64,000 bases of DNA from Cenarchaeum sp. (GCA_965242695.1 CBDESU010000001.1:320001-384000), one strand, 5' to 3'; numbered from the stretch's first letter, positions 1-64,000 are shown. A program made the numbers and translations. Notes: generated by a model not told the origin, from the letters alone.

Positions 1-2129
1 ACGGCGCGCGGCGCATCGACGATCGGGCCGTCCCCGCCGCGCCCTTCCGCAGCGCCGATGCCTGCCCACGAGCCGATCCGTCCCGCCGCCGGCGCGGCCG
101 CCGGCGATGCGCCGTGCGGCGCACCGGCCGTTCCGGGCGTCCACGCCTCGAGCGTCCCCGTCCCGCCGGGCCCCGGCGTCCCGCGCACGCGCACCACAGG
201 CGAGTCCATGGCGACAAACTCCGACGAGACGGCCGCGCCGCCGCCTGCCTCCAGCATTGCGACGGGCGGGCCGGCCGGCGCGCCGCGCGCGCGGCCGCCG
301 AGCGCGGTATCGGGGTCGAGCACGGCTCCGGCCGCATCGCCGGCGTACAGCAGCGCGATATCCTGCACGCGGCCCGGCGCGACGGGCAGGGGCAGGATGT
401 GCAGGCGCGGCTCGGAGCCTCCGCCCGCGGACACCTCGAGCGGGGCCGTGCGCGGGTGCTGCCGCATGCCGGGCGCCGTAACAGACACCTCGTACGACCC
501 GGGCGGGGCCCGCACGGGCACGACGGCCGAGTTTGACGGGAGTGCGGCGTGGCCGTGCCCGCCCTGCGCGTGCACGGGGGCACCGATCACGGCGGTCGCC
601 GCATGCTCGGCCCCGTTCGAGGATACGACGATCTCGACGGGAACGCCGGGCGCGGGGCGCAGCATGGAGACCGCACCGGACACGTCGAGGCGCCCGGCGC
701 CACCGCTGCCCTCGCCCTCGCCCGGCCCCGCGCGCCCGGCGCCACCGACGACCTCTGCCGTCCTGTCGGCGTGCGCATGGTACGCGGCCGCCGCGATGAA
801 CGACCTTCCGATGCCGCCCTCGCGCGGCCCGCCCGCGCCTGTCGATGCCGCTGTTGCCGCTGCGGCCGGCGGCACGACGTCGAACACGACCAGGTTTGGC
901 GCGTCCTCCCCGCCCCCGCGCGTCCAGCCGGTTCCGCCGTCCCGCGCCCCGGCCGGCGCGCCCGCTCCCCCGCCGTCGAGGAGGGTCCCGTTCTCGCCGA
1001 CCGCTCCCCGCGCGCCGTACGCCGCCGGGCCGACGGCGAACCAGTCCGTCGCGCTGCCGTGCCCCGGCACCGCTACCGTAAGGGATGCGACCCCTGCCGC
1101 GCCGGTGCGGAACGTGCCGAGCCACGGCCAGGCGTCCACCTGGACGCGGGCGGGCCTGTCGGCTCCTGCATGGTGCGGCGAGGGGGATCCGTCCACCCTG
1201 GCGATGCCCGGGTCGGACGTGTGCACCAGGGCGTAGGGGGGCGTGTTCGGGGACCCTGCCGCGGCCGCCGCCGCGCCGTCCGGGCCCTCGAGCCACGCGA
1301 TATAGTGGCCGGCCGAGTTTTCGGGCAGGACGGGGGGCCACGCGCGCACCCGCACGGCCGGCGGCTCCTGCCACTCGAACCCGATGTGCGCCTCGGCGCG
1401 CATCCCGCCGCCGTGCGCGTGGACCGTCCCGGGCGCGGCCACAAACGCATCAAAGGTCGCCCCCGTCGAGCCGGCCGGTATGACGACCCTATCCGGGACG
1501 AGCAGGCCGGCGCCGCCTCCCGACAGGCGCACCTCCAGGCCGGATGCGGCAGGGACGGCCGTTGCGTGGTGGCCGCCGGCCGCCCATTCGACCAGGTGGA
1601 CGGCGCCGGCGACGTGGTGAGTCCGCGTCGACGGGGGCAGCGTAATGGCCAGGCCGCGCCCGCTGTCCGAGGTATCAGCGGCCACTACCGACCCCTCCAC
1701 GAACTCGCCGCCGACGGACGCGCGGATCGCGTGGGTGCCGAGCTCTAGCGCCTTGAAGGCAAAGATCGCATGGTCCGCGCCTGGCGGCATCTCTACGGAC
1801 GGGGCGACGAGGATGGCGGCGGGGTCTGCCGCGAGGAGGATCGTCGTCCCGTTGCTGCCCGTACCGCCTGCGCCGCGCGGCCCCTCGTGGCGGACCATGC
1901 CGTAGTGCCACGACTCGGGCGCGACGCGCTGCGGGACGTACAGCTCCGCACCGGGCGCATCGCCGGGCATACCGGCGGCATGCGCGTGCGGCGGGGCGGG
2001 GCCGTATTCTGCGCCGCCGCCGGCCGACGCCGACGCCACTGCCGCGGCCGCAACCGCGGCCCATGCAGCGAGCGCAAGGATGCGGGCGCGCCCGGCGCGC
2101 GGCCCGTCCCGCAGGACTCCGGCTGGCAT
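1..2129 (-). CDS. Large secreted/surface protein, 3' end runs off the window (not in the ORF track)
   Basis: Translated by hand from ATG 2129: MPAGVLRDGPRAGRARILALAAWAAVAAAAVASASAGGG (signal peptide-like), then beta-rich Ig-like sequence. TTAAAT box at 2151-2156 on the minus strand. The long + strand ORFs here are its shadows. Confidence 0.75.
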   Translation of the reverse strand, partial: MPAGVLRDGPRAGRARILALAAWAAVAAAAVASASAGGGAEYGPAPPHAHAAGMPGDAPGAELYVPQRVAPESWHYGMVRHEGPRGAGGTGSNGTTILLAADPAAILVAPSVEMPPGADHAIFAFKALELGTHAIRASVGGEFVEGSVVAADTSDSGRGLAITLPPSTRTHHVAGAVHLVEWAAGGHHATAVPAASGLEVRLSGGGAGLLVPDRVVIPAGSTGATFDAFVAAPGTVHAHGGGMRAEAHIGFEWQEPPAVRVRAWPPVLPENSAGHYIAWLEGPDGAAAAAAGSPNTPPYALVHTSDPGIARVDGSPSPHHAGADRPARVQVDAWPWLGTFRTGAAGVASLTVAVPGHGSATDWFAVGPAAYGARGAVGENGTLLDGGGAGAPAGARDGGTGWTRGGGEDAPNLVVFDVVPPAAAATAASTGAGGPREGGIGRSFIAAAAYHAHADRTAEVVGGAGRAGPGEGEGSGGAGRLDVSGAVSMLRPAPGVPVEIVVSSNGAEHAATAVIGAPVHAQGGHGHAALPSNSAVVPVRAPPGSYEVSVTAPGMRQHPRTAPLEVSAGGGSEPRLHILPLPVAPGRVQDIALLYAGDAAGAVLDPDTALGGRARGAPAGPPVAMLEAGGGAAVSSEFVAMDSPVVRVRGTPGPGGTGTLEAWTPGTAGAPHGASPAAAPAAGRIGSWAGIGAAEGRGGDGPIVDAPRA

Positions 2130-2624
2130 GCGCGGTCGGTTTGCGCTGCGATTTAAGGGGCAGAGGCGGCGCGCCGTGCGCGCTTGGGCCGCCCAGGCGC
2201 GGATCGGCGCATGCAGGGGGAACGGGGCGCCGAACGCCCGATAGCCTAGTACGGACTCGCGCTGTCCGCTAACGCCCGACAGGCCGCGCGGGGTCTGGGT
2301 CGGGCTGCGGCTGTCGGGATCCTCGGCCCCCCTGCCGGCGGCGGGCCCGGGCCGCTCGGCGCCGCGCCCGGCCGCGCCCCGCATCCGCAGGCATGGCCGC
2401 CTTTTGCGCGGCGGCGGGGGCCGAACGGGGGCGGGCAGGCCCGTCGTGCGGCGGGGGCCGCGGGGCGCGGGCCGCGGCACCGGACGGCGGCCCCCGTCGT
2501 CCCGCCCGCCTTTCCGCCCGCCGCCGCGCTACCTGTCCCCGGCCACGCCCCGGCGGGACGGGGCGTCTGGGGGCAGGCGGGGCCTTGTCCATCTCTCCCA
2601 AAGGGCGCCCGCGTGCGCCGGCGC

Positions 2625-4106
2625 TCATACGAGAAAGAGAAAGACCGATGCCGGCAGGCAGCAGGTTCCGCGCCCCGCCCTCATCTCGTTCCTGCTGACC
2701 AGGATCCCGCCTTCAGAGCCGACGATCCTCTTGTAGTCGAGTATGCCGTACATGTCGCGGCTCTTTATCTGGCTTTGATACTTTACATCTATGGGCATCA
2801 TCCCGCCGTTGTCCCTGACCAGAAAGTCGACCTCCCTCTTGCGCGATCTCCAGTAGAACACGGCGTTGTCGTGACCGTACGCGACGCGCATGCCGAGCGT
2901 GCGGTACGCAAAGCGCAGGATGTGCTCGCAGACGACCTGCTCGACGAGCCTGGACAGGCGCGCCCGATCGTCCATGCACTCTAGGCTGGCGTCGTACGCG
3001 CTCCCCGATCCCAGGCCGCTGGCCATGTGGAAAAGGAACGGATCGCGAAAGTAGGTCTTTTTCGCCGCACCGTACTTTGGGCGATCGCTCGCCGCGTTGT
3101 ACCTGTGTATGGAGGCGGTGCAGAACATGTCCTCCAGGATCCTTGCATAGTCTCTAGCAGTATGGTGGCTTGACACGGCCGTGCCCTTCTTGAGCGACGA
3201 CCAGGATACTGCGCTGCCGGTGCATTCGGCAACCCTGCCCATGATCTGGCCCGCAAGCGCCGGGTTTTTTCCAAGGCGGCCAAAGCCGCCCTGGATCAGC
3301 TTTGCATACCGCTCGTAGTGCGCGTCGTCGACGTGCCCGTCCTTGGCAAGCCTGTCTACAATGAACGGTATTCCGCCGGCCAAGAGGTACCTGTGCAGGC
3401 ACCTGCCAAGCTCGTTCTGGCGCATGTAGAGCTCCTTGATCGGGGCGCCAATGCTGCCCGACGCGGCGCCCCTGAGGATGGAGATGCGCGACTCTTGGTC
3501 CAGCGGAACCGCCCGCGCCGCATTGTCGTACAGGCCTCGGTCTGTTGCCATGACAAACCGCCTAAAGTTCATGGGCATGGCGACCTTGTCGAGCGTGCCG
3601 CTCCCAGGGTCGCCCCTCCTGCCGGCCAGGAGCTCGGTGGCCCTGGACAGGTCGACCGTATGCGACCCCGTCGTCACGACGGTGCAGTTCTCGAGCATGT
3701 TCAGGTCCTTGAGCGACTTTATCGCCCGCTGCCAGTCGATGACGTTGGATATCTCGTCAAGGAACAGGTACCTTCGCGACTTTTCCGACTGGCTGCTCTT
3801 GTCAAAGTACTCGTAGAGGACGTTCTCGACGTCGAGCGGGGCGGTCTCGGATTCGAACGAATAGTACATGACGTTGTGCGGCGGGACGCTCTCGAGCAGC
3901 CGGGCGATCGCCAGCTTTACCAGCGTGGTCTTGCCCACCTGCCTCGGCCCCCTCAGCGAGTAGATGTAGTCGCCCGCCTCGAAGACGCTCGGATCGGGGG
4001 CGAGTCCTAGCGAAGAGGCCTTCAGCGCCGCTATCTTTGGATCCCTGCCAATGGCCGCCTTGTCCTTCCACCATGGGTTGAGCCTGGCCATCCTTGCGAC
4101 GTGCAT
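2625..4106 (-). CDS. AAA+ ATPase (AAA_14/DUF4143 type) with C-terminal PD-(D/E)xK-like domain
   Basis: NPWW N-terminus, Walker A GPRQVGKT, Walker B YLFLDEI, TGS, GGIP, C-terminal EVDF...PIDVK. TATA at about 4130-4134. Confidence 0.9.
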   Translation of the reverse strand: MHVARMARLNPWWKDKAAIGRDPKIAALKASSLGLAPDPSVFEAGDYIYSLRGPRQVGKTTLVKLAIARLLESVPPHNVMYYSFESETAPLDVENVLYEYFDKSSQSEKSRRYLFLDEISNVIDWQRAIKSLKDLNMLENCTVVTTGSHTVDLSRATELLAGRRGDPGSGTLDKVAMPMNFRRFVMATDRGLYDNAARAVPLDQESRISILRGAASGSIGAPIKELYMRQNELGRCLHRYLLAGGIPFIVDRLAKDGHVDDAHYERYAKLIQGGFGRLGKNPALAGQIMGRVAECTGSAVSWSSLKKGTAVSSHHTARDYARILEDMFCTASIHRYNAASDRPKYGAAKKTYFRDPFLFHMASGLGSGSAYDASLECMDDRARLSRLVEQVVCEHILRFAYRTLGMRVAYGHDNAVFYWRSRKREVDFLVRDNGGMMPIDVKYQSQIKSRDMYGILDYKRIVGSEGGILVSRNEMRAGRGTCCLPASVFLFLV

Positions 4107-4147
4107 GGCCGCCCTCTGCCATGCCTGCCTATAATGCCGGCGCCTGT

Positions 4148-4301
4148 TGCCAGCCTGCTTTTAAAGCCCGGAAAACCGGCTGCCAGCCTGCTTTTAAAGC
4201 CCGGAAAACCGGCTGCCAGCCTGCTTTTAAAGCCCGGAAAACCGGCTGCCAGCCTGCTTTTAAAGCCCGGAAAACCGGCTGCCAGCCTGCTTTTAAAGCC
4301 C
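4148..4301. repeat. 33-bp tandem repeat, about 4.7 copies (TGCCAGCCTGCTTTTAAAGCCCGGAAAACCGGC)
   Basis: Identical units start at 4148, 4181, 4214 and 4247, with a partial unit at 4280. No spacers. Confidence 0.95.
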
Positions 4302-4410
4302 CGAGAACAGGTTGTCCTGACAGGCCGGGGGTGGCGGCCTGTTGTAGCCGACCCGCTGCAGATACCTCATCCAAGCAGAGCCGGCTGGGCAGGCCCAGGG
4401 CCGCGCCCTG

Positions 4411-5630
4411 CTATGGCAGGCCGCACTGGACATTGTACGAGACGGTCTGGGCGAGGACGCCGCCCTCTGCCGCGTCGTACGGGGCCAGGTTCAGCCTGAA
4501 CCACAGCGATGCGGTGTCGCCGCCTCCGAGCCCTCGCACCACGGCCGTCCCCCCGCCGACGGACGCGTAGGCGCCCTCCATGCCATCCTCGCACGCCTCG
4601 GTCGCCGCGGCCGGAATGGACGCGTAGACGCGCGCGACAAGGGCGCTCGATGTCCTGCCCTCGCCCGTCCCGTTCGCGGGGGCCGCCAGGATCGGCGATG
4701 CGGCGCCCGGCGAGGTGCCGCCGCCGTGGCCCGCCTGCCACGTAGTCGCATCTATTCCAGCCTGCGCAAACGGCGCCGAGCCGTAGTTGATCCGCGTCTG
4801 CTCGGTGGGATACAAGCGGGCGCCGGGCGCTGCATCGCCGATGTCTAGGCTCGGCGACCCGAGCCCGACCGAGCATGTGTGGTACACGGGCGCCGGGGCG
4901 CCGCTCTCGGACTCTGCGGTGCCGAACCGGGCCAGGTGGTGCGTGTAGATGGCCATGTCCCTGCCGTCGTCCGAGTCGATCCGGCACTCGCCCGTGCCGC
5001 CGAGGTGCCGGTCGACCCTGGCAGTATCGTCCGCTGCGCATGCTGTGCCGATCGGCACGATCCGACCGCCGGGGCCGTCGTCGATGCAGACGCCCTGCCG
5101 CCTGCCTGGCCCTCGAGGGATATGCGGACGGGCATGTCGAACGCGACCCTGCCGCTGTCATCGTCGCCGATCTCCACGACGCCCCGCAGCAGGACCGCAC
5201 CCGGGCCGCCGTACAAGACCCTCCGCGCCAGAGCCGGGCGGCACTGCGCGCAGGACGAGCAGGCCGCCGGGCGGCACGGACGTTGCCTTTGCCCCGGGCG
5301 GGAGCGACACTGATGCGAACGATGTGGCTACGGCGGCGCCCTCGGGCGGGAACTGCGCGGTTCCGCCGGCGGCGCCTGCCTGGTCAAGCACGTCACGTTG
5401 ATCGTGACGCGCAACTCGTTGTCCCTGTCGGCAAGGTTGCTGTAGACCGCATCGTCGTCCGGCCCGGGACAGCCGTTGCGGCGCCGTTGCCGCCCGCGCT
5501 GATCACTGCCGGGCTGGCGCGCGGCGACGCCGGGGATCCGGCATCCGGAATATCCGAGCCGGCGGGGCTCCCGCCCGCATCCCTGATGGAGCCGCCGCCC
5601 GCCGACGGGGCATCCCGCCCTGCGCCCTGC
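4411..5630 (-). pseudogene. Frameshifted paralogous copy of the C-terminal module of the adjacent giant surface protein
   Basis: Pieces in ORFs 5393..6208 (tail), 5158..5391, 4845..5216 and 4411..5058 align consecutively to FPPEGAAV..SFASV, VVEIGD, LEGQAGG, GECRIDS and LWFRLNLAPY of the 1832-aa protein, but in different frames. No start codon or signal peptide. Confidence 0.85.
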
Positions 5631-5634
5631 GCGG

Positions 5635-8600
5635 CTACTGCGGCAGGATGCACTGGGCGCTGTACGTGATGCTCTGCGAGATCGTGCCGACCGGCACCTC
5701 GCTGCCGTACGGGGCCAGGTTCAGCCTGAACCACAGCGGCTTGACGTCCCCGCCGCCGAGGCCGCCGGCCACCGCAGTATCCGCGCCGACCGCGGCGTAG
5801 TCGCCTATCCTGCCGGACTCGCTCACCTCGGATGCGCCAGCCGGCAGGGTCGCCGAGATGCGCGCGACAAGGGCGCTCGACGCCCTGCCCTCGCTTGTGC
5901 CGGGCGCCGGGGCCGGCAGGGACGGGTATCCGCCGGAATCGGAGCCGCCGTCGGCACCGGCCCGCCACGGGGACGCCTCGATCCCGACACCTGCAAACGG
6001 CGCCGAGCCGGAGTTGATCAGCCTCTGCTCTGCCGGATCGGAGCGGCCGCCGAGCGCCGCATCGCCGATCGGCAGGCTCTGCCGCCAGAGGCTCACCGAG
6101 CACGTATAGTCCACGGGCGGCGGCATGCCGCTCTCGGACAGCACGGTGCCAAACCGCGTCAGGTGGTACGTGTAGATGACCATGTCCCCGCTCGAGTCGA
6201 TCCGGCACTCGCCCATGCCGCCGAGGTGGCGGTGGACCCTGACTGTATCGTCGGCCCCGCAGGCGTCGTCGATCGGCACCAGCGAGCCGTCCGTGCCGTC
6301 GATGTAGAACGCGCGGCCGCCGGCCTGGCCCTCGAGCTGTACGCGGACGGGCATGCTGAACGTGACGGTACTGCCCTCGTCGCCGATCTCTACGATCCTT
6401 CGCAGTGTCACGGCCGAGCCGTCGTACGCAAGGCCCTGGACGGCCGGATCCGCCGGCAGGCCGCCGTCGGACTCGGCGACGACGTGCAGGACGAGCAGGC
6501 CGTCGGGCGGCACTGACATTGCCGTCACACCGGGCGGGAACTGCACGGACGCGAACGACGTCGTCACGGCGGCGCCCTCGGGCGGGAACTGGACTGTCCC
6601 GCCGGCGGTCCCTGCGCCTGCCAGCCCCGTCACGTTGATCGTGACGCGAACCTCGTTGCCCCTGCCGGTAAGATTGGCCTGGACCGCGGCGTCGTCCGGC
6701 CCGATGACGACCGTTGCGGTGTTTCCGGTCGCGTTGTCCGCGCCGCCGCCTACGCCGCCTCCGTTGGATCCAGCGCCGCCGCCTCCGTTGGATCCAGCGC
6801 CGCCGCCTCCGTTGGATCCAGCGCCGCCACCGTCGATCACAATGCCCGATGCATGCAGCGAGTCGGGCGAGCCCGGCTCGGGCAGCATCCGGTCGGCATC
6901 GCGGCCGCTTGCATCCCGTATTGTACCGCCGTTGAGGGACAGGGCGCCGCTGTCCGCATAGTCGAGGCGGTCCGCCATGTCTCCGGACTGTACCCTGTAG
7001 AGGAACGCCAGCCTAGAGTCGCCGTCGCTGCCCTCTACGTATGCCGCGCTCCTGGCCGGCTCGGTCGAGAGCGCCAGCGTAGGCGCCCCCGTCACGTGCA
7101 CGGTTCCGCTAAAGGCCACGGTAATGTTGACGGCCGAGCCGGCGCCGTACGTGCCGCCAGCGTCCGCCGAGAATACCCTGAGGACGCTGGGCGGATCCTC
7201 CGACTGCATCGTCGTGTCTATCTCGATGTCCCTCGAGTGGCCCAGCGATCCGGCCTCGCCCGGCCCGGGCAGCATCCGGTCGGCGTCGTTGCCGGCCGCA
7301 TCCTTGATGGTTCCGCCGTTGAGGGTCAGCGCGCCGGTCCCGGTATAGTCCAGGTCGTCCGCTACATCGTCGGGAAGCACCCTGTACTCGAACACAAGCG
7401 TCCGCGAGCCGCTGCCGTAGTCGTATGCGGCCATGCCGGCGGCCGCGCCCGTATCGAGCTCGATCCGCGGCGAACCCGTCACGTGCACGGCCTCGTCAAA
7501 CAAGACCGTGACGTTGATCCTCGAGCCGATGCCGTACGCGCGGTCCGCGTTAGGCGACGAGACGGCCTCTACACTCGGGGCGGTGGTGTCGATGCGAATG
7601 CCCGCGGCCGCAAGCGACATCTCCCCTTCGATGCCGGACAGGTCCAGGTCGGCGCCGTTGCCGATTGCATCCGTCATGGTCCCGCTGTCAAGGGACAGGG
7701 CATCGGCGCCGTCGTAGTCTAGGGGGCCCGCGCCGTCGCCTACTTGCACCGTATAGTTGAAGACGAGCGTCCGCATGTCGCCCGACTGCCGCTCGTACGT
7801 GGCGGCAGCGGTCGCATCCCCGTCGAGTGCGAGGCGCAGCGACGGGGATGCCCTGTCGGAGAGCACGACGGCCTCGCCAAAGCCGACGGCGATCCTGACC
7901 GTCTCGCCAGCCCGGTACGGCGCGCCCTTTGGATCGGACTCTGCTGCGCTGATCGCGCGCGGCCCCGCGGTGTCGATCCGTATGGGCATATCGTCGTCGC
8001 CGAGCAGGCCGTCCATTCCAGGCTCGGGCAGCGTCAGGCTGGCGGGGTTGTCGGCCGCGTCCGCAATGGATCCGTCGGGGGACAGCGCCGTAGTGTTCGC
8101 ATAGTCGAGGTCGGCCGCATTGTCGCCCCCTTCCACCGTGTATACAAACGCCATGTCCATGCCGGCGCTGCCGCCCTCGTCGTACACGGCGAACCGGTCC
8201 GTCCCGTCGTCCATCCTCAGCGCGATCGACGGCGCGCCGTCCCGGGCGACGTCCACATTCTCGTCAAACGAGACCGTAATGTTGATCTTCGAGCCTGCGC
8301 CGTACGTGCCGTTCGCGTTGGGCGACGAGACTGACTCGACGCGCGGGGCGGCGGTGTCGGGCACGATGGCCCTTGCGCCGCCGAGCGAGTCTGGAGAGCC
8401 CGGCGCAGGCAGTTCGAGGTCGACTGCGTTGCCCAGCAGGTCGGTTATGGCGCCGCGCGACGCCAGGGCCCCGGCGTGCGCGTATTCCAGGCCGGCGGCA
8501 GCGGCGGGAACGGCGTCGCCGGGCATCACCGTATAGTTGAAGACGAGCGTGTCTGTTCCGTTGCCGGACAGGTAAGGCGCCGCCCTGTCCTCCCCCTCCA

Positions 8601-11133
8601 GGGACAGCAGGAGCGAGGGCGGGCTCGACGGATCCTGCAGCATGACGCGCTCGTCGAATGCGACCGTAACGTTGATCATCGTCCCGGCAGAGTACGAGCC
8701 GTTCCCAATGGGGGAGGACACGCCGGCGACCGACGCCGGCCAGAGCCTGACGAGCTGGACGGCGTCGTCGTTTTGCGCGGCGATTAGCGAGTACGCGCGG
8801 CCGCCCGCCTTGAACACGGCGAGGCCGTCGGCGCCATCGAGGGCGTCGAATCCGCCTGGATCCCCGTCCTTGGCCGATCCCTCGGCTACGGGCGTTCCGT
8901 CCGGGTTGATGCGCATCAGCTGGATGCCATCGTCGGCGGCCGACGGCGCAAGGGCGTACGTCCAGCCGCCCATCTCGAACACCGCGGCGTTTGTCGAGCC
9001 ACCAATCGAGTCGAACCCGCCGGTTCCATTGACGGCCGAGCCCGCATTGGAGAGGGTGCCGTCGGGGTGGATGCGGGCGATCTGGACGGCTTTGTCGCCG
9101 GACGCGGTCACTACGGCGTGGGTGAGGCCACCGACCTCGAACACGGTGGCGGCGCCGGCATTGCCAAGCGTGTCGAATTCAGGCGTGTCGTCCACCGCCG
9201 TGGCGTTGACCGAGAGGGTGCCGTCGGGGTGGATGCTGACGAGCTGGATGATGCTGACATGGCGATTGCTGCTGGCGCCGGGCGAGGCCGCGAGGGCCCT
9301 TGGCGGGCCGTCGGCGTCGGCGGCGTCGCCAGACTTGATCACATTGACGGCGGCTACCCCGGTCAGGTTGAACATGTCGACTCCGTCCGACGCCGAGCCG
9401 TTGCGTGACAGGGTGCCGTTCGGGAGGATGTGGACTAGCTGGAGGCCGTTGTCGCCGTTGGCGGCAACGAGGGCATAGGTGCGGTCGTACGCCTCAAACA
9501 CGGATATGCCGGCTGCCCCGCCCAGCTTGTCAAACCCGCCTCCGGGGGAGGTCGCCGAGCTGTTGAGCATGAGGGCGCCGCCGGATCCGATATCGTACAG
9601 AGAGATGCTGTTGCCGGCCGATACGATGGCGCGGGGCAGGCCGCCCATCTCGAACGTGGTGACGTCTTCGGGTAGGTGCAGCCTGACGGTGGATCCTGTC
9701 CTATCTATGCCGCCAGGCGAGAGCGTACCGTCGGGGTGGATGCGGATCGCCTGGACGCCGCCAGGGTGATCAGAGCCGGTCTTTTCGTTGCGCGCCGCCA
9801 CCACGGCGTACGCGCCGCCGCCGTCCGTTTCGATCACATCGACTTCGATGGCTCCGTCTAGGGCGTCAAATCCGCCGACGCCGTCGGCGGCCGTGCCGTT
9901 GGCCTTCAGGACTGGGATGGGCCCTCCCAGTATCCCGATCGAGTTTGAGGCGGAGAGCGATCCCCTCTCTCCCGGCACGGGCAGCGGCAGGGTGGTCATG
10001 GCGGCATTGTCTGATACCTTGGAGATCGACCCGCCCTCCAACGACAGGGCGCCAGTGCCCGCATAGTCCAGGCTGTGCGCCTCGTCGCCGGCCCGCACCG
10101 TGTACTGGAACTCTAGGTCGGCCGTCCCGTTTCCCCCCGCGTAGGAGGCGTACCGGGGCGGCTCGGTGTCGAGCATGAGGCGCGGCTCGGTGTCGAGCAC
10201 GGCCTCCTTGTTAAGGGACACCGTAATGTCGACGATGCGGCCCGTGCCGTACGTCGCATCCCCGCCCGGCGACGAGACCGACAGTACGAACAGTGCAGTG
10301 TTGTCTATCGGGATGGGGCCCGAGCGGCCGAGCGAGCCGGATGCGGACAGGCTCAGGTTGGCCGGGTTGCCCGCCATGTCCTCGACGCCGCCGCCGGATG
10401 CGGCCAGCGCCATCGTGCCGTTGTACCTCACGTCCGCCGCGCTGTCCTCGCCCCGCACCTCGTACGCGAACGTGAGCGACTTTGTGTTGTTTCCCCCTGC
10501 ATAGGTGGCGTTGCGGAACTCTTCGCCGCCCAGGCTCAGCAGCAGCGCAGGCGCGGCGCCCGAGTGCACCACTACGGTCTCGTTGAAGTTGGCCCTGAAC
10601 TCGAGGCTGTCGCCCTCGCGGGCGTAGCCCCTGTCCGGCGGCGCGACGGTGATGTTTGCGACGCGCGGCGCGACGCCGTCGACGCGTATGTCGCTCTGGT
10701 TGGAGAGCGAGCCGGCCTCTCCCATGACAGGGAGTAGGCAGTTTATGCTATTGCCGGGGCCAGCTTCGAGCACGTTGAACGTATACTTCGGACCCGTACC
10801 TGATGAGGCATGGTGGGAGATCGACCAGTACAGCGCGTACCTTGAATGGTATTCCAGGTCGTCGGACTCGTCGCCTTCCTGCACCGTGTACGTGTATGCG
10901 ATTGTCGTGCCGAAGGCCGCGCTGCTGGCGTGCTCGCCAAACCGATCCTCGTCGCCCGTCTCCATCTTGATGCGGGTATGCGTCACTGTGTGAGCCTGGT
11001 GGGAGTCCCCGTTGAGAGAGGGGATCGTGACGATGATGCCTATGGTGTCGTTGATCCCGTACAGGCCGTCGTCCGAGGTAAATCTGATCGACGATAAGGC
11101 GGGGGTGCCCGTGGTATCGGCGCACGCGGCCAC
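5635..11133 (-). CDS. Giant adhesin-like surface protein (tandem Ig-like repeats, LVIVD-like beta-propeller, conserved C-terminal module); true start probably 11353 across a frameshift
   Basis: 1832-aa ORF. Repeated ~125-aa units VxSVSSPxxNGTYGxGxxINITVxF...FxYTVxxGD...ALxLxGGTIxDAAGN. Central repeats (VQLVxIHPDGTLS). In-frame Ala/Leu signal peptide at about 11160-11280. Confidence 0.88.
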   Translation of the reverse strand: MAACADTTGTPALSSIRFTSDDGLYGINDTIGIIVTIPSLNGDSHQAHTVTHTRIKMETGDEDRFGEHASSAAFGTTIAYTYTVQEGDESDDLEYHSRYALYWSISHHASSGTGPKYTFNVLEAGPGNSINCLLPVMGEAGSLSNQSDIRVDGVAPRVANITVAPPDRGYAREGDSLEFRANFNETVVVHSGAAPALLLSLGGEEFRNATYAGGNNTKSLTFAYEVRGEDSAADVRYNGTMALAASGGGVEDMAGNPANLSLSASGSLGRSGPIPIDNTALFVLSVSSPGGDATYGTGRIVDITVSLNKEAVLDTEPRLMLDTEPPRYASYAGGNGTADLEFQYTVRAGDEAHSLDYAGTGALSLEGGSISKVSDNAAMTTLPLPVPGERGSLSASNSIGILGGPIPVLKANGTAADGVGGFDALDGAIEVDVIETDGGGAYAVVAARNEKTGSDHPGGVQAIRIHPDGTLSPGGIDRTGSTVRLHLPEDVTTFEMGGLPRAIVSAGNSISLYDIGSGGALMLNSSATSPGGGFDKLGGAAGISVFEAYDRTYALVAANGDNGLQLVHILPNGTLSRNGSASDGVDMFNLTGVAAVNVIKSGDAADADGPPRALAASPGASSNRHVSIIQLVSIHPDGTLSVNATAVDDTPEFDTLGNAGAATVFEVGGLTHAVVTASGDKAVQIARIHPDGTLSNAGSAVNGTGGFDSIGGSTNAAVFEMGGWTYALAPSAADDGIQLMRINPDGTPVAEGSAKDGDPGGFDALDGADGLAVFKAGGRAYSLIAAQNDDAVQLVRLWPASVAGVSSPIGNGSYSAGTMINVTVAFDERVMLQDPSSPPSLLLSLEGEDRAAPYLSGNGTDTLVFNYTVMPGDAVPAAAAGLEYAHAGALASRGAITDLLGNAVDLELPAPGSPDSLGGARAIVPDTAAPRVESVSSPNANGTYGAGSKINITVSFDENVDVARDGAPSIALRMDDGTDRFAVYDEGGSAGMDMAFVYTVEGGDNAADLDYANTTALSPDGSIADAADNPASLTLPEPGMDGLLGDDDMPIRIDTAGPRAISAAESDPKGAPYRAGETVRIAVGFGEAVVLSDRASPSLRLALDGDATAAATYERQSGDMRTLVFNYTVQVGDGAGPLDYDGADALSLDSGTMTDAIGNGADLDLSGIEGEMSLAAAGIRIDTTAPSVEAVSSPNADRAYGIGSRINVTVLFDEAVHVTGSPRIELDTGAAAGMAAYDYGSGSRTLVFEYRVLPDDVADDLDYTGTGALTLNGGTIKDAAGNDADRMLPGPGEAGSLGHSRDIEIDTTMQSEDPPSVLRVFSADAGGTYGAGSAVNITVAFSGTVHVTGAPTLALSTEPARSAAYVEGSDGDSRLAFLYRVQSGDMADRLDYADSGALSLNGGTIRDASGRDADRMLPEPGSPDSLHASGIVIDGGGAGSNGGGGAGSNGGGGAGSNGGGVGGGADNATGNTATVVIGPDDAAVQANLTGRGNEVRVTINVTGLAGAGTAGGTVQFPPEGAAVTTSFASVQFPPGVTAMSVPPDGLLVLHVVAESDGGLPADPAVQGLAYDGSAVTLRRIVEIGDEGSTVTFSMPVRVQLEGQAGGRAFYIDGTDGSLVPIDDACGADDTVRVHRHLGGMGECRIDSSGDMVIYTYHLTRFGTVLSESGMPPPVDYTCSVSLWRQSLPIGDAALGGRSDPAEQRLINSGSAPFAGVGIEASPWRAGADGGSDSGGYPSLPAPAPGTSEGRASSALVARISATLPAGASEVSESGRIGDYAAVGADTAVAGGLGGGDVKPLWFRLNLAPYGSEVPVGTISQSITYSAQCILPQ

Positions 11134-11282
11134 GTCTGCCTCCGGAGCCGTGGGGTTCGCGTAGGCGGCGGGCGGCGCATCGGCTGCGGCCAGTGCGAGC
11201 GCGGCTGCGGCCAGTGCGAGCGCAGCAGCTGCGGCCGGGCGCCGGCCCCTGCTACTGGACTTTGCGCGGGGATGGCGCTCCG

Positions 11283-11293
11283 CCCCCCCCCCC
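11283..11293 (-). repeat. G11 homopolymer between the predicted start codon and signal peptide of the giant surface protein
   Basis: Eleven C on the + strand. G10 or G13 would fuse ATG 11353 to the 1832-aa frame. Confidence 0.8.
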
Positions 11294-11692
11294 TCTCAAG
11301 GCATGCCGTATCGATCGCCCCTGCGATGCCCCTGCAACCCGCACGTTCTGCATCTCTCCGATCGCCCGCAACTCGCAAGCGTCCGTATAAAAGAATGGCG
11401 GCGCGGGCGCGGGCGCGGGTGAGGTGCCGGCCGGACAGTCGCCGGGCGCAGGGCGCACGGGCCTGGCGCCGCATCGATGCGCCGCTGATCGGGGCGGCGG
11501 CTGCCTAGGCGCCGCGGCGCATGCGCGATCGGCCCGCCTCCGAGCCGAGTCGCGCCGTGGATGCCCCTGCATGCGGCGCGGGAGTGTGGTGGGCCGGCCC
11601 GTTCGCCCTGCGCGGCTGCGCGATCGCCCACAGGACGGCGCAGCGCGGGCGCAGGACGCGCCGCGCCCAGGCCCTGGCCTTGACAGCCCTTC

Positions 11693-14275
11693 TCACGCCC
11701 TTCCCTTTTCCCCTTTGGCCCCGCCGACCTCGGCCCCGTCAGCCGGCCACGGGCGGCAGAGCGACTCGATGACCTGCGCCGGCGTGAGAAGGCGCAGCGC
11801 CTGCCCACGGCCCGGAGGCCTGCCGGCGCGGCCCGCGGCCGCCTCTAGCGCAGGCGGGTCGGCTATCGATATACGGTACGACCCGTGGCCGACTCCTGCG
11901 CCGGCGAGCGTCTCGCCCACAACGGACGCGTCCCTCTCGCCAAACGCGACAAACCATACGGACATGCCGGCAGCGGCGCCCTTTTCGTAGTTGGCGATCA
12001 CCTGGTCGCGGTGCTTTGACGGCGATGCCTCTACCTCGACGGCGAGCACGTCGTCGGACCACGCGTCGGGATCGGCGGGCCGGCCGCCGGGCATTGCCAT
12101 TTTTGGCGGCTCGTACGGGGGCGGAGGGGGCTCGCGGCCGCCGCCCGCCCTGGCGGATTCGGCCCCGCCCTCCCCGGCACCCTCCGCCGCGGCCGGCTCG
12201 GCCGCAGCGGCCGCCGCGGCCGCGCGCAGCGGCGCCGCCTTTCGCCTCCCGGCCAGCCGGGCCGCGGCCTCTGTTGCGCGGCGCACGGCGGCCCTGCGGG
12301 CAGCGGCCTCGCGCGCAGTCGATGCGCCTGCCGCCGGCCGAAACGAGTGCACTACAATGTCCGGCCGCGTGCGCGCCGAGTCGCCGAGGTCCGGGACGGC
12401 ATAGTGGTGGTGCGCCCTCATCGCCGCGCATATCGACGAGATGGCGGCCCTATGCAGCCCGCCGCCGGCCCCGCGGCCAGAGAATGCGGACGAGTACAGC
12501 GACCTTACCGCCAGCGCAGTCTCGCTGTACATCTGTACCGTGCTGTCGAGCCTAGAGCCTACCGCGTATTCCGTCCGCGCGGATGCGTACCGCTCGTGGC
12601 CGGCAAGCGAGTCGGCAAGGGCCGATGCGGCGGCCCGCTCGTCCGTGCGGGCAAACGCAGAGCAGGCGGCCGCCGCAAGCGACGGGCCGGCGACCTCGCG
12701 CCCGCCTGCGGCATGCAGGACGCTGAGCAGAAAGTACTGGAGGGGCGGGAGGCGCGGCGAGGCCGCCGCGGCCGCGCCGGCGGCCGCCCTGCCGGCCCCG
12801 CGGGCGGCGCCGAACGAGCCGGCGGCCCGCAGCGGCGCCGGCATTCCGTGCGCCTCTAGGCTGAGGCGCGCCGTCTCCCTCCACCTTGATGCCACCTCCA
12901 GGTGGCGCGTCATCCCTACTCCGGACACCTGCCGCGAGCCGTGCGAGTAGGCGGCGAACCTGTGGCGGCCGAGCCTGCCGAGCTCGGCCTCGCCGAGCGG
13001 CATGCTCCTTGCAAGGACGGAGGCGGTCCGGCGGTCGCACCGGAACATCGCGATGCACCGGAACAGGTCGTCGAGCTCGCCGGCGAGGCTGCCCCCGAGC
13101 ACCCCGACGGACTGCGTCGCCACGGTCGCCTTCATGCCGTACTTGCGCACGCCGTTGAGCAGGTCGCGCACCACGTCGGGCGCGAACATGTGCACCTCGT
13201 CGATGTACACGTTGAACGGCGTGCGGCGGGCCTCGCCGAGGTCGAACCGTATGCGGTTCTCTAGCCCGAACATGCCGATGATCAGGGTCCCCATGAACTC
13301 TACGATGTCTGGCGTCGATGCCGACCCGAGGTCGACGACGACGAACCTGCCGCGCTCGATGCACTCGCGTATGCTGACCGACGACCTGGCAGACGAGAAC
13401 ATGGCCGCCACGGGCGGCGTGCTTATGATCTTGTCGAACTTGTTGTACACGGCGCCGGCCGCCTCGGAGGAGAACCTCGGGTACACGGACGCCCAAAAGT
13501 CGCGCACGGACGGGTCGGAGCACGAGCGGAGCGCCTCGGCGCGCCGCTCCTCGTCGTACAGGACGGAGACGAGGTCCAGGAAGCGGAACTCGCCTGGCGT
13601 CGACATGACGAGGCCCATCAGGTTGCGCAGTATGGCCTCTAGGCGGTGGCCCCAGCCGCTCGCAAAGTACTGCCTGAGGCTCGATACGGCGCCGGCCGCG
13701 CGTATGTACCGCTCGTGCTCGGTGCGGCTCTCGAGGGGGTTTATGCAGACCGTACGGCCGAACTGGTACATCGAGGCGAGCGATATGTACACGACGCGCC
13801 CGCGCATCGACGGCGGCACGAGCGAGAGGACCTCGCGCGCAAAGTCGCGGTGCGGGTCGACGAGCAAAAACCCCGTCCCGCGCGCAATGTCCTGCATTAT
13901 GAGGAGGCGCATGATCGACGTCTTGCCGGACCCGACCTCGCCGAACACGGCGATGTTCTGGCGGTCGCTCTCGGGTATGGCGAACAGCTCGGGGCGCCCC
14001 TCCGTTCCGCCGCCGGGAGCCTCTACGTAGCCGAGCGCCGTCGTCTCGCGGCTTGTGCGCGATGCGTCGAATGCGGGCGCGGCATCGGGGGGTGCGGGCC
14101 GCGGCCCGTCGTTTTCCGCGGCGGGCCGTCCCCGGGGCGGGGCGGCCGGGCCGCGGCCGGGGCCGCTCCCGGCCGGGCGGCGCCGAATGGCGGGCAGAAG
14201 GGCCCAGCCCGCGCCGCAGGCGGCGCCCGCGGCCGCCGCCGCGGCAAGAATACCGGCGGCATCGAGCGGCAGCAT
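11693..14275 (-). CDS. VirD4/TraD/HerA-family (DUF87-like) ATPase with N-terminal membrane anchor and C-terminal wHTH + PD-(D/E)xK-like region
   Basis: Walker A GEVGSGKT, LLVDPHRD, Walker B VYIDEVHMF, RKYG..ATQ. C-terminal RPDIVV...LAVEVE. Confidence 0.85.
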   Translation of the reverse strand: MLPLDAAGILAAAAAAGAACGAGWALLPAIRRRPAGSGPGRGPAAPPRGRPAAENDGPRPAPPDAAPAFDASRTSRETTALGYVEAPGGGTEGRPELFAIPESDRQNIAVFGEVGSGKTSIMRLLIMQDIARGTGFLLVDPHRDFAREVLSLVPPSMRGRVVYISLASMYQFGRTVCINPLESRTEHERYIRAAGAVSSLRQYFASGWGHRLEAILRNLMGLVMSTPGEFRFLDLVSVLYDEERRAEALRSCSDPSVRDFWASVYPRFSSEAAGAVYNKFDKIISTPPVAAMFSSARSSVSIRECIERGRFVVVDLGSASTPDIVEFMGTLIIGMFGLENRIRFDLGEARRTPFNVYIDEVHMFAPDVVRDLLNGVRKYGMKATVATQSVGVLGGSLAGELDDLFRCIAMFRCDRRTASVLARSMPLGEAELGRLGRHRFAAYSHGSRQVSGVGMTRHLEVASRWRETARLSLEAHGMPAPLRAAGSFGAARGAGRAAAGAAAAASPRLPPLQYFLLSVLHAAGGREVAGPSLAAAACSAFARTDERAAASALADSLAGHERYASARTEYAVGSRLDSTVQMYSETALAVRSLYSSAFSGRGAGGGLHRAAISSICAAMRAHHHYAVPDLGDSARTRPDIVVHSFRPAAGASTAREAAARRAAVRRATEAAARLAGRRKAAPLRAAAAAAAAEPAAAEGAGEGGAESARAGGGREPPPPPYEPPKMAMPGGRPADPDAWSDDVLAVEVEASPSKHRDQVIANYEKGAAAGMSVWFVAFGERDASVVGETLAGAGVGHGSYRISIADPPALEAAAGRAGRPPGRGQALRLLTPAQVIESLCRPWPADGAEVGGAKGEKGRA

Positions 14276-14284
14276 CCGGATCCC

Positions 14285-14773
14285 CTACGGGAGCGCCTCG
14301 ATCGCGAGGAGCTGCGCGTCGAACCTGGCAAGGCGGCGGTATGCATCGTCCGTAATGCAGATCTGCTCGCGGCCGCGCTTGGCGGCCAGGCCGCGCGCGA
14401 CAAGGCATGCCGCGGCCGAGCGCATGCGGGACGGCGACCTGCCGGCAAGGAGCGGCAGGAGGGCCGAGTACGAGACGGGCACGTCGATCGGCAGGGGCCG
14501 GGCATCGGGGGCGCTCGCGGCCGCGGCGGCGGCCCGCTCGATCCGCCTGCGGAATGTATACAGGAACGAGAGGATGCGCATCTCGAGGACGGGCACGCCG
14601 AGCATGGCGGCCATGTACGCGGCCTCGCCGCGCCCGCTCAGGCGGCACTCCTCGTGCAGCATGCCGCGCCGGCGCAGCGCGGCCTTTTCGCGCGCGGACA
14701 GGTCCCCGCCGGCGCGGAGCCTTGCAGATGCGGCGTACCACGCCGAGCGGCGCAGCGTCCTGCGCGCCGTCAC
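14285..14773 (-). CDS. Hypothetical protein, possibly winged-helix DNA-binding
   Basis: Protein-like 3' part of ORF 14285..16108. The GTG start overlaps the TGA of the upstream gene. Confidence 0.6.
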   Translation of the reverse strand: MTARRTLRRSAWYAASARLRAGGDLSAREKAALRRRGMLHEECRLSGRGEAAYMAAMLGVPVLEMRILSFLYTFRRRIERAAAAAASAPDARPLPIDVPVSYSALLPLLAGRSPSRMRSAAACLVARGLAAKRGREQICITDDAYRRLARFDAQLLAIEALP

Positions 14774-15813
14774 TGCCCCCACTCCGCCGTACGCTCGAAC
14801 GGGGCGGCAGGATCGGCCGCGTCCGTGCGCGCGTTCGTAAACGTGCGGCCCGCGCCGGGCTGCGCCTGGAGCCCAAACATCGACGGCGGCAGGGCCAGGA
14901 CGGACGCCATCTCGGCCGGCGAGAGGACGGGGGCGGTCCCGCGCCCGACAAGGCGCGGCAGGCGGGCCGGCGGCTCGGCAAGCCCGGTGCTGCGGATGAG
15001 GGGGCCGCCCCTGTTCCCGCCCCCGGTTCGCAGGCGGCGCCGGCGGCACGGCACGAGCGAGTTTGGGCCCGATCCCGCATGCGCAAAGTTGATCGACGAT
15101 GCGAGCCGGCCCATGCCTCCGGGGCACGAGGCGAATATGCGGCACAAAAAGAACGGGCCGCCTGCCAGCTTTGCCGCGGCCAGGCGGTCCAGGACGGCTG
15201 CGGCGCCGGCCCTCTCGGCCCCGCGCCCGCCGGGGCCGCCGCTGCGCCGCCGCAGCGAGGCGGCCCTGCGGGCTAGCGCGCCCCGCCTGCCGGCCACTAC
15301 AGAGTCGGGCACGCGCCTGCCGGCCAGTCCGGCGACAAAGTCCGGCAGCTCGGCAGAGTGCGCGTACAGGAGGCACGGCTCGGGCGCGGTGCACAGCGGC
15401 ACGGCGCAGCTCTCGCGGAGGCGAAACTCGACCACCTCCGGACCGGCTCCGCCCGCAGACGGGGCCGCAGGCGGGCCGCCGTCCGCCGGCGAGACGTCCA
15501 CGTCGGGCAGCGACCGGATGTGGTGCGCCTCGTGCGGGGCGACGCCGAGGTGCAGCGAGACCGACCTGCCCGCCTTTGCCAGCACGATGCCGAACCGCGA
15601 GACGGCCGACGCGAGGGCCACCGTGCGGGCCGCATCCGCATCCTCGAACGCCGCCGCCGGGCGCGCCTCGAACCACGCCATCACGGCCCGACCACCGCCA
15701 GCAGGGCCGCCGAGGCGGCGCACGAGTGGGCCAGGACTGGGACGGACGGCGAGATGCGCCCGGCGTACCGGCTGCCGGGGCCCAAGAGGGGGCCGCCCCG
15801 CGGGCCCCGCCAC
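14770..15813 (-). CDS. Hypothetical protein resembling the N-terminal partner region of DUF87/VirD4-like ATPases
   Basis: 347-aa ORF within the operon. EFRL...VPL, FFLCRIF and LSPAEMASVLALPP motifs. Start uncertain. Confidence 0.6.
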   Translation of the reverse strand: MAGPAGRPPLGPRQPVRRAHLAVRPSPGPLVRRLGGPAGGGRAVMAWFEARPAAAFEDADAARTVALASAVSRFGIVLAKAGRSVSLHLGVAPHEAHHIRSLPDVDVSPADGGPPAAPSAGGAGPEVVEFRLRESCAVPLCTAPEPCLLYAHSAELPDFVAGLAGRRVPDSVVAGRRGALARRAASLRRRSGGPGGRGAERAGAAAVLDRLAAAKLAGGPFFLCRIFASCPGGMGRLASSINFAHAGSGPNSLVPCRRRRLRTGGGNRGGPLIRSTGLAEPPARLPRLVGRGTAPVLSPAEMASVLALPPSMFGLQAQPGAGRTFTNARTDAADPAAPFERTAEWGQ

Positions 15814-15843
15814 GCGGCGGGGATGCCGTCGCTACCGCCGTCG

Positions 15844-16503
15844 CTACCGCCGCCAATTCCGCTCGCGCCGCCCGTCCGCCGCCGCGGAACCGCCCCCCGC
15901 CGGTGCGGGCCGCGGCGCATACGCCCACCTGTCGCGGGCCGAGCGGCGCTTGGACGATACGAACGCGGCCGCCGCGCCGAGCCAGCCGCCTCCCCCTCCT
16001 GCCGCCGCGCCGCCCCCTGCACTGCCGCCTCCCGGCCCGCCGCGGCCTCGGCGGCCGATGCGGCCGCAAGAGTTCGACACGGCGCAGACTGCGACCGCGT
16101 GCACGCACGACGAGGCTACTGCGGCAAGGATTGACAGGACGGCAAGGTGCAGGCCCGCCGGGATCAGGACGGCAAACAGCGAGGAGAGTATGGCCCAGTC
16201 GGCCGTCCCGTACAGGCCGGCGAGCCGCAGCAGGCCGAGCATTGCGGCCGCCACGCCGGCCAGCATCGCCGGCGGCGCGATCTGGCCCATGTCGCCGCCG
16301 GCGCCGTACGCGGCGGCAAGGTGGGCTGCCGCCATCGCCGCCATTGCCAGCGTCAGGGCGTTGAGGGCCGAGCGCCAGCGCACCTCCTGGTACGAGGCGG
16401 CGCCGAGGGCGGCAAAGAACGCGCCGATCAGGACGGGATGGGCCGCCGCCCCTGCCGCCACGCCGGCCGCCGCAGCGGCGGCCGCCGCATCAGGGACGGT
16501 CAT
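15844..16503 (-). CDS. Prepilin peptidase (A24)-like membrane protein, divergent
   Basis: Several hydrophobic helices. ASYQEVRWR resembles the first motif xxxDLRxR and YGTADW resembles GGxD. The ATG overlaps the upstream TGA. Confidence 0.6.
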   Translation of the reverse strand: MTVPDAAAAAAAAGVAAGAAAHPVLIGAFFAALGAASYQEVRWRSALNALTLAMAAMAAAHLAAAYGAGGDMGQIAPPAMLAGVAAAMLGLLRLAGLYGTADWAILSSLFAVLIPAGLHLAVLSILAAVASSCVHAVAVCAVSNSCGRIGRRGRGGPGGGSAGGGAAAGGGGGWLGAAAAFVSSKRRSARDRWAYAPRPAPAGGGSAAADGRRERNWRR

Positions 16504-16868
16504 GCCTGTATCCTCCTCTTGCGGCCGCGCCCCGCCGGGCGCCGGCCGCGGTCGGCGGCGTACAGGACGACAAACGGGCCGTCCATTCCGCGCCGGCAGA
16601 GGTCGTCGGCCTTTTTGCGCAGCGCCTCGGCGCCGCCGGCCCTGACCACGCGCAGCGACGAGTCGTCGTCGAGGCGAAGGTAGTCGCGCTGGGCGCTTGG
16701 CAGCGCGTGTATGACCTCGGCCGGCTGGCGGCCTGCGCCGCCCCCGCCCCTGCCGCCGGGGCCCGGCTCTGGCGAGACGACGTAGCATCCGTCCCTGTCC
16801 TCGACGACCTCGCGCACGCCGCCCCTCAGGACGCAGTACCGCTTTTCGCATCCCGGGCAGCGGAACAT
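16500..16868 (-). CDS. Small zinc-finger protein
   Basis: MFRCPGCEKRYC... The ATG lies 3 bp after the stop of the upstream gene. Confidence 0.6.
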   Translation of the reverse strand: MFRCPGCEKRYCVLRGGVREVVEDRDGCYVVSPEPGPGGRGGGGAGRQPAEVIHALPSAQRDYLRLDDDSSLRVVRAGGAEALRKKADDLCRRGMDGPFVVLYAADRGRRPAGRGRKRRIQA

Positions 16869-16870
16869 GC

Positions 16871-17812
16871 TCAGGCGGGCCGCGCGGGACTCGGTCGCGG
16901 CGTCGGCGGCGGGGAGGCGCCGGCCGGGGAGGCGCCGGCCGGGGAGGCGGCGGCGCCGCCATCCTGCGCGCCGCCCCTGCCCTTCCCGCCGCCGCCGCTC
17001 CCTGCGCCGGCCGCGTCGGGCCGAAGGGTCGGCGGCAGGCGGGCGGCCCCCGCTTCTGTCGGCGCGCCGCCCTGCCCGGCATCCATCCCCGCGCTCTGGA
17101 GCAGGAGGCGGATCACGTCGGCACTGGGCCACGCAAAATGGCGCTGCCTGACGGCCTCGCACAGGCGCGCCGTCATGTCGGCAACGGCCACCTGCGACTC
17201 CTCGTCGAGGCGCGATACCGATATCAGGAACGGCAGGGGCGGGGCCTGCCGGACGCCGCACGCGTACACGCGGCGGACCATGTCCGAGAGGGCTGCGCGC
17301 GGGCGCTCGCCAAAGCCGAGCGAGACGGCCCGCTCCAGGTAGGGGCCAAGGTGCGCCCCGCCTACTCCGCCCTTCCCGTTGCCGCCCCGCAGGCGCCCGA
17401 CCGCCTCGGCGGCCGCGAACGGATCGATCGTGCCGTGCAGCGACGAGCGCGTCAGGTGCTCGCGCAGCGCAGCCTCGCCCCCGCCGCCTCCCACGCCCCT
17501 GCCGCCGCCTTCGACGATCCGTATCCCGACCCGCTCGGCCCCTGACTCCCGCGCCGCGTAGAGCACCTCGAGGTTGTCTACGGCCACAAGGCCGCGGCGG
17601 CCCCTGCCGCCGGCCGCGGCGGCGCGATCCTCCACGACGCACACAAAGTGCGAGCCGTTCGCGCCGCCCCTGCCGCCGCGCCGCAGCCTGCCCGCGACGA
17701 ACCCGACCGCATCGTCGTGGGGCACGGCCACCGTAATGCGGGGGTCGGACACGTCCGAGACGGGGGCCGTGCCGCCGCCGGCCGCGCCGGCCGCGCCGGA
17801 ATGCGGCGTCAT
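16871..17812 (-). CDS. ParB-like protein, divergent
   Basis: FVCVV...GLVAVDNLEVLYAARESGAERVGIRIV followed by HLTRSSLHGTIDPFAAAEAV, matching the ParB N-domain/helical layout without the canonical GxRR. Confidence 0.55.
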   Translation of the reverse strand: MTPHSGAAGAAGGGTAPVSDVSDPRITVAVPHDDAVGFVAGRLRRGGRGGANGSHFVCVVEDRAAAAGGRGRRGLVAVDNLEVLYAARESGAERVGIRIVEGGGRGVGGGGGEAALREHLTRSSLHGTIDPFAAAEAVGRLRGGNGKGGVGGAHLGPYLERAVSLGFGERPRAALSDMVRRVYACGVRQAPPLPFLISVSRLDEESQVAVADMTARLCEAVRQRHFAWPSADVIRLLLQSAGMDAGQGGAPTEAGAARLPPTLRPDAAGAGSGGGGKGRGGAQDGGAAASPAGASPAGASPPPTPRPSPARPA

Positions 17813-18654
17813 GCGGCCACCGCCGCCGCCGCCGGCGCCGCGGCCCCTGCCCCGGCTCCGATCAGCTCAAACCGCCTTGCAATCTCGACGGCAATAGCGA
17901 GGGGCGCGCCCGAGTCGCACAGGCGCAGGGCCGACCTGCGGAGCGGCTCGGATGCGATCCTCCTGAGGCGGGACGCGGCCTCGGCCTCGGCGCCGGGCGG
18001 AGGCCGGTGCGCGCTGGCGCCGCGGCCCTCCCCGTCCCCCGCGCCGCCGTCCTCCCCGCCGGCGCGCACACGGCCGTCCCCGAGGCACTCGCCTATGCCG
18101 CCGGCCTCCACGAGGACGGCCTCTACGGCAAAGACTGCCCTGCGCGGGCGAAACGTCCGCCTGACCGCAAACGCGGCGCGGACGGCGCCGGACATGTCGG
18201 CCTCGGACGCGCCGATGCCGTACTCGGCGCACGTGCGGTATATGGCAAAGTATGCCACGCAGGGGCGGCGCAGGGCCGCGCCGGCGGCGCGCCTGCCGCG
18301 CACCATACGGGCGATGTGGGCGGCCCTGCGGCAGCACGCCGGCGGCAGCGACAGCAGGCCGCACGCGCGCTGGAGCATCGCATCGAACGGGTCGCGCGCG
18401 CCCTCTAGCATGCGCCGGTGCCGCCTCGAGCGCAGCACCGACGGGGGCGATATGTCGCGCGTGCCGACGGCGTCCTCGTTGTCGACGCGCACCCTGGCGG
18501 CGAGCAGCCCGCTCTCCGCCCGCCCGCCCTGCGCGGCGCCGTCGTCGGGCAGGCGCTCCTCGTGGACCGTCCCGCACGACGAGCACACCCGCTCGTGGCC
18601 GTCGACTAGCATGCGGGGGCGCAGGCAGCACGGCGGCCTGCCGGACGGGGTCAT
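17809..18654 (-). CDS. Divergent TFB/TFIIB-like protein (Zn ribbon + one cyclin-fold repeat)
   Basis: N-terminal CC-x-LVDGHERVCSSCGTV ribbon, then LQRACGLLSLP...AAHIAR...VAYFAIYRTC cyclin-like helices. Confidence 0.65.
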   Translation of the reverse strand: MTPSGRPPCCLRPRMLVDGHERVCSSCGTVHEERLPDDGAAQGGRAESGLLAARVRVDNEDAVGTRDISPPSVLRSRRHRRMLEGARDPFDAMLQRACGLLSLPPACCRRAAHIARMVRGRRAAGAALRRPCVAYFAIYRTCAEYGIGASEADMSGAVRAAFAVRRTFRPRRAVFAVEAVLVEAGGIGECLGDGRVRAGGEDGGAGDGEGRGASAHRPPPGAEAEAASRLRRIASEPLRRSALRLCDSGAPLAIAVEIARRFELIGAGAGAAAPAAAAVAA

Positions 18655-18920
18655 GCGCCGGCTGCGCCTCCACCGGGGCTGCCGGCCGCGGCGCCGCCGG
18701 CCCGGCCGCGGCCATACCTGGGCCCGATGCGCAGGAGCGCCCCGCAGCACGGGCAGGCCCTCGACGAGGTCTCGAAGAACATGTCGCACCTGCGGCAGCG
18801 CCTGAGGCCGCGCCCGTACGGGTCGCTGTTGAGCGGCTCCCTCGTGCCGGACAGCTCGCAGAGGGCCTTGCAGACGTTCAAGGGCGCCGCGCCCCCTGTG
18901 CCGCGCCCGTCACGACGCAT
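18651..18920 (-). CDS. Small Cys-rich zinc-finger protein
   Basis: CKALC...YGRGLRRCRRCDMFF...CPCCGALLR, a pattern typical of small thaumarchaeal Zn-finger proteins. Confidence 0.7.
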   Translation of the reverse strand: MRRDGRGTGGAAPLNVCKALCELSGTREPLNSDPYGRGLRRCRRCDMFFETSSRACPCCGALLRIGPRYGRGRAGGAAAGSPGGGAAGA

Positions 18921-19107
18921 CCCTCCCGTACACGTAGACGTACCGCTGCCCCGTGCTGCGCATGGACAGGTAGATCGAGTTGACGGCATCGTAGACGTCC
19001 TCGTTGCCGCAGGCGCACCGGCCGCAGCCCGTTCCCGCGCAGCCGTCGGGGGCGCCGAGGCTGTCGAGGATCGCCTTTATCTGGCGCTGGGTAAACTTTT
19101 GAGCCAC
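18910..19107 (-). CDS. Small Cys-containing hypothetical protein
   Basis: 65-aa protein-like ORF overlapping the next gene in the operon. Confidence 0.55.
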   Translation of the reverse strand: MAQKFTQRQIKAILDSLGAPDGCAGTGCGRCACGNEDVYDAVNSIYLSMRSTGQRYVYVYGRDAS

Positions 19108-19516
19108 TAGCGGCTCGCCCCCCTGAAGGCGCGCGCCGCGCCTGTGCGGGCCGCCGGAGCGGCCGCCGCCGTCCGGCAGGCGCGCGCCCGCGGCTCGTCG
19201 TGCGGGCGTGCCATATTGGATGGGAAATCATCGTACGGTATTTATGGGTACCCTACGGTTAAGGGGCGAAGGGTGACCGGCTAGCGGACGGCGCGCCGGC
19301 GCCGCCGCCGCGTGCGGGTCTTCAGCAGTGCCGCCCTGGATGTCCTGTCATATGTCGTTGGCCAGGGCGGCGCCGTCGTGCGAGGGCTGCCGCATGCAGG
19401 GCTGGCCTGCCGGCAGGCGCCGGCGGCCCTGCCGCAGACCGGGAGCTCCACGGCAGATGCTGGATGCGGCACGGGGCCTCGGCACGGTTAATAAGGCCGC
19501 CGGCGCGAATGCCGCC

Positions 19517-20026
19517 GTGCGGCCGTACACGATGAAGACGCCGAGATGTGCGATTGACAACCTCGGCGCTAGGCTGTACGACGGAGTGTCCGATGTCATA
19601 GCCGAGGCCGTCTCCAACTCGCACGACGCCGATGCCGAGCACGTAATGGTGCGGATCCCGGCGGGCAAAGCGCTGGCTACGCGCAAGCGGGGCGGCGCGG
19701 TCGTCGATCGTAGCCTCGCGATCGTTGCCGCGGACGACGACCACGGAATTACGCGCGAGGAGGCCGACGGCTTCTGCCTGGACGCCATTGATGAATTCCC
19801 CGGGGAGGACAAGGGCGTGGCACTGGGCGCGGACGGATGCCGCCTGACGCCGATCTGCGACACGGTGAACCTTGAAGGACCGGCGGGCGACTCCCTCAAG
19901 TACAGGACCGAGCACGGGCAGCTTGCAAGGAAGACGTGGGTGGAGCTCCTGCCAGGGGCCGGGAATGCCTGCGAGGACTTCATCAGGTTCAGGGACGAAT
20001 CGGCGGGTGCCGGTGACTCGGGATGA
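19517..20026 (+). pseudogene. Internally deleted GHKL (HATPase) restriction-associated gene
   Basis: IDNLGARLYDGVSDVIAEAVSNSHDADA and DDDHGIT match the N-terminus of the intact 21254..23257 protein, and KTWVELL...EDF matches its C-terminus. The stop overlaps the methylase ATG. Confidence 0.7.
19536..19571. repeat. 36-bp direct repeat, copy 1
   Basis: AGACGCCGAGATGTGCGATTGACAACCTCGGCGCTA, identical at 35322-35357. Confidence 0.92.
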
Positions 20027-21159
20027 GGGCGGCGCATCCCCCCCGGCGCCGCCCGACCACGGCACGCGCAGGGCGGGGATCAAGGGAGGCGCGCGGGTAT
20101 CCGCTGGTCGACATGTTTGCCGGGGCGGGCTGCGCATCACTGGGGTTCCGGCGGGAGGGCTTTGACGTGGTCGCGGCACTGGAGATAGACCGCAGGCGCT
20201 GCGACGTCTACGAAAGGAACATCGGCCTGAGGCCCGTCCAGAAGGATGCGATGGATGCGACGGGCGCCGAGATGCTCAGGGCCGCCGGCCTGCGCAGGGG
20301 ATCGAGGTTCTGCATGGTCGGCTGCCCACCGTGCCAGTCGTTCAGCAAGCTCTCGGACACGAGAGGGGTCGGCGCCGCTAGCGATCCGCGAAGCCGCCTC
20401 GTGTCCAAGTTCGGAAGCCTGGTTGGCGAGATGAGGCCGTCCGCCGCCGTCTTTGAGAACGTGGCGTGGATGGCGAGCGGGCCCGGCAAGGCGTTCCTAG
20501 ACGGCTACGTCGAGGTGCTGGAGGGTGCAGGTTACTGCACGGTGACCAAAACGATAAACGCCAGCCGGACGGGCGTTCCGCAGAACCGGAAGAGGATCAT
20601 TGCGGTGTCTGTGAAGAAGCGCCTCCTGGATGCAGGGCGGGCGGCACTGCTGGACAAGTTCGACGAGGCGGAGCCGGCCGAGCGCAGGACGGTACGTGAC
20701 GCGCTGTCGGGCCTGGCGCCCCTCCGATCGGGCTGCAAGTCGAGAAGCGACCCGCTGCACTTTGCCAGCGCCCACGGAGACAGGGTCGCAGAGGTCATAC
20801 AGCACGTGCCGAAGAACGGCGGGAGCCGGAAGGACATACCGCGGCGGCTGTGGCTAGAGTGTCACAAAAGGCTGCGCGGCGGCGCCGAGACGTCGTACGG
20901 GCGCATGTGGTGGGACCGGCCGTCGCCGACGATGACCCGAAGATGCACGTCCCCGGCATGCGGCAGGTTCATCCACCCCTCGCAGAACCGCGGCATCACG
21001 CTGCGCGAGGCGGCGCGCCTGCAGACGATTCCAGACTCGTTCGACTTTGGCGGCAGCACCGCGGCGGCCATAGGGGGAATGATAGGCGATGCCGTCCCCG
21101 TGGACCTGGCGGCGTGGATTGCGAGGAGGCTGCTGGACGTGCTCCCGCCGGCCCGCTAG
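20023..21159 (+). CDS. dcm: DNA (cytosine-5)-methyltransferase
   Basis: Motifs DMFAGAG, GCPPCQSFS, FENV, PQNRKR, REAARLQT and IGDAVP. Confidence 0.95.
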   Translation: MRAAHPPRRRPTTARAGRGSREARGYPLVDMFAGAGCASLGFRREGFDVVAALEIDRRRCDVYERNIGLRPVQKDAMDATGAEMLRAAGLRRGSRFCMVGCPPCQSFSKLSDTRGVGAASDPRSRLVSKFGSLVGEMRPSAAVFENVAWMASGPGKAFLDGYVEVLEGAGYCTVTKTINASRTGVPQNRKRIIAVSVKKRLLDAGRAALLDKFDEAEPAERRTVRDALSGLAPLRSGCKSRSDPLHFASAHGDRVAEVIQHVPKNGGSRKDIPRRLWLECHKRLRGGAETSYGRMWWDRPSPTMTRRCTSPACGRFIHPSQNRGITLREAARLQTIPDSFDFGGSTAAAIGGMIGDAVPVDLAAWIARRLLDVLPPAR

Positions 21160-21253
21160 ATGGGGGTGCACAGGGGTGCGATCTTCTGTATCGCTGGCTG
21201 TTCGACATGGCCGCGGGTCGCAGCGTGCGGGCGGTGCGCCGCCGCATGCGCCG

Positions 21254-23257
21254 TCATCCCTGATCTGCGCTGTCGAGGTCTGCCATGCGCGGGTCGTCGC
21301 CTGGAGCGCGTTTTTTCATGGCGCTGTAAAAGTCCTTGTGCTCGTTCTTCGCTGTGCGTAGTAGCGCATCCCATGTGGTTACGGTGATCCCCGCTGCGGC
21401 GGCCCTGTCGCGAAGCCCTTCGGTGTCGTCAGCGAATTTGGAACCGATCAGGTACCCGAAGAACGTCTTTTTGTCTTCTTTCTTGGTGGTCTTGGCGTTT
21501 TCATTGGTGAAAAAGTCGATGTAGTCCTCCAGCTGGCGTATCCCTTTGCGGCCTATCGTTACTCCTGGCCGCTTGATTTCTATCACAAAGGCCCTGCCGA
21601 GCTCGCCCATGCAGAAAAAGTCGGGCCGCATCTTCCCTGCGCGCGCCTTCGATCCTGCCCCGAACTTCTCCCTTAGAGTCTTATCCAGCGTCTGTTCGTG
21701 GACCAGTCCTGCGTAGGAGGGGCTGATCAGCCACGGGTGGTTCTTGAGATGGCGCTGCATGTCTGGCACCTCCCTGGCCCCTTTCCTGATCATCTCTTCG
21801 AACTTGGATATGATCTTTAGCCGCGTCTGCACTATCTGTGCTAGCGATACTGCCTCCACGACCTGAAAGTCCGACAGTATCTCGTACATCATGGCCTGCG
21901 CATGCGGCTCGAGCGAGGATATTCTGCCTATCATGTCGGTGAGGCGGCGGTTTTCGTAGACGTCGATGAACGATCGGGCCAGCTCGTTCAGTCGCCTGTC
22001 TTCGATCGTCTCGATCGACGCCATCTTGTGTATTACGGACTGGATCTCCTTCCTGTCCCTGCTAGGAAACTTCTTGATCCTGTCCATGAACGGCGCATCC
22101 CGCTTGATCTTCTCGATCCGAACCCTCCCTCTCTCCTCCGCCCACCTGCGGAGGACCTCGGCAACCCTGTGTTGCCCCCATTCCAGCAGCTTGGCCGGCC
22201 TGCCCTGGGACCACAGTACGCCTCCCCTGTTGGTCGTCACGTAGTCGGTCTTTTCGTCTAGGAAGTCCGCCTCGATCTCGCCCGTCATGTACTGCATGCC
22301 GTGCTGGCCGTACATCCCGCCCGTCACCTCGAAGAACCACGGCTCCTGGACCATCTTGCCGCGCGACATGACCGATATGCCCCTCATGGCCGGCTCCTTG
22401 ATCGGCTTTTCCGTAAGGCCGATCCAGTACGCGATGCGGCCCGCGCCCCTGACCGCAGTGTGGGCCCTCCCGTCTCGCGTCGCCTCGCCCTCGAAGTGGT
22501 GCCTATCGTCGGGGAAGCGCAACTGGAACGTGCCCGGATTCCTCTTGATTTGACTGCCGTTTATGGTGATCGTGAACCTGTCAGACACCACGGAGAATCG
22601 CCGCGACATGGATGCGACAAACTGCTTCTCCGGTATCTGCCTGTCTAGGGTCAGCCCCGTAAGGCGCACCGTCGTGCCGTTGCGCTCGCCCGTCGCGGCG
22701 TCCGACTCGGAATCGACGACGTACTCTTCGCCGTGGTCCAGCTTGTCGATGGCCGAGTAGTCTAGCACAAACCTGGTCCTCCTGCCGCCGCGAACGGTCG
22801 TCACCTCCACCTTGGTCGCGATGCCGAAGCCGGCAAGCTTGCCAAGCCCCTTGTGCGCCATCCTCTTGCGCCTGCCGGCAGTGAGGTCGCCATCCTCCTC
22901 CCTCGCGTCCCTGCCGATCACCATGTACTTGGAATTGCAGTCGACCCACTCCATCCCTTCGCCGTCGTCGGACACGGTGATCTCGTCCCTGCCACGGATG
23001 CCCCTGCCTAGCGGAATGTCCACGCTGACGCGCGAGGCATCCGCGTCCCATGCGTTGGCAATGAGCTCCGCTATGGCGGGAACCGGCCCCGAGTACATCT
23101 GGAGGCCCAGGTGCCGCACGATCCTTCCGGCATACTTCATGGTCAGCTTGCGGCGCCGCACGGCCCCGCTGTCAAGTCCGACTATTACTGTCTTCCGCCC
23201 TGATCCGGATGCGGGTCCGCCCTTGTTCGCGCTAGGCGCCCGCAATCGGGACGGCAT
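21254..23257 (-). CDS. GHKL/MORC-type ATPase fused to a PD-(D/E)xK endonuclease
   Basis: AELIANAWDADA, DDGEGM, HKGLGKLA, NGTTV. C-terminal RPDFF...IEIKRP. Start trimmed from the 798-aa ORF. Confidence 0.88.
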   Translation of the reverse strand: MPSRLRAPSANKGGPASGSGRKTVIVGLDSGAVRRRKLTMKYAGRIVRHLGLQMYSGPVPAIAELIANAWDADASRVSVDIPLGRGIRGRDEITVSDDGEGMEWVDCNSKYMVIGRDAREEDGDLTAGRRKRMAHKGLGKLAGFGIATKVEVTTVRGGRRTRFVLDYSAIDKLDHGEEYVVDSESDAATGERNGTTVRLTGLTLDRQIPEKQFVASMSRRFSVVSDRFTITINGSQIKRNPGTFQLRFPDDRHHFEGEATRDGRAHTAVRGAGRIAYWIGLTEKPIKEPAMRGISVMSRGKMVQEPWFFEVTGGMYGQHGMQYMTGEIEADFLDEKTDYVTTNRGGVLWSQGRPAKLLEWGQHRVAEVLRRWAEERGRVRIEKIKRDAPFMDRIKKFPSRDRKEIQSVIHKMASIETIEDRRLNELARSFIDVYENRRLTDMIGRISSLEPHAQAMMYEILSDFQVVEAVSLAQIVQTRLKIISKFEEMIRKGAREVPDMQRHLKNHPWLISPSYAGLVHEQTLDKTLREKFGAGSKARAGKMRPDFFCMGELGRAFVIEIKRPGVTIGRKGIRQLEDYIDFFTNENAKTTKKEDKKTFFGYLIGSKFADDTEGLRDRAAAAGITVTTWDALLRTAKNEHKDFYSAMKKRAPGDDPRMADLDSADQG

Positions 23258-23390
23258 GCCGCGGCGCCGCACGGCCGGCAGTCGGGCGGACGGGGATCCC
23301 TCCAGGCTAGGCATGGCCTGCGGAGCAGGAGACGTGGGGGCGCTTGGCTCGGTACGCCGCCCGGGGGCGCCGCCCGTCGCACTGCCAAAC

Positions 23391-23762
23391 TCACGAGGCG
23401 TTGCGGGCGGCGTCGAGTGCGCCGCGGGCGGCATCCATGGCACGGCGGGAGTCGGCATCAGATGCGTCGGCATCCAGGGCGCGCCGGGCGGCATCCAGGG
23501 CGCGCCGGGCTGCATCGGCAATCTCGACTGCGGCGTCGAGTGCGCCGCGGGCATCGTCGGCGGCATCGTCGTTCCGCGTAGAATCCAAGGCGCGCCGCGC
23601 ACCTTCGTTGAAGGGACGCAGCTTGGCAAGCGCCGCGGCGTCGGCGGCAAGCGCCGCGGCGGCTCGGGCTAGATCGGCGGCGGCGTTGCGGGCGCGCCGG
23701 GCGTCGGCACCGGCAGCGTCGCGGGACGAAACGAGATTTGCGACTGCCTCGGCGGCATCCAT
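23391..23762 (-). CDS. Small Ala/Asp/Arg-rich helical repeat protein
   Basis: Repeated ARRALDA motif. TTAAGTA box about 25 bp upstream. Confidence 0.5.
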   Translation of the reverse strand: MDAAEAVANLVSSRDAAGADARRARNAAADLARAAAALAADAAALAKLRPFNEGARRALDSTRNDDAADDARGALDAAVEIADAARRALDAARRALDADASDADSRRAMDAARGALDAARNAS

Positions 23763-24074
23763 GGCGCGCGCCCGCGGCGCCTGCTACTTAATCTATCCGG
23801 CGCGTCAACACATGCTCGCGGCTCTGCCGGCGTGCGCCCACTGCCGCATCTGGCCAGCGCGCCCGCGGCGTGCGCCCCTGTCGCCGCAGGGGTAGGCTCT
23901 CAAAATCCGCAGCCTGCAGGTTGTCCCGTCTAATGTGCCGCAGGGCGCGCAGACTGCCGCGACATGGCCTCGCCGCCGGATCCCGCGGCACGGGTGCATG
24001 CGAGCGGCGGGATGGCCCTGCACTGTGCGGTGGGTATTCAACACTGTTATAGCCACGTGCTTTCTTGCCCCGGC

Positions 24075-26225
24075 GTGCAGTCGCTCGGAATCGCAATGTT
24101 GCTGGCCGCCGCTATCATGGCCGCGATCGCCGCGGTGACGGGCGGTGTGGCGCATGCGGCTCACGACGACCCGACTATGCCCCATTGGCTACAGCCGGGC
24201 ATGTTCGCCGTGGCGGACACCAACAACCACCGCATCCAGGTGTTCCACCCGGACGGCACGTTCGCGTTCGCGTTCGGGTCGTACGGGGGCGGCCCGGGGG
24301 AGTTTGACTCCCCCGTCGACGTCACCATCGGCCCCGACGGCCGCATCGCCGTGGCCGATGTCAACAACCACCGCATCCAGGTGTTCCACCCGGACGGCAC
24401 GTTCGCGTTCGCGTTCGGGTCGTACGGGGGCGGCCCGGGGGAGTTTGCCGCACCCGTCGGCGTCGCCATCGGCCCCGACGGCCGCATCGCCGTGGCCGAC
24501 GCCGACCATCGTCGCATCCGGGTGTTCCACCCGGACGGCACGTTCGCGTTCGCGTTCGGGTCGTACGGAGTGGGCCAGAGACAGTTCATCTCCCCCGTCG
24601 ACGTCGCCATCGGCCCCGACGGCCGCATCGCCGTGGCAGACCCCGGTAAATTCGATGCCCAGGTATTCCATCCCAATGGCACGTTCGCGTTCGCAATCTA
24701 CCGTGGAGGGGGCCCCGAGCCATACCTGCCGGATGGCATAGCGTTTGGCCCCGACGGCCGCATTGCCCTGACCGCCTACCTCCATGGGTACATTAGCTTG
24801 TTCCACCCCAACGGCACCGAGCGCCCGACCGCGTATGGCGAAATAGGGACTTGGTACCCGTTTGGCGACGTAGTCGACGTCGCCATCGGCCCCGACGGTC
24901 GCACGGCCCTAGTCGATACCCGCAACCACGCCATTGCGGTATCCCATCCCAACGGCACGTTCGCGTTCGCGTTCGGGTCGTACGGGGGCGGCCCGGGGGA
25001 GTTTGACTCCCCCTCGGGCGTTGCAGTCAGGCACCGCGCGCCCCCCGCTGTGGCCCCTGCGCCGGTAATTGTTGTCGAGCCGGGCGGCTCACCAGGCGGG
25101 CCTTACAACTTTACCGCCGTCGGGGATGCGGCGAACCTGGCCATCAATGTAGTCGGGCTTGCGGGTCAGGGTGCCCAGCCGCCAGGCGGCCGGGGCGAGA
25201 TCACCGTGACGTTCCCTCCGTCCGAAACCGATGTGGTCACGTCGTTCGCATCGGTCTCTTTCCCGCCCGGCGTGACGGCCACGCACGTGCCGGCTGACGG
25301 CCTGCTCGTCCTTCGAACGTCGGACAAGGTTCCGGCGGATGCGCAGGTGCAGGGCGGCCTTGCGTACGACGGGTCCGGCCGCGTCGCGTTGCAGAGGGTC
25401 GTCGAGGTCGGCGGCGGGCCGTCCCGCATCATATTCGACCAGCCTGTTCGGATACTGCTGGAGGGGCAGGGCGGCGGCAGGGCATTCTACATAGACGGCG
25501 CGGCCGGACCCGGCGGCGGTTGCGTCGAGTTCGCCGGGCAGGCCGACGGCAGGGCATCCTGCATCGATGGCACGATTGGCAAGATCGTGCCCATTGATGG
25601 GGCTTGCGCTGCAGACGACGCGGGCAGGGTGCACCGGCAGATGGGCGGCAGCGGCGAGTGCCAAATGGACTCCGCGGGCGGCGGCAAGGTCATCTACACG
25701 TACCACCTCACCCTGTTCGGCACCGCGTTGCCCGAGAATGCGGTCCCTCCGCCCGCGACATACACGTGTGCGGCGGGCATCGGTGCGGTGGACCTGGACA
25801 TGCGCGCGGCCCCGGGCGAGTATTCGCCGGCCGTGCGGCAGGCGCTGATCAACGCGGGATCATTGCCGTTTGCGCATGTCGAGATTGCAGCGTCCCCGTG
25901 GCGCGCCGGCCCCGTCGCCGGCACACCGCAGGGCGCGACTCCCGCGTCACTCCCAGCTCTCATCGACGGTGAGGGCGAGGGCCGGGCGCCGGACCTCTCG
26001 AGATCGAGCGCTACCGCATCGCTGCCGCCCGGTGCAACCGAAGTGGGAGAGCAGGGTCCCGGCGGCGAATACGCGGCAATTGGCAACGGGGCGACGGTGG
26101 CACGCGGGCTAGGCGGTGGAGATGTCGCGCCACTGTGGTTCAGGCTAAACCTTACACCGTACGGAGAAATACGCGGAATCAACCTCGTCCAGCATATCAC
26201 GTACCAGGCCCTGTGCATGCAGTAG
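24075..26225 (+). CDS. Secreted NHL-repeat beta-propeller protein with the shared C-terminal module
   Basis: Signal peptide ..AHA. 47-aa repeats AVADxxNHRIQVFHPDGTFAFAFGSYGGGPGEF (141-bp DNA repeats). C-terminus homologous to that of the 1832-aa protein. Confidence 0.9.
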   Translation: MQSLGIAMLLAAAIMAAIAAVTGGVAHAAHDDPTMPHWLQPGMFAVADTNNHRIQVFHPDGTFAFAFGSYGGGPGEFDSPVDVTIGPDGRIAVADVNNHRIQVFHPDGTFAFAFGSYGGGPGEFAAPVGVAIGPDGRIAVADADHRRIRVFHPDGTFAFAFGSYGVGQRQFISPVDVAIGPDGRIAVADPGKFDAQVFHPNGTFAFAIYRGGGPEPYLPDGIAFGPDGRIALTAYLHGYISLFHPNGTERPTAYGEIGTWYPFGDVVDVAIGPDGRTALVDTRNHAIAVSHPNGTFAFAFGSYGGGPGEFDSPSGVAVRHRAPPAVAPAPVIVVEPGGSPGGPYNFTAVGDAANLAINVVGLAGQGAQPPGGRGEITVTFPPSETDVVTSFASVSFPPGVTATHVPADGLLVLRTSDKVPADAQVQGGLAYDGSGRVALQRVVEVGGGPSRIIFDQPVRILLEGQGGGRAFYIDGAAGPGGGCVEFAGQADGRASCIDGTIGKIVPIDGACAADDAGRVHRQMGGSGECQMDSAGGGKVIYTYHLTLFGTALPENAVPPPATYTCAAGIGAVDLDMRAAPGEYSPAVRQALINAGSLPFAHVEIAASPWRAGPVAGTPQGATPASLPALIDGEGEGRAPDLSRSSATASLPPGATEVGEQGPGGEYAAIGNGATVARGLGGGDVAPLWFRLNLTPYGEIRGINLVQHITYQALCMQ

Positions 26226-26480
26226 CTGTGCGGTTGCGGCGCATGACGCTAGCATTCCTGCCGCGTCACAGCATGCTTGCTACGCCTAGTCGCGATTTCG
26301 CTTGCATTCCATGACCGTCTTGCGTGCAGGCGGACGGTTGCATGCCGCCCCGGCCCGCGGGGTGCGCAAAAGGCTCACCAAGCGGCCCTGCACAGGTGTT
26401 GGTGGCGCATGGTGCGCGCCAGCGGCTGCGAGGAAGGCGGTGTCCGATGAAGCACGCCGGCGCCTTTCCTTGCCCCCGCG

Positions 26481-26906
26481 TCAGGATCTCCGCTCGGCAC
26501 CACGCCTCTCATCGAGCTTTCTTCGCACGCGGCGGGCGCACTTGTCTGGGTTCTTGTGTATGTCGTGCTCCCAGAACCGGAGCACCGACCACCCCTCCCT
26601 CCTGAGCCGCCTCGTGACGTACCTGTCGCGGGCCATGTTGCGTTCGATCTTGTCCCGCCAGTACCTGCCCGCCGGCTTTTTCCTCTCGTGGTACTTGTAG
26701 CCGTGCCAAAAGTCGCCGTCGCAGAACACCGCGATCCTCCTGCGGCGGCTCGCAAAGTCCGGGTTGCCCGTCATTTTTGGGTACATCTCGAACCGGGCGC
26801 CCGACCGGGCCAGCATCTTCTCCATCTTGAGGTCGATCGAGGTGCCCTTGCCGCGTATGCGCGACATGAGCCGCGAGCGTGCCTCGGGGGTGAGCATGTC
26901 GGCCAA
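26481..26906 (-). CDS. vsr: Very short patch repair endonuclease
   Basis: MADMLTPEARSRLMSRIRGKGT, GNPDF, FCDGDFWHG, YWRDKIERN, GWSVLRFWE. Confidence 0.95.
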   Translation of the reverse strand: MADMLTPEARSRLMSRIRGKGTSIDLKMEKMLARSGARFEMYPKMTGNPDFASRRRRIAVFCDGDFWHGYKYHERKKPAGRYWRDKIERNMARDRYVTRRLRREGWSVLRFWEHDIHKNPDKCARRVRRKLDERRGAERRS

Positions 26907-27001
26907 TCAGGCCCCCGTCGGATGCCGCCCCTATTACGCTTGGGGGGGGGGGGCGCCCGAGCTCGCCGTGGTGCAGTTGAGTCTCGCTCCGATGCGCCGG
27001 A

Positions 27002-29032
27002 CTATGCGGCGGTGGGCGGCGGCAGCTCCTGTATCCCGATGCTCCCGAGGTACTCGTACGTGGCGTCGTAGAACGCCGGCCTGCGGGTCGGGTCGTCGCC
27101 GTCCCCCTCGGGCACGTATATCACCATGCCCTGCCTGGCGCGCGTCAGCAGGACGCGGTACGCATTCTCGCGGTACCGCCGCCAATCCTCGGCGTTGATG
27201 TTCACCCACCGCGTGCCGCGGAACCGCCTGTGCGACCAGCCGTCCCTGCCGTACCGCAGGTCGGCATCCCACGCCACGCATGCCCAGTCCACCTCCAGCC
27301 CCTGCGCCTTGAACTCCGTCGCGGCGTACTCCATGCTGTACGACGACTTTGGATCGCCCTTGCGGCCGAGGAACCACTTTACCGCGTCCACGGCCAGCCT
27401 CACGTAGATGCCGTGCGGCTGCAGGCGGAGGGACTGGGAGCTTGCCACGATGCCGTACCTCTCCGTCCCGCGCGCCATGCACCTCAGCCACTCCTTTGCC
27501 GCATCGAGCCGGCGCGTGCGGAACACCCGGTATTCTCCCAGCCTCCCGCACGCGCCCCTGGCGCCGGCCGCGTCGCGCCCCAGGAGCAGGTCGACGAACT
27601 CCGCCACGTGCGCCGAGCGGAACGAGCGGAGCGGGACGGACAGCCGGAGGGAGGGACGCGCGTGGACTTCGCCCCTCCCCCCGTCCCGCGCTCCGCCAGG
27701 CGGGGGACGCCGCCAGCCGGACGCGTCGGGCGTGTACACGTCCCACTCGGGGAACTTTTCGACCGCCTCGCGCCAGCCGGCCGGCCCAACCTCCCCGCGG
27801 TGTATCTCTTGGCTCTCGCCCATGAGGCATACTATGACGGCCCATCCCTTGTGCCGGTCCATGGTTCCCATGAGCTGCTCGGGCTCGGACACCGATACGT
27901 CCGTCCTGCCGTGCTTCTTCTTCATGTAGCGGGCCAGCTCGTCCCTGCTCCATGTCCGCTGGGCCTCGTCGAACACCACGATCCTCTCGTGCGGCACCCT
28001 TGCGTTCCCAAAGTGGTCGTTGCGGAACACGTGCATCTTTTGTATGAACTTTGCCACTGCCAGCATCTCCTCCTTCTTGGTGATGCGCGGCGCGCCCGGG
28101 CCGCCGGCCGCCGCCTCCTTCCTGCGCCTCACGCCGTCGCGCACCAGCGCCTCCTGCAGCACGCCCACGAGGTACATGTTGCCCGACAAGAACACCGAGT
28201 CGCCCTCGTGCGCGCGGTTGGCACCGCCGGCCAGCTCCATTCCCGCCAGCGTCTTGCCGGCGCCCGGGACGCCGGTCACAAAGCATATCGACTTTGCGTC
28301 TCTGCGGCGCGAGTCCCCGACAATCCGCTCGACCTCGGCTACTGTCCTGGCCAGGTTCTCGGCCCCGGCGTCGTTCTGCCTAATGTCCCTCACTGTATGC
28401 CCCTGGTACAGCATCCGTGCCGCCTCTATGATCGTCGGCGTCGGGCTGTATCCGGCCGCCTCCCAGGCCGCCGCGTCAATAGGGGCGGCGGCCCTTGACG
28501 CGGCCGCCATCCTCACGATGTCCCCGAGGTTTCCGCCGCTGGACTTTAGCACGCCGGCCACGTTGCGGTCCCACTCGACCCCGTCGCGGACGGGGCCTGC
28601 CTTGGTGGCCACCAGCACGGGCACTACGGGCGCATTCCTGCTCTCCGCATGGAAGTACTTTATGTACAGCGCATAGTCCATGACCTGGTCCATGTCGGCC
28701 GCGGCGTACGCTCCCTTGCCCGCCTTGAACTCTAGGACGAACACCATGCCGGATGTGATCACTACCGCGTCGACCCTCAGCCCCGTGCGCGGTATGCCGT
28801 ACTCCAGCAGTATGTGGCCGTCCATCCCTGCCAGCTGCTCCTGCAGGATGCGCACTGTCTCAGCCCACGCGTCCCTCTCGCTCTGCGGCAGGTCGAACCC
28901 GTGCCTGCCGGAGAGCCTGCCTAGGACGGTGTCGAGATCCTCCGCCAGAAACTGCGCAAGGGCGCTAGAGTAGTACGACCTGTCCAGGCCGGGGCCACCG
29001 GCATCCGGCGCCCCGTCGGATTCCCGCGGCAC
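27002..29032 (-). CDS. DUF2075 (Schlafen group 3-like helicase) protein with N-terminal nuclease-like domain
   Basis: RVDAVV...LEFK, GVPGAGKT, FDEAQR, QGLEVD, YRVLLTRARQG. Confidence 0.9.
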   Translation of the reverse strand: MPRESDGAPDAGGPGLDRSYYSSALAQFLAEDLDTVLGRLSGRHGFDLPQSERDAWAETVRILQEQLAGMDGHILLEYGIPRTGLRVDAVVITSGMVFVLEFKAGKGAYAAADMDQVMDYALYIKYFHAESRNAPVVPVLVATKAGPVRDGVEWDRNVAGVLKSSGGNLGDIVRMAAASRAAAPIDAAAWEAAGYSPTPTIIEAARMLYQGHTVRDIRQNDAGAENLARTVAEVERIVGDSRRRDAKSICFVTGVPGAGKTLAGMELAGGANRAHEGDSVFLSGNMYLVGVLQEALVRDGVRRRKEAAAGGPGAPRITKKEEMLAVAKFIQKMHVFRNDHFGNARVPHERIVVFDEAQRTWSRDELARYMKKKHGRTDVSVSEPEQLMGTMDRHKGWAVIVCLMGESQEIHRGEVGPAGWREAVEKFPEWDVYTPDASGWRRPPPGGARDGGRGEVHARPSLRLSVPLRSFRSAHVAEFVDLLLGRDAAGARGACGRLGEYRVFRTRRLDAAKEWLRCMARGTERYGIVASSQSLRLQPHGIYVRLAVDAVKWFLGRKGDPKSSYSMEYAATEFKAQGLEVDWACVAWDADLRYGRDGWSHRRFRGTRWVNINAEDWRRYRENAYRVLLTRARQGMVIYVPEGDGDDPTRRPAFYDATYEYLGSIGIQELPPPTAA

Positions 29033-29155
29033 GAACCCGCGCCTGCCGCGCCGAATATAACTGACCTGGTTGTGCGGCCTGGCAGGATGCGCGGGGCTGG
29101 TCCGCGGCAAGGCGCCGCTGCGCCGTCACGGGGGCGCCCGCTGCGGGCTTGGGCC

Positions 29156-29716
29156 TCACTCAGCGGGGGGATCCCTGAGGCTGCGGCGGTACGCGTCGCG
29201 CGCAGGGAGGCTCCTCGACCTTCCCATCTCTACGAGGCGCGCCTTTTCGACATTGAGGCGGCCGGCGCGCCTCAGCGCGTTGATGCGGAACACCATCTCG
29301 GCGTACAGGCTGAAGGGAACCTCGTCGATCACCTCCTCGTCCGAAAAGGAGCCAAAGTCCAGGTACGCCCTGACGCTGCGAAGCGGCACGCCGAAGTCGC
29401 GGGCGTACGCCTCCTTGTAGTTTGTGATCTCGAACTTGTTGGACACCGCCCGGTTGAAGTCTGCCAGTATCTTGCAGGCGGCCCACCGCCGCCTCGTGCC
29501 GACCCGCCCGCCGGCGCGGGACGGCGCGTCGGCCTTCCGGGCCGCCTCGACGGCCTCGAGGTAGGATGCCTTGAACTCATTTATGTCGGTCAGGAAGGAT
29601 GCGCCCGCCGCTTCAAAGTCGCCAATATCCACGAACACCTCGACGCCCTCGCTGCCGCCGTCGGGCTCTTCGGTCGTCTCGATCCTGACGGGGATTTTGC
29701 TAGCCATGCCGGTCAC
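29156..29716 (-). CDS. Hypothetical protein coupled to the GHKL ATPase gene
   Basis: Protein-like ORF with a GTGA overlap to the upstream gene. HTH-like segment YARDFGVPLRSVRAYL. Confidence 0.7.
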   Translation of the reverse strand: MTGMASKIPVRIETTEEPDGGSEGVEVFVDIGDFEAAGASFLTDINEFKASYLEAVEAARKADAPSRAGGRVGTRRRWAACKILADFNRAVSNKFEITNYKEAYARDFGVPLRSVRAYLDFGSFSDEEVIDEVPFSLYAEMVFRINALRRAGRLNVEKARLVEMGRSRSLPARDAYRRSLRDPPAE

Positions 29717-31143
29717 CACACATCCTCAGCCATGGTCAGCACCCTGTTCTGGATATCGAGGACCTCCTCGGCCCCCATCTCCCTCTTTGATGCCGCGTTT
29801 TTCAGCAGCACGGTGGTGACCACCATCAGAACGCGCTGGCTCCTTGCGGCCGTGACGCTTTTGTACTTTCTAAACAGCGGATGCTCAGTGTTTACGAGCA
29901 TGCGGCTAGACGCATCAAGCCACCCGTCACGCGGGTCGTTTGGCCTATTGACAAACGCTATGTACAGGGATCCACCGCCGCCCCTGCGTTTCCGTTCTCT
30001 CTGATCACCTGGCCGATCTCCTTGCCCCTCGGGACCGGTGCCCTCGCCGCCATTGCCGCCTGGCCCGCCTCTCTCCGCGCCTGCGCCGCCTGTCCCGGGG
30101 CCTTTCCCTGTTCCGCGCCCCCCGCCGGACCCCGGGTTCAGAAACGCAAAGTCGGGGTTCCTGAAGAGGTTGTCGAAAAAGCGCGTCAAGCCAGTCCTCT
30201 CCCACTTTTCAACCCCCGGATCCCTGACATACCCGGCCTTCTTCAGCTCCTCGAATATCCTGCGCCCCGACTCTTTGTATGCAGCCGCAACCGTGCCCGT
30301 GGGCTTGAATGCAGTCTTGCTCAGGTTAAGATGGCCGGATATGCGCGTTGCATCAACGTACGCGTGAACGCGCCTGGCATACGCTGGCGTTATATCTGCC
30401 ATCCAGTCCGGCTTCTTCGTGGTTATCACCTTGCCCGACACGTGGTACTGCAGGCCCTGTCTGTCGGGAGAGATGTCCGCCTTCGCCACCGTGAGCACAA
30501 CGGGTAGCCGCGCGCCCTTTACGGGGGCGGTAAACTTCTTTCGCATCTCGTGGCCCGGCATCCATGGCTCGACCTTGGCCCCGTTGACGTACACCCTCAG
30601 CCCCCCGTCAATTGCGGGGCCGAACACCTCTGCGATCAGGCGGGCGGCGGACTTGTCGAGGTCGCTGTAGTCGTCGGGCCTGAGCGTCACCCTGTACAGC
30701 GTCCCGCGCCTCTTGATGCTCGGCTCCACGTACCTGGCCTTGAGCTCGCCGCCGTCCACGTACATGTCGGACGCCCGGGGCGCGCGGCCGTCGGTCGTCT
30801 CCGTGTGTATGACGGTCTTGCCCCATGCGGCCAGGTACACCTTTGCCCCCACCCCCGCAAACCCGATCCCAGACCCCTTCGACTTGGACGACCTGGCGAT
30901 CACGTGGTAGTCCTCGAACTGCCTCTCGCTCATGGCCGGCCCGTCGTTGTGGAACGAGATGGACCGTGCCGCGCCGTCGAGCGACACGCGCACCGTCCTC
31001 GCCCCAACGTCGATGGCGTTGGCAATGGCCTCGGTCACCACCATCTCGGACGTCTTGTCGTACGCGTCTACGATGTCCTTGAGCGCATGCAGCGCGTCTA
31101 TCCTCATGACGAACTCGCGTCCCGCCTGAGCCAACGCGGTCAC
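29713..31143 (-). CDS. GHKL (HATPase_c, MutL/MORC-like) ATP-binding protein
   Basis: EAIANAIDVGA, NDGPAM, GIGFAGVGAK, RGT. The GTG start overlaps the methylase TGA. Confidence 0.85.
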   Translation of the reverse strand: MTALAQAGREFVMRIDALHALKDIVDAYDKTSEMVVTEAIANAIDVGARTVRVSLDGAARSISFHNDGPAMSERQFEDYHVIARSSKSKGSGIGFAGVGAKVYLAAWGKTVIHTETTDGRAPRASDMYVDGGELKARYVEPSIKRRGTLYRVTLRPDDYSDLDKSAARLIAEVFGPAIDGGLRVYVNGAKVEPWMPGHEMRKKFTAPVKGARLPVVLTVAKADISPDRQGLQYHVSGKVITTKKPDWMADITPAYARRVHAYVDATRISGHLNLSKTAFKPTGTVAAAYKESGRRIFEELKKAGYVRDPGVEKWERTGLTRFFDNLFRNPDFAFLNPGSGGGRGTGKGPGTGGAGAERGGPGGNGGEGTGPEGQGDRPGDQRERKRRGGGGSLYIAFVNRPNDPRDGWLDASSRMLVNTEHPLFRKYKSVTAARSQRVLMVVTTVLLKNAASKREMGAEEVLDIQNRVLTMAEDVW

Positions 31144-32390
31144 CGCCGTCCCCTGCCCCCGTTCCGGCGCCGCGCCGCCCCGGGCGCGGCGGTGGCCACC
31201 GCCATGTGGGCATGCAGGTGGTCCAGGACCGCCTCGCCGACCCTCCTCGCAAGCCACACGGGCACGGCGTCGGAGACCTGCTGCTGCATGTCGCTCATCC
31301 CGCCGCGGAACTTGAACCCGTCGGGAAACGTCTGTATCCTCGCGGCCTCCCTTACGGACAGGAGGCGGTCCTGGTGCGGGTGGATGATCATCGCCTTCCT
31401 GAAGTTGGTGATCGTGACGGACGGCCGGTTCCCACGAAGCCTCTTGTAGATCATGCTGTGGACCATCTCGAGCCTGGAGTACTTGCCGCCGACCTTCATC
31501 ATCTCTTCCGGTATGTCGTTCCAGTTGCCGCCCGGGGGCACCCTCCTCATCCTCTCCGTCACCAGCGGGGTGTTGCGCGTGACGACATGGTTTGCGATGC
31601 GGCCTCGCCTGCCGCGCATGGACCTGGTGAACGGGGTCCCCTCGCCAGGCAGGTAGCGCGCATCGTCGGATCCCGCGCTGCCCGGCTCGATGGGAGGCAG
31701 GTCGCATATGGCGTCGTCCAGGGTAGTGTACGGCGCAAGGCCGGCGTAGGACCCGATGCCGCCGGGCGCGCCGTGGGTCGGCCTCGGCTTTTCGATCCCG
31801 ATTTCGAACTTGGATCCCACTATGAACGCTCGCCTCCTCGCCTGGGGCACGCCGTAGTCCGCCGCGTTGAGCAGCCACGGCTCGGCGTTGCCGTACCCCA
31901 TGCGGCGGAACGACGAGATCAGCGACCTTGCCACCTCCCCGCCCTGCATGCCGAGCAGTCCCGGCACGTTCTCCATGATGAACGCAGCCGGGTTGGCGCG
32001 CCGTATCATATTCTCGTAGTGGCGCACCAGGTGGTTCATGGGGTTGTCCATGCTGCGCGTCATCTTGTTCTCCAGCGAGAACCCCTTGCACGGCGGCCCG
32101 CCTGCGACCAGGTCGACGCCGCGTCCCCCCGTCCTGCGGTCCACGGCGGACATGATCTTCCGCTTCGTGCCCTCCTCCTCGATGCTCCCGGGCACGAACT
32201 CGGTGCGCGGGTGGTTGGCCCTGTACGTCTCGCCGACCGCTGGGTTGAAGTCGTTGGCCACCACCACGTCGAACCGCAGGCCCCGGTTGCGCGCGTCCTT
32301 GATCCCCTGCGACATGCCGCCCGGGCCAGAGAAGAGGTCCAGGACGGCCAGGGTGCGGGAGTCCGCGCCGTCCGGTTTGCCGTGGATCAC
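31140..32390 (-). CDS. dcm: DNA (cytosine-5)-methyltransferase
   Basis: DLFSGPGG, GGPPCKGFS, MENVPG, YGVPQARRR, REAARIQTFPD. TATA about 25 bp upstream of GTG 32390. Confidence 0.95.
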   Translation of the reverse strand: MIHGKPDGADSRTLAVLDLFSGPGGMSQGIKDARNRGLRFDVVVANDFNPAVGETYRANHPRTEFVPGSIEEEGTKRKIMSAVDRRTGGRGVDLVAGGPPCKGFSLENKMTRSMDNPMNHLVRHYENMIRRANPAAFIMENVPGLLGMQGGEVARSLISSFRRMGYGNAEPWLLNAADYGVPQARRRAFIVGSKFEIGIEKPRPTHGAPGGIGSYAGLAPYTTLDDAICDLPPIEPGSAGSDDARYLPGEGTPFTRSMRGRRGRIANHVVTRNTPLVTERMRRVPPGGNWNDIPEEMMKVGGKYSRLEMVHSMIYKRLRGNRPSVTITNFRKAMIIHPHQDRLLSVREAARIQTFPDGFKFRGGMSDMQQQVSDAVPVWLARRVGEAVLDHLHAHMAVATAAPGAARRRNGGRGRR

Positions 32391-32523
32391 GCAGCCGCCC
32401 GCACGGGCCCACCTATTAACCGTTTGGGTACCAAAATGTACCCTTGACGACGACGGCTGCGCGCCCCGCAACACGCCTGCGCAGGCCGCGCACTCTTATA
32501 TCTGCATAGCGCTACCCGCTACC

Positions 32524-34170
32524 GTGTCGGATGCCCTCTGGTGGACCACCAGGCCCACGCGCGACCTGCGCGATCTTCCCGACTCGCTCAGGGCCTTTGC
32601 GGGCATCGCCGAGGGCGCGAGGTGGGCCGGCAACAGGGAGCTGCACCGGAGGTTCGAGGTCGAGAACCCCGCCAAGACGAGCCACTCTGGGACGCACGGC
32701 AGCGAGGGGGGCGGCGGGAGGACGTGGGCCGCGTGGCTGCGGCTCTGGGGCATGTGGTACGACAGCGGGCGCGTCACGCTGACGGATGCCGCCAAGCTTA
32801 TCCTGGGGGCAAAGAGGCCGGAGGATGTGCACAAGCAGATTGTGCACATGATCATGACGTTCCAGATCACCAGCCCGTACCACGAGGACCTGCCGCGTGC
32901 CGACTACTCGGGGTTCAGCGTCTTTCCGTTCAGGCTCATCCTCGAGATGCTCCTCGACGAGAGGGTCGGGCACCTGCAAGTCGACGAGATCGCGCTGTTC
33001 CTGCTGCCCATAAGGGACCGCTCGGAGTACGAGCGGGCCGTCTCGGAGATCGCGGCATGGAGGGAGGAGACGCGGGGGGCGGACGCGGGCGACAGGAAAG
33101 AAATGCTGATGCAGAGGGCCAAGGCGCACATGAAGAGGCACTACAAGGGGCGGTCGGACTCGCCCGGCACCGTGGGCGGGCACTGGAGGTCGTCCAAGGA
33201 CGTAGCCAACACGTTCGCCGTCAACATGAGCTACATAACAGAGATCAAGTACGACAGGAGGAGGGGGCGAATCTACGTGCCCGACGCCGACGCGCCAGCC
33301 GCGCGCGCCCTGCTTGAAAAGTATGCCGGCTTCCAGTTTTCGGGCCTGCACAAGTTTTCCGAGGCTACGTTCGCCAGGAGGTACGGCATGAGGTTCGACC
33401 GGCGCAAGGCGTCCGGCAAGCACACAAGGCCGCGCACGCAGGCGCGGAAGCGGCTTGCGCGCATATCCGATGCGATCGAGGATGCGCGCAGGGGCTCGGA
33501 CGGCCTGGCAGGCGACGCGCTGCTCGAGGCCGTCAGGTCTAGGACCGGCTACAGGACGGAGGAGATAACAGAGGCGCTGGGATCGGATCCCGCCGCGGCC
33601 GGGCGCGCCGCGGAGGGCGAGGAGGGGCAGATGGAGTCGCACTACATCCGCTGCGCGGGAAGCGGGGCGGAGCATGCAGAGTTCGAGGGGCTGACAAGGA
33701 GGCTGTTCGAGCTGATGGGGTTCAAGGTGCAAAAGACCAGGACGGAGCGGAGCGGGGGCGGATCCGCCGAGGTCGACGGGCTGATCCTCAGCGAAGAGGC
33801 GGGCATGTCGGGGATACTCGAGTGCAAGGGGGGCGGCAAGTACGCGTTCCCCGTGGGGGACTGCGAGAAGATGAAGCACGTGTACATAGACCGGTTCAAG
33901 TCGAGGATGGCGGGAGGCAAGAGATACGACCTGGACTTTTTCACCTACGTCGTCGGCACATCCGCCGGGGGAATGGCAAACTTCGAGGGGATTTGCAGGG
34001 AGACGGGGGTCGGCGGCTCGGTCATATACGCGCGCGACCTGTTCCGCCTCTACACGGCAGTCAAGGAGGGGCGGCTCAGCCCAATGGCCGCCTGGCGCAT
34101 GCTCAAGTGCAACCGGCGCGTCACGCAGCAGGACATCGAGGGGGAGGCGGCGGCGGCATCATCTCCGTGA
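32524..34170 (+). CDS. Type II restriction endonuclease, AlwI-family-like
   Basis: Divergent from dcm. SEGGGGRTW..LG, FQITSP, VFPFRLIL in the N-domain. C-terminal EFE...EVDG...ILECK. TTATA at about 32496. Confidence 0.75.
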   Translation: MSDALWWTTRPTRDLRDLPDSLRAFAGIAEGARWAGNRELHRRFEVENPAKTSHSGTHGSEGGGGRTWAAWLRLWGMWYDSGRVTLTDAAKLILGAKRPEDVHKQIVHMIMTFQITSPYHEDLPRADYSGFSVFPFRLILEMLLDERVGHLQVDEIALFLLPIRDRSEYERAVSEIAAWREETRGADAGDRKEMLMQRAKAHMKRHYKGRSDSPGTVGGHWRSSKDVANTFAVNMSYITEIKYDRRRGRIYVPDADAPAARALLEKYAGFQFSGLHKFSEATFARRYGMRFDRRKASGKHTRPRTQARKRLARISDAIEDARRGSDGLAGDALLEAVRSRTGYRTEEITEALGSDPAAAGRAAEGEEGQMESHYIRCAGSGAEHAEFEGLTRRLFELMGFKVQKTRTERSGGGSAEVDGLILSEEAGMSGILECKGGGKYAFPVGDCEKMKHVYIDRFKSRMAGGKRYDLDFFTYVVGTSAGGMANFEGICRETGVGGSVIYARDLFRLYTAVKEGRLSPMAAWRMLKCNRRVTQQDIEGEAAAASSP

Positions 34171-34302
34171 GGCAGGGTGCGAAGGGGCGGCGCGGCGTTG
34201 CCGAACATGGCGCGACAGGGCCGGATGGATCCGACCTGCGGCCGTTGTCTGTCGCGCGGGGCCGGAAAGGGCGCCTGTTTGCCTTGCGGGGCAAAAGGCA
34301 GT

Positions 34303-35321
34303 CTACTCGCCGGCCGGCGGCGAGGGCCTGCCGCGGCCATTCGGCCCGCCTGTGCGCCGCCCCGATCTCGGCCTGGACTCTGCCGCATCCGGCGAGGCCT
34401 GCACGGACTCTGCCGCATCCGGCGCCGGATCCCCTTTTCGTGCGACGAACATGTGGAGCGGGACGGCCGTGCCGCGCGTCGCCGTCCATCTGCGGCCGCA
34501 CTTTCTGCACCATGACCTGGGGCAGTGGGTCTCGATGACCGCGGAGGCCGGCCGCGGCTTTCTTTCCACCACGATCCTGCTCTCGTACCCGGTGATATCC
34601 CGCTCGCCGTCGCACTCTTCGTCCTTGCATGCGCGATCGTCGCCCTCGTCGATGACCGCCCGGCGGGTCGGCTTGTACTCGCGCCTGTGCGCCGTGTGGC
34701 CCGGCTGGGCGCCGGGCCTGCGCTTTTTTGTCCCCGCCCTTGCGGCTGCGGCGGCCTCCCTCTTCCTGGCCTCGCAGTCCCTCTTCCTGTCGGCCCTGCT
34801 CTTCGCCCCCGGGCGCGGAGGGGCCCTCGTGGTAGCGCAGCCTCCTCTTCATCTTCGCGTTCTCCGACCTCAGGTCCTTGATGGTCTTCGCATCCCGCTC
34901 GATCTTCCTGTCCTTGTTCCGCCCCGCGGATTTTTCCACCCTGAGTTCTTTCTCGAGCCCCTTGATCCTCTCGTTGAGCCCCCTGTTCTCCTCCTTGAGC
35001 CTGTTGACAACGGCCTGCCCGGCCTTTGTTATCCTCATTGCGGGCAGCGCCTCCTGTCGATCCCGGCGGCCGCCATGGCGTTCGGCCTGCATGAGGGTGT
35101 GCCGAAGCCGCTGCGGTGTCCGGCCCGTCCTCCGGGGGACCGTACTATAACTGCTGTCACCCCGGGCCCACATATCGACAGAATATAACCATTTGCGCCC
35201 GCGCCCGCCCCCGCGCCCCTGCAGCTCAAAAACTCAAAATTGCCGGCCGCCTGCAGCCCGCCCGGACTCCCTCCACGAGTGAATGCGGTCGCTGAAGCGG
35301 CTCAGGCCCGTGAACAGTTAC
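34303..35321 (-). mobile_element. Truncated, frameshifted IS66-family (ISBst12-like) element
   Basis: End GTAACTGTTCAC (minus strand, from 35321). Coiled-coil N-terminus, then in another frame PGAQPGH, C..C and CRKCG. DDE domain absent. Confidence 0.7.
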
Positions 35322-35357
35322 AGACGCCGAGATGTGCGATTGACAACCTCGGCGCTA
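35322..35357. repeat. 36-bp direct repeat, copy 2, wedged between the IS66 and IS630 ends
   Basis: Identical to 19536-19571. Confidence 0.92.
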
Positions 35358-37065
35358 TACTCGCTAGTTTAATCGTCTTCCTTTCTACCCCTGATGCCCA
35401 GAAACGTTGATTGCCAGAGAACTCTGCATCTGCCTTTGGATCGCGTGCGCCGGCCTTTGGATGGATCCTGCAAACCGCCGCCCCACAAGATGCGCCGCAG
35501 GTTCCGCGCCAGCGCCGGCCGATGGTAGAAGAGGCGGAGGAGGGGCGTCGGAGGGACGGGTGGGCGGGTGGTTGGTTGGACGGATGGTGTTCGCCCGCGT
35601 CGCACCCCTCGCGCCCGGCCGGGCGGTGCGTTAGGCTTTTGCGGCCGCCGGCACGTTCTTTTTCGGATTCCTGTACAGGAAGCTGTACAGGCCAAGCCTT
35701 ACCCTCATTGCCCTTGCATGGTCCATGACGGCCCAGCGAAGGGCCGCTAACGTCTTGTACCGATAGCGCTTTGTCACCGCGTCCTTGAGCAGGTTCCAGA
35801 ACGCCTCTATGACGCTCAGGTACGGCGACCCGACGGGCAGCAGGAACAGGCGCACGTCCCTGTCGGGGTGGCGCCTGCGAAGCTCGCGCAGGGCCCTCTT
35901 GGTCTCCGCTGAGCTGTTGATCGACGACTGGTCCACGTACAGGGCCATCTTGGGCCTCCTTGCCGAGGCCTCTTCCAAGAAGTCGATCAGGGTGAGGGAG
36001 TCGGCGTGGGCGTACTCGCGGACAGTGTGGGTGTCGTCGTCAAAGTATGCCCCGTGCACCGCGACGGTCTGGCGCGACCTGCCGCCCGGGAGCGCTGCCT
36101 TGCAGCCCCTCCTTATCCACATTCGGCCCGTCGCCCCGTCCATTCCGAGGAATGTCACGTCGAACACGCCCACGGCGTAGCCCTTTTCCCGGTACGGCTG
36201 CAGGCGCTCTTCCTGGCGCCACTGCCACGACCGCACGGCCGGCGGCCCGGCGTGGTTTTCCTGGGACTTTGAGAGCTTGTGGTACGTCACGCCGGCCTCG
36301 TTTATGAGCTTGTACACGTGGTGCAGGTGGTACGTCTTGCCGTGCTTGGCAGCTATGCGATCGCGCACGGTGGTCGCACGCGTCGCCCCGGTCGGCTCGA
36401 TCCTGCGGCGCGCGCAGCCGGGCGCGTGGCGCGGTCCCTTTGGGGGCGGCTTTAGGGGCCGGCAGCACTTGCACCTGCAGACCTTTCCCGCCCTGCATTC
36501 GCACTTGCGCGGCTTCACGCACTTGCCCTTGCACTTGCACGCCCTTGGCGGGGATCTGCGCCCTGTGCGCCGGTCCCCTCCCCCGGCGTCCTCGTCCAGG
36601 CAGGGGCCGCACGAGATGCCGTCCCCTCCCCCGCTGTCCACATCGGCGATTTCCGCCGTGTTCGACTCGAGGCACTCGTCAATCGCACTGGCAACGTCCT
36701 CCCTAGACACGTCCCTCTTTCGCCCCTGGCCGCCGCGGGCCCGCAGGCCCTCGGCCCCCTCGGCCAGGTAGCGCACGACCCAGTACCGAAGTATGCGGGT
36801 AGAGACGCCGTACAGGGCCGCCAGCCGCTTTTGCTTGATCTCTCTCTTGGGCTTTGCGGACTCTTCAAGCTCGGCCAGGACGGCGAGCAGGCGGACATGG
36901 TACGGTACGTACCTTACCTTGTCGAGCTCCGCGCGGATGTCGGCGTACTCGTCCTCCTCTTCGGGCTGGCTCATGCCACGTATGGCCGGACGCAGGGGTA
37001 ATGTCCGTTGTCAACAACATTTGACCAGGTGTCAAAAAAAAGGAAGTCGATTTTGCGCTTGAGTA
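35358..37065 (-). mobile_element. IS630/Tc1-family insertion sequence
   Basis: Flanked by TA (35356-57, 37066-67). Imperfect IRs TACTC-N8-AATCG-CTTCCTTT at both ends. Confidence 0.85.
35631..36974 (-). CDS. IS630-family transposase with a Cys-rich insert
   Basis: HTH (YGVSTRILRYWVVRY..G.EGL....GR), FD, YVDQ and SPYLSVIEAFW (DDE triad). Confidence 0.88.
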   Translation of the reverse strand: MSQPEEEDEYADIRAELDKVRYVPYHVRLLAVLAELEESAKPKREIKQKRLAALYGVSTRILRYWVVRYLAEGAEGLRARGGQGRKRDVSREDVASAIDECLESNTAEIADVDSGGGDGISCGPCLDEDAGGGDRRTGRRSPPRACKCKGKCVKPRKCECRAGKVCRCKCCRPLKPPPKGPRHAPGCARRRIEPTGATRATTVRDRIAAKHGKTYHLHHVYKLINEAGVTYHKLSKSQENHAGPPAVRSWQWRQEERLQPYREKGYAVGVFDVTFLGMDGATGRMWIRRGCKAALPGGRSRQTVAVHGAYFDDDTHTVREYAHADSLTLIDFLEEASARRPKMALYVDQSSINSSAETKRALRELRRRHPDRDVRLFLLPVGSPYLSVIEAFWNLLKDAVTKRYRYKTLAALRWAVMDHARAMRVRLGLYSFLYRNPKKNVPAAAKA

Positions 37066-37167
37066 TAGAGCCATCTTTTTCCACACCTGTTGCTTGGTGG
37101 ATCAGGATCGCCCTTGCAAGGTACAACTGCGGTAGGAGTGGATTGTCCATGATACGCGATGAACTGC

Positions 37168-37722
37168 CTAGCATGCAAACATATGCCCGAATGCGTTCAT
37201 GTCAGATGCGATGTGGATACGCTTATTGGCACTAGGAGCTAGAGCAGACTCTGCATCCTCTCGGAATTTTCGATCAGCTGTAACGAGCAAAATTTGCCTG
37301 TCCTTCCACCTCTTGCTTTCGGCTACATAGATCAAAACATCTAGAAATCTTCTATCGTGGGAATCGCGAATGTGGCTTGACAGCGTGGACACCTTTGGTT
37401 TTACCTTTTCTAGCATAAGACGCACTCTTCCAGAATCTCCCGTGTTGATGGCATCAGAAAACGATTTATTAAATATAATCCTAAACGTTTTAGCTACCGC
37501 AGGATAATGGCAGTGGTATAGGCCTGCTTTGTAGTCGTCAGTCATGTCACACGACGCAACTATTGTGACGATCTTGCCCTCGGGCGAGGGACTAATTTCG
37601 TCGCACAGAGTCTTGATCCAATTAGAAAAGATCTTGTCTATCCTAGACGACTCTTGACCGTCGATGATCTTTGGTAGAATGTTGGTATCTAAGATCAGTA
37701 CCAAGTCGTTGGTTTGTATCAA
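37168..37722 (-). CDS. PIN-like domain protein
   Basis: LILDTNIL...DSHDRRFLD...LVTADRKF. Low-GC segment directly after the ATPase gene. Confidence 0.7.
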   Translation of the reverse strand: MIQTNDLVLILDTNILPKIIDGQESSRIDKIFSNWIKTLCDEISPSPEGKIVTIVASCDMTDDYKAGLYHCHYPAVAKTFRIIFNKSFSDAINTGDSGRVRLMLEKVKPKVSTLSSHIRDSHDRRFLDVLIYVAESKRWKDRQILLVTADRKFREDAESALAPSANKRIHIASDMNAFGHMFAC

Positions 37723-37723
37723 T

Positions 37724-38960
37724 TTAAATCGAGAACTCCTCTACCAGCGAGTCGAGCGCCTTTCGAAATATCTCTTGATCTGCGGCGCCAATTGGATCTA
37801 CTGGTATCCTCTCAATCCGCGTGTAGGGTTGTCCATCCCTGTGAAAATAGTACATCCCTATGTCGGAGGCACGGATTTTCTTGTTCGCCACAAGCGCCAA
37901 TATTTTTTTGACGACATAGTCACTATGTGTGGTCAAAAGAAGCTGAATGTTTTTTGATAACGATGTGGACACTATCTCGTCTATTAGAGCGAGCTGCGTC
38001 GACGGCTCTACGTGGGCCTCGGGTTCTTCGATAATGAGAGTGCCTCCATCTTTGACATAGTGGAGGCCAGCTAGGAGGGGCGCAGATGCCAAGAGCCCTG
38101 ACCCTGCAGAACTAATGGCGACTTTGTGACCATGCGGATCTTTATACACTGCATGACTTCGCTTGAGTTTGCCGGTGTTCGACTTGGCGATGATACCTCC
38201 AAATATCTTAGAGAATGACAAGGTTGTGGAACTGTTAAACTCCCTGCTAGGTCTGCCCAGGATAGTTTGAGCAACAAGGTTGTGGCTAACTGCTCTATAT
38301 GGGGAGGGAGACTTCCTAGAGGAGGCATAACGTCTTCTCTTTTTGGTACGCGCGCTCTCCGCCGTCCTGCGATATCTCTCTTGATACTCTGTATGGTAGT
38401 CTGGAGGGCGAATTCCACAAAGCCAAGCTTTAGGTAGATGATATCTGTGAATGACTGTACCGTCCCTGTCCGTCCTGCGGGTATGTACACGCTAGTATTC
38501 TTCGCCTTGCTTGTCTCTTGCCCAACCGCAAGCTGGACCACTACGAGATTGTGAGAAACGAGTGGATACAGTTTATCTACGTATGCAGAATACTCCGCTG
38601 GAGGGGGATTAAAATCCAAGTCGAGGTCGGGCCCTCTGTGGTTCATAGACACAGTCAGACGGCAAGACTTTTGACCATGTGTGACTACCTCATCTCGCTC
38701 CAGTGCGGCGTGCAGTAAGACGGCCAGTCGCCGTACAGCCGGGTCATACCATCCTTGGTGATTTTTTTCTTGTTGTGTCCTAGGAGCCGCAATAGTGACG
38801 GTGGTGACTCGAGCCGTTGTAGCGCGTGTATGAGCCGCGACACAATCGATTTGCCAGTGTTGTTGGGACCAAAGAAGACCATGACCTTCTTCAGGTCGAC
38901 TTCGCCTTCTGTCACCGGCCCTATGTTCATAATGTGTATCCGCTTGCACTTCATGCGCAT
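37724..38960 (-). pseudogene. ABC-type (AAA_15/AAA_21) ATPase split by two frameshifts
   Basis: NIGPV..GPNNTGKS (38685..38972), YIPAGRTG (38071..38949), and SSAGSG, IIEEPEAH, TTHSDY (37724..38221), in three frames. Confidence 0.85.
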
Positions 38961-39316
38961 GGCGCTCGGCACGCCGGAGTATATTTAACAGTTACCGACG
39001 TGGTTGATGGATGACGGGGGCGCGGGGCGCGGGGCGCGGGGCGCGATGCACGATGCACGTCTCGCATGTTTTAAGGCTTTTGTAGTGGAGGGCAGAAAAA
39101 CTAGCACTTCATACGTTCATCGGTCGGGACAAGCTACTTGTGCCAAGTCTTTGATGTGCTGCACAGGACGAATACTTGTGCGCCGTGCGGCCCTGCTACC
39201 CTTCTCCCCTCCTCGTGCCGGTCTTTTGCATGGGTGGTGACCATGCCGTCGTCCTATCCTTGCCAGCGTGTCCGCAGATGGCAACTATTTAATAGGCTAC
39301 TATTTGGCTGTCTTTT

Positions 39317-40597
39317 GTGACGTTCCAGCTGACGCCCGTGACGGGCAGCCGCCTGGTCGGGCGCCGCGCCGAGCTTGGCCGCCTGGTCGGCGACCTGTCC
39401 GACAGAAGGTCGAGAGTCGGCGTGCCGCTGGCTGGCGTAAGAAGGGTCGGCAAGACTAGCCTGCTCCTGGAGGCCAAGCGCAGGCTGGAGGCTAGGGGAG
39501 TCGTCGTAGTCTACGTGTCGGCGTGGCGGCCGGCGATCGACAGGCTTGACGCGTTTACAGAGTATAGTCCCGAGCGTAAGTTTCTGACCCTTTTGCGTGC
39601 ATCGATTAGGCGTCGATGTAGCAAAAAGGGGGTCAAGAACATGCGCTCGTGACTATACCTGCTCGGCGAGACGCTCGAGTCGTTCAGGGGCGGGATTGGC
39701 CTGCGGGCTAGGGCGTCAAACCTCTTGGCAATGCGCGGCGGCGCGCTTGCCGGCTTTCTCAAGGACGCCAAGGTGACGGCAGAGGCGGCGGAGGGCATCG
39801 CACGCGCGCTGTCCTTTGTGCGCGGCGAGTCGTCAAACGCCTCCGAGGCCGTCTCGGACGCGTTCATGCTGCCTGACCAGCTTGCCGCGCAGTGCGGGCG
39901 AAGGTGCGTCCTGATCATAGACGAGTTTCCGTCCCTTGCGGAGCTGAAGGCCGGCGGCAAGAGGGCGGTCGGCGGATCGATCGTGCGGACCGTCGGGACG
40001 TTCAACGAGGAGTACAGGCGGACCGCACTGGCGATCTCCGCATCCGAGCCCGGCGCCGTCGGGGGCGCCGCAGCGTCGCGCCAGGCGCCGCTGTACGGGC
40101 AGCTGTCGACCGTGCAGATCGAGCCGTTCGGAAGCGGCGGGGTGCGCAAGTTCGCCTCGAGGTACCTGCCGGACATGGATGCATCCGGAGACGGAATTGA
40201 AGGACTGCTCGGCGCGTCGGGTGGCCTGCCGCACAACCTGCAGGCGATCGGGAGGGAGATTGGGAGGATCGGGCAGGGGAAGCTCGACGCGGGCCTGGTC
40301 AAGAGGGCCGTTGCGGGCGTCATTGCCAGGGAAGGCAGGATCCACTTTGATGCGTACCTTGCCGCGATGCGGCCGTCCGAGGTGCGGGCGGCCCGCATCA
40401 TGGCCCTTCGCGGGGCGGGAGAGGCATGCCGGCCGTGCGACATGGCTCCGGCAGTGGCCGGAAGCGGGGGACTTCCCATGAACAAGGCGACCGCGCTGCT
40501 CTCGGGCATGCTCGCCAAGGGGATCGTCCTGAGGGAGGGTGCCGGGCGGTACCGCCTGGCCGACCCCCTGTTCGGGGCGTGGCTTGCCGCGGAATAG
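39317..40597 (+). pseudogene. Archaeal AAA ATPase (ATPase_2-type) interrupted by a MITE
   Basis: LVGRRAEL, GVRRVGKTSL in ORF 39317..39652 and IIDEFP, SGGLP, ADPLF in 39725..40597. Same frame, continuous once the insert is removed. Confidence 0.85.
39565..39655. mobile_element. 91-bp MITE with TA target duplication
   Basis: Left end TAGTCCCGAGCGTAAGTTTCTGACCC versus reverse complement of right end TAGTCACGAGCGCATGTTCTTGACCC. TA at 39563-64 and 39656-57. Confidence 0.88.
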
Positions 40598-40908
40598 CGC
40601 GGCGGGGCTCCCGCCCGGAGCGGCACTATACCGGGCCGCCTTCCTGTGGATGCGGACGGGAGGGAGGTATCGCGGACGCGATCGCACCGCGGCGCCTTGG
40701 CCTGCCCCTGACCGCCTTGCGATCGGACGCGCAGTGGCCGTCCGCCCGCAGCGCGCAGAGCCCTGCCCGCATGCACCGGGCTGCTGGCGCCTGCCGAGTT
40801 GTCCGGCACGGCATGCGATCGACGCCGCCCTCATGCCCCCGGGATGCAGGCCACGGCCCGCGCCTAGGATTCCTTTAAAAGGCCCTCGTCGGGCGCGCGC
40901 ATGAACCG

Positions 40909-43794
40909 ATGAGGTCAGTGTACTTTTTCGACGAGGGCGACGGCAACGACAGGCGACTCTTGGGCGGCAAGGGCGCCGGACTGTGCGAGATGACCTCGCT
41001 GGGCCTGCCCGTCCCGCCGGGCTTTGTCATAACGACCGACGTGTGCAGGGCGTACTATGCGGGCGGGCGGCGCCTGCCGTCCGGCGCCCTGGACCAGGTG
41101 CGCCGCGCCATAACCAGGCTGGAGCGCGAGACCGGCAAGGGTTGGAACTCGCCCGACAACCCCCTTTTGGTCTCGGTAAGGTCGGGCGCAGCGGTCTCGA
41201 TGCCGGGAATGATGGACACCATACTCAACCTGGGCCTCAACGACCGGACGGTCGAGGGCCTTGCGAGGGCGAGCTCGGACGATCGCTTCGCGTGGGACTC
41301 TTACCGCAGGTTTGTCCAGCTGTTCGGCAAGGTCGTCTTTGGGGTCGACGATTCAAAGTTCGAGGCCGTGCTCGACGCGGCAAAGAGGCGCACCGGCGCC
41401 AAGGGCGACGGCGACCTGGACGCCAAGACGCTCCGCGGCATCGTCTCAAAGTTCAAGGACATCTGCAAGAGGCACACGGGGAGGGCGTTCCCTGCCAGCC
41501 CGGATGCGCAGCTGAGGATGGCCGTGCAGGCCGTGTTTGGCAGCTGGATGGGCGAGCGCGCCGTCGTGTACAGGGCAAACGAGGGGATCACGCCGGACAT
41601 TGCGGACGGGACGGCCGTCAACGTCGTCGCCATGGTGTTTGGCAACATGGGGGGCACGAGCGCGACCGGCGTCGTATTCACGCGCGACCCCGGCGACGGC
41701 GCAAGGCGGCTGTTCGGCGAGTACCTGGTCAACGCGCAGGGCGAGGATGTCGTGGCCGGCACGCGCACGCCAAAGCAGATCGACCTCTTGCGCGCCGAGA
41801 TGCCGCGCACCGACGCCGAGCTGAGGCGCGTGTGCGCCAGGCTCGAAAAGCACTACCGCGAGCCGCAGGACATCGAGTTTACCGTAGAGCGCGGGCGGTT
41901 CTACCTGCTGCAGACGCGGGCTGCAAAGACGAACGCGGTCGCGATGGTAAAGTTCTCGGCAGACATGGTCCGCGAGGGGCTGATCACACGGGAGCAGGGC
42001 CTGCGCCGCCTAAAGCTCGACAAGCTAGAGCAGCTCCTGCATCCCACGCTGGACCCAAAGGCGGCGTCTGGGGCCGAGCCGGCCGTGAAGGGGATCGCCG
42101 CATCGCCGGGGGCCGCCTCTGGAATCGCCGTGTTCGACACGGGCAGGGCCGCAAAGGCGGGCGGCGAGGGCAAGCCGGTCATACTCGTGCGGGACGAGAC
42201 AAAGCCCGAGGATGTGCCGGCGTTCTACAAGTCGGTCGGCATACTGACGAGCAGGGGCGGCAAGTCCTCGCACGCGGCCGTCGTGGCCCGCGGCATGGGC
42301 AAGCCGTGCATCGTGGGCACGTCAGGCATGCGCATAGACTATGCAAAGGCGCAATGCTCGATGCCCGGCGGCGCCGTCATACGCGAGGGCGAGACGATAA
42401 CGATCGACGGCAGCGACGGGTCGGTGTACAGGGGGGCCCTGCCGACGGTCAAGCCGAGGATCATACCAGAGTTCAAGACCGTACTTGGGTGGGCACACGC
42501 GGCCAAGCGGCTCGGCGTGCGGGCCAACGCCGACACGCCGGCCGCGGCACGGCAGGCGCGCGAGTACGGCGCGCGCGGCATCGGGCTGTGCAGGACCGAG
42601 CGCATGTTCAACGAAGAGGGGCGCATCGGACCGTTCCAGGACATGATCATGGCATCGTCGGACGCCGAGAGGCGCCGGCACCTCAAGAGGCTTGCCGCCA
42701 TGCAGCGCCGCGACTTTGAAAAGATACTAGAGGCCATGAAAGGACACCCGGTCACCATACGCTTGTTCGACCCCCCATTGCATGAGTTTCTGCCAAAGCC
42801 GGAGGAGCTAGAGGCCGAGTTGCGCGATATGAGCGAACGGCGTGCAGCTGGGGCGAAGGGGTGCGCCGTGCGGGCCCGCCTGGACAGGGCGCGCGAGCTG
42901 TCCGAGGAGAACCCGATGATGGGCCACCGCGGCGTGCGCGTCGGCGTCACGTATCCTGAAATATACGAGATGCAGATCGGGGCTGTCTTTGACGCGGCCG
43001 CCGCCCTGAGGCGGCGCGGCATTGATGCACGCCCGCAGATAATGGTTCCGCAGGTCGGCAGCGCGTCGGAACTGGCCTACGTCAAGCGCATATTCGACTC
43101 GGTCGCGGCACGAAAGAGGTCGGGCGGGGCGAGGGTGCGCGTCGCGTTCGGCACGATGATCGAGGTGGTAAGGGCCGCCCTGACTGCGGGCGAACTCGTC
43201 GCCGCCGACGCGTCCTTTTTCAGCTTTGGCACGAACGACCTTACGCAGGCTACGTACAGCTTTAGCCGCGAAGATGCAGAGGGCAAGTTCCTGCCGCAGT
43301 ACCTAGACGAGGGCTTGCTGGATGGAAACCCGTTCGAGTCGCTAGACAGGTATGGAGTGGGCCAGCTCATCAAGATTGCCGTCGAGGATGGGCGCCGTGC
43401 CGATGCGGGACTGGAGATCGGCATATGCGGCGAGCACGGCGGCGATCCGGCGTCGATAAAGTTCTGCCACGGCGCCGGGGTGAGCTATGTGAGCGCGTCT
43501 GCGCTCAGGGTGCCGATCGCAATAGTGGCAGCGGCGCAGGCGGCGCTGGAGGATGGCGGACGCGGTAGCGGCGCGCCGGCCAAGGCCAAGAGGGGAGCCG
43601 CCGCCCCCGCCAAGAGACAGGCGACCCCTGCCAAGGCCAAGAGGCGTGCAGCTGCCCCTGCCAAGAGAAAGGCCGCCCCTGCCAAGGCCAAGAGGCGTGC
43701 AGCTGCCCCTGCCAAGAGAAAGGCCGCCCCTGCCAAGGCCAAGAGGAGGGCCGCGCCGACCGCTTCTGCCCGCCGCCGCCGCCGTTCGCGCTAG
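40909..43794 (+). CDS. ppdK: Pyruvate, phosphate dikinase with basic C-terminal tail
   Basis: LGGKGAGL, SVRSGA..SMPGMMDT, QGEDVVAG, SHAAVVARGMG, GIGLCRTE, SFGTNDLTQ, GICGEHGG. TTTAAAA promoter at 40874-40880. Confidence 0.97.
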   Translation: MRSVYFFDEGDGNDRRLLGGKGAGLCEMTSLGLPVPPGFVITTDVCRAYYAGGRRLPSGALDQVRRAITRLERETGKGWNSPDNPLLVSVRSGAAVSMPGMMDTILNLGLNDRTVEGLARASSDDRFAWDSYRRFVQLFGKVVFGVDDSKFEAVLDAAKRRTGAKGDGDLDAKTLRGIVSKFKDICKRHTGRAFPASPDAQLRMAVQAVFGSWMGERAVVYRANEGITPDIADGTAVNVVAMVFGNMGGTSATGVVFTRDPGDGARRLFGEYLVNAQGEDVVAGTRTPKQIDLLRAEMPRTDAELRRVCARLEKHYREPQDIEFTVERGRFYLLQTRAAKTNAVAMVKFSADMVREGLITREQGLRRLKLDKLEQLLHPTLDPKAASGAEPAVKGIAASPGAASGIAVFDTGRAAKAGGEGKPVILVRDETKPEDVPAFYKSVGILTSRGGKSSHAAVVARGMGKPCIVGTSGMRIDYAKAQCSMPGGAVIREGETITIDGSDGSVYRGALPTVKPRIIPEFKTVLGWAHAAKRLGVRANADTPAAARQAREYGARGIGLCRTERMFNEEGRIGPFQDMIMASSDAERRRHLKRLAAMQRRDFEKILEAMKGHPVTIRLFDPPLHEFLPKPEELEAELRDMSERRAAGAKGCAVRARLDRARELSEENPMMGHRGVRVGVTYPEIYEMQIGAVFDAAAALRRRGIDARPQIMVPQVGSASELAYVKRIFDSVAARKRSGGARVRVAFGTMIEVVRAALTAGELVAADASFFSFGTNDLTQATYSFSREDAEGKFLPQYLDEGLLDGNPFESLDRYGVGQLIKIAVEDGRRADAGLEIGICGEHGGDPASIKFCHGAGVSYVSASALRVPIAIVAAAQAALEDGGRGSGAPAKAKRGAAAPAKRQATPAKAKRRAAAPAKRKAAPAKAKRRAAAPAKRKAAPAKAKRRAAPTASARRRRRSR
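43575..43750 (+). repeat. Tandem repeat encoding the AKAKRRAAAPAKRKAAP tail
   Basis: Recurrent CCCCTGCCAAGGCCAAGAGG units with a 51-bp period. Confidence 0.85.
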
Positions 43795-43863
43795 CCGCGC
43801 CGCCCCGCAAGTTCGATGCATGCCCCCACTAGTCTTATTTGCCGCCGCTGTCCCCGCCGCGCC

Positions 43864-44349
43864 ATGGCGTTGAACCGGCAGGTCCTCGACTTGGGGTACG
43901 TCCTGCGCCACTTCCCAGACCTAGAGTTCGGGGTGGGGGACACTGGGCACCGCCTGCGCGTGCAAAGGTTTGTTTACCTGCTGCAATCGTTCGACATCTA
44001 CCTCGGCTACGACTACACGTGGTACATGCACGGGCCGTACTGCACGACGCTCGCCGCCATGGCCAGGGCGCTCAGCGGCATATACGACAAGATTCCGTAC
44101 GACCAGGGCATGGCCTTTGTCGACCCCGGCGTGCAGAGGCGCTTTGAGAGGTTCAAGAGGTTCATCGGCGGGCGCGAGAACGACGGCGCCTTTCTCGAGA
44201 TTGCCGCGTCCCTGCACGTGCTCCACAGGACGAGCGGCCTGTCGTGCCCCGACATAATCAAGAGGGTCGCCGCCGAGAGCAAGCGGTTTAAGGAGACCGA
44301 GTGCGGCCGCGTATGGGTGGAGATGGAAGAATGGGGGCTGATGAAGTAG
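43864..44349 (+). CDS. YwgA/SocA (Panacea)-like antitoxin-type protein
   Basis: LRVQRFVYLLQ...YDYTWYMHGPYC...LEIAASL pattern. Confidence 0.65.
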   Translation: MALNRQVLDLGYVLRHFPDLEFGVGDTGHRLRVQRFVYLLQSFDIYLGYDYTWYMHGPYCTTLAAMARALSGIYDKIPYDQGMAFVDPGVQRRFERFKRFIGGRENDGAFLEIAASLHVLHRTSGLSCPDIIKRVAAESKRFKETECGRVWVEMEEWGLMK

Positions 44350-44621
44350 GCCCGGCGCCGGAGGACGGGGGTGCGGATGCGGGATCCGTCGACCGGATCA
44401 CCTTCGTCGACCTAGACAGCCCGCACCCCGACATGGAGCGCAGGATGCGCGAGACGGGGTTCTGCCACCTCCTCATGGATGCGAAGGAGAGCGGCGGGGA
44501 GATTTCCCTGATCGGGAGGGACATCTTCAGGAAGGAAGAGCTGCGCCCGTTTGTCGACGAGTTACACATGACCGACGGGGCCATTCCCGTGGAACTGGTG
44601 CGGGAAGAGCTGGATGGCTAG
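44331..44621 (+). CDS. Small acidic hypothetical protein
   Basis: Overlaps the end of the upstream gene. Protein-like composition. Confidence 0.55.
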   Translation: MGADEVGPAPEDGGADAGSVDRITFVDLDSPHPDMERRMRETGFCHLLMDAKESGGEISLIGRDIFRKEELRPFVDELHMTDGAIPVELVREELDG

Positions 44622-44824
44622 CGCCGCCTCCGCCCACCCCCCGCCGGACGGGGCATGCCGGCACCACCCCGCGCAGTCCGAACCTGGGCCGCCGCCGGCC
44701 CGTCTAGGGCAATGACTTCGCCGGCAAGGGGCGGGAGCGACAGGGGCCCAAGCCGCACGTTAATAGAGTGCTGCACGCATCGCGTGGCATGGGATGGCGT
44801 TCGAGCCGGGGGCGGGAGCACGGA

Positions 44825-46420
44825 ATGCGGCGCAGGGCGCAGCTCTCTTCCCTCGCCTTGGCCGCGGTGCTGGCGCTGGCCGCCGCAGCCGCGGCGCAGC
44901 AGGCCCATGCTGATGCGCACGACTCGGCGGCGCGCCCTGGCGGCGCGCCCGGTCTGCCCGTCCTGGAAATAGGGGCGCTCGTGACGCTCGGCGACGGGCC
45001 GTTCAACGACGTCATGCGGCTCGAGGCGATCCGACTTGCCGTCGACGACTACAACAGCAACGCCACGAAATCGTTCTCGATCAGCCTGTCCGTCCACGAG
45101 TTTGACCGCTCGGCGCCGGTCGAGTCGTACCGTGATGCGTTCAACGGCGGCGCGGGCCCCCTGCTGTTCATCGGGCCCACCACGAGCGCGCCGGTCGCGG
45201 CCATTGCGGGTCCCGCGACGGCCGACGGCGCAGTAGTCGTCAGCCCAGCCTCGTCGGCCATGTCGCTTGCGGTCGCCGGCGACGCCGTGTTCCGGCTCTC
45301 TCCGGACGGATACCTGCAGGCGAGCGCCATCGCGGCCATGGTCGACGATGCCGGCGCCGGCGCCGCGTTTCTGGCCGCGCAGGACGACACGTACGGCCGC
45401 GACCTTGCCGCATCGCTCGGCGGGGTCCTGCCGCTGCGCGGCATATCCGTCGAGGGCGAGGTATTCTTCGAGAGGGGGGAGGAGGAATGGGGCGGCCCCG
45501 CCGCCGAACTCGACGAGGCCGTGTCCTCGGCAGAGGAAGAGCCGGCGGTCGTGTTCATCGGCGTCGACGAGGACTTTGCGGGGCTGGCAGCCGAGGCGCG
45601 CGCCGGCGCCTATCCGGCGCTTGCCGCCGCGCGCTGGTTCGACTCGGGCGCCGTAGAGAACAGCCCCCTTGTCGCGGCCGATCCGGACGCCGCGGCGTTT
45701 GCCGAGTCGGTCGGGTTTGCGACCCCCGTCCCATCTCCGCCGCCGACCGGCCTGAGCGGGAGGATCGACCGCATGGTCGGCGCGGCCACGGGCGGCTCGC
45801 CCCACATGTTCGAGTACGGGGCGTACGATGCCGTGTTCCTGCTGGCGGCCGCGGCAGAGTCTGCCGGGTTTCCGGACATGCCCGTCGACGGGCCGGCCGT
45901 CCGCGAGGCACTGCCTGCCGTGGCGGGGCAGTACGTCGGCGCGCTAGGCGACGTGCGGCTCGACGATGCGGGCGATCTGGTCCGGCCGGACGACCATGCG
46001 GTATGGTCGCTGCGCGGGGGCGAGTGGGTGCGCACGGGGACGGTGCATGCGGCGCGCGAGGCCGATGCGAACAGGGCGCTTGCCGCAGAGGCTGCCGCCG
46101 CGGCGGCAGCGGCGGCCGGGGGCGTTCCGGCTGCACCCGCCGCCGGGGGCGGAGGCTGCCTCGTGGCCGCTGCAGCGTACGGTACCGAGCTTGCCCCGCA
46201 GGTGCAGCACCTGCGAGAGATGCGCGATCGCACCATCGAGCGGTCCGCGGCCGAATCGTACGCGGTGCATATGCTCTCGGCCGCCTACTATTCCCTCTCG
46301 CCGGCCGCCGCCGATGCGCTGCGGGGCCACCCTGTACTGTCTGCCGCCGCCGATGCGCTGCTGATCGAGCCCATTGTGACGGCCCTGTCCATGGGTGGCC
46401 GTGCCGATCCGCCCCTGTAG
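44825..46420 (+). CDS. ABC substrate-binding protein (LivJ/periplasmic binding type 1) with truncated CFI-box-CTERM
   Basis: Signal peptide. FIGPTTS, VVSPASSA, VFRLSPD, DDTYG, AYDAV. C-terminal GGCLVAAAAYGTELAPQVQHLRE. Confidence 0.88.
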   Translation: MRRRAQLSSLALAAVLALAAAAAAQQAHADAHDSAARPGGAPGLPVLEIGALVTLGDGPFNDVMRLEAIRLAVDDYNSNATKSFSISLSVHEFDRSAPVESYRDAFNGGAGPLLFIGPTTSAPVAAIAGPATADGAVVVSPASSAMSLAVAGDAVFRLSPDGYLQASAIAAMVDDAGAGAAFLAAQDDTYGRDLAASLGGVLPLRGISVEGEVFFERGEEEWGGPAAELDEAVSSAEEEPAVVFIGVDEDFAGLAAEARAGAYPALAAARWFDSGAVENSPLVAADPDAAAFAESVGFATPVPSPPPTGLSGRIDRMVGAATGGSPHMFEYGAYDAVFLLAAAAESAGFPDMPVDGPAVREALPAVAGQYVGALGDVRLDDAGDLVRPDDHAVWSLRGGEWVRTGTVHAAREADANRALAAEAAAAAAAAAGGVPAAPAAGGGGCLVAAAAYGTELAPQVQHLREMRDRTIERSAAESYAVHMLSAAYYSLSPAAADALRGHPVLSAAADALLIEPIVTALSMGGRADPPL

Positions 46421-46619
46421 GCGCCGGCCGTAATGTACGGCCAGGCGGCGGCCGTGCGTGCTGCACGCGCGGCGCCTGCGCCCATGCCGCCCCCGTACTA
46501 GCGTGCGCCATGCGGGGGCTGGCCATGGCCGGCTGCGGTTTGGCGCCTGGCAGGGCGCCCGCAGCCGCTGTGACGGCCCAACGATGCTCTTATATGCACC
46601 CCCTTGACCACGCCGCCCG

Positions 46620-49600
46620 TTGCAGTTTCCTAGGGGAGGGCCTAGAATGCCGCGCCGCGATCGCCCGATCGTGAGGGCAGGGCCCATTGCAGCAGGGCTG
46701 CTGGCCGTGGCACTGGTCGCGGCTGCGGCCGCATGGGCGCCGGGCGATGCGTACGCGCAGGAGTGCCGCGCGGACCAGGGAGACGACTGCGTGTACCACG
46801 TCACGCGCACGATAGACGTCGGCGACATCATCCCCATCATAGTCAAGGTGGACGGCGAGGGCAACGTCTATGTCGCCAACAGGCCCCATCTGGGCACGGA
46901 AGACCAGAACCATTCCCACCTGCGCATATACGACGGGAGTACGGGCGACAAGCTCGGGGATGATGTTGTCCTCGGTGGGGGGATGAACTCGCGCATATTG
47001 GACATTGAGGTAGCAGGTAGCACGATATACGTCGCGCACATGTGGGGCATCGGGGACAGCTCCTTGGGCTGGGACAACAAGACTTGGAACGGGGACGGGC
47101 TGATGAACCTGACGGCGATCGCGGCTGGCACGGGCGAGATGCTCGGCACGATCGCCCTGATGCACGGGGACGGCGCAGGGCAGGACGTCACAAGGGGCAC
47201 CATATCGGACTTGGCCGTCGACCCGGACAGGAAGAGGGCGTACATCTCGACCGGGAGCATGGGTCCCGTGCTTGCAGTCGACATATCTGACCCCGCTGCG
47301 ATGAGACTAATGTACACGACAGCCGGAGGTGCCAGTGCCGGCGAATGGAGCCCCTACGATGTAGCCGCCCCCGTATCGGCGCTTGCCGTCGACAACGGCA
47401 CGGGCCTGGTGTACGCTGCAGCCCGCGTAGGCGACAGGGACGACAGTATGGGACACTCGTGGGGGATCGCGACCCTGAACTTTACGGATGCCGGCGGTGC
47501 CTTTACGCCAAACTACACACGTGCAGACTTCCTGAACATGTCGTCAAACCCAGCACCGGACCCGATGGGTGAATGCAGGAGCGACTACAACCGGAACCCG
47601 TGCAGGGGAGATGTCTTGGTCGACTCGCTGCAGCTATACGGGGACGGCGACAAACTGTTCGCCCTGTACCGAAACCACACGGTGTGGGCATTCGAACTTG
47701 ACGACATGACGAACTATCCAGATACAGCTCCGACCGAGGTGAATGTGACGCTAGATGATCCGCAGGCGGGCAGCTACGAGGACGGCTACATGCTGGGCAG
47801 CTATGCCCACAAGCAGATCAGCGACATACTGCTGGACGGCCAGCGTGGACTTCTCTACGCATCGCTGTACGACTTTGCAAACCCGCGCGTCGTCGTGATC
47901 AACGCCGACACGCACGTCAGGGTCGGCGATGCCTCGGCGAGCAGCCAGATCGACAACATGGGGCTGGATGCGCGGAATGGGGCCGTGTACGCCCTGCCGC
48001 AGTGGACGCCGAACGCGTACGTGATAGAGGCGACCAATAAACACCTACTGCAAAAGATGATCGACAACGCCTCGGATGGCGATGTGCTGAAAATACCGGC
48101 TGACACGTACGACGATGCGATCCTTAGCGTGAACAAGTCCCTGACGCTCACGGCGAACGTGTCGGGCACCGTGATCTTTAACGGAAGCTCGCGCATCGAG
48201 ATCGAGTCTCACGATGTCGCCATAAGCGGCCTGATCTTCCGGGACACGAAATGCCTGCCCGGCCTGGCAGCCTCGCTCATCGAGATCCGGACGCACGGCA
48301 ACGACTTTACGCGTACCAACGTCATCGTGAAGGACAGCATGTTCAGCAACACATGCCACGCGGCCATCCAGCAGGAGGGAGTCGGCCGCCTAACCGGCGT
48401 CATGATACAGAACAACACGTTCGTAAACATAGGCCTAAACATGCGAGACGGCAAGACTGAGCCGATCGACACGGGCGGCGAGAACGAGTTCCAACTCATG
48501 CACGGGGCGATCGGACTGGCGCACCACCCGTCCCAGATGCCAGTAAGCGGCACCATTGCAGGCAACACCATAGAAAACACTAGCGCGGCCGGCATACGCG
48601 TGTTCAACGCAGACGGCATGACCATAATGAACAACAACATCACGGGCACCCCCGCAAGCGGCATCGGGCTGGCGCACGGGCCGAGCAACACGGTCGTCAA
48701 GTACAACATACTCAATAACACAAACAACAAGCCGGACCTAGACTATCTGGACGGCATCACGGGCAGCGGCGAGCCTGGCTACTACAAGTACATCGACTTT
48801 ACGTACCCCAACCCGTACGCCTACCTGGGCATGCAGAAGCTCGTGGATCGCGAGCCCTATCCCATGCCGGCGCCCGATGCGGCCATCAATGTATGGGCCA
48901 ACGCGAAGAACGTCACCGTCGCCAACAACACAATACGGGACAGCGACGGTGCATTCACGGTCTGTACGGGCGTGTGCGCGTTCGAGAGCGACGGGCCGGT
49001 TCGAAACAACGAGCGCAACGTGCCGGCCAACGGCATGCCGATCACAAACGAGGTACACTTCATCAACAACACGATCTACCCATACAACAGCTCGGACAAC
49101 AACGGCTTACTCGTGGTCAGCCATGCGCTCGGTCATCTTGATGCCAGAAACAACACCTTCCTTGACGCCCGGAACAACACCTTCCATGACAGTGAAAATG
49201 ACACCCAAGTGGTGTCAGGGCGGGTAAAGACCGACCACCATGATGACCCGCTCAATGCGACGTTCACTGCAGCGGCATTCGTCTCGCCCAACAGGATTCT
49301 CATAATATATGACGCCCCGCTGGGCCCGATGAAGGGCCACGAGGATGATGCCGTGTACGGCCGCATTATGGGGTCCGGCCTAGACGAGATGCCAATGCAG
49401 GTGTCGGGCCTCGGCACTGCAATGCACACGATCGAGTTTGGCGGGGACGGCGTGGGCGAGCGGCAGAACGGCACGATCGAGCTCAACGTCGATATCGAGA
49501 GCATCGACTCGGATGGCAACCACCATCTCTTTTCCAACGACTCGATTCCACTGAGGGCCTACGGACCGAACGTGGATCTGGTCTCTGCCATGTTCATGTC

Positions 49601-52055
49601 GCCGGGCACGGCGCGCATTCTGTACGACGAGCCCCTTGACGTGCCCGCGTCAGACTATACCAACCTGCGCGTGGGGGAGTCTAACGCGACGGCCACCTAC
49701 ATCACGGGAGTGGACGGCTCGGGCACGGTGGCACATGTACTGCGGTTCGATACGGGGTACGATGTCGTCGTCGCAACGGCCGGCTACGTTGACATCGCGC
49801 CGCAGGTGTTGCCGGACGGGCGCCTGTTTGCCGGAGCCGACGACCTAGAAATCATCAACGGGACCGCGGCGCCGGCCGAAGCGCCGCCGGGATCGCCCCC
49901 GATCGTGATCGAGTCTGACACCTTTGTGACCTCTATCCGCGGCACGGACGGCGCGGCGATCCGCGTGCCTGGCGGCATGATACCGGCCGCGATCCCCGCC
50001 GTAGGATTTACCGTGAACACGGGTGCGGCCACGGTTACGTTTGCGCCTGGTACGAGCATCACCGACAGGGGCACCGACACGACGTACGGCGGGGTGGTCA
50101 ACGTCACGGTGGCGGCGGCGGATCGGCAGACCGCGGCAATGAATGGGACTAGTGCCGCCGGCGCAAACGCAAGCCGCATCGGCACGGTAGTCGAGGTGGG
50201 AGACCCGGCTAGTGATCTCGCATTGAGTAGCCCCGCGCGCATAGTGCTCAAGGCGCAGGCGGCGCCGGCCGACGTGTACCACATGAACAGCACGGGTGGC
50301 GTCACGAAGATCGGCGAGTGCGACAATGCCGCAAACCCGACGGGGTGGCTGGCGGACAACCGCGGCATGCAGTTCTGCTACACGGTGCAGGGCGACGGAG
50401 ATACTGGGGACTATACGATCTACACATACCGCCTGAGCGCATTCTTCGTGGTCGGCGTAGATCGGGTCGACCCGAACATGGCCCCCGCAGTCTTGAACGT
50501 CACTTCGACTACTGCCGATGACACGTACACGCCGGGCGCAATGATCAACATTGCCGTCATGTTTACCGAGGACGTCACCGTCACGGGCTCGCCCCTGCTG
50601 GAGCTGGATGTAGGCGAGCGGAATCGGAACGCCACGTACGTTCCGACAGCCGCTTCGCCGACCGTAATGTTCAGGTACCTGGTCCAGCCGGGCGATGCTT
50701 CGCCGGACTTGAACTATACCGGCACGGATGCGTTGTCGCTAAATGGCTCGACGATAGTAGACGCAGACGGCAACAACGCCAACCTGACGCTGCCTATACC
50801 GGGAGATGCCGGCTCGCTCTCTGCCTCTAGCAACATCGTGATCGACACGCCCGCCCACCCAATGCAGAAAATGACGGTTACCATAGTCGCGCCTGAGACG
50901 CCTACTCCGCCACCACCTGCACCGCCGGTCGTCGTCTCGACTCCAGGGCCGTCTACAGGGTTCGCGCCGTTCTTCGGCGGCGGAGGTGGCGGCGGCGGAG
51001 GTGGCGGCGGCGGAGGTGGCGGCGGCGGAGGCATCCTGCAGAGCGGCGGCAGTCAGGTGATCCTGTACGCCGCTACATGGGATTGTGACGAGGGGACGAT
51101 CCGGATAACGACAAACGCTGGGGTCAGTCCTGACGTTACCATCCTGTCGTCCGACGGCACGATTAGGGCGCAAATGGCAGAAGGGCCGCATCCGACGGGA
51201 CGCACCGTCTACGAGGCGCCGCTGCCGGAGGACTCAATACTGTCGATCAGGGCCACGATCATAGAGGGTAGGGCAACATCGACTGCATCAGAGATGGTGC
51301 GGACGGAAGGGCAGTGCACCGGCGAGGCCGTATTCAGGGCGTACGGAGCGGAGCCTGCCGCCGCGCCGCCTGTTGCGGAGACGGAGCGGCCCGCGCCGTC
51401 CGCCTCTGCTGACGAGCCTCCCGCGGCCGAGCAGCCGGCAGAGGAGGCGCCTTCGACCGCCGTAGGCGACGAGCCGCCCGCGGCCGAGCAGCCTGACGAC
51501 ATGCCTGCGGATCAGCAGCAGGTTGACGTGCCTCCGCCGCCGCCCGAGCCGGATGTGGAGCAGCCAGATGCGCCAGCCGACGAGCAGCCTGCGACCACGA
51601 CGCCTGCGACCCCCGCCGATACGGATGCCGTCCCCGTCGAGGATGACGACGACGGCGGCTGCCTAATTGCGACGGCCGCGTACGGGACAGAGATCGCCCC
51701 GCAGGTGCAGCACCTCCGCGAGGTTCGCGACGGCACGCTCCTGACGACAGAGTCTGGCAGGGCGTTCATGTCCGCGTTCGGCACCGCATACTATGCATTC
51801 TCGCCGCAAGTGGCGGACCTAGAGCGCGCCCATCCGGCGCTCCGGCAGGCGGTAGCGGCCCTAGTAGCGCCGATGCTACTTGCCCTGCAGGTCGTCGATG
51901 CGGCCGAGCCGGGCTCCGAGCAGAGCGTCATTGCATACGGAGCGCTGGCCATTGCGCTCGTTGCGGGCATGTACGTGGCGGCGCCGGCAGCCGGCGCGTG
52001 GTACGCCGTCCGCCTTGGCCGCGGCCGGGCAAGCGGCAAGAGTCGCGGCGACTGA
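46620..52055 (+). CDS. Giant surface protein (beta-propeller, right-handed beta-helix, Ig-like, CFI-box-CTERM + TM)
   Basis: 1811 aa. Signal peptide, Asn-rich IxNNTI repeats, one Ig unit like those of the 1832-aa protein, poly-Gly and Pro/Glu linker, GGCLIATAAYGTEIAPQVQ, terminal TM and basic tail. Confidence 0.9.
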   Translation: MQFPRGGPRMPRRDRPIVRAGPIAAGLLAVALVAAAAAWAPGDAYAQECRADQGDDCVYHVTRTIDVGDIIPIIVKVDGEGNVYVANRPHLGTEDQNHSHLRIYDGSTGDKLGDDVVLGGGMNSRILDIEVAGSTIYVAHMWGIGDSSLGWDNKTWNGDGLMNLTAIAAGTGEMLGTIALMHGDGAGQDVTRGTISDLAVDPDRKRAYISTGSMGPVLAVDISDPAAMRLMYTTAGGASAGEWSPYDVAAPVSALAVDNGTGLVYAAARVGDRDDSMGHSWGIATLNFTDAGGAFTPNYTRADFLNMSSNPAPDPMGECRSDYNRNPCRGDVLVDSLQLYGDGDKLFALYRNHTVWAFELDDMTNYPDTAPTEVNVTLDDPQAGSYEDGYMLGSYAHKQISDILLDGQRGLLYASLYDFANPRVVVINADTHVRVGDASASSQIDNMGLDARNGAVYALPQWTPNAYVIEATNKHLLQKMIDNASDGDVLKIPADTYDDAILSVNKSLTLTANVSGTVIFNGSSRIEIESHDVAISGLIFRDTKCLPGLAASLIEIRTHGNDFTRTNVIVKDSMFSNTCHAAIQQEGVGRLTGVMIQNNTFVNIGLNMRDGKTEPIDTGGENEFQLMHGAIGLAHHPSQMPVSGTIAGNTIENTSAAGIRVFNADGMTIMNNNITGTPASGIGLAHGPSNTVVKYNILNNTNNKPDLDYLDGITGSGEPGYYKYIDFTYPNPYAYLGMQKLVDREPYPMPAPDAAINVWANAKNVTVANNTIRDSDGAFTVCTGVCAFESDGPVRNNERNVPANGMPITNEVHFINNTIYPYNSSDNNGLLVVSHALGHLDARNNTFLDARNNTFHDSENDTQVVSGRVKTDHHDDPLNATFTAAAFVSPNRILIIYDAPLGPMKGHEDDAVYGRIMGSGLDEMPMQVSGLGTAMHTIEFGGDGVGERQNGTIELNVDIESIDSDGNHHLFSNDSIPLRAYGPNVDLVSAMFMSPGTARILYDEPLDVPASDYTNLRVGESNATATYITGVDGSGTVAHVLRFDTGYDVVVATAGYVDIAPQVLPDGRLFAGADDLEIINGTAAPAEAPPGSPPIVIESDTFVTSIRGTDGAAIRVPGGMIPAAIPAVGFTVNTGAATVTFAPGTSITDRGTDTTYGGVVNVTVAAADRQTAAMNGTSAAGANASRIGTVVEVGDPASDLALSSPARIVLKAQAAPADVYHMNSTGGVTKIGECDNAANPTGWLADNRGMQFCYTVQGDGDTGDYTIYTYRLSAFFVVGVDRVDPNMAPAVLNVTSTTADDTYTPGAMINIAVMFTEDVTVTGSPLLELDVGERNRNATYVPTAASPTVMFRYLVQPGDASPDLNYTGTDALSLNGSTIVDADGNNANLTLPIPGDAGSLSASSNIVIDTPAHPMQKMTVTIVAPETPTPPPPAPPVVVSTPGPSTGFAPFFGGGGGGGGGGGGGGGGGGGILQSGGSQVILYAATWDCDEGTIRITTNAGVSPDVTILSSDGTIRAQMAEGPHPTGRTVYEAPLPEDSILSIRATIIEGRATSTASEMVRTEGQCTGEAVFRAYGAEPAAAPPVAETERPAPSASADEPPAAEQPAEEAPSTAVGDEPPAAEQPDDMPADQQQVDVPPPPPEPDVEQPDAPADEQPATTTPATPADTDAVPVEDDDDGGCLIATAAYGTEIAPQVQHLREVRDGTLLTTESGRAFMSAFGTAYYAFSPQVADLERAHPALRQAVAALVAPMLLALQVVDAAEPGSEQSVIAYGALAIALVAGMYVAAPAAGAWYAVRLGRGRASGKSRGD

Positions 52056-53294
52056 TCGCTAGCCCAGTATTGCACAGCCTCTGCATCAATACACCCTCCT
52101 TTTCACCTGCGTCACGAATGTCGCGCCACGGCGCACATTCGAATCTCTTGGTGTCGCTCGCCGCCTCGAGTCGTTACGCCGCCGTGCCGAGGCGGGCAGG
52201 GGCGGCCGTGGGTGCCGTTGCCGTTGCCGTTGCCACTGGTAGCGGCCCTCGGCAGCCCCGGGGGTGAAAGGAGGATAGCCGCGGCCAGCCGGGCGGCAGT
52301 TATTCACGGCAGCGGCATGCGCGCGACGGTTGGGCGACGGGCGAGAAGAGGAGAGTCTGGCCGCCGCAGCCGGATGCGCGGCCGCCGCCCCGAGGGTACC
52401 GTGTCGGTGCCACCTGCGGCCAGGGCCGGTCGGCATGTAGCGCCGCACCTACCTGGCCCTGCCGTCTGGCGGTGGCATGCCGCCGGCGTAGCCGATCAGC
52501 ATCCGCATCATGTCTCCTGTATGACGATGCATTGGCGACTGGCAAGCTGACAGCATGCTCAGGGCATTGTGGCGCCGGAAGCAACCCCTCGCAGGCACGG
52601 GCCATGGCAGCTCAGGCGCGGAGCGCACTAGAGATCTAAATATGCACCGCGCCTAGGGTGGGCTCTGGACCGTAGCGCGGTGGCGACGCCGGCCCTGCGC
52701 GTCCGCTGTTTCCGTCCCTGCACTGGCCATATGACCGCTCGGGGCAAACTGCCCCGCCGCCCGCCGAGCCCGCCGAGCCACGCCGCTGTTTCATTGGACA
52801 GCGGGTGCGGATCCGTCCCTATCTCTGCCGTGTCGCCGCGTAGCCAGACTCCTATCTCCGAGATGGTGTGATTTGATGTCTTGCCAAGGTGGACCGCAGC
52901 TTTTGCGATCAGCATTACCTGCCGTTTTCTGGATGCCGCTCGGATGACTTCGTGTTGAATCGACTCCCACCGAGCATGACCTCATACCGAATGGCATCCC
53001 AAGGACTGCGCACTATTGAAGCACGAGCTCTGCTGGTGTACGCAGGACATGCCCGCCTTCGACTGATCGACTAATCACTACCTCGCACATACTTCCCGAT
53101 GAGATGTTCATGTCCGACACCTCGCGCGCAGTGGCGAGCCTCATTTCTCGCACCGGGTCCATGTACACGCAGTCGCGCAGATATGTTTAGCCCGGCGCAC
53201 AGAACACGACGAACGTGACATGGGGTTCGTCCTACGACCCACCATGACTCTTCTGGCATGCATGACTTGCACCATGAGAGACTGCGCCCGCAGA

Positions 53295-54017
53295 CTAACT
53301 ACCTTGCCTGTTTCGACGAGGAAACTCGGATCGTAGTATTCTCAATATCTCGTTGAGAGATTTCAATATGGCCGCATTTTGCCTGGCGACCAAGTCCAGG
53401 TTCATGTGAGAATCCTGGGCGTTACTGAATAGCAACGAGTCGTACCAGTACTTTTGATGTACAAGTAAACTGTTGGACAGAGATTCAAATTTAACCGCGG
53501 ACAATTTGTCTGAATATTTATTTCGGATGCCGTCTTTTGTTATGTCACCCCTGGCAAGCGCGTTCAGGGTCGTGCGGCTGAAGTCAACGATGCACTGTAC
53601 TTGTTCTTTGGTTATGTTGAATTTTTCTGCGATTTCATCCTCGCTCATCCCTTCGACCCATACGGACTTTATGATCTCTGATATGGACTTTGAAAACACA
53701 TCGTCGGGTATCTTAGATATTTGGTGTATCTGATATGCCTCGGTCGGAGCATGTTTCTTTATGTTTGACACAAACAGCCGCGCAAACGTGTCGTCGAGCC
53801 CAAGTTCTACGAGGCGACTACCAATTGCAATGTCATCGTGTTTGGATATGGCACGTTGTACTTCTGAAAGAAGAGGGGCTAGGCGATTATGATATTGCTT
53901 GAGCTTGAAAGTCACCGGGTTGAGGTCTGAGACGATCGTCACCTTCTCTTGCTCGCTGAGTATATTGAAGAACTCTATAGATCGCCTGATGATGTCTTCG
54001 TCGTCAAACACCTTCAT
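53295..54017 (-). CDS. Hypothetical helical protein in a low-GC islet
   Basis: 240-aa ORF, AT-richer than its flanks. HTH-like SEDEIAEKFNITKEQV. Confidence 0.75.
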   Translation of the reverse strand: MKVFDDEDIIRRSIEFFNILSEQEKVTIVSDLNPVTFKLKQYHNRLAPLLSEVQRAISKHDDIAIGSRLVELGLDDTFARLFVSNIKKHAPTEAYQIHQISKIPDDVFSKSISEIIKSVWVEGMSEDEIAEKFNITKEQVQCIVDFSRTTLNALARGDITKDGIRNKYSDKLSAVKFESLSNSLLVHQKYWYDSLLFSNAQDSHMNLDLVARQNAAILKSLNEILRILRSEFPRRNRQGS

Positions 54018-54903
54018 ACTTGCTCACCTCTTCGAGTTCTATCATAAGTGCGCCGAGCCTGTCCCGTATCTCGTTTCGCTCAGGCATGGGTGGATTTTTC
54101 CGGTTATGGCTCAACTCGTGCGGGCCTGACAGGCTGTACGTGGCATTGATGCGGTTCCTAGCATCGACGGCGTCCATCCGCAGCGAGTGCTCGATTGTGC
54201 GACGGTTGCGTATGTCCATGCCACTTCGACCGAAACACATATGAATTGCTTATAACCCTTTGCCATCCCCTCATCGGGCGTGCGCGCATGATCTCAAGTC
54301 CCTCCCTGCACCTCGCCATCCGGTCGTACTGGGCGCCCAATTGACGCCTGACGGGGGTGGACAGGCACAGACGATGCTACGGGGCAGCTGCCCTGGCCCG
54401 CCCCTGCCGCCTGCCGACGGGGCGGCCGTCACCGCCGCAGCCGGGCGATCGGCCGCCGTAGAGCATGCCTCCACCGCCGCCGCACCCTGCCTGATGATGT
54501 CATCCCGGGACGGCAGCATCGGCCGTTGTCTATATTTTCAACGTTGTCGGCAAAAAGCATTGATAGCGCTCGCCATAAGCGGGCCGCGGCGAGGGAGGGC
54601 CGCGTCGTGAAGGCGGCCTCGTCGGCGCGGCGGCGGCGGCGGTGCCGGCCAGGCAGGAGCATGTCCACGCTGACAGAGACGATCCCTTCGCCCGCCTCGT
54701 CAGGACCGAACCGCGTGCAGCAGGCCCTCGAGTGCGGATATTGCCATGCTGCTTGGCGAGGCCGGGGCCTCTGCGAGCGAACCGCAGCCGGCGCATCCCC
54801 TCGCGGCCGGCCTGCGCCGGGGTCCCCGGGCGGGGGAGGCAGGTCCGGGGCAACCTGTGCGCATCCTTGAACCTTTAATGAGGGGCCGCCGCGCCCGGCG
54901 CGC

Positions 54904-55470
54904 ATGCTGCCGCGCCTGGACTCTATACGCGAGACGCGCACGCGTATCGGCGCCACGCAAAAGCGACTCGCCGAAATGGCCGGCGTGAGCACCTCTATGA
55001 TAAACCAGATAGAGTCGGGCCGCACAAAGCCCGGCTACGAGACGGCCCGCCGCATATTCGACAGCCTGGTCAGGCTCGAGGGCAGCTCGTCGTCGCACAC
55101 GGCCGGCGACTTTTGCTGCACCGACATCGTCCGCCTCGCCCCGTCCGACACGCTGCGCGACGCAGTCGCGCGCATGCAGGCGTTCTCGATAAGCCAGGTG
55201 CCCGTGTTCGACGGCGAGTCGCCCGTCGGCATCGTCACCGAGGACGGGATAATGAGGCACCTTGCCGACGGCGAGAGGTCGGGGACGGCCACGGATGCGG
55301 TCTCGATCGCAAGCTCCATGGACCCCGCGCCGCCCATCGTAGACTACGAGACGCCGGCCAACGTCCTCGTCCCGCTGCTGCGATTCACAAAGTGCATTCT
55401 GGTGTCGCGCAAGGCCCGAATAGTCGGGATCATCACCGCCTCGGACGCGCTCCGAATGATGGAGAGGTAG
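54904..55470 (+). CDS. HTH-XRE + CBS domain transcriptional regulator
   Basis: TQKRLAEMAGVSTSMINQIESG, then a CBS pair (ISQVPV, VGIVTE, VGIITASD). Confidence 0.92.
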   Translation: MLPRLDSIRETRTRIGATQKRLAEMAGVSTSMINQIESGRTKPGYETARRIFDSLVRLEGSSSSHTAGDFCCTDIVRLAPSDTLRDAVARMQAFSISQVPVFDGESPVGIVTEDGIMRHLADGERSGTATDAVSIASSMDPAPPIVDYETPANVLVPLLRFTKCILVSRKARIVGIITASDALRMMER

Positions 55471-55480
55471 CGCGGCCCCT

Positions 55481-55891
55481 TCAGGCCGACTCGTCCTTGC
55501 CCGGCGCAGTGCACAGCTCGGCGAGCACCCCGTGCAGCGACTTTGGGTGGACGAACGCGACGCGCGTGCCCTCGGACCCCGGCCGGATCTCTCCGAGCAT
55601 GCGCAGGCCGCACCCCTCGATCCTGGCCACGTCGCCGTCGATGTCGTCCGTGCCGAGCGCGACGTGGTGCAGCCCCTCGCCCCTCTTTTCAAGGAACCCG
55701 TGGATGGGGCTAGACTCGCTTGTCGGCTCCATCAGCTCTACCCGCCCGTTTGCCAGGCGCAGTATGGCAAGCCGCACCCCCTCGGACTCGACCGTCTCGA
55801 ACTCTACGTCGTCCGTTCCGAGGGCCCTCTTGTACGTCTCGGCCGCCGCCCTGACGTCCCTGACGGCGATCGCGACGTGGTCGATCCGCAC
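55481..55891 (-). CDS. mce: Methylmalonyl-CoA epimerase
   Basis: IDHVAIAV, VELMEP, GEGLHHVA, FVHPKSLHGVLAE. Follows the mutase gene. Confidence 0.95.
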   Translation of the reverse strand: MRIDHVAIAVRDVRAAAETYKRALGTDDVEFETVESEGVRLAILRLANGRVELMEPTSESSPIHGFLEKRGEGLHHVALGTDDIDGDVARIEGCGLRMLGEIRPGSEGTRVAFVHPKSLHGVLAELCTAPGKDESA

Positions 55892-57580
55892 TCAAAACAC
55901 CTCCCTTGGCCTGTACTCGCCGAACACGGACCTGAGGGTGCCGCTGATCTCGCCCGTGGTGGCATGCGCTAGGGCCGCGTCTAGTATGAACGGCATGAGG
56001 TTCTTGTCCGTGTCTGCCGCGCCGGCGAGCTTGGACAGGGCCGCATCCGCCCTTGCCTTGTCGCGCCCGCGCCGTGTGCGGCGCACGGCCGCCCTCTGCC
56101 TCTTCTCGACGGCGCCCCCCACGCGCAGCAGGTCCTGGCCGCCCTCGGACTCGTCGGCGTACTTGTTGACGCCGACGATTATCCGCCCGCCGCCGTCGAT
56201 CTCCTTCTTTAGCCTGTACGCGTTGCGGCGTATCTCGGACTGGAAGAACCCGCGCTCGATGGCCCTGATGGATCCCTTCATCGAGTCGATCTTGCCGAGG
56301 TACTCCCACACGCCGGCCTCCATCTGCTCGCACAGGCTCTCGACGTAGTGCGACCCCGCCAGCGGGTCGACCGTCTTTGTAATCCCGCTCTCGTGGGCCA
56401 CGATCTGCTGCGTGCGCAGGGCTATCTTTGCAGACTCTTCGGTCGGCAGGGCGAGCGCCTCGTCGCGCGAGTTCGTATGCAGCGACTGCGTCCCGCCGAG
56501 GACAGACGCCATCGTCTGCACCGCTACGCGCACGATGTTGTTGTCCGGCTGCTGCGCGGTGAGCGACTCGCCGCTAGTCTGCGTGTGGAACTTTAGCTGC
56601 ATCGACCTTGGGTTCTTCGCGCCGAACCTGTCCCTTAGTATCTTTGCGTACACGCGCCGGGCGACGCGAAACTTTGCGACCTCTTCGAAGAACTCTATCG
56701 TGCAGCAGAAAAAGAACGACAGGCGCGGCGCAAAGTCGTCTATCTTTAGGCCCTGCGCAAGGCACGTCTCTATGTACGCGATCGCGTTGGCCATCGTGAA
56801 CGCGACCTCTTGCGTCGCGGTCGCGCCGGCCTCCCTCATGTGGTACCCCGATATGGACACGGGGTACCACCTCGGGACGTTCTCGGCGCAGTACCCGACC
56901 ATGTCGCCTATTATGCGCATCGACGGCTCGGGCGGGTAGATGTACGTGTTGCGCGCAATGTACTCCTTTAGTATGTCGTTCTGCGTCGTCCCGCGCAGCT
57001 GCGACCCGTCGAATCCCTGCGAGCGGCCTACCGCAATGTAGTACGCGAGCAGCGTCGATGCCGTCGAGTTTATCGTCATCGACGTGCTCACGCTGCCGAG
57101 CGGTATGCCGCCAAAGGCGTCCATCATGTCGCGCACGGACGATATGGACACGCCGACCTTGCCGACCTCGCCCTCGGCCTGCGGCGAGTCCGGATCGTAC
57201 CCGATCTGGGTCGGCAGGTCGAACGCCATGCTAAGGCCCGTCTGGCCCTTTTCTAGCATGAACTTGAAGCGCTTGTTCGTCTGCAGCGCATCGCCGAACC
57301 CCGAGTACTGCCTCATCGTCCAAAGGCGGTCGCGGTACATGCCGGCGTGTATGCCGCGCGTAAACGGGTACTCGCCGGGCTGCTCGCGCGCTACTGCATC
57401 CCTGGCCTTCGACTTGGGGCGCGGGCCGTACGCCCTCTCGACCTCGAAGTTCGAGTCGGTCGCAAACCTCTTCTCGGCCGCCTGCCCGCCGTTCCGGGGC
57501 GCCTTTGATGCGCCCTTGTTACCGCCTCCACCCTTCCGGCCGGCCGTCCGCGCGGCCGCGCGCTGCGCCGAGGCCGTCAT
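55892..57580 (-). CDS. mcmA: Methylmalonyl-CoA mutase, large (substrate-binding) subunit
   Basis: PGEYPFTRG, WTMRQYSGFG, AFDLPTQ, QNDILKEY, SISGYHMREAG, HTQTSG, SLHTNS. Confidence 0.96.
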   Translation of the reverse strand: MTASAQRAAARTAGRKGGGGNKGASKAPRNGGQAAEKRFATDSNFEVERAYGPRPKSKARDAVAREQPGEYPFTRGIHAGMYRDRLWTMRQYSGFGDALQTNKRFKFMLEKGQTGLSMAFDLPTQIGYDPDSPQAEGEVGKVGVSISSVRDMMDAFGGIPLGSVSTSMTINSTASTLLAYYIAVGRSQGFDGSQLRGTTQNDILKEYIARNTYIYPPEPSMRIIGDMVGYCAENVPRWYPVSISGYHMREAGATATQEVAFTMANAIAYIETCLAQGLKIDDFAPRLSFFFCCTIEFFEEVAKFRVARRVYAKILRDRFGAKNPRSMQLKFHTQTSGESLTAQQPDNNIVRVAVQTMASVLGGTQSLHTNSRDEALALPTEESAKIALRTQQIVAHESGITKTVDPLAGSHYVESLCEQMEAGVWEYLGKIDSMKGSIRAIERGFFQSEIRRNAYRLKKEIDGGGRIIVGVNKYADESEGGQDLLRVGGAVEKRQRAAVRRTRRGRDKARADAALSKLAGAADTDKNLMPFILDAALAHATTGEISGTLRSVFGEYRPREVF

Positions 57581-58608
57581 TTCCGTCCCCCCTGCGCTGC
57601 GCCTCTGCCCATCCGGGCCGAAAGGCGCCGCGCCGCCTCGTGCGGGTCGATCTCCCTTGCGCGCACCCTGCGCAGGTACGCCGCGTACGACCTGTTCGTC
57701 GACGGGTCTAGCATGCGCTCTAGCCTTTCCCTCTGCATATTTAAGACAATGTCCCTGACCTCTGCCTCTAGGCGCCTGCCCTCGGCCTCCTCCCTGTCGT
57801 CGCCTCCGAGCCCGCGCATCATCCCGAGCAGCGTCTTTGCCAGGCCCGCCGTCCCCCTGCCCCTCTTGGCCGAGACCATGACGACGGCCGGATCGCCGCC
57901 CCTGCCCTTGCCGTCCCCCGCCTCTACGCCGCCGCCGGCCCCCCTGCCGCGCGCGCTGTGGCCGCCTCCAGGCGACGATGCGACGTGGTCGAGCAGCGCA
58001 TCGTAGAGCTGCGCGGCCCCGTCGATGTCGCCCTTGTTGACCACGTACAGGTCGCCTATCTCGGTGAGGCCGGCCTTTACGGCCTGTATGCTGTCGCCCG
58101 TCTGCGGGCTGAACACGACGACGGTAATGTCGGCCACTGCCGATATGCCGACCTCGGTCTGGCCGGCGCCGACGCTCTCCACTATGATGGGGTCGAACCC
58201 CGCGTACTCTAGCACCCTGGCTATGCCGCGGACCGACCGCGACACGGCCCCGGCTGCCCCCCTCGAGGCGACGCTGCGGATGTAGGTGCCAGAGTCGGTC
58301 GACTCGGTCATGCGGACGCGGTCGCCGAGTATGGCCCCGCCGGTGACGTGGCTCGTCGGGTCGACCGCAAGCACGGCGGGGTTTGCGCCGAGCCGGCGCA
58401 TCTCCACGGATGCGCGGTCGATGAGCGTGCTCTTTCCGGCCCCCGCCGGCCCCGTAATACCGATCACGGTGGCCCTGCCGGTGCGGGCGAATATCTCGGC
58501 TACCATGCCGCGGGCCCCGCCGGGATCGTTCTCTACGATCGAGATGGCCCTTGCAATGTCGCCGCGCCTTCCCCTCTTGAGGCCGGCAAGAAGCGGCGCG
58601 CCTGCCAT
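57577..58608 (-). CDS. meaB: Mutase-associated GTPase MeaB/ArgK
   Basis: GITGPAGAGKST, AVDPTS..TGGAILGDRVRM, VESVGAGQTE, VNKGD. Start trimmed. Confidence 0.93.
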   Translation of the reverse strand: MAGAPLLAGLKRGRRGDIARAISIVENDPGGARGMVAEIFARTGRATVIGITGPAGAGKSTLIDRASVEMRRLGANPAVLAVDPTSHVTGGAILGDRVRMTESTDSGTYIRSVASRGAAGAVSRSVRGIARVLEYAGFDPIIVESVGAGQTEVGISAVADITVVVFSPQTGDSIQAVKAGLTEIGDLYVVNKGDIDGAAQLYDALLDHVASSPGGGHSARGRGAGGGVEAGDGKGRGGDPAVVMVSAKRGRGTAGLAKTLLGMMRGLGGDDREEAEGRRLEAEVRDIVLNMQRERLERMLDPSTNRSYAAYLRRVRAREIDPHEAARRLSARMGRGAAQGGRK

Positions 58609-58658
58609 GCGCCCCGCACGGGGCGCCGCAATAAAACCCATGCGGGCCGCGCGCGCAG

Positions 58659-59084
58659 CTACCTTACGCCGTAGATGATGCGCGCGGCCGGCTCGCCGTC
58701 CGGCCTGAACTCGGTCTTGGCGTCGACCGTCCCGTACTCTGCATGGTCGATGACGAGGACGATCGGGTGGACCGGCCAGCCGTACTTTGGCGTCGATCGG
58801 AACGGGACCTCCTCCGTAAACGAGCTCGACTCGTACGTGCGGTGGAACGTCTCGTCCATGCCGAGCACCTCTAGCGCGACCGAGCGCGTCCCGCCGGACA
58901 CGTCCTCGTACGAGACGACGGCGACTCCCCTGTCCTCGTAGTACACGCCGCCGACGAGGATCGTGCGCGACAGCTCGGCCTCGGTCTCGCTGTCGACGGC
59001 GGGTATGGAAAACACCCACGCGGCCGCCGCGGCCAGGGCCACGGCCGCTGCCGCCGCGGCCACCCTCGACGGCCTCGGCCTCAT
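58659..59084 (-). CDS. Small membrane-anchored hypothetical protein
   Basis: ATG overlaps the aminopeptidase TGA. N-terminal hydrophobic helix and a beta-rich domain. Confidence 0.75.
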   Translation of the reverse strand: MRPRPSRVAAAAAAVALAAAAAWVFSIPAVDSETEAELSRTILVGGVYYEDRGVAVVSYEDVSGGTRSVALEVLGMDETFHRTYESSSFTEEVPFRSTPKYGWPVHPIVLVIDHAEYGTVDAKTEFRPDGEPAARIIYGVR

Positions 59085-61822
59085 CTCGCATGCAGCCCCG
59101 CGGCCCAGCCCATCTCGGAGCGGGCCCTCTCGAGGAACGCCGATGCGATCCTCATCCTCTCGAGGGTCTGCTCGACGGCCCGCTCCGTGCCGGGCACGCC
59201 GTTCCTGGCAAGGAATGCCTCGACCTCGCCATAGTGGTCGCGGCGGCCCCTGGATCCCCCCGGCGCCGCCCCTGGCTGCGAGAGGCACGAGACGATCCTG
59301 GAGAGCAGGGGGTTTCCGCGGCCGACCTTTTCGGCCACGGCCCCCCAGTTGGACCTCACCCACGGCCAGACGACGCCGGCGCCGCGCGGGCTGGCCGCCG
59401 CCCTGACTACGACGACATGGACGTTCTGCGAGCGCACCTTGCCGCCTAGCGCAAAGTCCAGGCCGCGCCGCAGCAGTGCGGCGTCCCCGAGCGATGCGAG
59501 CCCGCCGCCGAGTATCCTGACCGACTCTTCCTGCGACTGCGATGCGCCGTACAGCGAGACGAGCCTGGAAAACGTCTGCCGCGTCGGGCTGCCCTGGGCC
59601 ACTGCCGAGTATACGGCATCCCTGAGGTCGGCGGCGAGCGGCTCGGACCCGTCGTAGTGGGCGTCAAACCTGGACTCGGCCTCTGCGATCGTCGAGACGT
59701 CGCCGAGCGCACCGAGGGCCGATATGGCGCCGCCGCGCAGCAGCGCATCCGTGTGCCTCTCGCCCCTGCGCGCGTCCCACCCGAGCCTGTCGAGCAGCCT
59801 GGAAAAGTGGCGCCGCGCGTACCCTGCGATTATCCCCGAGTAGGGCTCGCCGTACGTCCTTGCCCACAGCGACCGCAGCGATGCCGAAATGTCGGCGCAC
59901 ACCATGTAGTCCTCGTCGCCAGAGTAGGCGTCGACCATGTCCAGGTACTCGCCGAGCGCGGCCCTGCCTGCCATGCACATCGCGTACAGGTCGTTGTGCA
60001 CGCCCCACCTGTCGATCGCCTGGATCGACCCCTGCGTTATGGCATGCCGCACGTCGATCATCATGCCCTGGTCGTACCTGACGCGGTAAAAGCCGCGCCT
60101 GCCCAGGTTGACGACGGCGACCGTGTGCCGCGCGGCCGCGCGCCCGCGGCCCTTGGCGCCACCCTTCCTGCCGCCGGATGCGGCGGCCCTCTTCGCCGCC
60201 GGCGCCTCTATCGATCCCGTCCGCCTAGAGAACAGCTCCGGCCTGGCGCCTCTGGCCCCTGCCGCCTCCCCGCGGACGGCCGCCCTGCCTGTTCCGGCCG
60301 CGGCGGACGATGCCAGGCCGACCGAGACGGGTATGGGCCAGGCCGCCGGCTCCGACCCTGCGCCGCGCCGGCCGCTCCTGACGCGGCGCGGCTCGTACGT
60401 AAACCTCTCCTGCCTGAGGCGCAGCCTGCGGCCCCTGCCCCTGCCGCCTCCCATCGATGCCTCGACCACGGGAAACCCCTCGCGCCCGATCCACGCCTGC
60501 ACGAGCCGCCTGACGGGGAGGCCGGACGCCTCGCCTATCGCATCCCACAGGTCGGCGCCGGACGCGTTGCCGTACGCGTGGTCCTTGAGGTATTTTCTCA
60601 GCCCCCTGCGGAACGCGGCCTCGCCGACATAGTCCTCTAGCATGAGCAGTATGCTGCCGCCCTTGTCGTACGATATGGCGTCGAATATCTCCCTGATCTC
60701 GGACGGGCTGGCCACGTCGACGTCTATGGGGTGCGTGGAGTGGAGGGCATCGAGGGACATTGCGGTGGCGACGGCGTCGCCGGCGAACTGCTCCCACATG
60801 TCCCACTCGGGGTGGATCATGTCTACGAACTTTGTGGCCATGAACGTCGCAAAGCTCTCGTTGAGCCACAGGTCGTTCCACCATTCCATGGTCACCAGGT
60901 TGCCGAACCACTGGTGGGCGATCTCGTGCGAGACGACCTCGGCGATGAACTGCTTTGTGCGCGTAGACGACGTCTTTTGGTCGTACAGCAGGACTGCCTC
61001 CCTGAACGTAATGGCACCCCAGTTCTCCATGGCCCCCGCGGCAAAGTCGGGAACGGCGATGAGGTCTAGCTTTGGCAGCGGGTACGGCGACCCAAAGTAC
61101 CTGCCGTACAGGCCGAGCAGCTTTTTTGCCAGGCCCAGGGCGTAGCGGCCCTCTCGGGAGCGGCCCCTTGTGGTGACGACCCTGACGGCGACCCCGTCGC
61201 CGGTCCTGCCGCCGATCGACTCGAAGTCGCCGACGCCCAGGTACACGAGGTACGTCGACATTACCGGCGTCGTCTCGAACGTGTAGCGCGTGCGAGCGGC
61301 GCTTCCCTTGCCGCCCCGTACGGACTTTTTCGAGGCAACCGGCATGTTCGAGATTGCGGTGTCGCCTCCATGTGCAATGATCGATATGTCGAACGTAGCC
61401 TTGGCGGCCGGCTCGTCAAAGCACGGGAATGCCCGCCTCGCGTCGGCAGCCTCGAACTGCGTCGTGGCAAGGCGCCTTGCCTTGCCCTTGTACTCGTACT
61501 CGCTCAGGTAGAAGCCGAGGAGTCGTTTGTTGAGCGTACCCGCGTACTCTACCTCGACGGTCAGCCTGCCGCGCACCCTGCGGCCGAGCGACAGGACGAG
61601 CGCCTCGCGGCCCTCGTCGAGCTTGGCCCTCGCGGGCACGTCCTCGCCCTTGGCGTCCTCGGCGCGGACCGACGAGACCTGTAGCTCGGCGGCATCCAGG
61701 ACGACCTCGGAGACGGGCTTGAAGCACTCAATCTCAATGGAGGCACTCCCGGCAAACCTGGCCTTGGCGAGGTCGGGCTCAAGCTCGAGTCTGTACGACA
61801 CCGGTCTGACGCCCTCTTGCAC
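59081..61822 (-). CDS. pepN: M1 family aminopeptidase (PepN / tricorn interacting factor-like)
   Basis: TQFEAADARRAFPCFDEP, GAMENWG, HEIAHQWFGNLVT, WLNESFA, YDKG. Confidence 0.95.
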   Translation of the reverse strand: MQEGVRPVSYRLELEPDLAKARFAGSASIEIECFKPVSEVVLDAAELQVSSVRAEDAKGEDVPARAKLDEGREALVLSLGRRVRGRLTVEVEYAGTLNKRLLGFYLSEYEYKGKARRLATTQFEAADARRAFPCFDEPAAKATFDISIIAHGGDTAISNMPVASKKSVRGGKGSAARTRYTFETTPVMSTYLVYLGVGDFESIGGRTGDGVAVRVVTTRGRSREGRYALGLAKKLLGLYGRYFGSPYPLPKLDLIAVPDFAAGAMENWGAITFREAVLLYDQKTSSTRTKQFIAEVVSHEIAHQWFGNLVTMEWWNDLWLNESFATFMATKFVDMIHPEWDMWEQFAGDAVATAMSLDALHSTHPIDVDVASPSEIREIFDAISYDKGGSILLMLEDYVGEAAFRRGLRKYLKDHAYGNASGADLWDAIGEASGLPVRRLVQAWIGREGFPVVEASMGGGRGRGRRLRLRQERFTYEPRRVRSGRRGAGSEPAAWPIPVSVGLASSAAAGTGRAAVRGEAAGARGARPELFSRRTGSIEAPAAKRAAASGGRKGGAKGRGRAAARHTVAVVNLGRRGFYRVRYDQGMMIDVRHAITQGSIQAIDRWGVHNDLYAMCMAGRAALGEYLDMVDAYSGDEDYMVCADISASLRSLWARTYGEPYSGIIAGYARRHFSRLLDRLGWDARRGERHTDALLRGGAISALGALGDVSTIAEAESRFDAHYDGSEPLAADLRDAVYSAVAQGSPTRQTFSRLVSLYGASQSQEESVRILGGGLASLGDAALLRRGLDFALGGKVRSQNVHVVVVRAAASPRGAGVVWPWVRSNWGAVAEKVGRGNPLLSRIVSCLSQPGAAPGGSRGRRDHYGEVEAFLARNGVPGTERAVEQTLERMRIASAFLERARSEMGWAAGLHAR

Positions 61823-62226
61823 GCCGCCGCCGACGGCGCGCCCCCTATTTAGATTGGGACATATTGCGCAAGGCGGACCGTGGGTGGGCGGTCATATGTG
61901 TGGGCAGGCGGCCTGTGTGCGGGTTCATGCCAGACGGACCTTCGAGTCGCGCTACGGCGCAAGCAGTAACAATGGAACGGCTAGCGCCGGCATGGCTCCT
62001 AGCAGACGGCATAGCAACGCCCTTGACTGCGACCGCCCCATTCTATTCATACCGTGCGTGGACACCGCGGCCGCGGCGCTGGCGCACATGCCGGTGGAAG
62101 CTACTGCGCTGGGCCCTTGAGCCTGCGGCCGGATGGCGCCCGAGCGCCTGCCCCCGCCCAATTCAGGTCCGGCACGTAGCGGGACGGGACGGAGTGATTA
62201 AATAGCAGTCGCCGCGGGCGCGCGGC

Positions 62227-63138
62227 ATGCACGAACGACGCACGGCGGCATGTGCCACGATCGTGACATTGGTGGCGATCGCGGTGCCGGCTGGCGCCAC
62301 GCATGCTCAAGCGGGAGGTGAGATCATACCGGCATGGATCGATCAAATTTTCATCTATTATGCAAGCGACCAGATAAGTGCAAGTGAACTCATTATGGCT
62401 CTTGAATACACAGACAACAACATCCTGCAGATCGACCACTATAGCACACAAGCTACAAACTACGGCATCGACACAGTCGACGACGCTAACGATGCAGTCG
62501 ACAACGCCATTGAAGCCAGCGACATTGTCACTGACCCGCAATTCATAATATCAACACTTGATGCCGACCTAGATGCCAACAGTGCCATCACGAACGCCAT
62601 CAACGTTGCCATTGACATTGCACATGACGATGCGGCAAGCGTTGATGTACAGGCCGCGGCACTGGCTGCTTTTACCGACACTGCTTGGAATCTGAGATAT
62701 ACCAATGATCATGCGGCTAACAACAATGTTACCTCTACCAAGGCCGCTGAAAAAAAAGCCAACCGACATGCAGAGAATGCCTACAATGACCACATGAATG
62801 ACAGTGATGGGCTAGCATCATCACTCCTCAAATCACTTGCATCAGACGTAGCATGGAGCCACTCTTCTGCTGCCTACATGAATGCACTAGCCGTCGTCGA
62901 GTCATCCAAAGCAGATGCATACATATCAATAAAGCATGCCGCCATTAAACATGCTGACGCTCTCAATGCAGTATCTGCCGATGCGTGGGCTATTGACGCC
63001 TTTAATCTTGCAGCTGCAATCGCATCCGACGCCGCCGATGAGTACACAAACAAAGCTGATGCATACAAGAACGCTGCTGATGCATGGGATGCGGCCGCCG
63101 CAGCCAACGTGGCCGCCGCCATCGCAAGAGCTATCTAG
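62227..63138 (+). CDS. Secreted Ala/Asp/Asn-rich helical protein
   Basis: Signal peptide ..ATHA. IPAWIDQIF..ISASELIMALEY resembles a common thaumarchaeal surface motif. TTAAATA at about 62198. Lower GC. Confidence 0.75.
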   Translation: MHERRTAACATIVTLVAIAVPAGATHAQAGGEIIPAWIDQIFIYYASDQISASELIMALEYTDNNILQIDHYSTQATNYGIDTVDDANDAVDNAIEASDIVTDPQFIISTLDADLDANSAITNAINVAIDIAHDDAASVDVQAAALAAFTDTAWNLRYTNDHAANNNVTSTKAAEKKANRHAENAYNDHMNDSDGLASSLLKSLASDVAWSHSSAAYMNALAVVESSKADAYISIKHAAIKHADALNAVSADAWAIDAFNLAAAIASDAADEYTNKADAYKNAADAWDAAAAANVAAAIARAI

Positions 63139-63254
63139 CCGCAATGTGCACGGTCGGGCGCAAAATTGTAAACCCTGTGAGCCCCGCCAATGCGTTGAAC
63201 CTCAAGATGGACGGTGCGTGGGCGGCGCGGCCGGCAGGCGTCGGTGCATGCGAG

Positions 63255-63653
63255 GGTGGCCGCCGCGTTGGGTCTTCGGGCTAGATTGGCCGTTCGTCGT
63301 ATACATGCATGACAATCGAGCATGCAGACTGCGCCGATGGGCGACCACCACGAACGTGCGGCCCGCCTCTCTCCCACCTGTCTAGGCTTGGCATGGAGCC
63401 GCGTGCGGACAGGCAGCGCGAGTCGCACGCGCAGGCGACCGCCGCGTTGGCACCTCAAACCGGGACAGTTCGAACGGGTGGCCGCCGCCCGAGCCCTTGC
63501 TGAAAGAGCATGCATGTGAGGTACGGCGACCGCCGCGTTGGGGCCTCAAGCCTGCGGGCGGACAGCCGCCGCCACCACTGCTTTGGATTCTTGAGTCGGC
63601 GGTGCCTTAGCGTCCATCCCGAAGGGGTATGCGGACGGCGACCGCCGCGTTGG
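63255..63653. repeat. Interspaced 17-bp repeats GGCGACCGCCGCGTTGG
   Basis: Exact at 63434, 63525 and 63637; variant at 63255; partial at 63340 and 63477. Confidence 0.75.
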
Positions 63654-63860
63654 GTTCTCGTTCCGAGAGGTGCAGGAAGGGCGGCATGTCCGGCGGCGCT
63701 CCAACTTCAGCCTCCTATCGGAGCCGCCATCGATGCGATCGCAGGAACAACCCGTTCGCACCTTGTTTACTCCTACCAGCGATCGCCTGGCGGTCCACCT
63801 GTCTTCCCATGCGCCCCCGCCGCCAGGCCGTATGACAGGCGCCAGAGTCCCTCCACCGCG

Positions 63861-63951
63861 CTAGTCCCTGCGGCTAGGACGATCCCAGCCCGCTGCATGA
63901 AGTGGAAGGGGGCGAGGCATCCTTACTGCACTAGTCCCTGCGGCTAGGACG
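63861..63951. repeat. 21-bp direct repeat CTAGTCCCTGCGGCTAGGACG, two copies, period 70 bp
   Basis: Identical at 63861-63881 and 63931-63951. Confidence 0.85.
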
Positions 63952-64000
63952 GGCCTCAACCCACCCAGCCGGGCCCTCTCGCTCGACCCCGAGACAGAGT

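Follow-up and report, generated by a model that had tools for sequence, protein, structure and literature searches.

The window, a 64,000-nt stretch of the Cenarchaeum sp. assembly GCA_965242695.1 (CBDESU010000001.1:320001-384000), contains three genes encoding surface proteins with different N-terminal parts and one broken, headless gene. The same motif recurs once in each of them, close to the end of a domain called A here. In two of the proteins and in the broken gene domain A is followed by a second domain, B. The features are as follows, with positions counted from the first letter of the window.

4411..5502, minus strand: headless, frameshifted copy of A and B (pseudogene)
5158-5502, 4845-5327 and 4411-5157, minus strand: the three frames over which A of the pseudogene is spread, B following A
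4921-4950, minus strand: IYTHHLARFG, within the broken copy
4930-4938, minus strand: H-L-A triad of the pseudogene
5635..11133, minus strand: giant surface protein, 1832 aa from the GTG at 11133; the open frame extends to 11295
5638..6126, minus strand: domain B, copy 1, C-terminal and Ig-like (HMM E 5e-55)
6127..6720, minus strand: domain A, copy 1, predicted ZU5/GAIN-B-like beta-sandwich (HMM E 2e-82), the sequence used for modelling
6148-6177, minus strand: IYTYHLTRFG, at residue 1653 in the Big_5/propeller protein (1832 aa)
6157..6165, minus strand: H-L-T triad of copy 1 (H1657, L1658 and T1659 of the protein; H186, L187 and T188 of the model)
11283..11293, minus strand: poly-G tract (a run of 11 G in the coding strand) separating an upstream ATG (11351-11353) from the giant's open frame
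23964..26225, plus strand: NHL-repeat surface protein, 753 aa
25098..25730, plus strand: domain A, copy 2, with the H-L-T triad at 25704-25712
25692-25721, plus strand: IYTYHLTLFG, at residue 577 in the NHL protein (753 aa)
25743..26222, plus strand: domain B, copy 2 (HMM E 1e-49)
46620..52055, plus strand: beta-helix giant, 1811 aa
49890..50459, plus strand: domain A, copy 3, R-L-S subclass (HMM E 3e-41), with the triad at 50430-50438
50418-50447, plus strand: IYTYRLSAFF, at residue 1267 in the beta-helix protein (1811 aa)
51660..51875, plus strand: CFI-box-CTERM, aa 1681-1752 (NF041770, 71.6 bits versus a cut-off of 40)

Copies of the module in the window

A preliminary description of this DNA had interpreted the four motifs as marking one module of ~200 aa. 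All four were recovered at the same positions, and on the basis of their sequences the copies are homologous, the similarity being beyond chance (E about 1e-13 to 2e-82 with an HMM derived from the copies of this genome). The HMM matched the Big_5 giant and the beta-helix giant with the values listed above, the NHL protein in two pieces (E 2e-42 and 4e-26) and the broken copy in three (E 2e-13, 3e-13 and 9e-22). Identity to copy 1 over the module amounts to 58% for the NHL copy, 56% for the broken copy and 29% for the beta-helix copy. The module is not a single unit, however, but consists of two separable domains. Domain A comprises ~190 aa and ends in YTY-H-L-T-x-F, the domain border lying 6-8 residues past the motif, whereas B is a Cys-stapled domain of ~155-165 aa at the extreme C-terminus. 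In copy 1, B has a Cys close to each of its ends, and the loop at model residues 258-288 was predicted with low confidence. Copy 2 carries an insertion of ~25 aa inside A with two extra Cys.

The order in the 1832-aa giant is Big_5/Ig-like repeats (PF13205, E 1e-9) and propeller-like repeats, A, and B; in the NHL protein an NHL propeller (PF01436, E 5e-26) is followed by A and B. The beta-helix giant starts with a signal peptide, a propeller-like region and the beta-helix head, followed by A, an Ig-like domain, Gly-rich and acidic linkers and CFI-box-CTERM, for which the C-terminus passes the curated NF041770 cut-off. This protein possesses A without B; about 530 aa and CFI-box-CTERM lie downstream of A. 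The earlier view that interchangeable heads precede a Cys-terminated C-terminal domain of ~140 aa without a transmembrane anchor thus holds for the missing transmembrane segment, which is not predicted in the B-type tail, but not for the beta-helix giant. Here CFI-box-CTERM is the alternative anchor, and hydrophobic segments follow it.

As assembled, the poly-G tract at 11283..11293 interrupts the reading frame upstream of the sequence for the giant's signal peptide. Half of the A/B-family genes carry poly-G tracts at their 5' ends.

Expansion in the genome and conservation of the triad

The genome of 3.9 Mb holds 49 ends of domain A and 45 matches to B (44 open frames). Altogether 63 open frames contain A and/or B, and these make up 11% of the DNA. 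Downstream of A, 29 open frames have a C-terminal B and 11 have CFI-box-CTERM, and A always sits ahead of the anchor part; B occupies the extreme C-terminus of 42 open frames, 13 of them without A. N-termini resembling signal peptides, read by eye, are present on A-bearing proteins. The suggestion of interchangeable heads is borne out by the domains found ahead of A, i.e. Big_5, NHL, beta-helix, He_PIG, cupredoxin and ANF_receptor.

Among the 49 A ends the triad is H-L-T in 33, H-L-S in three, H-F-T in two, R-L-S in eight and R-L-G in one; H-L-A occurs once, in the pseudogene, and one end could not be parsed. H-[LMF]-[ST] is present in 104 of 125 A ends representing clusters at 50% identity. 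Distant copies from 36 related genomes (~20-30% identity) keep H-x-[ST] in 57 of 68 A ends, including 38 with H-F-T and seven with H-F-S, and Ser or Thr at the nucleophile position in 66. In a congeneric genome (G001), His is absent from all nine copies examined and Ser is present in eight of them, indicating that in this lineage domain A persists without the base. Two copies in the window had been thought to have lost the nucleophile or the His. This applies to the H-L-A pseudogene; the R-L-S copy indeed has no His, but it is not a product of decay and belongs to a conserved subclass (8/49). The triad of this subclass is identical to that of BAI3. The R-L-S subclass and the His-less copies of the one relative may cleave poorly or not at all. 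In another relative (G002), a seemingly conserved in-frame TAG inside domain B turned out to be the real stop right after the terminal Cys, which the alignment had overrun.

For A and B, sequence searches gave no match to a known family. The Pfam models for ZU5 (PF00791) and GPS (PF01825) had no match in the whole genome at E <= 10, and a Pfam scan of 43 copies at the same threshold returned nothing relevant and no ZU5. Pfam and NCBIfam searches with the three whole proteins of the window revealed no family covering A or B, and a profile search of PDB sequences gave no hits. Searches for homologous proteins yielded 89 and 90 hits, none with a Pfam family over A or B and one with a source name (a partial beta-helix protein from a 'bacterium', E 7e-7, 26% query coverage). 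A contig search with a single protein produced 327 pattern matches, none of which was confirmed by tblastn.

Predicted fold and position of the triad

Domain A was modelled with a pLDDT of 94.5 and a pTM of 0.90, and A together with B with values of 88.8 and 0.84, respectively. The GAIN/ZU5-like fold that had been proposed from the motif was recovered by structure prediction and Foldseek: a search with A alone gave ZU5 or GAIN domains for each of the 18 top entries listed (ranks 1-19, with one entry counted once; probability 0.60-1.00). The best match is 4d8o (E 8e-5, probability 1.00), and the TM-score per target reaches 0.59. Probabilities of 0.94-1.00 were obtained for the ZU5 domains of ankyrin and UNC5b, CD97 and BAI3, ankyrin ZU5 domains being the best structural matches. 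In an unbiased scan of 48,161 chains, ZU5, GAIN and FIIND domains account for 12 of the 15 best matches; the other three are axonemal proteins. Helices in the model of A are limited to two short ones, and a helical subdomain is missing.

According to DSSP, strands 179-187 and 189-195 are separated by T188 alone, which places H-L-T at a turn ahead of the last strand, as had been expected. The equivalence of this site with known cleavage sites was drawn from the first and last aligned residues and not from residue-by-residue alignments. Model residues 197 and 199 pair with CD97 540 and 542; at this constant offset T188 pairs with CD97 S531, and the exchange S531A blocks cleavage of CD97. In BAI2, residue 921 pairs with model 197 and thus S912 of H910-L911-S912 with T188; in BAI3 the partner of model 197 is 866, so that L187 pairs with L856, described as 'at the cleavage site', and T188 with S857. 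Furthermore, the N-fragment chains of two cleaved proteins end at model residue 187, GPR56 at 382 and NLRP1 at 1212, and these proteins are cleaved at H381-L382/T383 and F1212/S1213, respectively. The scissile bond predicted for copy 1 is L|T. Fold and triad position in the model support an assignment of domain A to the ZU5/GAIN-B/FIIND structural superfamily.

For domain B, Foldseek found TasA (8aur, probability 0.99), a generic Ig-like match. In the Protein Atlas the nearest named clusters are ZU5 for A (0.78) and Peptidase_M73 for B (0.75), and B comes close to unnamed viral clusters (0.92); these values are leads only.

Self-cleavage and its alternatives

We consider it likely that domain A is a self-cleaving beta-sandwich of the ZU5/GAIN-B type, an archaeal counterpart of the MAIN domains, which links a head of variable type (adhesive or enzymatic) to a conserved surface anchor. 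Homology of the copies, the predicted fold, position and conservation of the triad and the order head, A, anchor, as shown above, support this. Since the fold predicted is GAIN/ZU5-like and the cutting motif lies at the matching spot, the heads can probably be released from the cell. After secretion and folding, T188 would be deprotonated by H186 and would attack the carbonyl of L187 at the kink that separates the two final strands, leading to an N-to-O acyl shift and subsequent ester hydrolysis. Two chains would result, joined only by the last beta-strand left inserted in the sandwich. The C-terminal piece, i.e. the last strand plus B or plus the stalk and CFI-box-CTERM, would stay on the cell, and the head could be removed by force or unfolding. 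That cleavage takes place, that the chains hold together non-covalently, that heads are released and that B serves as an anchor are inferences.

Alternatively, it might be that A is a non-cleaving ZU5-like structural or spacer domain, that the YTYHLTxF strand is kept as the core of the sandwich and that the proteins remain single-chain. This we regard as rather unlikely. It would agree with ankyrin ZU5 domains, which presumably do not cleave, being the best structural matches, and with the failure of the Pfam ZU5 and GPS models to match. Some GAIN domains stay uncleaved, too, even though their triad is intact or nearly so: BAI2 (H-L-S) was called apparently cleavage-deficient, and BAI3 (R-L-S) was uncleaved in the crystal and as protein expressed in HEK293. 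The nine His-less copies of G001 and the conservation of an R-L-S subclass without His fit as well. However, a buried strand needs no polar His and Thr or Ser exactly at P2 and P1', and in the distant copies these positions are kept (57 and 66 of 68) while flanking residues vary. The P1' residue is, moreover, the sole strand-breaking one, A is always proximal to the anchor, as a release module would be, and according to the main text of the preprint cited below, almost every bacterial MAIN domain with this triad that was assayed underwent cleavage. Very improbable, in our view, is that A and B form a secretion, sorting or assembly tag, with B read by an export or attachment machinery (similar to the T9SS CTD) or forming a pilin-like polymer, A as a mere adaptor and processing by another protease. 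B is terminal in 42 open frames, 13 of them lacking A, and the pTM of 0.84 predicts that the two domains pack together; yet the structural matches of B are in a range common for Ig-like folds, and the 11 frames in which A precedes CFI-box-CTERM without B suggest that A has a role of its own.

Domain A can be compared with known systems, of which the Microbial Autoproteolysis INducing (MAIN) domains of bacteria and archaea are the closest in description (Brogan & Rudner, bioRxiv 10.64898/2026.05.12.724683, May 2026 preprint). As reported in its main text, the family was compiled by PSI-BLAST starting from B. subtilis YfkN, and bacterial MAIN domains with H-F-S are cleaved between F and S in vitro and in vivo, the pieces staying associated; this text makes no mention of Thaumarchaeota or Nitroso- taxa. 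The modelled domain A corresponds to the description of MAIN by its fold (a GAIN-B-like sandwich without helical subdomain), its HX(S/T) triad (H-hydrophobic-S/T at the turn before the last strand) and its architecture (signal peptide, large adhesive or enzymatic head, domain, surface anchor), and relatives of the window family from other genera show H-F-T/S similar to the H-F-S of MAIN. The anchors differ, being a sortase signal, cell-wall-binding or SLH domains in MAIN and the Cys-stapled Ig-like B or CFI-box-CTERM here; furthermore, H-L-T dominates in our genome, with 49 A ends in 3.9 Mb. The idea of an autoproteolytic microbial GAIN-like domain is thus already contained in that preprint; the anchors and the expansion are unusual.

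With the GAIN domains of adhesion GPCRs and polycystins, as described by Arac et al. 2012 (PMC3321182), domain A shares H-L-T/S where the chain kinks between its two final strands, the place beside the membrane anchor and an R-L-S variant, as in BAI3. It lacks the helical subdomain A, the 7TM/tethered-agonist context and a Pfam GPS match, and I-Y-T-Y instead of C-x-C precedes the triad, with C153 and C172 as the single conserved Cys pair; it does not belong to Pfam GPS or to GAIN sensu Arac 2012. Zhang et al. 2012 (PMC3482391) united ZU5/FIIND domains (ankyrin, UNC5, PIDD, NLRP1, CARD8) and the Nup98 autopeptidase in a 'ZU5 superfamily' of ~150-190 aa, whose autoproteolytic members are described there as cleaving behind the hydrophobic residue in a triad of the H-F-S type, and predicted that ZU5 autopeptidases of prokaryotic surface proteins process themselves. 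Size and triad type are shared by domain A, which in contrast is archaeal, extracellular by prediction and followed by an anchor instead of UPA and a death-fold, without a Pfam ZU5 match. SEA/SEAL domains follow the same logic of self-cleavage within a beta-sheet near the anchor of large surface proteins, the fragments being associated until pulled, but have another fold and a motif of the G-S-V-V-V type; there is no SEA domain among the structural matches listed.

If A cleaves, an ammonia-oxidising archaeon spends ~11% of its DNA on surface proteins with heads held by one beta-strand, and the 'mechanical fuse' of GAIN, ZU5 and MAIN extends to archaeal host-associated cells, where it is tied to two uncharacterised anchors, the B domain and CFI-box-CTERM. 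H-L-T, H-F-T, R-L-S and the His-less forms provide natural variants with which the requirements of the triad can be studied. A far-reaching and improbable extension would be that ~50 releasable surface proteins constitute a contingency repertoire, in which slippage at poly-G tracts right behind the start codons switches individual genes on and off, A cuts, and the new N-terminal strand together with the pilin/TasA-like, Cys-stapled B acts as a donor-strand module inserting into the S-layer or another B; such an archaeal system of anchoring and shedding, used at the interface of sponge and symbiont, would have no described counterpart. If the poly-G tracts truly vary, they would clearly exemplify phase variation of surface genes in an archaeon.

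The listed sequencing runs carrying the window (contigs only) include no RNA run. Parts of the window were found in runs labelled as sponge metagenome. The contig joints between the pseudogene and the module of the giant involve short unitigs across repeated sequence.

Architecture of domain A proteins and their genomic setting

The module described from the sequence alone was confirmed at all four places in the window, with the motif at the following positions:

6148-6177, minus strand: copy 1, in the 1832-aa protein with Big_5 repeats
25692-25721, plus strand: copy 2, in the 753-aa NHL-repeat protein
50418-50447, plus strand: copy 3, in the 1811-aa beta-helix protein
4921-4950, minus strand: copy 4, a headless copy split across three reading frames

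Compared with the first copy, the NHL copy shows 58%, the beta-helix copy 29% and the broken copy 56% identity. The intact copies gave HMM E-values of 2e-82 to 4e-26, and the broken one, scored in three pieces, 2e-13 to 9e-22. Judged by their sequences, the four copies are homologous.

An iterated HMM census over all open frames of the genome upheld the sharing of this module by the window proteins, but not its description as a single unit, since it resolved two separable domains. Domain A has a length of about 190 aa, with its end 6-8 residues beyond Y-T-Y-H-L-T-x-F. Domain B (about 155-165 aa) occupies the extreme C-terminus, with a Cys close to either end. The genome contains 49 A ends, and the 63 open frames with A and/or B total 426 kb, i.e. 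11% of the genome. In 29 of these frames A is combined with a C-terminal B; another 13 lack A and have B at the C-terminus. In 11 further frames, including that of the window's beta-helix giant (NF041770, 71.6 bits), a CFI-box-CTERM motif with hydrophobic segments lies 400-530 aa beyond A. Six frames contain A with neither B nor CFI-box-CTERM, and four are fragments. As already proposed, differing heads are found on the common module (Big_5, NHL, beta-helix, He_PIG, cupredoxin, CopC, EPTP and ANF_receptor). Domain A thus links a variable head to one of two conserved C-terminal parts.

The source genome (3.89 Mb, two contigs; G+C of the window about 68%) carries an archaeal rRNA operon and an archaeal amoA, and the organism is therefore an ammonia-oxidising archaeon. 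The four A-bearing genes of the window are not arranged as an operon; they are separated by genes for a DNA methylase, defence-like ATPases/helicases, a transposase and housekeeping functions. The defence-like genes among the surface-protein genes, and the transposase, are:

11693-14275: HerA-like ATPase (DUF87)
20023-23650: C5 cytosine DNA methylase adjoining a HATPase_c_3 protein
27002-29110: Schlafen-group-3-like helicase
35631-36974: DDE_3 transposase, in a region where G+C is lower (0.57 at 36-40 kb)

Predicted fold and cleavage site

Two AlphaFold2 models were built, one of A+B from 43 copies, all from the window's genome (pLDDT 88.8, pTM 0.84), and one of A only from 51 copies, eight of them from other genera (pLDDT 94.5, pTM 0.90). 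The 18 best Foldseek PDB entries for domain A were all ZU5 or GAIN domains, belonging to ankyrin, UNC5b, ZO-1, CD97 and BAI3. The best match was 4d8o (E 8e-5, prob 1.00), and TM-scores per target reached up to 0.59. VIA-align, which is independent of Foldseek, was run against 48,161 representative chains and gave matches that include the following.

VIA-align matches of domain A (columns unlabelled)
Ankyrin ZU5 3f59_A: 9.1; 3.4; 131
Ankyrin 6m3q_E: 8.9
Ankyrin 3ud1_A: 8.5
CD97 GAIN 9mqr_A: 8.0; 4.1; 140
CD97 8ikj: 7.3
BAI3: 6.9
Gpr126: 6.8
UNC5b: 6.0
CELSR1: 6.0
CARD8 FIIND: 6.0
GPR97: 5.9
Latrophilin-3: 5.3
GPR110: 5.2
GPR56: 5.0
NLRP1 FIIND: 4.6, 4.2
Nup98: 3.5

On the basis of these models, domain A almost certainly adopts a fold of the ZU5/GAIN type.

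In both models H-L-T lies at the break before the last strand, with T188 (model numbering) as the sole residue between strands 179-187 and 189-195. The register of the site, taken from the first and last aligned residues of the structural alignments and not from residue-level alignments, was constant. In CD97, model residues 197 and 199 correspond to 540 and 542, which sets T188 opposite S531; mutating this Ser to Ala prevented GPS cleavage. For BAI2 (197 = 921) T188 corresponds to S912 of H910-L911-S912. For BAI3 (197 = 866, 195 = 864) L187 corresponds to L856, which is described as "at the cleavage site" and has an Arg in place of the His. The cleaved N-terminal fragments of GPR56 and NLRP1 end at model residue 187, with chain ends 382 (H381-L382/T383) and 1212 (cut between F1212 and S1213), respectively. 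The chains of Gpr126, GPR97, latrophilin-3 and GPR110 likewise end at model residue 187, by comparison of chain ends. The constant register and these fragment ends place H186, L187 and T188 at P2, P1 and P1' of the superfamily cleavage site. Fold and site are thus both in agreement with the GAIN/ZU5 interpretation of the preliminary description.

ZU5, GPS and Nup98 domains have been united in one superfamily by Zhang et al. 2012 (PMC3482391), who also predicted self-processing by ZU5 in large bacterial surface proteins. In a preprint of May 2026, Brogan & Rudner (bioRxiv 10.64898/2026.05.12.724683) describe "MAIN" domains, which are GAIN-B-like and occur in both bacteria and archaea. Their H-F-S is cut between F and S in vitro and in vivo, as confirmed by Edman degradation; an S-to-A mutant is uncleaved, and the fragments remain associated after cleavage. 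The architecture given there is signal peptide, head, MAIN and anchor, and the main text of the preprint names no Thaumarchaeota or Nitroso- taxa. Domain A of the window is an archaeal, sequence-divergent member of this ZU5/GAIN-B/MAIN kind. Our literature search found neither the archaeal A family nor domain B nor the expansion described in print. Within the literature searched, the new features are the use of the Cys-stapled, Ig-like domain B and of CFI-box-CTERM as anchors, the scale (A/B frames take up 11% of the genome, which has 49 A ends) and a natural series of triad variants.

Triad variants and distribution among relatives

The 49 A ends of the window's genome carry HLT (33), RLS (8), HLS (3), HFT (2), RLG (1) and HLA (1, the pseudogene), and one was unparsed. 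A search of 1.84 billion proteins gave 1878 proteins at E <= 1e-3. Triads were read in the best 150 cluster representatives, whose 125 A ends comprised HLT 94, HMT 5, HFT 4, RLS 4, HLA 3, LLS 2, HLS 1, HLR 1, HLM 1 and 10 unparsed. For related genomes, 60 places from the top of the A-profile match list and 8 earlier loci were combined into 68 A ends from 36 genomes, leaving out G000 (apparently the window's own genome), its close relative G004, the unpublished genome G093, one copy with an internal stop and duplicates. At an overall identity of about 20-30%, the His was retained in 57 of these 68 copies (HFT 38, HFS 7, HAT 4, HLS 3, HLT 2, HMT 2, HWT 1) and Ser/Thr in 66; copies without His read GLS (4), RLS (2) and ALS, DLS, SAS, GLG and NLD (one each). 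Outside the window's genus the consensus is W-T-x-H-F-T-x-F, which belongs to the H-F-S type known from ZU5 and MAIN domains.

We consider self-cleavage of the H-L-T copies probable. The main alternative, that domain A is a structural ZU5-like domain which does not cleave, appears unlikely. In G001, a genome of the same genus, all nine A copies examined (loci L057, L094-L097, L100, L102, L111 and L112) lack it (GLS, RLS, ALS, DLS, NLD), and eight of the nine have Ser. This replacement of the presumed catalytic base throughout the lineage counts against a universal role for His.

Within the family to which the window's genome belongs, 46 of the 151 genomes sampled had a match to the A profile, and these represent 14 of 27 genera (G093 included; 45 of 150 without it). 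In a phylum-wide sample 19 of 251 genomes matched, all of the same family (G000 and 18 of 34 others), with no match in the 216 genomes of 41 other families. Most genomes have 1-4 copies. High numbers were found in G000 and G004 (53 matches, A+B profile), and A-profile matches, of which no more than 21 were scored for any one genome, numbered 20 in G078, 14 in G010 and 10 each in G001 and G055. Nearly all of the 46 A+B-profile matches of G002 are domain B. In other genera, the smaller genomes (about 1.4-1.8 Mb) typically have one domain A match (L073 of G098 and similar loci). There, short serial repeats, in which contigs frequently end, precede domain A, and a Ser/Gly-rich linker with about 450 aa of further domains follows in place of B.

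Poly-G tracts and repeat-encoded linkers

Of 56 A/B-family frames of at least 800 aa, 28 have a poly-G tract of 9-22 nt on the coding strand no more than 250 nt from their 5' end, compared to 11 of 270 other open frames of that length. In many family genes there are two such tracts, spaced by about 100 nt. The Big_5 giant gene contains:

11283-11293, minus strand: 11-G tract

This tract puts an upstream ATG (11351-11353), whose frame reads M-Q-N-V-R-V...R-G-G-G, out of frame with the signal-peptide-like stretch that follows. A metagenomic relative with 93% identity reads through in frame at the equivalent place, and in contigs of two runs of one study the tract is one base shorter at minor depth (28/905 and 21/70). 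Such length differences may possibly be homopolymer sequencing errors. The tracts fit candidate switches for slipped-strand phase variation.

The G-A-G-S-N-G-G-G linker just upstream of the giant's domain A is encoded by 3.2 perfect tandem copies of a 24-bp unit (6753-6828, minus strand), and the stalk of the beta-helix giant contains more than 20 Gly in a row. Linkers of both types could change in length by slippage. The headless A+B pseudogene is followed directly downstream by a 33-bp tandem repeat with several open frames (4148-4308, 4.9 copies, 98% matches), which adjoins an AAA_14/DUF4143 ATPase gene (2625-4106).
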